Shown here piece by piece: positions 1 through 20,000 of a DNA stretch of 20,000 nt. The notes beneath the pieces are model-generated. The model saw nothing but the letters and a program-made list of their open reading frames with translations, had not been told where the DNA came from and did not search any database. Both the position numbers and the translations under genes were made by a program. The DNA comes from an uncultured virus (IMG/VR IMGVR_UViG_3300042294_002722) (lineage: Duplodnaviria; Heunggongvirae; Uroviricota; Caudoviricetes). Numbering within the stretch: position 1 is the stretch's first letter; every line of letters begins with the position of its first letter. The stretch lies in the IMG/VR virus record IMGVR_UViG_3300042294_002722. The stretch is one strand, 5' to 3'.

Positions 1-2
1 AA

Positions 3-452
3 TCCTGCACACTAGGTAACACTTCCGAGTACAGATGCTGGTGCAAATTTAAGCGAAGGTGTCTGGCTCCTAATGACCGTGGTTACATTGATTACGGTGG
101 CCGAGGCATTCGTGTCTGCGAGCGATGGCTTGGTTCCACGGGCTTCCAGAACTTCCTGGCTGACATGGGGCGTAAGCCTAGTCCCGCCTATTCGATAGAC
201 AGAATCGACGTAAACGGCGATTACTGTCCCGAAAATTGCAGATGGGCTACCCGTACTCAACAGAATAATAACACCCGCAGAAACATCGTATTGACCCATG
301 CCGGGAGGTCTATGACTATGGCGGAATGGTCGCGCGAAACGGGCATAGACTACAAAATAATACATTCTAGGGTACAGATTATGGGATGGTCAGCAGAAGA
401 TGCCTTGACTCGCCCCATACGCCAAATAAGCAAACGAGGACCGAACAGATGA
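3..452 (+). CDS. HNH (homing-type) endonuclease with C-terminal helical DNA-binding domain; 5'-truncated by window edge
   Basis: The frame of ORF 165..452 is open back to base 3 and reads ...YRCWCKFKRRC...YIDYGGRGIRVCERW...FQNFLADMGRKP..YSIDRIDVNGDYCPENCRWATRTQQNNNTRRN, the typical phage HNH pattern (YGGRGI.VC.RW / SIDRID.NG.Y.P.NCRWAT). The C-terminus TMAEWSRETGIDYKIIHSRV..GWS.EDAL is HTH-like. Confidence 0.9.
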   Translation, partial: SCTLGNTSEYRCWCKFKRRCLAPNDRGYIDYGGRGIRVCERWLGSTGFQNFLADMGRKPSPAYSIDRIDVNGDYCPENCRWATRTQQNNNTRRNIVLTHAGRSMTMAEWSRETGIDYKIIHSRVQIMGWSAEDALTRPIRQISKRGPNR

Positions 453-1453
453 TACAAGAACTGCGGCTAAAGAATTTCCAACGGCACAAAGACCTCCAGG
501 TCACATTTGGCCCTCACATTACGGCTATCGTGGGCCAGAGCGATACTGGCAAGTCAGCAATTATCCGTGCGATTCGATGGCTCGTAGAACATCGCCCGAT
601 CAGTGGTCTGCCCACCCACGGAACCGATGACACGCGAGTCGGGATCAAGACAGACAAAGGATTAGTAATTCGGTTCAAGGACAAAAAGAACTACGGATAC
701 TCGGTCAACGGTCAAAAGTATCTGGCTACGGGAACACAGCAACCAGTTCCGGTTAGCCAGTTATTAGCGATGGAGGACATTAACTTTCAGGGCCAGCATG
801 ATCCCGTGTTTCTGCTTTCTCTGACCCCGGGACAAATGGCTAAGGAGCTAAACCGGATAGTCGATCTTTCAGTCATTGATGAATCGATGGCTGAGATCAA
901 TAGTCGGGTGACGAAAACGAAGGCACAGGTCACAACATACCAAGAAGAAGAGGCTAGACTAGCCAAAGGCGTAGAAGAACTGCTCTGGGTCCAAGAGGCT
1001 GTGGACAAGCTGGCTTTGCTAGACGAACGCGCCACAAAGCTAGAATCGGTTGAGTGCCGCCATGCCGCCCTGGAAATAAAGGTTTTGCGTTTAACTGAAT
1101 CGGATGCAAAGTTACAGAAATACAGGGAAATGGAAGACTGGCTTTCTCTGTTTGTGGAGACAGTCCGACAATACCGCGAACACTGTTCTCGCCGGGATTC
1201 CCTAAAAAAGGTGGTTGACGGCATCCTGAACCGTAAGTTCCCCAGTCAGAAATTTTACGACGCAATCGAATCTCTGCTTGCCAGGGCTGAAACTGTAGCA
1301 CAAATGAAACAAAAGAGAGATCGACTAGCAGTCTTAGTAGCACAGGCAAAAAGCTGCAACTCGTCAATCGCTATCAAAGATACCGAGATATCCCAAACCC
1401 AGTCCCAGATCAAGGAGATTCCAGTATGCCCATCGTGCAACCGTCCCCTGTAG
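449..1453 (+). CDS. Rad50/SbcC-like ATPase, N-terminal half (Walker A, Q-loop, coiled coil, zinc hook)
   Basis: The ATG at 449 overlaps the HNH stop (ATGA) and has GAGGA at 436-440. Reads MIQELRLKNFQRH (SMC-family start), Walker A GQSDTGKS, Q-loop INFQGQHD and a long heptad-rich region, and ends in CPSCNRPL (CxxC hook). No signature motif or Walker B. Confidence 0.88.
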   Translation: MIQELRLKNFQRHKDLQVTFGPHITAIVGQSDTGKSAIIRAIRWLVEHRPISGLPTHGTDDTRVGIKTDKGLVIRFKDKKNYGYSVNGQKYLATGTQQPVPVSQLLAMEDINFQGQHDPVFLLSLTPGQMAKELNRIVDLSVIDESMAEINSRVTKTKAQVTTYQEEEARLAKGVEELLWVQEAVDKLALLDERATKLESVECRHAALEIKVLRLTESDAKLQKYREMEDWLSLFVETVRQYREHCSRRDSLKKVVDGILNRKFPSQKFYDAIESLLARAETVAQMKQKRDRLAVLVAQAKSCNSSIAIKDTEISQTQSQIKEIPVCPSCNRPL

Positions 1454-2343
1454 CAGTTCTTTGTTCTGACCTACACCTTCGTCATACGGTCCCCTCGGGC
1501 CGTGCCGAATCGAACTGGTACGATGTCATGTTTCCGTACCTAAAGAACCTACGAGAGGTGTCCTATCGTTACGGAATCCCGATTATCTGCGCGGGAGACG
1601 TATTCGACCGATGGAATCCCCCGGCTGAACTGGTTTCGTGGGCCATTGACCACCTACCTGAGATGTATGCGATTCCGGGGCAGCATGACTTGAATGGGCA
1701 TGACTACGAAAGGCGAATGGACGGGGCATACGGGGCACTGGTAAAAGCTGGCATTATCCATGACTTGATACCCGAGGCATGGACCGTAATCAGGGGTGGA
1801 GTAGCGGTTTGGGCCAATCCCTGGGGTCGGTATCTATTTCCCGATCACGGGCCATTGATACATAGTGAAGTTTCTTTGCAAGTGATCCACAAGTATGTCT
1901 ACACAGATTCAACTCCGAGCAAATACTACGGAGCGCCAGAAGACGCAGAGTATCGAGCGTGCCTATCAGCAAACAGCAAGTTAGTGGATTACATACTTAT
2001 CGGGGACAATCACATCCGGTGGAACACCCTGGAGGCAGGGAATCCCGGTAGCCTGATCCCCATGAAACAGGACCAGATAAACCATAAGCCTGCCTACGGC
2101 TTGCTATCTTCTTCGGGCCTTGCCGAATGGTATGAGTACGATGTACCCGCTCCTAAGTGGCAGACCCTAATGTACGCAGCGTCCCTGACTGAAAAGGTCG
2201 CGGACGATGTAATCGCGGCTCTCGGCAGCCTAGAAACTGTATCAGAGTCTTTTTCGGATCGTCTTTTCCATGCCGCCGAAAACGCCGCTTGCCTAGAACT
2301 TTCTAAAATTTTGAGGGAAGTGTGGGAGCAGACTCGGAAATAG
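1426..2343 (+). CDS. Mre11/SbcD-like metallophosphoesterase nuclease
   Basis: Phosphoesterase motifs SDLH, AGDVFD, PGQHD, IH, GDNH, followed by NPGS; lies between the two SbcC halves. Confidence 0.9.
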   Translation: MPIVQPSPVAVLCSDLHLRHTVPSGRAESNWYDVMFPYLKNLREVSYRYGIPIICAGDVFDRWNPPAELVSWAIDHLPEMYAIPGQHDLNGHDYERRMDGAYGALVKAGIIHDLIPEAWTVIRGGVAVWANPWGRYLFPDHGPLIHSEVSLQVIHKYVYTDSTPSKYYGAPEDAEYRACLSANSKLVDYILIGDNHIRWNTLEAGNPGSLIPMKQDQINHKPAYGLLSSSGLAEWYEYDVPAPKWQTLMYAASLTEKVADDVIAALGSLETVSESFSDRLFHAAENAACLELSKILREVWEQTRK

Positions 2344-2585
2344 ATCGATACTTATGTAGACACTGCCAAGAGGTCTTGTACATAGCCTCGGGCAGTGGGA
2401 ACGAGCATTTACTTGAATGCCCGTTCGGGTATAGACCAGGAATCAGTCCATGCAAACCAAGGGGAAGACGTAACTGTGGTAGCTGCAAACAAACTCGACA
2501 AACTCGTAAAGGAACTCCAATCTTTGCAGATGGCGAAAGCCCGTCTGGAGGGGGAACAGAAACAGTTGATGAAGTCGTTGAATGA
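2322..2585 (+). CDS. Possible small Cys-rich (Zn-binding) protein
   Basis: GTG start after GAGGG; six Cys including CRHC and CGSC; fills the 2344-2475 gap but overlaps the next gene by about 110 nt, so it is uncertain. Confidence 0.3.
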   Translation: MGADSEIDRYLCRHCQEVLYIASGSGNEHLLECPFGYRPGISPCKPRGRRNCGSCKQTRQTRKGTPIFADGESPSGGGTETVDEVVE

Positions 2586-2733
2586 ACTCGGCTTTGATTC
2601 CGTAGAGGATGCGTCTGAGGAACTGGATCGCTTGGACGAGTTTTTAAGACAAGAAGGGAGCCTGCTCGATGCCGACTACGAACAATTCCAGACCCAGTAC
2701 GCTGACGCGATCCAAGCTGCACAGGCTAAGTAG
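2476..2733 (+). CDS. Small coiled-coil protein, possibly the missing middle segment of the split Rad50 arm
   Basis: In frame with ORF 2395..2733; the likely GTG start at 2476 follows GGGGAAG (2461-2467). Heptad-rich: KLDKLVKELQSLQMAKARLEGEQKQLMKSL...EELDRLDEFL. Confidence 0.7.
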   Translation: MVAANKLDKLVKELQSLQMAKARLEGEQKQLMKSLNELGFDSVEDASEELDRLDEFLRQEGSLLDADYEQFQTQYADAIQAAQAK

Positions 2734-3268
2734 CGAATTATCCCTCAAGCAGAGACAACTTGAAGATACTAGGGCACAGCTTATGTATGCACAGGATCGA
2801 CAAAGATTCCAAGAAACCGCCAAAGAAGTCATTCGGCAGATAGGTGCAGAATGCCAGGAAACCGCACAGGCTCAAATAAACACCGTAGTAACGCGATGTT
2901 TGCAGGCTGTCTTTGGTCCCGGATCGTACCAGTTTCGTTTGGTATTTGAACTCAAACGGGGCCAGACAGAAGCCCGGGCTGTTTTAATCGATGCCCAGGG
3001 CAACGAACTGGACCCCGTACAAAGCGTGGGCGGGGGCATTTTGGACGTAGTGACATTCGGGCTACGCCTCGCGTGTCTTGCGTTGATGCGCCCCCGCCCG
3101 GCGCAGGTACTGATTCTGGATGAACCGTTTAGGTTCCTAAGCGAGCAGTACCGCGAAAACGTGAAGCGACTCATGGTTGAGTTGTCAGAGGAGTTGGGAA
3201 TACAGATAATCCTGGTCACGCACATCTCTGAATTCATGGACGTTGGGCATCTAATTACGGTGGTATAA
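2669..3268 (+). CDS. Rad50/SbcC-like ATPase, C-terminal half (coiled coil, signature, Walker B, H-loop)
   Basis: ATG at 2669 with GGGAG 8 nt upstream; N-terminal coiled coil, signature-like SVGGG, Walker B/D-loop VLILDEPFRFLS and H-loop IILVTH; no Walker A. Confidence 0.9.
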   Translation: MPTTNNSRPSTLTRSKLHRLSSELSLKQRQLEDTRAQLMYAQDRQRFQETAKEVIRQIGAECQETAQAQINTVVTRCLQAVFGPGSYQFRLVFELKRGQTEARAVLIDAQGNELDPVQSVGGGILDVVTFGLRLACLALMRPRPAQVLILDEPFRFLSEQYRENVKRLMVELSEELGIQIILVTHISEFMDVGHLITVV

Positions 3269-3269
3269 A

Positions 3270-3476
3270 ATGCGAGATACTGGAGCAACTACTAAATCAG
3301 AGTATGTTCTGAGGTACGGAGTGCATGAAATTGACGAAGATGTGGCAAATGCTATGTTTGTAGCCACGAATGCTGATCCAGGGTCCAATGAGAAGATAGA
3401 GATCATGGCAAAGCGATTTGAATTGGGCCAGCCCATTTTTCATCCGGACGACAAGACTTACGGAAACCAAGCATGA
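3270..3476 (+). CDS. Small hypothetical protein with T-x-A-x-PGS-x-EKI...R...G-x-P-x-F/W-HP-x-D motif
   Basis: Tightly packed ORF (1 nt after the previous stop; ATGA overlap with the next gene); contains ATNADPGSNEKIEIMAKRFELGQPIFHPDD. Confidence 0.75.
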   Translation: MRDTGATTKSEYVLRYGVHEIDEDVANAMFVATNADPGSNEKIEIMAKRFELGQPIFHPDDKTYGNQA

Positions 3477-4231
3477 AATTCCTTTGCCTGACTCCTCTGT
3501 ATAACCATCATCAACGGCTTACTCAGAACGTGTACCAAGCACTCGTTGACCAGACCCACGGTGACTGGGTTTGGGTGCTAGGAGATGACAGGCCGTGGGA
3601 ATCGCAATTACCGGGACTTCTTGAACCAGACCCCCGAGTTGTAATAAAGCGATTCCACACCAGATGCGAAAGCATGGGCGAGAAGTACACGGCTATGGTC
3701 GCACACGCAGAAGAACAAGGCATCCAGTGGGATGCGATTGCCATCATGGACGGCGATGACATGTTCATGCCAAAGCACCTTGAGAAACACGCGGAGGCAC
3801 TTTCCTGGGGCCTCTACAGCCGTCCTAGCGTAGTGCTTACAGCGATGACCGGGATTGTGCAAGTGGAGTCCTCGACAGGCCGGTTCTGGAGTTCTGTAGC
3901 GTTTACTCGTAAAGGGTTAGAAAGAGTGGGCGGTTTTGGGGACTCTAAGTTTGTCGGATTTGACCAGGAGATGCTGAAAAAATTCAAAATGCTCTGCGGG
4001 GAAACCGACCACGAAACACCGACTTACGTTTATCGGTGGGCTGATACGGCGAGCGACCATGCTTCCGGACACAGTTCTGGATTTGCCTGCACTGAGTGGT
4101 GGGGCAAAGTTCCTGTGATGCCAGGAGAAGGGCTTCTGTATCCTAGGTACGACGATGCTACGGACATTTTTATCATTCCTGGGGCTGAGGCAGTCTATGC
4201 AAAACGAAAAGAATCTGGGCTTTCGTATTAG
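3473..4231 (+). CDS. Glycosyltransferase, GT-A fold (GT2-like)
   Basis: N-terminal LCLTPLYN strand, LVDQTHGDWVWVLGDD, DxD-type IAIMDGDDMF, GLERVGGF and GFDQEM, matching the GT2 motif order. Confidence 0.85.
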   Translation: MKFLCLTPLYNHHQRLTQNVYQALVDQTHGDWVWVLGDDRPWESQLPGLLEPDPRVVIKRFHTRCESMGEKYTAMVAHAEEQGIQWDAIAIMDGDDMFMPKHLEKHAEALSWGLYSRPSVVLTAMTGIVQVESSTGRFWSSVAFTRKGLERVGGFGDSKFVGFDQEMLKKFKMLCGETDHETPTYVYRWADTASDHASGHSSGFACTEWWGKVPVMPGEGLLYPRYDDATDIFIIPGAEAVYAKRKESGLSY

Positions 4232-4910
4232 TAAATCGGAATACATAGATGTAAATGCTATCTATGAACTGCATCACGGTAATCTAGGGGATCACTGGAC
4301 TTCATACAGCCTTATGGCCCTTCTGGGGTTACGCTTTGACCTTCCAAAGGGGTTCACCTACAAGCTGGGTACTTTGAACGGGGGGATGGATTACACAGGC
4401 AGATTGCAAGAGATCGATGCCCTTTTCTCAGAATTTGAGTACCGGCCCCAGCTAGTTCGGGAACAGGGAACAGTCAAAGTCGATCCCTGGTTGAACTGGT
4501 CTACCCCGCCGCTGATGGTTGATAAGAGATTCCGGTGGTCCCTGCAAAAATGCGAGCCGTATTTCTGCTACCAGTTTGACGGTCTATCGGCTGCTGAGAG
4601 CAAGAACCCGCCCCCTAGTTTGATTTTTGCAGTCAAGCAATCCCTAAAATCCAAAGGGTATCGTTCCGTTAGGCTAGGGTCGCATGTTACTTTGCAGGAG
4701 TCTGCCGAGTTGCTTTCCCGGTGCAGTCTTTTTGTAGGGTGCGATAGCGGGTTCAGCCACATCGCCCACAGTGTTGGATGCCCGGTTTACATGTACGAGG
4801 GCAGTCTGCCGGTGTACACGGCACACCGGCTAAAGCAGAACGACATCTTTAAGAGTCTGCCGGAGTTTGAAATGAAACTCCAGCATTGGCATTCCTTTTT
4901 GACGATTTAG
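4197..4910 (+). CDS. Glycosyltransferase, GT-B fold (GT9/heptosyltransferase-like)
   Basis: Likely start at ATG 4197 (GAGG at 4187-4190). N-terminal GNLGD and C-terminal TLQESAELLSRCSLFVGCDSGFSHIAHSVGCPV match the GT9 DSG..H.A motif. Confidence 0.82.
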   Translation: MQNEKNLGFRISKSEYIDVNAIYELHHGNLGDHWTSYSLMALLGLRFDLPKGFTYKLGTLNGGMDYTGRLQEIDALFSEFEYRPQLVREQGTVKVDPWLNWSTPPLMVDKRFRWSLQKCEPYFCYQFDGLSAAESKNPPPSLIFAVKQSLKSKGYRSVRLGSHVTLQESAELLSRCSLFVGCDSGFSHIAHSVGCPVYMYEGSLPVYTAHRLKQNDIFKSLPEFEMKLQHWHSFLTI

Positions 4911-4912
4911 GT

Positions 4913-6943
4913 CTACTTGCAAAGACCTTTTTCGATCTTCTTTTCTGCGGCACGGATTGCTCGTAATACCGCCAGCTTGACCACGGGTCGCACATAGAGG
5001 TGGCCCATGTTTCGTTTGTCGGCTTCTTCCTTGAGCCAGTCTAGGATCGTCTCTAACTCTTCGCGGCACTTAGCCGGTCCCCAATCATCCATCACGGCTG
5101 CGCGTGCGTTACAGGAGCAACCAGGGGCCGCCTCGATGCCTATAAGCTTTAGGGTGGCCTTTAGTTCTTGCCCGCAACCGCAAAGTTTTCCTTCGGGATC
5201 GAGCATCCCGGGAAACAGTTTTACGGGGTCTTTGGGCTTGTCACCCGGCAGCCGTGACAGCACCGTCATCCCGTACTGGTTTTTCGCGTGTTCAGCGATG
5301 AACCATTCAGGGTTCTGGTTGATAAATTGTGATATCCCCCAGAACATGCCCTTGCCGCCGCCCTCCCCGTCTACCCCGAAGATCGCGGTATCGTGAATCA
5401 TTATGCGTGAAGACACTTTGGGTGCATACCGAGTCAGTTCTTCCAGAACCCGTTCGCCGCTGTGGACTGTATCCAGGAACAAGAAATCTGTTTCTGGTAT
5501 TTCATCGACCAGCTTAGAATGGTCAAACGGAGCGATACTAAACTCCAGCGGTCGCCCGGAGTGCGTTTTTACCATGTCCTGGAGGATACCGATCAAGCTA
5601 TCCTGTTCTTGTTGGAAACTGACCAAGACGGCAGGCTTGTCGCATCGTTTGTCACACTTGGACTTGTCGCAATTACCTCGGCAAGGGATTTTGCGTCCCA
5701 GTGCCCCTAACAACAGGGCAGTGGACTCTCGCCGTCCGGTGATGTCTACTGCATGGTGCATGTCAATGAGCCACTTCATAAACAGCCCGGCATGCTCGTT
5801 CAGATCGCGAGGGGCCAGGGCTACGAAGTTCACTACATCATTGAGGGTTTCGTAATTCGTGGGCAACGGGAAACCGAGATTGGATGTCGCTGCCGCCGCT
5901 GCCGGTGCGGGACCGTTTGCCCTTGGCCTAGGCTGAAAAGGCTGGAACGCTACGGGATCGCGGGCAATGATGTCAAAGGTCGCTTGTGGGAACTTGACTT
6001 CGTCTACGAAGTGCTTACGCACCTCTTCGGTATCCCAATCCACATCTTTGTACCCGATCAGATAGTTTCTGATCTTGTTTTCCATTGTCAGGGGGTACGG
6101 AACTCCTCCCGGACGACCAAAACGATGCACCCATTTGATAAACGGCAGGCAGTAAGTTGTCCTGCCGTGTTTGCGATACAGGGCGTGATGCAGGATTTCC
6201 TCGCCGCCGAATCCCCGGAAATCGCGGTTAAAGGGAATCCAGTGTTCCTTGCTGGTTACAAATAACCCGAACCCTTGACCGGGAACCTCGAACGGCGGTT
6301 CGTCGTTGGTCATACCCATGACTTTGTAGCCGCGATCCACCAACTGTTGTTCATGACCGGGCCAAGGAATCTCGGTAGGAGTCCATTCGCCCTTGCTTTC
6401 TACATGCAATTTGCGTAAATGCACACGGTTGTCAAAGTTTTTGCAGACGATAGCCGTCCCATCTGGATGCCGCCAAGCCGTGGCCCAAGTCCCGTTCATC
6501 TGGTCTTGAAAGCCGATCTCAAAGTGAGTGGAGACAAAGGAAAGCCCGTCATAAAGCAGCGGGCCGGTAAACAGATTCTTCTGCATCTCGGGAGTAGCTT
6601 CCCGTAGATGCTTCTTGAGCAAGTGAATGCCGTTTGCCTGAACGAAAACGTGAGGGTCCGTGACCATCACAAAATCGCCCTGGGCCTCCTCAATGATCTT
6701 GTTACGGGGTTGCGATGTGCCGCCGATCTCTGTGTACGGGATATATCGGATATTTTCAATGTGAGAAATGCTTTGGATAAAGTCCCGAGTGGCCTGACCT
6801 TCTGGCGAGTCAGGATTGTTGTCCACGATGATGAACTCGCAGTCCCGGGTATCCTGGTACATGCGATGTGCTTGGACGGTGAAATAAACACCGTTGAAGT
6901 CATTGTAAGTGGCGCAACCAATGGTTAGAAAAGGCTTGCTCAT
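4913..6943 (-). CDS. Fusion: GT2-like glycosyltransferase, class I SAM methyltransferase-like domain (Methyltransf_24-like) and C-terminal Cys-containing helical domain
   Basis: GT2 motifs LTIGCATYND, EFIIVDNN, SQPRN, GDFVMVTDPHV and FRGFGGEE; a Pro/Ala linker; then DLNEH...TDFLFLDTVHS...IMIHDT...GMTVLSR (MTase-like); the C-terminus is CGCGQELK...GCSCNARAAVMDDWG..KC. Confidence 0.85.
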   Translation of the reverse strand: MSKPFLTIGCATYNDFNGVYFTVQAHRMYQDTRDCEFIIVDNNPDSPEGQATRDFIQSISHIENIRYIPYTEIGGTSQPRNKIIEEAQGDFVMVTDPHVFVQANGIHLLKKHLREATPEMQKNLFTGPLLYDGLSFVSTHFEIGFQDQMNGTWATAWRHPDGTAIVCKNFDNRVHLRKLHVESKGEWTPTEIPWPGHEQQLVDRGYKVMGMTNDEPPFEVPGQGFGLFVTSKEHWIPFNRDFRGFGGEEILHHALYRKHGRTTYCLPFIKWVHRFGRPGGVPYPLTMENKIRNYLIGYKDVDWDTEEVRKHFVDEVKFPQATFDIIARDPVAFQPFQPRPRANGPAPAAAAATSNLGFPLPTNYETLNDVVNFVALAPRDLNEHAGLFMKWLIDMHHAVDITGRRESTALLLGALGRKIPCRGNCDKSKCDKRCDKPAVLVSFQQEQDSLIGILQDMVKTHSGRPLEFSIAPFDHSKLVDEIPETDFLFLDTVHSGERVLEELTRYAPKVSSRIMIHDTAIFGVDGEGGGKGMFWGISQFINQNPEWFIAEHAKNQYGMTVLSRLPGDKPKDPVKLFPGMLDPEGKLCGCGQELKATLKLIGIEAAPGCSCNARAAVMDDWGPAKCREELETILDWLKEEADKRNMGHLYVRPVVKLAVLRAIRAAEKKIEKGLCK

Positions 6944-6974
6944 AAAAATCCCTGTAAAACGTGTCCCGCTAAGA

Positions 6975-7012
6975 AACTCCTTGCATTATAGACAAGGAGT
7001 TCTAGGTTGCAA
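6975..7012 (-). promoter_or_regulatory. Sigma70-like promoter for the GT-MTase gene with the -10 box inside a 9-bp inverted repeat (operator or hairpin)
   Basis: Minus strand TTGCAA (7012-7007), 16-nt spacer, TATAAT (6990-6985); inverted repeat AACTCCTTG (6975-6983) / CAAGGAGTT (6993-7001); located in the 83-nt intergenic gap. Confidence 0.6.
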
Positions 7013-7026
7013 ATCTACCGAATAAC

Positions 7027-10000
7027 TCATTCTGGGGCCATTGTTGGGCCTGCCGTGGTCGCTGGTGCTTCCGTAGTTGTTGTGGTTGTCGGGGCTGCCG
7101 TGGTTGTCGGGGCTGCCGTGGTTGTTGGGGCTGCCGTGGTTGTTGGGGCTGCCGTGGTTGTTGGGGCTGCCGTGGTTGTTGGGGCTGCCGTGGTTGTTGG
7201 GGCTGCCGTGGTTGTTGGGGAGCCTAATTCTTCTGGGGGGACATTAGTAGTCACAGGAGGAATTTGAGTAGTCGTGCCCCCACAGAAAGGTGGATTACCA
7301 GATAAGCAAGTAACGCCGGTGTTCCAACTGCACGAGACTTGATTGTTTGAGTAGCTTATACAGGTTTCCAGCGCCACGCCATTTGTGCAACTATAAGACA
7401 CAGGAAACACATTTGCATTAACACAGCAACAAGCACCTAGTAGTATAGTGGTTGTTGTGGTGCTAGTGGTAGTGAATCCGCAAGCGGCTAATGGGTTTGG
7501 TCCGCAGGTAGCGTTGGCTGTCCAAGACCCTCCGATTTCGGTACAGAATGACTGAGAGTAGCCCTCTCCGCATCCTCCTCCCCAAGGACTAGGCGGTACG
7601 CAGCAACGGCCTAAAGGAGTTCCTGTTGTGGTTGTTGTTGGACACGGGTTAGGAGAACATACACTGCCCGCACCCTGGAATGAACCGCCAGAATTGACGC
7701 ATGAGTCTCGGGAACCGACAGTACAGGTTCCTCCCGGCCAGCAGCAGGCTCCAGGACCAATGGTCGTGGTGCTTGTGGTAGTCCCCGTGCCAGTGGTTGT
7801 ACTGGTCGAAGTGCGAGTAGGTACAATCTCTCCGCACTGAAAATCGATCATATCACAATCAGACAGGCTTTGTGCTAATGGTGCGCCCGGACAAGGACAA
7901 GTGGTAGGGCAGTTATCAATAAATTTATTCCAACCACCATAACCGTTGCCCTTATAAGTGCATTTTCGTTGACAGCTTGTGGTGTTACAACATGCGCACT
8001 CTGCATAACCTGATCCGCAACTTGTTTGAATGATCTGGCATACATTAGTCGGAGGGTCAGACGGTACGGAGCATCGACAATTTGCAAAACTAGAAACTAG
8101 ACTATTATCGCATCCCGGGGGGCCAAGTTTACAGCAGTCGCCGTGTCCTTCACCTAAATACACATAGCATGGTATCTCTTGCCATATATACTCAGTACCC
8201 GGGAAGTTAAATACTGAATAAAAAATGCAAGTACCGGAACAGCTACTACAAGGAGGACGCGGGCTAGTAGTAGGAGGCAAACCACAAGGAACCGAATAAG
8301 TATCCCCGCAACTTGCATTAGGTGGAAATGTCCCGGCGCAGAGATTGCCACCGACCATGACGCAATCGGTGGGGCTGGGCGTGCCACCAGGCCCCCAGGC
8401 ATAAGGAGGCAACGTACAGTGGCAACTATTAAGAGCATTCTCACACCTCTCCGTCATCTGCCACTGGTTAAGTGACGATGAAATCGGCACGCTTACATAT
8501 GTCCATGTACATTGTCCGCAAGGCGCGGATGTAGTAGTTGTGCCTGTTCCAGTGGTAGATGTAGAACTGGTACAAATGCACCATTTTCGCCCGTCAAAAC
8601 AAGTCGGTATCTCTGGTTCCGGAGTGGTCGCTGGACATTCTAACTCCGTACCTGCGCCTCCTGGAACGCACTCAGTTCTCACACACATCCCTGCTACATC
8701 AGGACAACGTACAGGCGGCCTGCAACCGCAAGGCGCGATTGTCGTAGTGGTTGTCGTAAAAGTAGTAGTAGGGGCCGGGGTGGTTTCAGTTAAATCTTCT
8801 TCGTACATCTCGCGCCATGCTGGCGCAAAATTGCACAGGTTACAGTCGTAGCCCGGAACACAAGGGGTTTCCCACTTCCATAACCTAGAGCCAGATTCGG
8901 CATAGTCCAGTCTGCCATGCCTGCGCCCCCAGCTAGCAAATCGTTCTCCCTCTACCCACAATACGCCATATCCCCAGTCTGGGTCATTCGGTGCGTCATC
9001 TATCAACCAGTTTCGCATACTGATCCACCAAGAGGTGTCCATTGGCAGCATACGAGGAGGGGGCAACTTTGGCCGAGTTCCTGGAGGGCATGACTGGCAT
9101 ATTGACCAGTTAGGTGCGTACCACGCTAAGGGATTGCGGTCAGGCGGGTCAGAAACAGTGTTCAAACTGTCCTGAAATCCTGGTAGTTGCAACCCTTGAA
9201 TCTCCCATCCATCCTCCTCAGCATATAAAAACGCATTACTCAGTGGTCTTGGTCCCGGATTCAGATCGAATCGTAGAAAGTCCGCAGACTCTAGGGCGTT
9301 TTGCCAGTTTGTTTGAAGATTGTCCCAGTTGAATGCCCTGTAGACCGCTTTACCTACTGGGTAATCACCGGGCAAAGGCAAATCAGAGGAACATGGGTCG
9401 TACACACAGCTAGTCTGATGGTAAACCGCTGTCGCATTTTCGCTAGGCAAAACAGGAGGTTTTGCACCGATGGGGTACAACGGTCTGTAGCCCGGGTCAC
9501 ATTCTTTGCAAACCTGCCACGGTCCTAGGCCGCCTTGCAGCCTAGCAGCGCGAAATGTATTTGCAGGAATACTTGCTGTAGGGGCAAACTTATTAACTTG
9601 GAAACAGGGATTCTGGCGATTGCTAGGCGACTCTGTCGTCGTTGTCGTACTGGTCGTAGTAACCATGAAAATACAACGACTCTCAATGTACGCATTCAAA
9701 GTGAAGCAGGGATCGCCCTGCCCGTAGCAAGTGCAAGGAGATGAGCATCCATCTGCTCCTGGGTTCTCTAACTGATAAGTCAACCCGGTAGAAGGAGCAG
9801 GGGGCCATGCACCTGAGGTCGTAGTTACGGCTACGCATTTAAGTTTGCAGGTAGGTTTTGCGGATAGACAAGGGGCAGCAGTTGTGCTGGTTGCCGTAGT
9901 AGTGGTAGTTGTTCCAGTTGTGGTAGGGCCGATTGTCGTAGGTGGGGGTGCGGCGGTCGTGGTTGTTGTACTTGTAGTAGTTCTGTTCTCGCACCCGCCT

Positions 10001-10548
10001 ACCGGCCCTTCCCAAGCAAGGCCGGAGTTCGCAGTCCATAAACAGTATCCCTGGCAAGGAAGATTCACAGGACTTGGGGTAGTGCTGGTAGTTGTGCCTG
10101 TAGTGGTTGTGGATTTTAATCCGAGCCAAATCCTTGATTGCTCAATATCGCCTTTGTCTACTACCCAAGTCCCGTTCTTATGTTTTGTGATTTTTACCAG
10201 ATGGTTGACTGTCCACCCGGTTTCGTTGTAGACTATGGCTCTGGTAGGGATTCCCACGCCATCTAACAACTGAATGATACGCTTGCTTTCGCGGTCATAC
10301 TTAAACAGACAGCACTTTGCAGCCCCGAAGGAGTCGCTACTAGAGTCGTACCCATCTCTAAGATACCCCGCCGGAATACCTGTCTCACAAGGCGGTAAAG
10401 CGAAGTAGGTATCTGCTGCACTAAACAAATGCCCTGCTTTCGGCGCAATCATAGACGCAGGCGGCGCGCTTTCAGCGGCCCCTAAAACGCGCCCTAAGCG
10501 CTTGCGGTCGGCATCAGATAGAAAATAACCTTTGTGGTTGCCTAGCAT
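7027..10548 (-). CDS. Large Cys-rich, Thr-rich mucin-like protein; probable tail fibre/adhesin
   Basis: 1173 aa, in the position after tape measure and tail-tip genes; about 80 Cys (manual count) in modules separated by about 10 poly-Thr/Pro linkers; three G[A/R]CC modules; C-terminal (PTTTAA)7. Confidence 0.75.
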   Translation of the reverse strand: MLGNHKGYFLSDADRKRLGRVLGAAESAPPASMIAPKAGHLFSAADTYFALPPCETGIPAGYLRDGYDSSSDSFGAAKCCLFKYDRESKRIIQLLDGVGIPTRAIVYNETGWTVNHLVKITKHKNGTWVVDKGDIEQSRIWLGLKSTTTTGTTTSTTPSPVNLPCQGYCLWTANSGLAWEGPVGGCENRTTTSTTTTTAAPPPTTIGPTTTGTTTTTTATSTTAAPCLSAKPTCKLKCVAVTTTSGAWPPAPSTGLTYQLENPGADGCSSPCTCYGQGDPCFTLNAYIESRCIFMVTTTSTTTTTESPSNRQNPCFQVNKFAPTASIPANTFRAARLQGGLGPWQVCKECDPGYRPLYPIGAKPPVLPSENATAVYHQTSCVYDPCSSDLPLPGDYPVGKAVYRAFNWDNLQTNWQNALESADFLRFDLNPGPRPLSNAFLYAEEDGWEIQGLQLPGFQDSLNTVSDPPDRNPLAWYAPNWSICQSCPPGTRPKLPPPRMLPMDTSWWISMRNWLIDDAPNDPDWGYGVLWVEGERFASWGRRHGRLDYAESGSRLWKWETPCVPGYDCNLCNFAPAWREMYEEDLTETTPAPTTTFTTTTTTIAPCGCRPPVRCPDVAGMCVRTECVPGGAGTELECPATTPEPEIPTCFDGRKWCICTSSTSTTGTGTTTTSAPCGQCTWTYVSVPISSSLNQWQMTERCENALNSCHCTLPPYAWGPGGTPSPTDCVMVGGNLCAGTFPPNASCGDTYSVPCGLPPTTSPRPPCSSCSGTCIFYSVFNFPGTEYIWQEIPCYVYLGEGHGDCCKLGPPGCDNSLVSSFANCRCSVPSDPPTNVCQIIQTSCGSGYAECACCNTTSCQRKCTYKGNGYGGWNKFIDNCPTTCPCPGAPLAQSLSDCDMIDFQCGEIVPTRTSTSTTTGTGTTTSTTTIGPGACCWPGGTCTVGSRDSCVNSGGSFQGAGSVCSPNPCPTTTTTGTPLGRCCVPPSPWGGGCGEGYSQSFCTEIGGSWTANATCGPNPLAACGFTTTSTTTTTILLGACCCVNANVFPVSYSCTNGVALETCISYSNNQVSCSWNTGVTCLSGNPPFCGGTTTQIPPVTTNVPPEELGSPTTTAAPTTTAAPTTTAAPTTTAAPTTTAAPTTTAAPTTTAAPTTTTTTEAPATTAGPTMAPE
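7082..7220. repeat. 18-bp tandem repeat (7 full copies plus partial flanks) encoding PTTTAA
   Basis: Unit GGGGCTGCCGTGGTTGT[C/T] at 7091, 7109, 7127, 7145, 7163, 7181 and 7199; six copies are identical and one differs by a single base. Confidence 0.97.
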
Positions 10549-10985
10549 GGGAAAGCGGTCATGTGCAGAATAGCGGTTGCTTTGGTGGCTTTAACAGTAA
10601 TAACCCCAGGAAACTCCCCGAACAACATCCTACCGGGCCTGAGGATTGCATGCAACTTTCCATCGAGGTAGACTTCGATAACATTGCCCTTTTGCTGTTC
10701 GGCCATCAGGGGATCGCTACCTAGGATTTCCAGTTCTTTGTGCCCCAGGAAAATTTCAAAACTTCCTTCGGGCAGTAGCAGTTTCTGTTCCTTGGCGGGA
10801 TTTACTCGGATATCAGACTGGATCGCGGAGTCAACCGATGGGCGTAGTCGGTCGTAGGCCCATCTAGAATTGACCATATTCCCCGTACCCCACTCCAAAT
10901 AAGTCCCCTGGAAAACTGCTGTAAATCGGTCTTCTTCTTTAGGTTCACCTACCGTCTTGACTATTTCTTCGTTCGACTTTAGCAT
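10542..10985 (-). CDS. Hypothetical tail-region protein (beta-rich)
   Basis: 147-aa ORF overlapping both neighbours in the structural operon; no recognisable motif. Confidence 0.7.
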   Translation of the reverse strand: MLKSNEEIVKTVGEPKEEDRFTAVFQGTYLEWGTGNMVNSRWAYDRLRPSVDSAIQSDIRVNPAKEQKLLLPEGSFEIFLGHKELEILGSDPLMAEQQKGNVIEVYLDGKLHAILRPGRMLFGEFPGVITVKATKATAILHMTAFPC

Positions 10986-11920
10986 TAGATTAGCACCGTT
11001 GGGATTCCTAAGAGTAAGAGATTTGCTTGCTTTGCAATCTGAACTGTTTGAATAAACGTGTTACCAGGAATCGGAACTCCTAGTATACCTACGTCATCAG
11101 GGGTAGCAGGTCTGCCGATATAATCCAAAAACACAGGAGGCATGTTCTCGCCGTTATCGTCTTTGGGGATTTCGTAAGACCCCGGCAGAAACGGAATAGC
11201 ACCGTTTTTTAGCCTAGCCAGACCGTATGACGGTATCTTCTTATCAAAGGTATCCAGATTGCACTCAAACGTGTATTGTATCTTGTAGTAGTAAAAACAT
11301 GTACCGTACAGAACTCTCTCAAACCGGCAGTCTGTAAATCGGACACACCTTGCCGGAAACCCCCACAAAGGCGCATCGTTGACTCTGTTAATCAGTAAGT
11401 TGAAGGTAGACGCTGGTAAGACAGCACTGTTGAAACTGATACTGATGGACGGATAGCTTACCTTTTCTTCGACCTCCGGTCCAAGAATAGGCTCCAGATT
11501 CGAGTGCCGAAGTGCCCTTCCAAACCGGTCAGTCTTCATTTCCCGGGAGACATGCACAAAATCCCCAGACAGTGTGTACGGTTCTAATAGCGGGTTTTCG
11601 ATCTGTGTCGAGTTACACCGCTGCATGGGCCTAGTGGTGTACTCATTCGTGATTTGCCAAGACTGCACTACGTCCCCGTCGCTGTATCCCGGGTGAGGTG
11701 CGATAGCTAACCGTGGGGTACAGAATGCCCAAGGATCGTAGTCGTTGTCTATGCTGTATACAGAACCCGTAGGCAGCACTGTATTGACAGCTTGTAGCAC
11801 TGTCTCTGGGCCGTCTAGCGGACTGTCCGTATTGAATATCCAAGTGCATTCGTAAGTTCGATGCCCCTCTTCATCACGGGACATTGATACGTTTTTTAGA
11901 CCTCTCAAAACGGCTGTCAT
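10985..11920 (-). CDS. Putative tail tip/distal tail protein
   Basis: 311 aa, ATGA-coupled to the tape measure stop and beta-strand-rich; function inferred from synteny only. Confidence 0.65.
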   Translation of the reverse strand: MTAVLRGLKNVSMSRDEEGHRTYECTWIFNTDSPLDGPETVLQAVNTVLPTGSVYSIDNDYDPWAFCTPRLAIAPHPGYSDGDVVQSWQITNEYTTRPMQRCNSTQIENPLLEPYTLSGDFVHVSREMKTDRFGRALRHSNLEPILGPEVEEKVSYPSISISFNSAVLPASTFNLLINRVNDAPLWGFPARCVRFTDCRFERVLYGTCFYYYKIQYTFECNLDTFDKKIPSYGLARLKNGAIPFLPGSYEIPKDDNGENMPPVFLDYIGRPATPDDVGILGVPIPGNTFIQTVQIAKQANLLLLGIPTVLI

Positions 11921-14900
11921 GGCGCACCTACGGCATTTAAGTTTGCAGGGCTGATGGTATTGTTTGCATCGGGTGGAGTGGCCCCGCCGCCAGTCAAAGC
12001 CCCAAGAATCTTGAGAAGAATGTTGTTAGCAGTCAACTGGGCGCTGAGTTGTGGGTTAGCCCCTGCGCCTTCGGCTTTTACCCGAGAGGCGTATTCTGCC
12101 ATCTTTGCTCGATAAGAGCCGCTTTCATAGGTAAAAGCCGTAAGGTCTTCTACTCCTCTACCCCTACCTTTGCCTTTGGCTCCAGGACCGCCTTCTAATC
12201 CGCTAAAATCAAAGTCCTTAAACGCCGGAGGGATAGGCATCCCAGGAGGCAGTTCTGCTGGTTTGCCTTCGGGGATTGTCAGATTGAGTGCGGGCATCTC
12301 AATGCCTAGAGCTTTAAGACGATCTGCTGCATTCCCCATTCCTTCTAATCCAGACTTTAGCCTGTCCAGAACACTTGCACCTATGTTGGCGGCTTCTTGG
12401 CCTAGATTAACGCCTTCTTTTGCACCGGGGACATTGCTACCAGGGGGCATGAACATACGGCTACGGGGAACGTAAGACCATTCGCCCTTTGCTTCCATCT
12501 GGTCAAGTATTCGACTTGCTTCTGCTCGTCCACGGCTACGGGGAGTGGTATCTAAACCTTCTTTCCTGGCTATTTCAAGCACTTTTTCGTTGCGCTGCCT
12601 GTTATACTCATCTCTTTCTAATCCTTGCTCAGCAATCCACATAGGAATGCTTGCCGCCATGCTTGCAAGCGTTCCTTGCGGACCTCCCATTGCGTTTACG
12701 CCCGTTGCAGCCATTGCCATCCCGCGTTCTTGGGTAGCACCAAACCCTCCTGCCACCGCCGCCGTTATTTCTTTTATGATGCCAGGGAGGTTGGCTTTTA
12801 ACCAGTGAAACGAGGCTACGATCAATTTGACCATAGCTTCTGCAAGCACCCCTATGTTGTGCAGCAACGCTTTAAGCATAGAGTTCATTGTCTCACCCAA
12901 AAACTGAGAAAGCTCTTTCCAGTTTTTGCGAATCCAATCCGTGAGGATTTGGAAGTTTTCTTGGAAGTTTGCAAAGAACCCTTTGGAAAATAATGAGAGT
13001 CTGTTAAGGTCTTCTTGAATCTGTCTTAATGCTCCGCTTAGGCCACCAGCACCCTTGATATAGTCCCGTACTAGGGCCACACCCATACCTACTGCCCCAA
13101 ACGCCGCCGCAATCTGTAATAGACCGCCTATGGAACTAATCAGCCCCATAACATTCAAAGTCACTATTGAGCTTAACACACTGCCTAGTGTCATAAACAC
13201 ACCAACAAGTGAGGTCAATACGCTGTAAAGCGGGCTAGTAAGCATTTTGAATATGGAGAACAAAGTGGATACTTTGTTAAGATTCCATGCTATAACAGCT
13301 ACTGCTAATCCTAGTGCATTAAATGCCGCTAGTAACAGAAAAGCATTCTTCGCGGTTTCTGCTATCTGTTTTACCAGTTTCGGATTCTTCTCGATCCACT
13401 CCTCTAGGCGATTAAGGTACTCTAGCGTTCTCCTAGCAAGATTCTTCAAGTCTTCTTCAAGTATCGTGTAAATTTTCAAAAGAATCGATGTTTGAAAAGT
13501 TTCACGAATTCGATTCATTAAACCACCGAGTTCATTACTCATGCGGTTCATTGTACCTGCAAAGTGGCCGCCTTCGGATGTTTCGATTCTCAAAGCATCA
13601 ATGACATGCTTTGAAGTAATCAAACCTTTCTCTTTAGCTTCAAACAGTTCTGACATGCGCTCTTCGAGCGTCTGCATAGGTTTCAGCGTGCGCTCTGCAA
13701 TGGTCTTTAGGGGGTTAAACCCTTGCTCAGTAAGCTGCCGCAGTTCGTTCCCTTGGAGTTTACCGAGGGATACGATTTGCGACATAGCATAGGCAAGAAG
13801 ACCGAACCGCCTAGAGTTACCGCCAGCGATGTCCCCTAGACTTTTCATCAAGTCCATTGTTTGCTCTGCGCTCACACCGTAAGCCATCATATTTCTGGCT
13901 TCTTCGGCAAGGTCAGTAAACATATAAGGAGACTGAATAGCAAAATCGCGGATGTCTTTCATCACTGCGTCAGCTTTTTCCGCAGAGCCTACAAAGACTT
14001 CGATGGCTACCGAGTTCTCACGGAACGATGTTCCAATTTCAAGCAAAGAGTTTGCCGTCCTTGCGAGATTTTTCAAGGCATTCATGTGCATGTAGATGTC
14101 TGCACGCTCGGTAAGCCCTTGCCCGAATCCACCTTGCCCGAATCCACCTTGCCGAAAGCCTCCACCCCCACCACCGCTGCTATTGAAGTTTATAGTCGGT
14201 CTTTTAGAGGTATAAAACCGACTAGCCATTCTTCTTTGGTGTATTTCATTGGCTATGCGCAGTCTCTGCTGGTGTGCCTGTTCGGCTCTCCTATTTCTAT
14301 CTTGGTTTATGAGTTGCTGGTTTTGGTGTCTTTGGTTATCTCTGATCGTTCTTTGTTGAATCGATCTTGCTCTTGCGGCTGCGGTAGTAGCGGCTGTTTG
14401 TATGGTAGCAGCAGCCCGGGCTGCTGCTACCGTTGCCTTCGCTGCCGCCGTAGCCGCAGCAACAGTACGCTTGGCGGCGACAGAGGCGGCGGCTTTTTGC
14501 TGTGTGGCAGCAACGCTTGCTGCCGCTTTTGCCTGTGTAGCATTTGTTCTGGCTGTTATAAGCCCCGCTGTGAGTATTGTTTTTATTTTCGTAGCTGCAA
14601 GAGAAGCAGCCGTCTTCATCTGTGTAGCCGCTTGCCGTGCCTGGGTAGCTGAAACCCTGGCTGCGGATTCGGTCTGGATTGCAGCAACTCTAGCAGCGTT
14701 TTTAGTTTGTGTAGCTGCTACTGATGCCGCAGTCTTAGCCTGCGTAGCAGCGACGGCAGCGGCAGCCTTGGTTTTTGTGGCGGCGACCACGGCAGCAGCC
14801 TTAGTTTTTGTGGCGGCGGCTTTTGCTGCTGCTTCTGTTTTTGTGGCAGCAGCGGTTGCAGCGGCCTCTGTTTTAATAGCCGCAGCTTTGGCTGCGGCTT

Positions 14901-15387
14901 TAGTTTTTGTGGCAGCAGCGGTTGCAGCGGCTCTGGTTTTTGCGGCAGCGACTCTGGCTGCCGATTCAGTCTTTAGCGAAGCAACGGTAGCGGCGGCTTT
15001 CTGTCTATTGCCCGCTGCGTCTGCGGCAGCTATAGTCGCCTTAGCAGCAGCATTTGCAGCGGCCTCTATTTTCTTTGCTTCGTTTTTCCCCTTCGCCAAT
15101 AGCATGGCAGCTTGAGTTGATGCACGGGCAATCTTAGCAGCCGCATTTGCGGCTTGTGTTGTTGCCCCGCCGCGAGAAAACAACCCACGAAGAGATGCTA
15201 TGGCCCCAGCTATGCTACCGAAAAAACCTGTCTTAGGGACAGTAGAGGCTGCGGATAGCCTAGAAATTCTCTGAAGAGTCTTTTCTAGCTTCTCAGCTTT
15301 TCTGATGGACTCATCCATCATTTTGCTGTAGTGCTTATTATCACCCTGTAGCTTCACATACAGGGGAGGTAGCTGCCTAGTTGACAT
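11917..15387 (-). CDS. Tail tape measure protein
   Basis: 1156 aa after the frameshifted chaperone; conserved TMP block FAIQSPYMFTDL...MAYGVSAEQ...LGDIAGG....LAYAMSQI...GKLQGNELRQLTEQGFNPL; hydrophobic central segments; Ala-rich repeats. Confidence 0.93.
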   Translation of the reverse strand: MSTRQLPPLYVKLQGDNKHYSKMMDESIRKAEKLEKTLQRISRLSAASTVPKTGFFGSIAGAIASLRGLFSRGGATTQAANAAAKIARASTQAAMLLAKGKNEAKKIEAAANAAAKATIAAADAAGNRQKAAATVASLKTESAARVAAAKTRAAATAAATKTKAAAKAAAIKTEAAATAAATKTEAAAKAAATKTKAAAVVAATKTKAAAAVAATQAKTAASVAATQTKNAARVAAIQTESAARVSATQARQAATQMKTAASLAATKIKTILTAGLITARTNATQAKAAASVAATQQKAAASVAAKRTVAAATAAAKATVAAARAAATIQTAATTAAARARSIQQRTIRDNQRHQNQQLINQDRNRRAEQAHQQRLRIANEIHQRRMASRFYTSKRPTINFNSSGGGGGGFRQGGFGQGGFGQGLTERADIYMHMNALKNLARTANSLLEIGTSFRENSVAIEVFVGSAEKADAVMKDIRDFAIQSPYMFTDLAEEARNMMAYGVSAEQTMDLMKSLGDIAGGNSRRFGLLAYAMSQIVSLGKLQGNELRQLTEQGFNPLKTIAERTLKPMQTLEERMSELFEAKEKGLITSKHVIDALRIETSEGGHFAGTMNRMSNELGGLMNRIRETFQTSILLKIYTILEEDLKNLARRTLEYLNRLEEWIEKNPKLVKQIAETAKNAFLLLAAFNALGLAVAVIAWNLNKVSTLFSIFKMLTSPLYSVLTSLVGVFMTLGSVLSSIVTLNVMGLISSIGGLLQIAAAFGAVGMGVALVRDYIKGAGGLSGALRQIQEDLNRLSLFSKGFFANFQENFQILTDWIRKNWKELSQFLGETMNSMLKALLHNIGVLAEAMVKLIVASFHWLKANLPGIIKEITAAVAGGFGATQERGMAMAATGVNAMGGPQGTLASMAASIPMWIAEQGLERDEYNRQRNEKVLEIARKEGLDTTPRSRGRAEASRILDQMEAKGEWSYVPRSRMFMPPGSNVPGAKEGVNLGQEAANIGASVLDRLKSGLEGMGNAADRLKALGIEMPALNLTIPEGKPAELPPGMPIPPAFKDFDFSGLEGGPGAKGKGRGRGVEDLTAFTYESGSYRAKMAEYASRVKAEGAGANPQLSAQLTANNILLKILGALTGGGATPPDANNTISPANLNAVGAP
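14368..15165 (-). repeat. Ala/Thr/Lys-rich low-complexity region with 11-aa (33-bp) period in the TMP N-terminus
   Basis: TKTKAAAKAAA / IKTEAAATAAA / TKTEAAAKAAA / TKTKAAAVVAA / TKTKAAAAVAA / TQAKTAASVAA / TQTKNAARVAA / IQTESAARVSA. Confidence 0.9.
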
Positions 15388-16080
15388 CGTCAGATTCCTG
15401 CTTCACGCCTAGCATACCTAACCACAAATCGCGTTCTTGTTCCCAAGTTCGTTCTTTTTTCTTCTCGGTTTCGGGTAACTTGAATTCCAGCAAATAATCA
15501 CTGGGTTTCAATTTCTTTGCACCCTGAGACGCAAAAATGGCCCATGTCGTTTGAGCAGCATACCAGTCTGATTTGTCATGCAGCGTCTGCTTCAATCGGA
15601 AGTAAGACTGCCACTTTTCAAATTCAGACACCGTGGTAAGTTGCTTAACCAGCGACACGGGCCATTTAAGCTCGAAAGCGAGTTCGTACCAAAGAAACTC
15701 CTCGCTTTCGAGAGTTAGTTTTTTTCGGCGTTCTCTTCTGCTTCTTCGCTCTTTTTCAGCCCGTTCAATACGCTAGCCGCGTCAAACAAAACACGTTGCG
15801 CCGAATCCGGCCAAGCCTGAATGGATGCCTCGGGAACCAGTTTCCCGTCCGCATCGTACAGGCAGAACGACAACAGGGTGCTGTACATACCCTTGTAATC
15901 GTTCATCCCGACGACTTCGCCGGTGTTTGGATCAACTTTGAGCTTCTTGTTGGTCGTCGCCAGAAACTCATCCCGCTGTGCCCCAGTCATTTCTTTGATG
16001 TAGAACTGACTTACCCCAGACTCAGACTCCAGGGAAACAGGAATAGACTTACGAATGACAGAAACAGAAATCATATACAA
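15377..16080 (-). CDS. Tail assembly chaperone, -1 frameshifted long form (gpGT-like, about 234 aa)
   Basis: A -1 slip at GAA AAA AAC continues ...EK(K/N)LTLESEEFLWYELAFELKWPVSLVKQLTTVSEFEKWQSYF without a stop into ORF 15377..15658. Confidence 0.85.
15671..15724 (-). promoter_or_regulatory. Programmed -1 ribosomal frameshift signal: A AAA AAC heptamer plus downstream 12-bp stem-loop
   Basis: Heptamer at 15724-15718, 5-nt spacer, then CTCGAAAGCGAG (15712-15701), an 18-nt loop and CTCGCTTTCGAG (15682-15671), a perfect 12-bp stem. Confidence 0.88.
15715..16080 (-). CDS. Tail assembly chaperone (gpG-like, short form)
   Basis: 121 aa between the tail tube and TMP genes; contains YIKEMTGAQRDEF and CLYDADGKLV, and ends in EKN-stop at the slippery site. 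Confidence 0.88.
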   Translation of the reverse strand: MYMISVSVIRKSIPVSLESESGVSQFYIKEMTGAQRDEFLATTNKKLKVDPNTGEVVGMNDYKGMYSTLLSFCLYDADGKLVPEASIQAWPDSAQRVLFDAASVLNGLKKSEEAEENAEKN

Positions 16081-16091
16081 CCCTCTGCGAA

Positions 16092-16118
16092 TCAGGCGGC
16101 CCTTAGCAGGCCGCCTGA
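16092..16118 (-). terminator. GC-rich hairpin between tail tube and chaperone genes (weak terminator or mRNA stabiliser)
   Basis: TCAGGCGGCC (16092-16101) / GGCCGCCTGA (16109-16118), a 10-bp stem with a 7-nt loop; there is no good U-tract on the minus strand. Confidence 0.55.
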
Positions 16119-16149
16119 GTAAACGTGGAAAACAAACCTACTAGATGGA

Positions 16150-16611
16150 TCACGGACCAGCGGTCGTGGTGGTCGTAGCCGTGGTTCCGGTAGCAAAGAC
16201 CGGAGCGGTTTCGACCGGCGTTGCTGCCGTGGACATATTGCTTGGAACCAGTTCCAACGTGCCTTCTGGCCGTTCGCCTTCCTTGAAGGAATCGAAGGTG
16301 AAGGAGTTGATGATGGCATAGAATACCAGGGTAGACCCGTCCGGGAACGTAATGGTAACGTGCCGGTTGGTTCCGAGGAACTGGTGCATCTGTGCAATGA
16401 CCTTGGGGTCAAATGCGACTTTGATCGATACGGGTTCGAGCGTAATCAGGGCCTTACCGAGCATCGTTCGGTAACGGCTGTTACGCATCGTGGTTTGGTC
16501 GATCCCGCCACCGGAATTCATCGACGGTGGGGTTACTTCGATTTCCTCGAATTGGCCGCTGATCCCGTTGATCGCGATCAGGATTTTGAAACCGTCCTTC
16601 AAGTTAGGCAT
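16150..16611 (-). CDS. Major tail tube protein with Thr-rich C-terminal extension
   Basis: 153 aa upstream of the chaperone; IEVTPPSMNSGGGIDQTTM...ITFPDGSTLVFYAIINSF resembles siphovirus tube proteins; ends in ATGTTATTTTTAGP. Confidence 0.85.
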   Translation of the reverse strand: MPNLKDGFKILIAINGISGQFEEIEVTPPSMNSGGGIDQTTMRNSRYRTMLGKALITLEPVSIKVAFDPKVIAQMHQFLGTNRHVTITFPDGSTLVFYAIINSFTFDSFKEGERPEGTLELVPSNMSTAATPVETAPVFATGTTATTTTTAGP

Positions 16612-16617
16612 GGAAAA

Positions 16618-17007
16618 TTACTCCAAAGTCAATCGGTAGTTCTGGGTGTAGACGTAGCGGCGGGTTTGTGGCTCATGGCCTGCAAATCCTATTGTATTAG
16701 ATTTTGTGATAACCTGCAAAACTTGCCCGTTCGACAGGCTGAATTTGTAGGTAGTGTCTGCCAAGTCCGCTATAGACTGCAATACGTCCCTCGCAGACGA
16801 GTCCGCGCCCCTAACCAGCACCCTGAGTGCCGGATGCTCCTCGCGTTCGCCGGAGGCCATTTTACGCGATTCTAAGACCCCTCCGCTGGCCTCATAGATC
16901 AGAATGGCGTTATCCGGCTTATCCGGCATGTGGTTAATGAAGATTTCGTAACCCGCCGCCGTAGCTGTAGCCTGTATCAACTCTGCTAATGCTAGCCCGG
17001 GGGTCAT
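16618..17007 (-). CDS. Tail terminator / minor capsid-3-like protein
   Basis: IFINHMPDKPDNAILIYEASGG...EHPALRVLVRG...RRYVYTQNY; position just before the tube gene. Confidence 0.75.
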   Translation of the reverse strand: MTPGLALAELIQATATAAGYEIFINHMPDKPDNAILIYEASGGVLESRKMASGEREEHPALRVLVRGADSSARDVLQSIADLADTTYKFSLSNGQVLQVITKSNTIGFAGHEPQTRRYVYTQNYRLTLE

Positions 17008-17438
17008 ATTTTCACCTTCTTCAATTCACTGAAAACAGCGTCTACGATCAAATCCCCGTAGTAATCCAGCCCATCTTCCAGGAAATGGTCAATGCCTTGC
17101 ACATGGTTCATGGGAACTTCGTGCTGGTAAACAGCATATTCCCTTGGGACTTTGATCTCTAAACCAGTTTCGCGAGTTCCCCGAAGGTAAATCTCTTCGA
17201 TCTCAAACCCGTAACCCAGGAAAGTCTGAGTTTTCCAACCGTTCCCTCGTTGAACTATGCCCCGGGATCGCCTAAGTGCCCCGGTTTCCATAGGGACCAG
17301 TTCGTCGGCAGCCTCAAAATAAACCTCAGAAGCCTTCTCCATTGCTGGCTTAAATGCTTCTCCCAAGTTTTCATTGTACTTTTTGAAGGAAGTCTTGAAT
17401 TTGTCGAGGTTGAATATCCTGGCCCTGTAACTAAGCAT
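17004..17438 (-). CDS. Tail completion/neck protein (HK97 gp10-like)
   Basis: ADELVPMETGALRRS and YAVYQHE...HFLE motifs; synteny. Confidence 0.78.
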   Translation of the reverse strand: MLSYRARIFNLDKFKTSFKKYNENLGEAFKPAMEKASEVYFEAADELVPMETGALRRSRGIVQRGNGWKTQTFLGYGFEIEEIYLRGTRETGLEIKVPREYAVYQHEVPMNHVQGIDHFLEDGLDYYGDLIVDAVFSELKKVKI

Positions 17439-17775
17439 AAGCTTCGTATAGCCTTTCCCGGTAGTTTAAGGTCGGGGTGTCGCATACTTTTAAGACCTCG
17501 TAGGCATCCTGGTTGCGTTTTGGGTCTTCCCAGTAAGCGGTATTCGCTAACGTACCCCGGCGAACGAGATCGCCTGGGGAAAGTAAAATCTCGGTGATTA
17601 ACTCAACCTTAGAAAGCACTCGGGTATTGTTAGCCTGGATGATTTCCCGGGCACAGTCGTCCCATCTACAGGTAATCTGCTGCGGTGCGCCCCAAATAGG
17701 TTCCCCGGTCTGCTTGGTCCCAATAAGGGGCCAGTGGACTAGGGTTTCGCGTTGGCACTTGCGAATTAGGGACAT
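17431..17775 (-). CDS. Head-closure (stopper) protein, putative
   Basis: 114 aa; GEPIWGAPQQITCRWDD; lies between the adaptor and gp10-like genes. Confidence 0.65.
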   Translation of the reverse strand: MSLIRKCQRETLVHWPLIGTKQTGEPIWGAPQQITCRWDDCAREIIQANNTRVLSKVELITEILLSPGDLVRRGTLANTAYWEDPKRNQDAYEVLKVCDTPTLNYRERLYEAYA

Positions 17776-17783
17776 GGGCCACC

Positions 17784-18203
17784 TTAGCTGTTGTAGGCAG
17801 GGGACTGTTCAGGCGGTTTGCCGCCCCAGACCAAGGTAAAGGCCCCGGCAACCCCGTCAATCACTTTTCTGTTCCAGTTGGCTAGTTTTCCGCTGGTATC
17901 CAGCATCATAGCAGTGGCTCCCCAGTGGGTAATACCAAGGCCGTCTGAAAGACGGTACTGGTAGGAGTTCTGGAGACTCTTGACTTGCTCTGATTGCACT
18001 CGGGTAGAGCTATCGGTGATACTTATTAGATGTGCCGACAAATACCGTGTTACCAATTCTAATCCGGGATCAGGCAATGCCGTTCCCACCACAGCAGTAA
18101 CTATGAGGATCGCGGAATCAATAAAAGGTTGAATGTCCGTAATCACAGTATCATCGTACTGAATGATCTTCTGGACTGCGGTTATGGTGGTTGTGGCTGG
18201 CAT
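17784..18203 (-). CDS. Head-tail adaptor/connector protein, putative
   Basis: IQPFIDSA..IV, LELVTRYLSAHLISI, SEQVKSLQNSY and GLGITHWGATAMMLDTSGKL pattern; synteny. Confidence 0.7.
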   Translation of the reverse strand: MPATTTITAVQKIIQYDDTVITDIQPFIDSAILIVTAVVGTALPDPGLELVTRYLSAHLISITDSSTRVQSEQVKSLQNSYQYRLSDGLGITHWGATAMMLDTSGKLANWNRKVIDGVAGAFTLVWGGKPPEQSPAYNS

Positions 18204-18207
18204 GGCG

Positions 18208-19437
18208 CTACCCTACAATACTTCCCAAAGCTACCGTGTTGCCTGCGTTCGCCGGGACTAGAACATTGAACTTTCTAGTGCTGTTTGAACGGTAGACAAC
18301 GTAGGTAGCTCCTTTTACGAGATTCGTGAACGACACAACTCCACTTCCATTCGCTGTCCCGGTTCTAGGTGCATCTTCCATGACAAGGCCAGTTGAATCT
18401 TTGGGAGGATTAGCGGCCTGGATCACTACCTGGGCATTGGGCTGGATTGCCCCGTTCAAGTCTAGCACAGTCCAGTAGCCTGTGGTATAGGGCGGCGATG
18501 ATGGGGTGACATTCTCCCCGGCAGCCATGCTGTATGTGACCGTTTCCGTGCCATCGACAACAAGGGATGCCCCGGCAAATATAAGATTTGCCGCAGTGAT
18601 GCCTACAACCCAAGTCCCATCGTTTAGGTTAAGCACAGCCTGACCAGAAGCGTTGGTTACGGCTATGTAAGTTTCCGCATTCTTGGTCATGCGGACTATC
18701 GCGTTCTGGACTGGGTTGCCGGAGTAGTTGACCGTGACGGTAACTGTTCTGGCCCCGGTTCCTACGCTTTCTTGCAATGCTTGCTTGATATCCGCAATCG
18801 CGTGAACGTGGCTAGCAGGCAGAATAAAGAACTTGTCTCCAGCTACAGGAGCAGCGGTTCTAGCTTCTTCCAAGGTAACGGTTGAAGTCCCATCACCGTT
18901 GTTTACCCATGTAAGAATTGGGCTGTTTTGCTCTGCCAGTGTTGCATCATCTTGGAATACCAGGACCGCATGTTCAAAAGCACCAGTCGGATAATTAACA
19001 TTGCATTTGAACACCGTAGAAGTAGGTGCGGGCGATGCCTGTACCGTGCCTTCTACAAGAGTGTTGGCTTTTCTTAGTAGGTCCATCAACTTACCAAAGC
19101 TTCCCGCTGTAGTATGTTGATTGTATGATTCATCCCACACGGCATCAGCAATAGCTCCTACGTTGATTGCCGCCTCACTCCTGGGGTAGAAGGTTGCAGT
19201 TGATAAGGTCAGGTCGTAGACCTCATTGGCAAATCCACCCACGTTAGACACGAACCCGTTTAGTCTGTAAGCACCCGCAGGTACGCCAGTAAAGGCTACT
19301 GCGTACCTATTCTTGTCGTTGGTCCGTTCAACCGCTGTAGCTGTAGCTACAACGGTATCGCTATTAAGACCAAACAGCTTACAGACTATTGTGAGTCCCG
19401 TGCCCGCATTAAACAGGAGTGTCTGCGTTTCCGGCAT
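18208..19437 (-). CDS. Accessory virion protein with several Ig/prealbumin-like beta-sandwich domains
   Basis: 409 aa; TVTVNYSGNPVQNAIV...TNASGQAVLNL.DGTW and LDLNGAIQPNAQV...TANGSGVVSFTNL..GATY resemble carboxypeptidase-regulatory/Cna-B-like repeats; AIADAVWDE linker. Confidence 0.65.
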   Translation of the reverse strand: MPETQTLLFNAGTGLTIVCKLFGLNSDTVVATATAVERTNDKNRYAVAFTGVPAGAYRLNGFVSNVGGFANEVYDLTLSTATFYPRSEAAINVGAIADAVWDESYNQHTTAGSFGKLMDLLRKANTLVEGTVQASPAPTSTVFKCNVNYPTGAFEHAVLVFQDDATLAEQNSPILTWVNNGDGTSTVTLEEARTAAPVAGDKFFILPASHVHAIADIKQALQESVGTGARTVTVTVNYSGNPVQNAIVRMTKNAETYIAVTNASGQAVLNLNDGTWVVGITAANLIFAGASLVVDGTETVTYSMAAGENVTPSSPPYTTGYWTVLDLNGAIQPNAQVVIQAANPPKDSTGLVMEDAPRTGTANGSGVVSFTNLVKGATYVVYRSNSTRKFNVLVPANAGNTVALGSIVG

Positions 19438-19576
19438 CGCTGGAATCCTTCAACTGTTGGATCTTCGCTGCCAACGGCAACAGCACACTTGCGGCTTGCA
19501 AGCCACCTTGCTTGACGGCAAGATCGAGGCATGTCATCAATTGCTGCTGTTCTTCTTTGGTTAGTTCGAGGTTCAT
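19409..19576 (-). CDS. Small helical protein (55 aa), absent from the ORF track
   Basis: ATG at 19576 with GGAG 5 nt upstream, 2 nt after the previous stop; reads MNLELTKEEQQQLMTCLDLAVKQGGLQAASVLLPLAAKIQQLKDSSDAGNADTPV, with TAA at 19411-19409. Confidence 0.75.
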   Translation of the reverse strand: MNLELTKEEQQQLMTCLDLAVKQGGLQAASVLLPLAAKIQQLKDSSDAGNADTPV

Positions 19577-19578
19577 GA

Positions 19579-19905
19579 TTACTCCGGTAAAACGTCAGGA
19601 ATGTGCAACTGGGCTACGAGTGCCGCTTGTTGCTCTGGGGTAAGGGAATCAAACATCTGCAACGCCGACTTTTTCTTGAAATCGACGAGTTGCTTGTAGT
19701 AGCTATCGCAAGCCGACCGTATCACCGACTCAATATAGCTCTGCGGTGTGAACAGTTCCTTGAGCGGCTTCTTGTCCGCTTCGGGCAGACTCGCATTACT
19801 TGCGGTGATCTGTTCGTTCTCGGTGACGATGGGTTTGTTCGCTTCCAACGTAGCGAAGTCTACGCCCCATTGCTGTTCTTGTGTTAACTGTGTTAGGTCG
19901 ATCAT
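19579..19905 (-). CDS. Hypothetical protein
   Basis: 108-aa ORF in the operon, with AGGA upstream; predicted helical. Confidence 0.75.
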   Translation of the reverse strand: MIDLTQLTQEQQWGVDFATLEANKPIVTENEQITASNASLPEADKKPLKELFTPQSYIESVIRSACDSYYKQLVDFKKKSALQMFDSLTPEQQAALVAQLHIPDVLPE

Positions 19906-19916
19906 GGTTTGGGTTC

Positions 19917-20000
19917 CTATGTTGCGATAAGGCCGAGGTCACGCATCCGACTAAGGAGTGCGTTTAACTGTGTAATCACCGATGCCGCATCGGTGGCGTC
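19917..20000 (-). CDS. C-terminus of a head fibre/decoration-like protein (5'-truncated)
   Basis: Reads DATDAASVITQLNALLSRMRDLGLIAT-stop, the 'NALL..LR..GLIA' ending typical of phage head-fibre-like trimeric proteins. Confidence 0.7.
   Translation of the reverse strand, partial: DATDAASVITQLNALLSRMRDLGLIAT

What the first reader, a model, noticed from the sequence alone, without database searches (positions are those of the whole stretch)
449..3268. Rad50/SbcC split at the zinc hook, with Mre11/SbcD and a coiled-coil gene nested between the halves
Seen: the N-half stops four residues after CPSC; the C-half has its own RBS and carries the signature, Walker B and H-loop; Mre11 lies between them in a different frame, so this is not a simple frameshift or sequencing error. 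Established: Rad50, SbcC and T4 gp46 are single chains folding back at the hook. Inference: the ATPase is assembled in trans. The ascending coil (roughly 180 aa) is much longer than the C-half coil (roughly 70 aa), and the 85-aa coiled-coil protein (2476-2733) could supply the remainder, giving a three-piece Rad50.
Basis: partly seen in the sequence, partly recalled or inferred. Interest (0 to 1): 0.72.

Follow-up and report, generated by a model that had tools for sequence, protein, structure and literature searches.

The report
Phage Rad50 naturally split at hook
This phage encodes its Rad50-type DNA-repair ATPase as separate pieces that break exactly at the zinc hook, next to an Mre11 nuclease and a small conserved helical protein, and the same layout recurs in many other phage sequences.

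Summary
Four + strand genes each have a Shine-Dalgarno-like site: N-half (449-1453; Walker A, Q-loop, ends CPSC+4 aa), Mre11/SbcD-like nuclease (1426-2343), an 85-aa helical protein "S" (2476-2733), and C-half (2669-3268; signature, Walker B, H-loop).

It is not decay. All 58 database homologues of the N-half stop 4-37 residues after a CxxC. A profile finds 508 relatives in IMG/VR. Of 63 fetched loci with enough downstream DNA, 58 carry M, S and C, and 59 loci show the order N-M-S-C. Stand-alone C-halves number 1,478 cluster representatives at E<=1e-30.

A single-chain phage relative aligns with the N-half up to its mid-chain hook, CPTCKQPL. Bacillus phages and a Microcystis phage carry the same split, with Mre11 placed elsewhere or fused.

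S is a new conserved family. AlphaFold2 predicts an extended helix-kink-helix. Its gene is collinear with, and usually overlaps, the C-half gene. It is therefore plausibly the distal descending strand. However, N-half length (292-405 aa) does not covary with S+C, and binding could not be tested because the complex predictor was unavailable.

Verdict: a new variant of Mre11-Rad50, apparently undescribed.

The parts
3..452 (+). HNH endonuclease gene (5' end runs off the window). Its stop overlaps the N-half start in an ATGA. This is context, not shown to be part of the module.
   Evidence: PHROG phrog_3377 HNH endonuclease, E 2.2e-53; sequence
449..1453 (+). Rad50/SbcC-like N-half, 334 aa: ABC ATPase N-lobe, then a ~183-aa helix, then a terminal zinc-hook motif
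   Evidence: Pfam AAA_23 1.5e-12, AAA_15 and SMC_N. PHROG 16465 'exonuclease' 7.9e-22. AF2 model pLDDT 85.5. Foldseek top hits are Rad50 (3auy_A 2.6e-7). 58 homologues have the same architecture.
533..556 (+). Walker A / P-loop, GQSDTGKS (residues 29-36)
   Evidence: G29, G34 and K35 invariant in 54 sequences; S36 nearly invariant
1427..1438 (+). CPSC zinc-hook motif (residues 327-330), four residues before the stop. The Mre11 ATG (1426-1428) overlaps its first codon.
   Evidence: C327 and C330 invariant. CPxC in 50 of 54. Aligns with the mid-chain CPTCKQPL of a 695-aa single-chain relative.
1426..2343 (+). Mre11/SbcD-like metallophosphoesterase, 305 aa
   Evidence: Pfam Metallophos 7.1e-6. 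With the family profile, all 16 PDB hits are Mre11 or SbcD (best 1ii7_A, 3.9e-6). Metal-ligand motif residues D15, H17, G57, D58, G85, H87, D88, H155, G193, N195 and H196 are invariant.
2476..2733 (+). S: 85-aa conserved helical protein (GTG start). Candidate third strand of the Rad50 arm.
   Evidence: The iterated HMM finds exactly one ORF in each of 68 loci; motif alignment. AF2 pLDDT 95.3, helices 2-37, 43-74 and 76-84. The model aligns end to end with single long helices. No Pfam, PHROG or PDB match above threshold.
2669..3268 (+). Rad50/SbcC-like C-half, 199 aa: a ~55-60-aa N-terminal helix followed by the ABC ATPase C-lobe
   Evidence: PHROG 15167 'ATPase' matched full length, 4.3e-22. 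Profile top PDB hits are Rad50 C-terminal fragments (3qkr_B 5.4e-8, 1ii8_B). 5,930 relatives, of which the 150 best have a median length of 192 aa.
3023..3037 (+). Signature motif SVGGG (residues 119-123)
   Evidence: GGG conserved in 52-54 of 54
3107..3124 (+). Walker B, VLILDE (residues 147-152)
   Evidence: D151 and E152 present in 54 of 54
3221..3223 (+). H-loop His185
   Evidence: His in 44 of 54, Asp in 7
2669..2733 (+). 65-nt overlap in which the end of S and the start of the C-half are read in two frames
   Evidence: Overlap or a gap of <=20 nt between S and C in 50 of 59 loci.

Best explanation
This is a four-gene phage module that encodes an Mre11-Rad50-type DNA-end-processing machine. 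Its Rad50 subunit is made from separate polypeptides.

The N-half supplies Walker A and the Q-loop, a ~27-nm ascending helix, and a CxxC zinc hook on its free C-terminus. The C-half supplies a short descending helix plus the signature, Walker B, D-loop and H-loop.

The two halves must associate in trans, through the head-proximal antiparallel coiled coil, to form each ATP site. Engineered two-chain Rad50 heads do the same. Two such heads, with an Mre11-like dimer, would then form the ATP-driven nuclease, and the CxxC ends of two N-halves would share a zinc ion.

The 85-aa protein S is a conserved fourth subunit. Most likely (about even odds) it lies antiparallel along the distal part of the N-half helix, acting as the hook-proximal piece of the descending strand.

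What is shown: gene structure, motif conservation, wide conservation of the split and of the gene order, and fold similarity. What is inferred: physical assembly, zinc binding, nuclease activity, and the position of S.
For: (1) Split at the hook. CPSC lies four residues before the stop. 58 of 58 homologues, plus four annotated phage homologues, end 4-37 residues after CxxC. C327 and C330 are invariant, and CPxC occurs in 50 of 54.

(2) Position of the hook. The N-half profile aligns with residues 72-397 of a 695-aa single-chain phage Rad50-like protein (prob 99%, E 2.6e-18) and ends on that protein's mid-chain CPTCKQPL. The C-half profile aligns with residues 601-676.

(3) Complementary catalytic motifs are conserved on the two chains. 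Walker A and the Q-loop are invariant. Walker B D/E is present in 54 of 54, and GGG in 52-54 of 54.

(4) Synteny. 508 IMG/VR stretches encode relatives. Of the 80 fetched loci, 73 have a complete N-half ORF. Of the 63 with at least 3 kb downstream, 62 have M, 61 have S, 58 have C, and 58 have all three. The order N-M-S-C is seen in 59 loci.

(5) Family assignment. The best Foldseek hits of the N-half are Rad50. The best PDB sequence hits of the C-half profile are Rad50 C-fragments that were crystallised as separate chains (3qkr_B, 1ii8_B). All 16 PDB hits of the M profile are Mre11 or SbcD.

(6) The N-half model is one extended helix with no fold-back. 204-212 contiguous residues align with myosin rods at rmsd 10-11 A, and residues 127-263 align with a single 137-aa helix at 5.7 A. 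It therefore needs partner strands.

(7) S. It forms a conserved family with one ORF per locus in 68 loci. AF2 pLDDT is 95.3. The model aligns over residues 1-85 with single 79-81-residue helices, so it is extended rather than a hairpin. The S gene overlaps or abuts the C-half gene in 50 of 59 loci, against 19 of 59 for M. The collinear order N...S...C is also seen in a Microcystis phage (hhalign prob 69%) and in Bacillus phages (prob 38%).
Against: No interaction was computed or measured, because the complex predictor was unavailable.

N-half length ranges from 292 to 405 aa, while S (73-99 aa) and C (186-204 aa) are nearly constant. Spearman rho for N against S+C is -0.02, p 0.87. Many loci with a 376-386-aa N-half have no room for an extra gene. 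S plus the C-half helix therefore cannot pair with the whole ascending helix in long variants. In the window itself about 40 residues stay unpaired.

S shows no similarity to the descending coil of the single-chain relative (prob 2.8%) or to any solved structure.

The H-loop His is replaced in 10 of 54 C-halves. Mre11 motif III reads GQHD, not GNHD.

In 5 of 63 loci no C-half was found within the DNA held.

The VIA Z-scores of the head (10-13) do not separate Rad50 from SMC, RecF or RecN.
Confidence: 0.75

Rival explanations
1. The split Rad50 is real, but S is not a strand of the arm. Instead it is an accessory or regulatory subunit, for example an adaptor on Mre11, a DNA- or host-factor-binding piece, or a clamp on the hook dimer.
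For: S+C length does not track N-half length. S has no detectable similarity to the descending coil of the single-chain relative. S has a conserved non-heptad loop motif and a conserved Gly in helix 1. In 9 of 59 loci S is separated from the C-half gene by more than 20 nt.
Against: The S model is an extended 85-residue helix-kink-helix, as a coiled-coil strand would be. The N-half helix has no other encoded partner for its distal part. The order N...S...C is collinear with a single-chain Rad50 in all 59 loci and in distant phages. M keeps its own conserved C-terminal helical region with L266 and F276 nearly invariant, so S is unlikely to be a detached Rad50-binding domain of Mre11.
Confidence: 0.3
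2. The long N-half helices of the two protomers pair with each other as a parallel two-stranded rod tied at the tip by the shared zinc site. The C-half helix, and perhaps S, cover only the base.
For: A homodimeric arm tolerates any length. That would explain the free variation of N-half length (292-405 aa, in blocks of ~40-45 aa) against constant S and C. The CxxC sits on a free C-terminus, where two parallel helices could present four cysteines. This explanation does not exclude the best one.
Against: There is no direct evidence. Canonical Rad50 arms are intramolecular antiparallel coils (established knowledge).
Confidence: 0.2
3. The two halves do not work together. The N-half is a stand-alone SMC-like protein, and the C-half belongs to another system.
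For: In 5 of 63 loci no C-half was found in the DNA held. In Microbacterium phage Magritte the best N-like and C-like matches lie ~93 kb apart.
Against: Neither half has a complete ATP site. The two genes co-occur in one operon-like block in 58 of 63 loci. The same pairing appears in distant Bacillus and Microcystis phages.
Confidence: 0.04
4. The split is a broken gene, a frameshift or an assembly artefact.
For: None was found beyond the unusual layout itself.
Against: The stop sits at the same place in 58 of 58 homologues. Each piece has its own start and SD-like site. A whole Mre11 gene lies between the pieces. Catalytic residues are conserved. There are thousands of stand-alone C-halves.
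Confidence: 0.01

Closest known systems
Canonical Mre11-Rad50 / SbcCD (P. furiosus and M. jannaschii Rad50, E. coli SbcCD, T4 gp46/gp47)
   Same: ABC ATPase head motifs, a CPxC hook motif, a long helical arm and an adjacent Mre11/SbcD-type nuclease. The best structural and sequence hits are Rad50 and Mre11/SbcD.
   Different: Known Rad50, SbcC and gp46 are single chains that fold back at the hook (established knowledge). Here the chain ends 4 residues after CxxC. The C-lobe is a separate 199-aa protein, and a conserved 85-aa protein is added. Mre11 motif III is GQHD.
Single-chain Rad50-like protein of Escherichia phage EP_H11 (WDQ71901.1, 695 aa)
   Same: The N-half profile aligns with residues 72-397 and ends on the hook CPTCKQPL. 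The C-half profile aligns with residues 601-676.
   Different: It is one polypeptide with a ~165-190-aa descending coil after the hook. No S-like segment is detectable.
Engineered two-chain Rad50 catalytic domains (PDB 1F2U/1F2T, 1II8, 3QKR)
   Same: Separate N- and C-terminal fragments form a head. The natural C-half aligns with fragment chains 3qkr_B (179 aa) and 1ii8_B (174 aa) nearly end to end. The N-half aligns with 1f2u, 1ii8_A and 3qkr_A.
   Different: Those are laboratory truncations without the distal arm or hook. Here the split is natural, and the N-half keeps the whole ascending helix and the hook.
Mre11/Rad50 fusion proteins (Mimivirus R555; Bacillus phage 0305phi8-36 gp8), Yoshida et al. 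2011, PMC3175470 (passages read)
   Same: 0305phi8-36 gp8 (769 aa) and P0071 (767 aa) fuse Mre11 to the same kind of N-half.
   Different: That paper noted that the Bacillus phage fusion lacks one P-loop NTPase segment. Here the missing segment is found as gp5, three genes downstream, and gp8 ends 17 residues after CPTC. It is therefore a fusion on top of the split.
Fractured genes / genes-in-pieces created by homing endonucleases (Dassa et al. 2009, PMC2677866, passages read; Friedrich et al. 2007, seen only in a reference list, content recalled)
   Same: These are phage DNA-metabolism genes split into two ORFs whose products must reassemble. Dassa et al. describe an SbcD-like gene split by a Vsr-like endonuclease ORF. 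HNH genes lie beside the module here and in 0305phi8-36, and an AP2-domain gene (which I take, from recall, to be a possible homing endonuclease) lies between the N-half and the small protein in vB_BboS-125.
   Different: In the window no endonuclease gene lies between the pieces, and no intein-sized extension is present. The split is ancient and fixed across a large family rather than a sporadic insertion.

Membership tests
Rad50/SbcC (SMC-like ABC ATPase of the Mre11-Rad50 complex) | N-terminal lobe with Walker A and Q-loop | tested here: met
   GQSDTGKS at residues 29-36. G29, G34, K35 and Q116 are invariant in 54 sequences. Pfam AAA_23 1.5e-12.
Rad50/SbcC (SMC-like ABC ATPase of the Mre11-Rad50 complex) | C-terminal lobe with signature motif, Walker B, D-loop and H-loop | tested here: met
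   All are present, but on a separate 199-aa chain. GGG in 52-54 of 54, D151/E152 in 54 of 54, His185 in 44 of 54. Profile hits Rad50 C-fragments at 5.4e-8.
Rad50/SbcC (SMC-like ABC ATPase of the Mre11-Rad50 complex) | Both lobes in one polypeptide joined by an intramolecular antiparallel coiled coil | tested here: not met
   The chain ends 4 residues after CxxC, and 58 of 58 homologues do likewise. The search for longer forms found only an Mre11-N-half fusion that also ends at the hook.
Rad50/SbcC (SMC-like ABC ATPase of the Mre11-Rad50 complex) | CxxC zinc hook at the apex of the arm | tested here: met
   The motif is met: C327 and C330 are invariant, CPxC occurs in 50 of 54, and it aligns with the mid-chain hook of a single-chain relative. 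Zinc binding and dimerisation cannot be tested with these tools.
Rad50/SbcC (SMC-like ABC ATPase of the Mre11-Rad50 complex) | Head fold closest to Rad50 rather than to other SMC-like ATPases | tested here: inconclusive
   Foldseek ranks Rad50 first (3auy_A 2.6e-7). VIA Z-scores of 10-13 are tied among SMC, RecF, Rad50 and RecN.
Rad50/SbcC (SMC-like ABC ATPase of the Mre11-Rad50 complex) | Encoded next to, and working with, an Mre11/SbcD nuclease | tested here: met
   Adjacency is met in 62 of 63 loci. A physical complex and ATP-dependent nuclease activity cannot be tested here.
Mre11/SbcD nuclease | Calcineurin-like phosphoesterase motifs with metal ligands (DxH, GDxxD, GNHD/E, H, GxxH) | tested here: met
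   D15, H17, G57, D58, G85, H87, D88, H155, G193, N195 and H196 are invariant in 44 sequences. Motif III is GQHD, a variant. All 16 PDB hits are Mre11 or SbcD.
Mre11/SbcD nuclease | Capping domain and C-terminal Rad50-binding helices | tested here: inconclusive
   PDB matches cover only profile positions 9-94. A C-terminal region with nearly invariant L266 and F276 exists, but it was not modelled.
Fractured gene / genes-in-pieces made by a homing endonuclease | Endonuclease ORF between the two pieces, with or without split inteins | tested here: not met
   In the window the intervening genes are Mre11 and S, and the HNH gene lies upstream at 3-452. The N-half has only 4 residues after the hook, so no intein is present. 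An AP2-domain gene does lie between the pieces in vB_BboS-125.
Any named family for the small protein S | Match above threshold to Pfam, PHROGs, PDB sequences or PDB folds | tested here: not met
   Best Pfam hits are BAR_3 (4.4e-4, 20.4 bits against a cut-off of 31.7) and CT398_CC (0.015). PHROG best is 0.0084. PDB sequence hits are coiled-coil noise only. Foldseek best E is 8. ESM Atlas neighbours are unnamed viral clusters of 80-87 aa.

The most novel reading that the evidence does not exclude
A large, so far undescribed phage lineage builds each Rad50 arm from three polypeptides: the N-half as the ascending strand with the hook, S as the distal descending strand, and the C-half as the proximal descending strand with the C-lobe. 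The zinc hook then sits on a free C-terminus. Covalent continuity through the hook, and along the descending strand, would therefore be dispensable for Mre11-Rad50 function. The arm or ring could open by strand dissociation, and arm length could evolve on one strand only.
Probability: 0.4. Interest if true: 0.78.

Novelty: new variant of a known kind. Interest (0 to 1): 0.66.

Why it matters
Models of Rad50, SbcC and SMC proteins treat the arm as one chain folded at the hook or hinge. How signals travel along the arm, and whether the ring must be closed, are still debated.

A natural, widespread Rad50 cut exactly at the hook, with a separate small helical subunit, is a ready-made dissection of that arm. 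It would let one test which covalent links are needed for ATP-driven nuclease action, zinc-mediated tethering and DNA entrapment.

It also corrects annotation. Thousands of ~190-aa phage 'ATPases', ~340-aa 'exonucleases' and ~82-aa 'hypothetical proteins' belong to one Mre11-Rad50-type machine. The 'incomplete' Mre11/Rad50 fusion reported for phage 0305phi8-36 is completed by gp5.

Tried and rejected
Complex prediction of N-half + C-half + S.

Fused forms of S. A profile search among proteins of 175-2000 aa found none. This is weak evidence. Among the 150 best C-half relatives only 2 exceed 250 aa. The four long ones I inspected have low-complexity inserts or extensions rather than a recognisable S.

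S against solved structures. Sequence search gave only coiled-coil noise, the best being keratin at E 0.0025, with a Rad50 coil fragment (6zff_A) at E 0.23. Foldseek found nothing. S against 0305phi8-36 gp7 and gp6 showed no similarity.

Idea that the N-half helix folds back on itself, or that S is a hairpin. I rejected it for the models, because both align end to end with single long helices.

Idea that S is the detached Rad50-binding domain of Mre11. I judged it unlikely. M keeps a conserved C-terminal region. S is coupled to the C-half gene more often than to M (50 against 19 of 59). In the Bacillus phages S' sits beside the C-half and away from Mre11.

Idea that coil lengths match (N-half arm = S + C-half helix). 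It fits only the shortest N-halves (292-302 aa), and there is no covariation.

Scan of species-representative genomes. A1 gave only 6 loci, all metagenome-assembled genomes, so the family looks mainly viral. That scan used a single peptide pattern.

Literature. Eight full-text searches and passages of seven papers turned up no description of a Rad50 or SbcC split at the hook. Subscription journals and supplements were not searched.

Earlier notes of this scan: nothing found.

Full report
**What is in the window**

On the + strand lie four tightly packed genes.

- **N-half**, 449-1453, 334 aa.
- **M, the Mre11-like gene**, 1426-2343, 305 aa.
- **S, a small helical protein**, GTG 2476 to 2733, 85 aa.
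- **C-half**, 2669-3268, 199 aa.

Each start has a Shine-Dalgarno-like motif 8-10 nt upstream: GAGGA 436-440, AAGGAG 1412-1417, AAGGGGA 2459-2465 and GAAGGGAG 2653-2660 (read).

The N-half carries Walker A (GQSDTGKS, residues 29-36) and ends ...CPSCNRPL. The M start codon overlaps the first Cys codon of that CPSC. The C-half carries SVGGG (119-123), VLILDE (147-152) and His185. The last 65 nt of S and the first 65 nt of the C-half are the same DNA read in two frames.

Pfam places the N-half in AAA_23/AAA_15/SMC_N, M in Metallophos, and the C-half in the C-terminal parts of AAA_21/SMC_N. PHROGs gives a 211-position 'ATPase' family (phrog_15167) that the C-half matches end to end at 4.3e-22. That was the first sign that stand-alone C-halves are a family.

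The window belongs to a 42.7-kb viral record (CheckV estimate 53% complete). It also carries an HNH endonuclease, a tape-measure gene and a connector gene.

**The split is conserved, not decay**

A search of 5.8 billion proteins with the N-half gave 58 hits of 295-481 aa. Most cover the whole query. All 58 have a CxxC 4-37 residues before their C-terminus, mostly as ...CPxC[GK][KR]PL-stop.

A search restricted to longer proteins gave one hit. It is a 767-aa Metallophos + AAA_23 fusion that itself ends 16 residues after CPTC.

A profile of N-halves found 508 relatives in IMG/VR, of which 80 loci were fetched. My ORF/HMM analysis of those loci gave these counts:

| Measure | Count |
|---|---|
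| Loci with a complete N-half ORF | 73 of 80 |
| Of those, loci with at least 3 kb downstream | 63 |
| ...with M | 62 of 63 |
| ...with S | 61 of 63 |
| ...with C-half | 58 of 63 |
| ...with all three | 58 of 63 |
| Loci showing the order N-M-S-C | 59 |

The 5 incomplete loci are L072, L077, L079, L085 and L086.

The C-half profile, run against 1.84 billion cluster representatives, found 5,930 proteins at E<=1e-3 and 1,478 at E<=1e-30. Of the best 150, 148 are 250 aa or shorter, with a median of 192 aa.

Catalytic residues are conserved on both chains:

- G29, G34, K35 and Q116 are invariant in the N-half.
- Walker B D/E is present in 54 of 54 C-halves, GGG in 52-54 of 54, and the H-loop His in 44 of 54.
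- C327 and C330 are invariant, and CPxC occurs in 50 of 54.

**The break is at the apex**

Escherichia phage EP_H11 encodes a 695-aa single-chain Rad50-like protein. The N-half profile aligns with its residues 72-397 (prob 99%, E 2.6e-18). The alignment ends on its mid-chain CPTCKQPL. The C-half profile aligns with residues 601-676. The split family therefore stops where a single-chain relative turns round.

**The same split occurs in distant phages, with Mre11 placed differently**

| Phage | Gene layout (aa) |
|---|---|
| Microcystis phage Mvi-JY20 | 332 / 319 / 94 / 205, same order as the window; N-half ends CSQCNR + 12 |
| Bacillus prophage phBC6A51 | N-half BC1852 (518, ends CPLC + 10), 100-aa ORF, 77-aa ORF, C-half BC1855 (211), 125-aa ORF, SbcD BC1857 |
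| Bacillus phage vB_BboS-125 | N-half gp32 (471, ends CPLC + 9), AP2-domain gene, 78-aa gp34, C-half gp35 |
| Bacillus phage 0305phi8-36 | gp8 = Mre11 fused to an N-half (769, ends CPTC + 17); C-half is gp5, three genes downstream |

Yoshida et al. [quoted passage not shown] The missing segment is gp5. 'Mre11 nested between the halves' is thus a feature of the window's clade, not of the split as such.

**Family assignment**

- AF2 of the N-half with 54 sequences gives pLDDT 85.5 and pTM 0.39.
- Foldseek ranks Rad50 structures first (3auy_A 2.6e-7, then 9a9j_A, 3av0_B, 1ii8_A and 1f2u). SMC, RecN, RecF and SbcC follow.
- VIA-align gives Z 10-13 over the N-lobe for SMC, RecF and Rad50 alike, so fold alone does not pick Rad50.
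- The C-half profile's best PDB sequence hits are the P. furiosus Rad50 C-terminal fragments 3qkr_B (5.4e-8) and 1ii8_B. Those chains were crystallised together with separate N-terminal fragments.
- That such engineered halves form a working head is established knowledge, which I recall rather than tested here.
- All 16 PDB hits of the M profile are Mre11 or SbcD.
- M keeps invariant D15, H17, G57, D58, G85, H87, D88, H155, G193, N195 and H196. Motif III reads GQHD.

**The arm**

The N-half model is helical over 140-177, 179-260 and 267-322, with a break at 261-266. It aligns over 204-212 contiguous residues with myosin rods (rmsd 10-11 A). Residues 127-263 align with a single 137-residue helix (rmsd 5.7 A). 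The model is therefore one extended helix of about 27 nm, not a fold-back, and it lacks a partner strand. The C-half offers only about 55-60 residues of helix ahead of its lobe.

**The small protein S**

phmmer with the window's S found 24 ORFs. An iterated HMM found 68, exactly one in each of 68 loci, out of 7,846 ORFs from 88 sources. Lengths are 73-99 aa.

The family shows a conserved Gly in helix 1, a loop motif of the form [FY]-G-x-x-[ST]-x-E-E-A, and a C-terminal F-E-x-x-W/Y region.

AF2 gives pLDDT 95.3, with helices 2-37, 43-74 and 76-84. The model aligns over residues 1-85 with single 79-81-residue helices from vimentin, rootletin, the reovirus sigma1 tail and tropomyosin, at rmsd 6-9 A. 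It is therefore an extended, kinked rod rather than a hairpin.

No Pfam, PHROG, PDB or Foldseek match reaches significance. ESM Atlas neighbours are unnamed viral clusters of 80-87 aa.

By hhalign, the Mvi-JY20 94-aa protein is probably a homologue (prob 69%, 82 columns). BC1854 is possibly one (prob 38%, loop region). 0305phi8-36 gp7 and gp6 are not detectably related.

The S gene overlaps, or lies within 20 nt of, the C-half gene in 50 of 59 loci. For the M gene the figure is 19 of 59.

**How it most likely works**

*Shown:* neither chain has a full ATP site, the two are co-inherited, and the break is at the hook.

*Inferred:*
- The N-half and C-half pair through the head-proximal antiparallel coil and form the head in trans.
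- Two heads, with an Mre11-like dimer, form the nuclease.
- Two terminal CxxC motifs share a zinc ion.
- S, at about even odds, lies antiparallel on the distal N-half helix as the hook-proximal part of the descending strand. This fits its extended shape, its collinear position (N...S...C) and its coupling to the C-half gene.

*Against a simple three-strand fit:*
- N-half length runs from 292 to 405 aa (sd 34.7), in blocks of about 40-45 aa within the helix.
- S (sd 4.3) and the C-half (sd 5.3) are nearly constant. Spearman rho for N against S+C is -0.02, p 0.87.
- Many 376-386-aa variants leave no room for another gene.
- S + C-half helix (about 140 aa) matches the arm only in the shortest variants. 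It is about 40 aa short in the window.

The unpaired stretch could pair between the two N-halves. A parallel homodimeric rod would explain why length is free to vary. S shows no similarity to the descending coil of the single-chain relative.

**Origin**

HNH genes sit next to the module in the window (3-452) and in 0305phi8-36 (gp9). In vB_BboS-125 an AP2-domain gene sits between the N-half and the small protein; I take it, from recall, to be a possible homing endonuclease. Dassa et al. 2009 (PMC2677866, passages) describe phage 'fractured genes', including an SbcD-like gene split by an endonuclease ORF. An endonuclease-driven fission is a reasonable origin, but it is only an inference. There is no intein-sized extension here.

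**Novelty**

Eight full-text searches and the passages read found Mre11-Rad50 fusions and two-gene systems in viruses, but no Rad50 or SbcC split at the hook. Subscription journals and supplements were not covered. Public annotations call the pieces 'exonuclease SbcC', 'chromosome segregation ATPase' or 'hypothetical protein'. I class it as a new variant of a known kind.

Noticed in passing
window 3-452 (+): An HNH endonuclease gene (phrog_3377, E 2.2e-53) ends in an ATGA overlap with the N-half start. HNH genes also adjoin the split module in 0305phi8-36 (gp9/gp10), and an AP2-domain gene adjoins it in vB_BboS-125 (gp33). This may hint at how the gene was split.
   Followed up: partly
window 2669-2733 (+): A 65-nt dual-coding overlap: the end of S and the start of the C-half are read in two frames. 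In related loci the overlaps range from 1 to 86 nt.
   Followed up: partly
L001 (Bacillus phage 0305phi8-36), gp8 3133-5442 (-) and gp5 1406-2116 (-): The published 'Mre11/Rad50 fusion lacking one P-loop segment' is an Mre11-N-half fusion that stops 17 residues after CPTC. Its missing C-lobe is gp5, three genes downstream, with gp7 (92 aa) and gp6 (238 aa) between them.
   Followed up: yes
window 3473-4231 (+), 4155-4910 (+), 4913-6943 (-): Three glycosyltransferase-like genes lie just downstream: GT2 (3.8e-4, below the Pfam cut-off), GT9 (2.6e-7), and GT2 (2.3e-6) with a weak rhamnosyl O-methyltransferase/CmcI-like region (3.4e-4, below the cut-off). None has a PHROG match.
   Followed up: no
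window 7027-19905 (-): A structural module lies on the opposite strand: a tape-measure protein (11917-15387), a head-tail connector (16618-17007), and large ORFs of 1173 and 409 aa without PHROG matches.
   Followed up: no
A2 alignment, N-half residues ~215-266 of the window protein: N-half length classes (~292-302, ~334-356 and ~374-405 aa) differ by blocks of about 40-45 residues. The blocks are bounded by recurring helix-break motifs of the type V-P-D/N-[IL]-[ST]-x-L.
   Followed up: partly
L002 (prophage phBC6A51) 2768-3070 and 3969-4346; L003 4056-4412: The Bacillus-phage versions have much longer N-halves (471-518 aa) and extra small ORFs around the C-half (100 aa and 125 aa; 118 aa). 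These ORFs could be further arm pieces.
   Followed up: no
Microbacterium phage Magritte (OR553905.1), genes 2 and 155: The best C-half-like and N-half-like matches lie about 93 kb apart in this 133-kb genome. It is unclear whether they are partners.
   Followed up: no

What the first reader, a model, noticed from the sequence alone, without database searches (positions are those of the whole stretch)
3473..16611. Candidate phage virion O-glycosylation system: three glycosyltransferases and a methyltransferase next to mucin-like structural proteins
Seen: GT2-like (3473-4231), GT9-like (4197-4910) and GT2-MTase fusion (4913-6943) genes cluster at the junction of two converging operons. The fusion directly follows a 1173-aa protein full of poly-Thr tracts, and the tail tube protein also ends in a Thr run. 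Established: some mycobacteriophages (e.g. Che8) use their own glycosyltransferases to O-glycosylate capsid and tail tube subunits, and Thr/Pro-rich tracts are typical O-glycan acceptors. Inference: this phage builds a multi-sugar, possibly O-methyl-capped glycan on mucin-like virion proteins, for shielding, stiffening linkers or adhesion. Alternatives are host-surface modification (superinfection exclusion) or DNA hypermodification.
Basis: partly seen in the sequence, partly recalled or inferred. Interest (0 to 1): 0.9.

Follow-up and report, generated by a model that had tools for sequence, protein, structure and literature searches.

The report
Phage mucin-like tail tip with sugar-adding enzymes
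An uncultured tailed phage encodes a tail-tip protein full of threonine runs and, right after it, an enzyme shaped like the animal enzymes that start mucin sugar coats, so it probably sugar-coats its own tail, though no sugar has been measured.

Summary
The window is the tail and replication end of a 42.7-kb uncultured siphophage.

New here: the fusion's first domain is a soluble GT-A enzyme whose predicted fold is closest to polypeptide GalNAc-transferases (GT27). It has the D-x-H metal motif that a GT-A survey assigns to the two polypeptide Ser/Thr O-glycosylating families. Its second domain has the fold of cation-dependent O-methyltransferases.

In 35 of 40 distinct viral lineages carrying this enzyme, a poly-Thr ORF lies just upstream on the same strand (background 11 of 609 ORFs). 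Among relatives sharing the tail module, enzyme and poly-Thr tail protein appear and vanish together (13/2/1/8 clusters). A Thr tag on the tube occurs only where the enzyme is present (14 of 21 against 0 of 7).

Virion O-glycosylation is the best reading (about 0.65). Host-surface and DNA modification are weaker. No chemistry exists.

It is a new variant of a known kind (mycobacteriophage virion glycosylation). Earlier notes of this scan describe the same enzyme-tract pairing on other DNA. Relatives sit in Planctomycetota prophages.

The parts
7027..10548 (-). 1173-aa tail-tip protein. It has a conserved N-terminal part (residues 1 to about 440), then small Cys-rich modules separated by 11 Thr-rich linkers. 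This is the proposed main sugar acceptor.
   Evidence: Translation, Thr-run and Cys counts. It is the last gene of the tail block, after the tape measure, orf311 and orf147. Many Cys positions and several Thr-tract positions are invariant in 25 relatives. No Pfam, PHROG or NCBIfam hit, and no named relative.
7082..7220 (-). 18-nt tandem repeat, 7.7 copies, encoding the C-terminal (PTTTAA)n tract.
   Evidence: Tandem Repeats Finder: 99% matches, score 264. Translation.
5939..6943 (-). Residues 1-335 of the fusion: a soluble GT-A glycosyltransferase domain like polypeptide GalNAc-transferases, with D96-x-H98, F-G-G-E-E (245-249) and H273. Proposed initiating enzyme.
5228..5881 (-). Residues 355-572 of the fusion: a class I, cation-dependent-type O-methyltransferase fold. 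In this clade it carries a Cys-rich insertion (C-x4-C-x4-C-x3-C).
4916..5218 (-). Residues 576-676 of the fusion: a Cys-bearing helical end module of unknown role. It recurs alone or fused to other enzymes in relatives.
   Evidence: Invariant Cys columns. Stand-alone and re-fused copies. No Pfam hit for the window's copy. The variant form in distant relatives hits DUF6171 (E 3.5e-7 and 4.3e-4).
3473..4231 (+). 252-aa GT-A (GT2-like) glycosyltransferase with a conserved D-D-D motif. Proposed chain-extending enzyme.
   Evidence: In many relatives it lies directly after the fusion on the same strand (for example L083, L084, L098, L100).
4197..4910 (+). 237-aa short GT9-like protein. Only the nucleotide-sugar-binding half of a GT-B enzyme is recognisable. 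Proposed accessory transferase.
   Evidence: Pfam GT9 above the cut-off; 18 of 19 relatives match. Weak profile matches to GT9 3tov (E 0.0079), WaaF (E 0.036) and TibC (E 0.084). Present only in the nearest lineages and in L086, where it directly follows the fusion.
16150..16611 (-). 153-aa tail tube protein, assigned by gene order.
   Evidence: It lies between the terminator (Pfam PF12691) and the G/T chaperones. Of 28 aligned sequences, 2 hit phrog_158 and 1 hits phrog_4574, both 'major tail protein' families.
16153..16191 (-). C-terminal tag TGTTATTTTTAGP of the tube protein. Proposed second acceptor.
   Evidence: The alignment shows it is appended after the conserved end of the tube core. 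It is present in 14 of 21 sequences from enzyme-bearing lineages and 0 of 7 from lineages without the enzyme.
10542..11920 (-). orf147 and orf311: tail-tip or baseplate genes between the tape measure and the poly-Thr protein. orf311 served as the anchor for the comparative test.
   Evidence: Gene order. No family hits. Conserved in relatives.
11917..16080 (-). Tape measure protein (11917-15387) and the tail chaperones T-like (15377-15658) and G-like (15715-16080). They fix the block as a siphophage tail module.
   Evidence: Pfam TMP_3 E 1.3e-23 and Phage_tail_T E 2.6e-10. PHROG tape measure and tail assembly chaperone.

Best explanation
This is a phage-encoded system that O-glycosylates the phage's own tail proteins in the infected cell's cytoplasm.

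Proposed steps:
1. The first domain of the 676-aa fusion is a soluble, metal-dependent GT-A transferase of the polypeptide-GalNAc-transferase type. It puts a first sugar from a host nucleotide-sugar onto Thr hydroxyls. The acceptors are the poly-Thr linkers of the 1173-aa tail-tip protein and the Thr tag at the end of the tube protein.
2. The small GT2-like enzyme, and in this lineage the short GT9-like enzyme, extend the glycan.
3. The fused O-methyltransferase-fold domain may cap a sugar hydroxyl.
4. The result would be mucin-like, stiff, protease-resistant and hydrated linkers between the small Cys-rich modules of the tail tip, and a sugar fringe along the tube.

Shown: the genes, the folds, the motifs and the conserved linkage.
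Inferred: the acceptor, the donor sugar, the order of steps, methylation, and any effect on the virion.

For: 2. Motifs. D-x-H is kept in 102 of 103 relatives that cover the site. H273 is kept in 104 of 104. F-G-G-E-E is kept in about 105 of 107. Passages of PMC7185993 say that D-x-H in place of D-x-D is confined to GT27 and GT60, that both families O-glycosylate polypeptide Ser/Thr, and that these two group with GT7 and the chondroitin-polymerase type.

3. Linkage. The 80 viral loci kept of 491 confirmed fall into 45 lineages at 80% identity. Of these, 40 have at least 2 kb upstream. In 35 of the 40, a Thr-rich ORF lies on the same strand and ends within 2.6 kb upstream. That is 36 of 77 nearby ORFs against 11 of 609 others (Fisher p 7e-29, not corrected for relatedness). 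The pairing holds where no other gene is recognisably shared and in Planctomycetota prophages.

4. Joint gain and loss. Among 24 orf311-anchored clusters with at least 6 kb downstream, 13 have both traits, 8 have neither, 2 have the enzyme only and 1 has tracts only (p 5e-4).

5. Tube tag. It is present in 14 of 21 enzyme-bearing sequences and 0 of 7 without the enzyme. A tag at a protein's end cannot be a linker.

6. The other enzymes travel with the fusion. The GT2-like gene directly follows it on the same strand in many lineages, and the GT9-like gene does so in L086.

7. All three enzymes lack a membrane-type hydrophobic segment (highest 19-residue Kyte-Doolittle mean below 1.0).

8. Precedent. 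Mycobacteriophages glycosylate the C-termini of capsid and tube subunits with their own transferases. I know this only from passages citing Freeman et al. 2023 in PMC12619734 and PMC12363180.
Against: - No glycan, glycopeptide or enzyme activity has been measured for any member.
- Five of 40 lineages have the enzyme without a nearby Thr-rich ORF: L052, L056 (eight loci), L060, L064 and L080. So do several genome copies: the Schlesneria loci L087, L089, L093 and L101, plus L091, L095 and L107.
- L146 has the enzyme but no poly-Thr tail ORF, though its tube ends in a short Thr run.
- The lineages that carry both traits are mostly each other's closest kin, so the number of independent events is smaller than the counts suggest.
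- Assigning H273 as the metal-binding C-terminal His rests on position, not on a residue-level superposition.
- The methyltransferase domain's glycine-rich loop is replaced by T-G-R-R-E-S-T in this clade, so it may not bind SAM.
- The 1173-aa protein is called a virion protein from gene order alone.
- The capsid protein has no Thr tag.
- The GT2-like and GT9-like genes end the replication operon, which also holds a dNMP kinase and a 5'-nucleotidase.
Confidence: 0.65

Rival explanations
1. Host-surface modification. The transferases are accessory ('moron') genes that change host envelope glycoproteins or polysaccharides, for superinfection exclusion or lysogenic conversion. On this reading the poly-Thr tracts are only flexible linkers of a receptor-binding protein.
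For: - The genes sit at the very end of the tail block, a usual place for accessory genes. In two prophages an integrase lies a few kb away (L104, L086).
- Chromosomal copies in Schlesneria and others lack a poly-Thr neighbour, so the enzyme family also has other acceptors.
- Relatives of the tail module swap in quite different glycan gene sets at this spot, as host-range or conversion islands do.
Against: - None of the three enzymes has a membrane-type segment, and no flippase-like gene was found.
- The enzyme is tied to the poly-Thr gene, not to integrases. This holds in 35 of 40 lineages, including contigs with no integrase in view.
- The Thr tag on the tube protein has no linker role and appears only with the enzyme.
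- The tract type changes together with the enzyme set in relatives.
Confidence: 0.17
2. DNA hypermodification. Some or all of the transferases glycosylate modified bases of the phage DNA to evade restriction.
For: - The GT2-like and GT9-like genes are the last genes of the replication and recombination operon.
- That operon also has a T4-gp1-type dNMP kinase (Pfam DNMK, E 5.4e-11) and an NT5C-type 5'-nucleotidase (E 3.6e-8). Such genes often accompany modified nucleotides; that association is from my own knowledge.
- Phage transferases that glycosylate DNA are known (passage in PMC12619734 citing Pyle et al. 2024).
Against: - No thymidylate-synthase or hydroxymethylase-family gene (PF00303) was found in the three relatives that are at least 90% complete (0 of 3). 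One of five records searched has one. None appeared among the 27 ORFs of the window's own record that I scanned, but that record is only 53% complete.
- In other lineages the GT2-like gene sits directly behind the fusion and the poly-Thr gene, not in the replication block.
- The fusion's fold and D-x-H motif point to a polypeptide acceptor.
Confidence: 0.08
3. The enzymes modify the tail-tip protein, but the fused second domain is not an active methyltransferase. It, or the Cys end module, serves as a substrate-binding or docking domain, as the lectin domain does in animal GalNAc-transferases. This is a variant of the main reading.
For: - The glycine-rich SAM loop is replaced in the window's clade, while distant members keep E-x-G-x-x-x-G-x-S.
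- The Pfam methyltransferase matches are below the cut-off.
- The end module recurs alone or fused to unrelated enzymes at the same genomic spot.
Against: - The D-x-x-H and H-D-T segments are conserved.
- At least 150 distinct 50%-identity clusters keep the two-domain form.
Confidence: 0.1

Closest known systems
Mycobacteriophage virion glycosylation (Che8, Corndog, Myrna; Freeman et al. 2023, Cell Host Microbe). Seen here only as citing passages in PMC12619734 and PMC12363180; the paper itself was not held.
   Same: Phage-encoded transferases lie beside structural genes. A C-terminal tag on the tube subunit is the presumed acceptor. The enzymes are soluble and would act in the cytoplasm on virion subunits.
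   Different: - The enzymes are not close relatives. The Che8 transferase appears only at rank 43 of the viral fold search (TM 0.20/0.33, rmsd 18.6).
- tblastn of the fusion against 50,697 GenBank phage records found nothing, even at E up to 1 for the GT domain.
- The main acceptor here is a poly-Thr, Cys-rich tail-tip protein, not the capsid, which has no tag.
- There is a fused O-methyltransferase-fold domain.
- The likely hosts of relatives are Planctomycetota, not Actinomycetota.
Eukaryotic UDP-GalNAc:polypeptide N-acetylgalactosaminyltransferases (CAZy GT27; for example human GalNAc-T2 2ffu/4d0z, T. gondii GalNAc-T3 8ui6)
   Different: - Sequence identity in the structural alignments is 12-16%.
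- There is no sequence-level match.
- There is no membrane anchor.
- There is no ricin-type lectin domain. Its place is taken by an O-methyltransferase fold and a Cys module.
- It is prokaryotic-viral and cytoplasmic rather than Golgi-resident.
Cation-dependent class I O-methyltransferases, including sugar O-methyltransferases (MeT1 6g80, MycF 4xvz, SpnH 4cdz) and the Pfam CmcI/rhamnosyl O-methyltransferase family
   Different: The glycine-rich SAM loop is replaced in this clade, and a Cys-rich insertion is present. The Pfam match is below the cut-off. The domain is fused behind a glycosyltransferase.
Autotransporter O-heptosyltransferases TibC/AAH and LPS heptosyltransferases (GT9)
   Same: The 237-aa protein matches the GT9 nucleotide-sugar-binding segment. 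TibC shows that GT9 enzymes can glycosylate protein Ser residues; that point is from my own knowledge.
   Different: Only about 55 residues match. The protein is about two thirds the length of the solved GT9 chains (237 aa against 326-406 aa). The matches cannot tell a protein acceptor from an LPS acceptor.
Earlier notes of this scan on other DNA (e1-5883040, e1-5745829, e1-6038446)
   Same: They report the same pairing of a GalNAc-T-like soluble enzyme with poly-Thr virion proteins in uncultured phages.
   Different: These are unchecked AI notes on other genomes and are not independent evidence. As far as their summaries show, they do not mention the methyltransferase fusion, the two extra transferases, the tube tag, or the joint gain and loss within one tail-module family.

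Membership tests
CAZy GT27 (polypeptide GalNAc-transferase) | GT-A catalytic fold closest to solved GT27 structures | tested here: met
CAZy GT27 (polypeptide GalNAc-transferase) | D-x-H metal motif in place of D-x-D (stated for GT27 and GT60 in PMC7185993) | tested here: met
   D96-P-H98 in the window. D-[C/S/P]-H in 102 of 103 relatives that cover the site.
CAZy GT27 (polypeptide GalNAc-transferase) | C-terminal His that binds the metal | tested here: inconclusive
   H273 is kept in 104 of 104 relatives, and its place in the aligned ranges fits. No residue-level superposition was available.
CAZy GT27 (polypeptide GalNAc-transferase) | Sequence-level family match | tested here: not met
   A profile of 32 members against PDB sequences reached only generic GT2 enzymes and no GT27. 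Pfam Glyco_transf_7C, which I recall as part of the GT27 architecture, matched in only 2 of 32 members.
CAZy GT27 (polypeptide GalNAc-transferase) | C-terminal ricin-type lectin domain and N-terminal membrane anchor | tested here: not met
   No lectin family in Pfam scans. The C-terminal half is an O-methyltransferase fold plus a Cys module. No hydrophobic segment.
CAZy GT27 (polypeptide GalNAc-transferase) | Transfer of GalNAc to Ser/Thr of a polypeptide | not testable with these tools
   This needs an enzyme assay or glycoproteomics.
Phage virion glycosylation system of the Che8 type | Phage-encoded transferases next to structural genes | tested here: met
Phage virion glycosylation system of the Che8 type | C-terminal acceptor tags on tube and capsid subunits | tested here: inconclusive
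   The tube has a Thr tag. The putative capsid protein 18208-19437 has none.
Phage virion glycosylation system of the Che8 type | Transferases homologous to those of Che8, Corndog or Myrna | tested here: not met
   No tblastn match in GenBank phages. The Che8 transferase is only at rank 43 with poor superposition.
Phage virion glycosylation system of the Che8 type | Glycans shown on virion proteins | not testable with these tools
   The phage is uncultured and no data exist.
Class I cation-dependent O-methyltransferase (CmcI / Methyltransf_24 / COMT-like) | Rossmann-type methyltransferase fold | tested here: met
Class I cation-dependent O-methyltransferase (CmcI / Methyltransf_24 / COMT-like) | Pfam family score above the cut-off | tested here: not met
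   CmcI scores 20.9 bits against a cut-off of 23.2. 9 of 32 relatives hit CmcI and 6 of 32 hit Methyltransf_24 at E up to 0.01.
Class I cation-dependent O-methyltransferase (CmcI / Methyltransf_24 / COMT-like) | Glycine-rich SAM-binding loop (motif I) | tested here: not met
   The window's clade has D-I-T-G-R-R-E-S-T. The four most distant aligned members (L043, L046, L051, L038) keep E-F-G-x-R-x-G-V-S-T.
CAZy GT9 (heptosyltransferase family) | Pfam PF01075 above the cut-off | tested here: met
   30.6-30.8 bits against a cut-off of 22; 18 of 19 relatives match.
CAZy GT9 (heptosyltransferase family) | Full two-domain GT-B architecture | tested here: inconclusive
   The protein is 237 aa, against 326-406 aa for the solved GT9 chains listed. 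Only the segment at residues 157-209 matches. No structure was predicted for it.
GT2 (the 252-aa enzyme) | Pfam PF00535 match and D-x-D motif | tested here: met
   The window's protein is below the cut-off (20.9 against 23.3 bits), but 15 of 22 relatives match (best E 3.1e-10). D94 is nearly invariant, and D95 and D96 are invariant.
GtrABC-type serotype-converting glucosylation | Membrane-anchored GtrB-type GT2 with a GtrA flippase and GtrC | tested here: not met
   No hydrophobic segment in any of the three enzymes. No such families among the 22 window ORFs scanned.

The most novel reading that the evidence does not exclude
The polypeptide Ser/Thr O-glycosyltransferase clade with the D-x-H motif (GT27/GT60 type), known from eukaryotes, has a large unannotated branch in phages and Planctomycetota. 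It makes true mucin-type coats on phage tail tips.

On this reading the end of this tail module is a swappable 'glyco-island'. The type of acceptor tract (poly-Thr, (Gly-Thr)n or poly-Ser) changes together with the initiating enzyme set. A shared small Cys module docks whichever enzyme is present onto the tail protein.
Probability: 0.3. Interest if true: 0.85.

Novelty: new variant of a known kind. Interest (0 to 1): 0.72.

Why it matters
Virion glycosylation by phage-encoded enzymes has been shown by experiment only in mycobacteriophages.

If this reading is right, a different and much larger enzyme family does the same job on tail tips. The profile search found 1417 clusters at 50% identity with E up to 1e-30, and 491 viral contigs carry the enzyme. 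The phages are uncultured aquatic ones, and their relatives infect Planctomycetota.

The chemistry would be laid out like animal mucin initiation. That would bear on three questions:
- how phages stiffen and protect receptor-binding fibres;
- where mucin-type O-glycosylation came from;
- whether compact soluble enzymes that glycosylate simple Thr tags could be useful for glyco-engineering in bacteria.

The acceptor tags are short and the enzyme is soluble, so the idea can be tested directly by co-expression.

Tried and rejected
- **GenBank phages.** Near-identity search of the whole window, and tblastn of the fusion and of its GT domain alone (E up to 1), found no match.
- **Single-sequence PDB searches** of the three enzymes gave nothing useful.
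- **Profile of the fusion against PDB sequences** reached only generic GT2 enzymes.
- **Protein Atlas look-up** of the tail-tip N-terminus gave no usable hit.
- **Large protein-database search** with the tail-tip N-terminal 440 residues found 36 relatives, none with a name or a Pfam domain.
- **Freeman et al. 2023** could not be read, as the paper is not held. What I say of it comes from citing passages.
- **Literature searches** found no description of a GalNAc-T-like phage enzyme paired with poly-Thr tail proteins.
- **Complex prediction** of orf311, orf147 and the tail-tip N-terminus was not available. Whether the 1173-aa protein binds the tail tip therefore stays untested.
- **The first, wider orf311 alignment** was too diverse for a locus scan. 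A narrower alignment was used, which biases that sample towards closer kin.
- **Promoter and terminator scans** around the junction were not above shuffled expectation.
- **GtrABC-type conversion** was considered and rejected, because there are no membrane segments.
- **Host of the window's own lineage** is not settled. A 99%-identical 3.3-kb fragment sits in a bin labelled Bacteroidia (L082), while more distant relatives sit in Planctomycetota bins and prophages.


Full report
**What the window is.** Places 1-19984 are the right-hand end of an IMG/VR virus record of 42,745 bases, estimated 53% complete. GC content is about 50% throughout.

The + strand carries the end of a replication and recombination operon: an HNH endonuclease, an SbcC split around SbcD, a small ORF, and then the GT2-like and GT9-like genes. 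Upstream in the record lie an SNF2 helicase, a primase/helicase, DNA polymerase A, a dNMP kinase, a clamp loader, a 5'-nucleotidase, a RecA-like protein and a flap nuclease.

The - strand carries a siphophage structural block. In order of transcription it reads: putative capsid, connector genes, tail terminator, a 153-aa tube protein, G/T-type chaperones, a 1156-aa tape measure, orf311, orf147, the 1173-aa poly-Thr protein and the 676-aa fusion. The two operons meet head-on. The stop codons at 4910 and 4913 are two bases apart.

**The observation.** It is confirmed in every particular.

- The 1173-aa protein has 27 runs of three or more Thr, 15.3% Thr and 83 Cys. It has 11 Thr-rich linkers and a terminal PTTTAA array encoded by 7.7 copies of an 18-nt repeat.
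- No other ORF of 100 aa or more in the record has more than one Thr run.
- The tube protein ends in TGTTATTTTTAGP.
- The N-terminal 440 residues of the big protein are conserved among relatives, while the distal part varies. Many Cys positions are invariant in 25 relatives.

That pattern fits a tail-tip or fibre protein with a conserved anchor and variable distal modules. The assignment still rests on gene order, because no family or named relative was found.

**The enzymes.**

*The fusion.* It was modelled with 32 relatives (pLDDT 88).

- Residues 1-334 are a GT-A domain. Foldseek ranks 1-49 are all polypeptide GalNAc-transferases, best E 3e-13.
- The family keeps D-x-H in 102 of 103 relatives, a later His (H273) in 104 of 104, and F-G-G-E-E in about 105 of 107.
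- A survey of GT-A enzymes says D-x-H in place of D-x-D is confined to GT27 and GT60. It says both glycosylate polypeptide Ser/Thr, and that they group with GT7 and the chondroitin-polymerase type (passages of PMC7185993). That is the same neighbourhood the fold search returns.
- At the sequence level the family is not GT27. The profile reaches only generic GT2 enzymes in the PDB.

*The C-terminal half.* It was modelled alone (pLDDT 91).

- It is an O-methyltransferase fold. Foldseek's best E is 1.6e-6.
- In the window's clade the usual glycine-rich loop reads T-G-R-R-E-S-T, and a Cys-rich insertion is present. Distant members keep the canonical loop. Activity here is therefore open.

*The last 100 residues.* They form a Cys-bearing helical module with no Pfam match.

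*The 252-aa enzyme.* It is a GT2-type GT-A with a D-D-D motif. 15 of 22 relatives hit Pfam GT2.

*The 237-aa protein.* It matches only the nucleotide-sugar-binding segment of GT9. 18 of 19 relatives match.

None of the three has a membrane-type segment.

**The comparative test.**

*Enzyme-anchored sample.* A scan of IMG/VR found 491 contigs encoding a relative of the fusion's GT domain. The best 80 were kept.

- After grouping at 80% identity there are 45 lineages, and 40 of them have at least 2 kb upstream.
- In 35 of the 40, an ORF with at least three Thr runs, or one run of five or more, lies on the same strand and ends within 2.6 kb upstream.
- Among ORFs of 100 aa or more, 36 of 77 in that position are Thr-rich, against 11 of 609 elsewhere. 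Of those 11, six are homologues of the tube (2), terminator (3) or orf311 (1).
- The pairing holds in lineages that share no other recognisable gene with the window.
- The exceptions are L052, L056 (eight loci), L060, L064 and L080.

*Tail-anchored sample.* I then anchored on orf311, which reaches relatives whether or not they have the enzyme.

- Of 33 clusters, 24 have at least 6 kb downstream.
- 13 have both the GalNAc-T-like domain and a Thr-rich tail ORF.
- 8 have neither.
- 2 have the enzyme only. These are L146, and L159, whose 'enzyme' is a 109-aa fragment at the locus edge.
- 1 has tracts only. This is L161, where the ORF lies 8 kb away.
- Fisher p is 5e-4.

*Tube tag.* The tag is appended after the conserved end of the tube core in 14 of 21 sequences from enzyme-bearing lineages, and in 0 of 7 from the others.

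*Caveat.* These tests ignore relatedness. Most lineages with both traits are each other's nearest kin. L150 (both traits) and L146 sit among distant lineages that lack them, which argues for more than one event.

**The 'enzyme-less' relatives are not sugar-less.** After their tail genes they carry other glycan genes: GT1/GT4-like enzymes, Glyco_trans_1_2, GT25, a GT2 plus TOD1/MUCI70 fusion, FkbM and Methyltransf_24 methyltransferases, sulfotransferases, an NAD-dependent epimerase/dehydratase, and radical SAM enzymes.

Their tail-tip ORFs carry (Gly-Thr)n or poly-Ser tracts instead of poly-Thr.

The fusion's Cys end module recurs there too. It stands alone as 85-93-aa ORFs, or is fused to those other enzymes. 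So the end of this tail module looks like a swappable glycan island whose acceptor tract changes with the enzyme set. The sample is small, and I did not test this further.

**Hosts.** A scan of species-representative genomes found 26 loci, most of them in Planctomycetota bins and in one complete Schlesneria chromosome.

Several lie in long contigs beside a tape measure, a major tail protein or an integrase. In these a Thr-rich ORF again sits directly upstream (L086, L096, L104, L099). These are prophages, so Planctomycetota are hosts for that part of the family.

The window's own lineage is not placed. Its only near-identical genome hit is a 3.3-kb contig in a Bacteroidia bin (L082). Some chromosomal copies (the Schlesneria loci L087, L089, L093 and L101, plus L091, L095 and L107) have no poly-Thr neighbour.

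**Rivals.**

*Host-surface modification* fits the position of the genes at the end of the tail block and near integrases. It does not explain the soluble enzymes, the tie to poly-Thr genes, or the tube tag.

*DNA modification* fits the placing of the two small transferases at the end of the replication operon, with a dNMP kinase and a nucleotidase. Against it, 3 of 3 near-complete relatives lack a thymidylate-synthase or hydroxymethylase-type gene. In other lineages the GT2-like gene follows the fusion directly.

**Comparison with what is known.** The working model is that of mycobacteriophage virion glycosylation, which I know only through citing passages.

The enzymes are unrelated to Che8's at any useful level. 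The main acceptor is a tail-tip protein, and the capsid is untagged. The initiating enzyme works like, but is not a sequence member of, GT27.

Six literature searches found no description of this pairing. Earlier notes of this scan describe the same pairing on other DNA. They are unchecked and not independent. I tested the shared claim on my own loci.

The family is large: 1417 clusters at 50% identity with E up to 1e-30. The best 150 are all 494-1018 aa, and nearly all of them span both the GT and the methyltransferase parts.

**Verdict.** The finding is real and its interpretation is supported by comparative and structural inference. It remains untested by chemistry.

Noticed in passing
window 4916-5218 (-); L152:8526-8792, L156:13060-13317, L149:10315-10596, L149:8256-9683, L147:10510-13362: The Cys-bearing last 100 residues of the fusion recur in relatives that lack the GalNAc-T-like domain. 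There the module stands alone as an 85-93-aa ORF, or is fused to other enzymes (GT2 plus TOD1/MUCI70, or a phosphoribosyltransferase). It is always just after the tail genes, so it may be a shared docking module.
   Followed up: partly
L145:9544-17087, L152:7864-15121, L160:11357-16053, L162:8822-14548, L147:10510-15048: Relatives of the same tail module carry different glycan gene sets after the tail genes: GT1-like enzymes, GT25, methyltransferases, sulfotransferases, an epimerase/dehydratase and radical SAM enzymes. Their tail-tip ORFs bear (Gly-Thr)n or poly-Ser tracts instead of poly-Thr.
   Followed up: partly
L022:1518-1943, L025:1976-2407, L028:1187-1624, L030:980-1417, L022:5776-6777, L044:90-1001: In enzyme-bearing relatives other virion proteins also carry terminal Thr tags. 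The terminator and orf311 homologues begin with Met followed closely by 5-9 Thr. A 303-aa ORF ends in TTTTTTTAAP, like the tube tag. The start codons were not checked.
   Followed up: no
window 11917-15387 (-) against L002:2237-5128: A relative that is 95-100% identical in the flanking tail genes has a tape measure of 963 aa at only 48% identity, against 1156 aa here. This is a clean mosaic swap that should change tail length.
   Followed up: no
window 386-3268 (+): SbcC appears split around SbcD. The order is an N-terminal ATPase half (386-1453), SbcD (1426-2343), a 112-aa ORF (2395-2733), and the C-terminal ATPase half (2669-3268). The three SbcC/SbcD pieces are found in the same order in most relatives whose locus reaches that far.
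   Followed up: no
G000:C1:11152-11754 and 16415-16969 (outside the window): The replication operon encodes a T4-gp1-type dNMP kinase and an NT5C-type 5'-nucleotidase. No hydroxymethylase-type gene was seen in the 27 ORFs scanned of this 53%-complete record.
   Followed up: partly
L082 (3276-b contig) against L083-L099: The only near-identical genome hit (99%) is a short contig binned as Bacteroidia, while more distant relatives lie in Planctomycetota bins and prophages. The Bacteroidia placement may be a binning artefact.
   Followed up: no
window 6985-7013 (-) and 4909-4928 (+): A promoter-like site (10 of 12 matches) lies in the 84-nt gap before the fusion gene. A terminator-like hairpin sits exactly at the junction of the converging operons. 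Neither class of site is more frequent than in shuffled sequence.
   Followed up: no
window 5660-5720 (-), about residues 409-428 of the fusion: A Cys-rich insertion (C-x4-C-x4-C-x3-C) interrupts the methyltransferase fold in the window's clade only. Distant members lack it.
   Followed up: no

What the first reader, a model, noticed from the sequence alone, without database searches (positions are those of the whole stretch)
7027..10548. Eukaryote-style mucin architecture in a phage tail-fibre position: Cys-rich beads on poly-Thr strings
Seen: about 80 Cys in compact modules alternating with about 10 Thr-rich linkers (e.g. TTTSTTTTTAAPPPTTIGPTTTGTTTTTTATSTTAAP, TRTSTSTTTGTGTTTSTTT), with no obvious signal peptide. 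This recalls peritrophin/mucin or protist surface proteins rather than the usual beta-helix or collagen-like fibres. Inference: a novel receptor-binding or adhesion appendage. How so many Cys are handled in a cytoplasmically assembled virion (Zn binding versus disulfides formed after lysis) is an open question.
Basis: partly seen in the sequence, partly recalled or inferred. Interest (0 to 1): 0.8.

Follow-up and report, generated by a model that had tools for sequence, protein, structure and literature searches.

The report
Mucin-like cysteine-beaded phage tail fibre
The last tail gene of an uncultured phage encodes a fibre built like a mucin, with small cysteine-rich beads on threonine strings, and it is always followed by sugar-adding enzymes, so the phage probably sugar-coats its own tail.

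Summary
ORF 7027-10548 (-) encodes 1173 aa with 83 Cys, 180 Thr and 10 Thr-rich linkers, and has no signal peptide or membrane segment. It is the last gene of a siphovirus tail operon, after the tape measure protein, a 311-aa gene and a 147-aa gene. That order is kept in 30 related viral loci.

The protein has no Pfam, PHROG, NCBIfam, PDB or cultured-phage match. It belongs to a large metagenome-only family of 1396 representative hits. Of 53 invariant columns, 39 are Cys. One C-terminal bead is a canonical copy of a 37-aa six-Cys repeat found in tandem in secreted bacterial surface proteins.

A soluble glycosyltransferase-methyltransferase gene follows it in 22 of 22 loci with enough DNA. Relatives of that enzyme sit directly behind a Thr-linker protein in 66 of 68 viral loci, against 5 of 660 other ORFs. 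The tail-tube protein also ends in a conserved poly-Thr tag.

Best reading: a receptor-binding fibre whose Thr linkers are O-glycosylated by phage enzymes. The host is probably Planctomycetota. No sugar, disulfide or virion location was measured.

The parts
7027..10548 (-). Whole gene P0001 (1173 aa): Cys-bead / poly-Thr tail fibre
10114..10548 (-). N-terminal domain, residues 1-145 (3 Cys). Together with the next small module it is the part shared with many proteins that have other C-termini, so it is the presumed tail anchor.
   Evidence: Hits matching only profile positions 1 to about 205; alignment A9
9871..10113 (-). Linker 1, 3-Cys mini-module (residues 161-189), linker 2
9661..9870 (-). 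8-Cys bead, residues 227-296 (CxCYGxGDPC signature)
   Evidence: Invariant Cys; pattern used
8785..9612 (-). Middle domain, residues 313-588: 10 Cys including three CxxC pairs around a Trp-rich, Cys-free, poorly conserved insert
8572..8730 (-). 9-Cys bead, residues 607-659 (8 Cys invariant)
7813..8520 (-). 30-Cys domain, residues 677-912
7642..7752 (-). Canonical 37-aa six-Cys 'GACC' repeat, residues 933-969
   Evidence: 41.1 bits, E 1.2e-14 against an HMM of 150 bacterial repeats
7282..7611 (-). Second, divergent GACC-like bead (980-1025; 9.1 bits) and third, degenerate one (1038-1089), with a Thr linker between them
7030..7281 (-). C-terminal Thr-rich tail, including TTTAAP x7 encoded by an 18-bp tandem repeat (7082-7220). 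The close relative has 4 copies.
4913..6943 (-). GT676: soluble GT-A glycosyltransferase (about residues 1-315) fused to a CmcI-like O-methyltransferase and a Cys-rich C-terminus; presumed fibre-glycosylating enzyme
3473..4910 (+). Two further glycosyltransferase-like genes: GT2-like 3473-4231 (below the Pfam cut-off) and GT9-like 4155-4910
10542..11920 (-). The 147-aa and 311-aa genes between the tape measure gene and P0001 (overlapping starts and stops); distal-tail proteins by position only
16150..16611 (-). Putative major tail (tube) protein, named by position. It ends in a poly-Thr tag (about 16153-16194).

Best explanation
P0001 is the distal tail fibre (receptor-binding or adhesion protein) of an uncultured lytic siphovirus whose hosts are probably Planctomycetota. 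A conserved N-terminal domain of about 145-190 residues fixes it to the tail tip. From there extends a chain of small, Cys-stabilised beads joined by poly-Thr linkers. It ends in three repeats of a kind otherwise found in bacterial surface proteins, followed by a long Thr-rich tail. While the fibre is made in the cytoplasm, phage-encoded soluble enzymes O-glycosylate the Thr runs. These enzymes are GT676 (a glycosyltransferase fused to a sugar O-methyltransferase) and one or two further glycosyltransferases. They would also modify the poly-Thr tag at the end of the tail-tube protein. The sugars would keep the linkers extended and protease-resistant and would coat the tail. The mosaic C-terminal beads make the contact with the host surface. 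Shown here: the architecture, the gene position, conservation of the Cys residues and linkers, the tight gene linkage, and the kinship of one bead with bacterial repeats. Inferred: virion location, glycosylation, receptor binding, host, and that most Cys form disulfides, probably only after lysis.
For: Position: the genes upstream on the same strand are tail terminator, tube, G/T chaperones, tape measure protein (PF20155, E 1.3e-23), a 311-aa gene and a 147-aa gene, with overlapping stops and starts. The same order holds in 30 viral loci.

Receptor-binding-protein-like evolution: neighbouring genes are 55-70% identical where P0001 is 33-35% identical. Many proteins share only the N-terminal part or only the C-terminal half. 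Against a 94%-identical relative, divergence is concentrated in residues 713-736 and 935-1173.

Cys residues are structural: 39 of 53 invariant columns are Cys. Modules between linkers hold an even number of Cys in 430 of 664 cases. CC and CxC patterns (7 each) outnumber CxxC (5).

Bead 933-969 matches the 37-aa repeat of large bacterial proteins that carry PKD, beta-helix, dockerin, LamG or T9SS sorting domains, or a signal peptide.

Glycosylation: a GT676 homologue lies downstream in 22 of 22 loci that have at least 2 kb of downstream DNA. In 21 of the 23 loci that hold one it starts 64-103 nt after the stop. Among 68 viral loci of GT676 relatives with at least 3 kb upstream, 66 have a Thr-linker ORF directly upstream on the same strand, against 5 of 660 other ORFs. 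This holds in 34 of 36 enzyme clusters at 70% identity and for 8 BLAST-separable groups of Thr-linker proteins. It also holds for Cys-poor Thr-rich proteins in other tail-fibre neighbourhoods. The enzymes have no membrane segment. The tube protein ends in a poly-Thr tag in 20 of 21 related loci. In a complete relative, Thr tracts lying within a gene occur only in the fibre and the tube (two further tracts fall near the N-terminal end of stop-to-stop frames, see the full report). The only PDB chains aligned over the whole GT domain are polypeptide GalNAc-transferases T7 and T4 (E 0.038 and 0.071). In those alignments the FGGEE motif falls on their WGGEN motif.

Host: two integrated prophages on long contigs, one in a Pirellulales MAG and one in a Gemmataceae MAG, carry the same tape measure - Cys-bead/Thr-linker protein - GT-MT module.
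Against: Nothing was measured: no virion proteomics, glycan, thiol or metal data exist. No structure could be predicted, so neither a fibre fold, nor trimerisation, nor disulfide geometry was tested.

The 68 loci are related phages, not independent samples. 56 of the 66 upstream Thr-linker proteins fall into one BLAST superfamily, so inherited synteny explains part of the linkage.

The best PDB match of GT676 is TarP, a prophage enzyme that glycosylates host wall teichoic acid (E 2e-9, N-terminal 120 residues only). The GalNAc-transferase matches are not significant on their own. Pfam Glyco_transf_7C hits only 4 of 65 family members. Most bacterial GT-only homologues have no Thr-linker neighbour: 15 of 78 genome loci hold any Thr-linker ORF.

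No tail-hub (gp27-like) gene was recognised, so the tail-tip architecture is unclear.

About 40 disulfides are hard to reconcile with cytoplasmic assembly. No thioredoxin, DsbA or glutaredoxin family protein was found in 5 related records, 3 of them at least 90% complete. The Erv1/ALR search also found none, but nothing rang in its controls either, so it shows nothing.

The N-terminal domain was found in 0 of 401 sampled Planctomycetota genomes and 0 of 401 of the control phylum. The host call therefore rests on distant relatives.
Confidence: 0.55

Rival explanations
1. P0001 is a tail fibre, but its Thr runs are plain flexible spacers. On this reading the GT-MT cassette acts on another target, such as host envelope glycans or teichoic-acid-like polymers (superinfection exclusion or receptor masking, as with prophage TarP or serotype-converting phages) or another phage product.
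For: The strongest PDB match of GT676 is TarP, with TarS next; both are wall-teichoic-acid glycosyltransferases. GT-only homologues are common in bacterial genomes without Thr-linker neighbours. A promoter-like site lies in the 84-nt gap, so GT676 may be transcribed on its own. Linkage could be inherited synteny.
Against: The TarP and TarS matches cover only the generic nucleotide-binding half. The enzymes have no membrane segment. The phage looks lytic, whereas surface conversion is typical of temperate phages. Adjacency follows Thr-linker content even where the neighbour is not detectably related to P0001 and is Cys-poor. The linkers are 59% Thr against 11% Ser. The tube protein carries a conserved poly-Thr tag.
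Confidence: 0.2
2. The Cys residues, or a large share of them, bind metal (all-Cys zinc sites) rather than forming disulfides. The beads would then fold in the reducing cytoplasm and no oxidative step would be needed.
For: The protein has no export signal and is made in the cytoplasm. The middle domain has three conserved CxxC pairs, two of them in a repeated W..C..C.PG.RP motif. Even Cys counts fit Cys4 sites as well as disulfides. No phage thiol oxidase was found.
Against: The GACC bead is shared with secreted bacterial proteins, where six Cys in 37 residues are expected to be three disulfides. CC and CxC spacings dominate over CxxC, and there are only 8 His. Counts of 6 and 10 Cys per bead are common and are not multiples of four.
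Confidence: 0.25
3. P0001 is not a virion part. It would be a protein released at lysis, such as an adhesin, a decoy or a matrix-binding factor, that merely sits at the end of the tail operon.
For: No known structural domain and no virion data exist. No fibre fold could be tested.
Against: Its start overlaps the stop of the preceding tail gene. The position is fixed in 30 loci. It shows the conserved N-terminus and swapped C-termini typical of tail-attached proteins.
Confidence: 0.05

Closest known systems
Mycobacteriophage virion glycosylation (Freeman et al. 2023, Cell Host Microbe). The paper is not held. It is known here from recall and from one passage of PMC12619734.
   Same: Phage-encoded glycosyltransferases sit beside structural genes. 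Glycans are reported at the C-termini of capsid and tail-tube subunits. Here the tube protein ends in a conserved poly-Thr tag.
   Different: GT676 has no tblastn match in 50,697 cultured-phage records. Here the main presumed substrate is a multi-linker, Cys-rich fibre. The host phylum differs. No glycan has been shown.
Chlorovirus PBCV-1 A064R (passages of PMC9614988 read)
   Same: It is a soluble, cytoplasmic, virus-encoded multi-domain enzyme that combines a GT-A glycosyltransferase with a sugar O-methyltransferase to build glycans on a virion protein.
   Different: A064R has two GT domains and acts on N-linked glycans of a capsid protein. No chlorovirus chain appears among the PDB hits of GT676, so no homology was shown.
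Animal mucin-type O-glycosylation: mucins plus polypeptide GalNAc-transferases (GT27). The motif names are recalled.
   Same: Thr/Pro-rich linkers lie between Cys-rich domains. The GT domain has an invariant DxH, an FGGEE motif aligned onto WGGEN, and a downstream His. GalNAc-T7 and T4 are the only PDB chains aligned across the whole domain.
   Different: The matches are weak (E 0.038-0.18). There is no ricin lectin domain, no secretory pathway and no signal peptide. The beads are unrelated to mucin domains.
Tandem 37-aa six-Cys 'GACC' repeat of large bacterial surface proteins (not in Pfam or NCBIfam)
   Same: Residues 933-969 are a full-length copy (41.1 bits). Named carriers include a Planctomycetota MAG protein and an FCB-group protein with a T9SS sorting domain.
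   Different: The bacterial proteins carry 8-20 head-to-tail copies and export signals. The phage has one canonical and two decayed copies separated by Thr linkers, and no export signal.
Serine-rich-repeat adhesins of Gram-positive bacteria with their dedicated cytoplasmic glycosyltransferases (recalled)
   Same: A long hydroxy-amino-acid-rich adhesin is glycosylated in the cytoplasm by enzymes encoded beside it.
   Different: Those adhesins are exported by an accessory Sec system and are Ser-rich. No homology was tested.

Membership tests
Siphovirus tail fibre / receptor-binding protein | Encoded in the tail module downstream of the tape measure and distal-tail genes | tested here: met
   same order in 30 loci
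Siphovirus tail fibre / receptor-binding protein | Conserved N-terminal attachment part with exchangeable, fast-evolving C-terminal part | tested here: met
   Hits sharing only the N-terminal or only the C-terminal part; divergence concentrated at the C-terminus
Siphovirus tail fibre / receptor-binding protein | Recognisable fibre, spike or receptor-binding fold or family | tested here: not met
   No Pfam, PHROG, NCBIfam, PDB or cultured-phage match. The fold itself could not be modelled.
Siphovirus tail fibre / receptor-binding protein | Present in virions and binds the host | not testable with these tools
   Needs proteomics, EM and adsorption assays
Mucin-type O-glycoprotein system | Thr/Ser/Pro-rich tracts between folded Cys-rich domains | tested here: met
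   10 tracts. Composition of 264 linkers from 31 members: 59% Thr, 13% Pro, 11% Ser.
Mucin-type O-glycoprotein system | Initiating polypeptide glycosyltransferase of the GT27 type | tested here: inconclusive
   GalNAc-T7 and T4 are the only whole-domain PDB hits, at E 0.038 and 0.071. With the C-half profile the only hit is GalNAc-T7, at E 0.18, with motifs aligned. Glyco_transf_7C hits 4 of 65 members.
Mucin-type O-glycoprotein system | Glycans attached to the Thr residues | not testable with these tools
   Needs mass spectrometry
Mucin-type O-glycoprotein system | Passage through a secretory pathway (signal peptide) | tested here: not met
   No hydrophobic N-terminus or membrane segment
   No such Pfam match on five separate segments, even at E up to 10
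Bacterial 37-aa six-Cys 'GACC' surface repeat | Full-length match to a profile built from 150 bacterial copies | tested here: met
   Residues 933-969 score 41.1 bits (E 1.2e-14), 980-1019 score 9.1 bits, and the third copy is not significant. Multi-repeat bacterial hits reach E 4.8e-57.
Mycobacteriophage-type virion glycosylation | Phage glycosyltransferase genes beside structural genes, and a hydroxy-amino-acid tag at the tube C-terminus | tested here: met
   tube tag in 20 of 21 loci
Mycobacteriophage-type virion glycosylation | Enzymes homologous to those of the mycobacteriophages | tested here: not met
   No tblastn match of GT676 in the cultured-phage collection at E 1e-5
Chlorovirus A064R-like multi-transferase | Soluble single chain joining a GT-A domain and a sugar methyltransferase | tested here: met
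   PF00535 plus PF04989/PF13578; O-methyltransferase 4PCA at E 0.007; no membrane segment
Chlorovirus A064R-like multi-transferase | Sequence kinship with A064R | tested here: not met
   No chlorovirus chain among the PDB hits

The most novel reading that the evidence does not exclude
A widespread, undescribed phage system makes a true viral mucin. A GT27-like polypeptide glycosyltransferase fused to a sugar methyltransferase starts and caps O-glycans on the poly-Thr linkers of the tail fibre and on a poly-Thr tag of every tail-tube subunit, all inside the bacterial cytoplasm. The roughly 40 disulfides of the fibre beads can form only after lysis, so the virion finishes folding, and perhaps becomes infectious, outside the cell. 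The system would mark a large group of phages of Planctomycetota.
Probability: 0.3. Interest if true: 0.85.

Novelty: new variant of a known kind. Interest (0 to 1): 0.68.

Why it matters
If true, virion glycosylation would extend from a few actinobacteriophages and giant algal viruses to hundreds of environmental phage lineages. GT676 relatives were found in 537 viral stretches. The fibre family has 1396 representative hits.

It would add a new building plan for receptor-binding fibres: disulfide-type beads on glycosylated strings, in place of beta-helices, collagen or coiled coils. It would point to a bacterial-world relative of the enzymes that start mucin glycosylation.

It would also make a sharp question testable: how does a protein with 83 Cys fold when it is assembled in the cytoplasm? 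Finally, it offers gene markers for phages of Planctomycetota, for which my library searches listed no paper on an isolated phage (listings only).

Tried and rejected
Complex prediction (trimer of the N-terminal domain) was not available. No fold, trimer, disulfide-geometry or fold-library comparison was therefore made.

The protein atlas gave nothing usable for residues 930-1100 (scores up to 0.79, unnamed viral clusters) or for residues 1-145.

Searches that found nothing:
- P0001: Pfam, whole and in five segments; PHROGs; NCBIfam; PDB profile; cultured phages; reference genomes.
- The 311-aa and 147-aa genes: no PDB match. The 311-aa gene and the tube protein have no cultured-phage match.
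- Disulfide machinery: 0 of 5 related records hold a thioredoxin, DsbA or glutaredoxin family protein. Erv1/ALR was also 0 of 5, but its controls were silent too.
- Host test with the N-terminal profile: 0 of 401 Planctomycetota and 0 of 401 genomes of the control phylum, so it is uninformative. The GT profile hit 5 of 401 Planctomycetota genomes; no control phylum was run.
- The full-length profile missed the divergent prophage fibres. It hit 1 of 5 genomes, on a short contig.

Considered and rejected:
- A planctomycete YTV cell-wall protein (passages of PMC8567305): no Pfam match.
- DNA glycosylation as the role of the cassette: not excluded, but a GT-A plus CmcI-type sugar methyltransferase and the Thr-linker linkage argue against it.

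Literature: searches listed no paper on Cys/Thr-rich or mucin-like glycosylated phage fibres. Only listings were seen, and subscription journals are mostly not covered. The CASP16 paper that recurred in two listings is irrelevant.


Full report
**The object.** The window is the last 19,984 bases of a 42.7-kb linear viral record that CheckV estimates to be 53% complete. ORF 7027-10548 on the minus strand encodes 1173 residues (P0001). A script count gives 83 Cys (7.1%), 180 Thr (15.3%) and 125 Pro. It also finds ten tracts of at least 8 residues from T/S/A/G/P with at least 4 Thr. The other 18 proteins of the window hold 52 Cys in 5062 residues, and the tape measure and tube proteins hold none. 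The protein has no hydrophobic N-terminus or membrane segment; the maximum 19-residue hydropathy is 1.45.

**Context.** Upstream on the same strand lie an HK97 gp10-like gene, a tail terminator, a 153-aa gene in the tube position, the G and T chaperones, and a 1156-aa tape measure protein (PF20155, E 1.3e-23). A 311-aa gene and a 147-aa gene follow, and then P0001. Each gene's start overlaps the previous gene's stop. Downstream, after an 84-nt gap, lies a 676-aa gene (GT676). It has a family-2 glycosyltransferase domain and a CmcI/rhamnosyl O-methyltransferase-like domain. Converging on it from the plus strand are a GT2-like gene, a GT9-like gene and split SbcCD-like genes. The rest of the record encodes a replication module: family A polymerase, clamp loader, primase-helicase, RecA-like protein and a 5'-3' exonuclease. 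This looks like a lytic siphovirus. Nothing in the tail end matches cultured phages.

**The family.**
- A word-indexed search found 35 relatives, all from metagenomes and none with a Pfam domain.
- In the alignment of 31 of them, 53 columns are invariant and 39 of those are Cys. The Thr runs recur at the same places.
- A full HMMER search with that profile found 1396 representatives at E <= 0.001, and 55 at E <= 1e-30.
- These fall into four kinds: full-length members; proteins sharing only profile positions 1 to about 205; proteins sharing only the C-terminal half; and very large proteins with 8-20 matches to profile positions about 790-885.
- The 51 partial sharers I examined are all of the same make: 4.5-10.3% Cys, 10-24% Thr and 1-11 Thr linkers. 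None has a Pfam domain apart from one sub-threshold 'Mucin' hit.
- This is the pattern of a receptor-binding protein, with a conserved attachment end and shuffled outer parts. In related phages P0001 is 33-35% identical where its neighbours are 55-70% identical.
- Against the 94%-identical relative, all 82 aligned Cys are kept. Differences are concentrated in residues 713-736 and 935-1173 (pS 0.34-0.42 and pN 0.12-0.19 in the latter, against <= 0.11 and <= 0.012 elsewhere). The raised pS suggests recombination rather than selection alone. The terminal TTTAAP unit is present 7 times against 4.

**The beads.**
- The large multi-repeat hits are bacterial surface proteins. They carry PKD, beta-helix, LamG, SdrD-B, FG-GAP, dockerin or T9SS sorting domains. 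One has a plain signal peptide and a GC-type dockerin.
- Named cluster members come from a Planctomycetota MAG and an FCB-group MAG.
- Their repeat is a 37-residue unit with six Cys. Pfam and NCBIfam do not model it and it has no PDB relative.
- A profile of 150 bacterial copies scores P0001 residues 933-969 at 41.1 bits (E 1.2e-14) and residues 980-1019 at 9.1 bits. The third bead is not significant.
- The other beads were seen only in phage-type proteins among the 150 hits listed.
- Between linkers, Cys counts are even in 430 of 664 modules from 91 family proteins. The commonest counts are 6, 3, 8 and 10, and the threes come from the N-terminal domain and the mini-module that follows it. These sequences are related, so the p-value overstates the case.
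- CC and CxC spacings (7 each) exceed CxxC (5), and there are only 8 His.
- I read this as mainly disulfide-type beads. The three conserved CxxC pairs of the middle domain are the best candidates for a metal site.
- No thioredoxin, DsbA or glutaredoxin family protein was found in five related records, three of them at least 90% complete. The Erv1/ALR search also found none, but its controls were silent too, so it shows nothing.
- How the Cys residues are handled stays open. Oxidation after lysis is the simplest guess.

**The enzyme link.**
- Of the 30 viral loci that encode a P0001 relative, 22 have at least 2 kb downstream. All 22 hold a GT676 homologue. So does one further locus with 1.9 kb; the other seven end within 1 kb.
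- In 21 of those 23 loci the enzyme gene starts 64-103 nt after the fibre's stop. In the other two a further Thr-rich ORF lies between.
- Starting from the enzyme instead, 537 viral stretches encode a relative and the best 80 were kept.
- Among the 68 of these with at least 3 kb upstream, 66 have an ORF of at least 200 aa with at least 3 Thr linkers ending within 1.5 kb upstream on the same strand. Only 5 of 660 other ORFs in these loci are of that kind.
- With the stricter demand of at least 4.5% Cys, the count is 60 of 68.
- The two misses are L074, where a 757-aa protein with 7.4% Cys, 16.5% Thr and 2 linkers sits one gene further away, and L101, which has none.
- The link holds in 34 of 36 enzyme clusters at 70% identity. 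The upstream proteins fall into 8 BLAST-separable groups, although 56 of the 66 belong to one. Many show no BLASTP similarity to P0001.
- Short GT-only relatives in other phages sit next to Cys-poor Thr-rich proteins, among tail-fibre genes with Mtd_N, collagen plus Peptidase_S74, and LamG domains. The enzyme therefore follows the Thr runs, not the Cys beads.
- The 153-aa tube-position protein ends in a poly-Thr tag that is conserved in 20 of 21 related loci.
- In a 100%-complete relative, the Thr tracts that lie within a gene are in the fibre and the tube. Two further tracts fall near the N-terminal end of stop-to-stop frames. One of them lies before the start of the 311-aa homologue; the other was not checked.
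- A citing paper states that glycans were observed at the C-termini of capsid and tail-tube subunits of Mycobacterium phages (PMC12619734 passage).
- GT676, GT2b and GT9 have no membrane segment.
- Linkers are 59% Thr against 11% Ser, within tracts defined as T/S/A/G/P only.

**What kind of enzyme.**
- All 65 aligned family members hit Glycos_transf_2. CmcI-type or Methyltransf_24 domains are hit by 34 and 33 of them.
- The GT unit spans about residues 1-315. Its invariant residues include D41-N42, D96-x-H98, FEIPxQG, F245-G-G-E-E249, H253 and W271-x-H273. These also hold in bacterial GT-only homologues.
- By sequence profile, the best PDB hits (TarP at E 2e-9, then TarS and TagF) cover only the first ~120 positions.
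- The only chains aligned across the whole domain are polypeptide GalNAc-transferases T7 (E 0.038) and T4 (E 0.071).
- With the C-terminal half of the domain alone, GalNAc-T7 is the only hit at E <= 10 (E 0.18). In that alignment PaqGlGlFa lies on PamaGGLFA, FGGEE on WGGEN, and the W-x-H on a His.
- From recall, DxH, WGGEN and that His are the hallmarks of GT27. These scores are not significant by themselves, so I rate membership inconclusive.
- The enzyme works like chlorovirus A064R, a soluble GT-A + GT + methyltransferase that builds capsid glycans in the cytoplasm (passages of PMC9614988). No kinship with it was seen.

**Host.**
- Relatives of the full-length GT-MT in reference genomes are mostly in Planctomycetota. 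Of the 12 loci among the 78 kept whose match runs past residue 500, 7 are from that phylum.
- Two lie on long contigs beside fibre-like genes. In a Pirellulales MAG (478-kb contig) the order is tail tube gene, three ORFs, a 736-aa protein with 8.7% Cys and 6 linkers, GT-MT, a GT9-like gene and a phage integrase.
- In a Gemmataceae MAG (124-kb contig) the order is tape measure gene, a 310-aa ORF, an 821-aa Cys-bead/Thr-linker protein and GT-MT.
- A 99%-identical 3.3-kb contig is binned with a Bacteroidia MAG. That is probably mis-binning.
- Direct tests with the N-terminal profile found nothing in 401 Planctomycetota or 401 control-phylum genomes.
- I give about 0.6 to Planctomycetota as the host phylum of this particular phage.

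**Earlier notes of this scan** (AI notes, leads only) report the same theme in other genomes. I found the tube tag and the gene linkage before reading them. Their hint of a GT27-like enzyme led.

**Verdict.** P0001 is a real, strongly conserved, undescribed kind of phage tail fibre. Its mucin-like build is most likely matched by real glycosylation, but this rests on gene linkage and weak enzyme similarity.

Noticed in passing
window 16150-16611 (-), tag at about 16153-16194: The 153-aa protein in the tail-tube position ends in a poly-Thr tag (ATGTTATTTTTAGP). The tag is conserved in 20 of 21 related loci, which makes it a second likely glycosylation target.
   Followed up: partly
window 386-3268 (+): An SbcC-like ATPase appears split around an SbcD-like phosphoesterase gene: N-terminal AAA_23 part at 386-1453, Metallophos at 1426-2343, and C-terminal SMC/AAA_21 part at 2669-3268. 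The arrangement is conserved in related loci.
   Followed up: no
window 6944-7026 (-): The 84-nt gap between the fibre and GT676 holds a promoter-like TTTGCA-17-TATAAT whose -10 element lies in the loop of an imperfect 11-bp hairpin. GT676 may therefore have its own regulated start.
   Followed up: no
window 4909-4928 (+): A terminator-like hairpin followed by a T run lies exactly where the plus-strand GT genes and minus-strand GT676 converge.
   Followed up: no
window 4913-6943 (-), GT676 residues 421-434 and 588-675: GT676 carries two conserved Cys clusters: C421/C425/C430/C434, inserted in the methyltransferase part, and C588/C609/C611/C626/C675 in a C-terminal domain of unknown role. Some relatives hit DUF6171 there.
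   Followed up: no
window 5984-6943 (-), GT676 residues about 160-215: Phage GT-MT enzymes next to Cys-bead fibres mostly carry an insert of about 55 residues in the GT domain. Bacterial and GT-only homologues lack it.
   Followed up: no
L110:6865-16262: In an unrelated viral contig the GT-only homologue sits beside a radical-SAM/SPASM enzyme, a 506-aa protein with 35.6% Thr, and a 1092-aa GT34-like plus methyltransferase protein.
   Followed up: no
L032:11152-11754 and L032:16415-16969: The phage encodes a dNMP kinase and a 5'-deoxynucleotidase. These enzymes often accompany modified DNA bases. Their relation to the GT genes is untested.
   Followed up: no
L114 (3.3-kb contig): A contig 99% identical to the fibre-GT junction is binned in a Bacteroidia MAG. 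Other relatives sit in 'archaeon' MAGs. These are likely phage contigs mis-binned into MAGs.
   Followed up: partly
window 18208-19437 (-): A 409-aa protein ahead of the head-tail connector genes has a sub-threshold carboxypeptidase-regulatory (Ig-like) domain match. It may be a decoration protein. The capsid gene itself seems to lie beyond the contig end.
   Followed up: no
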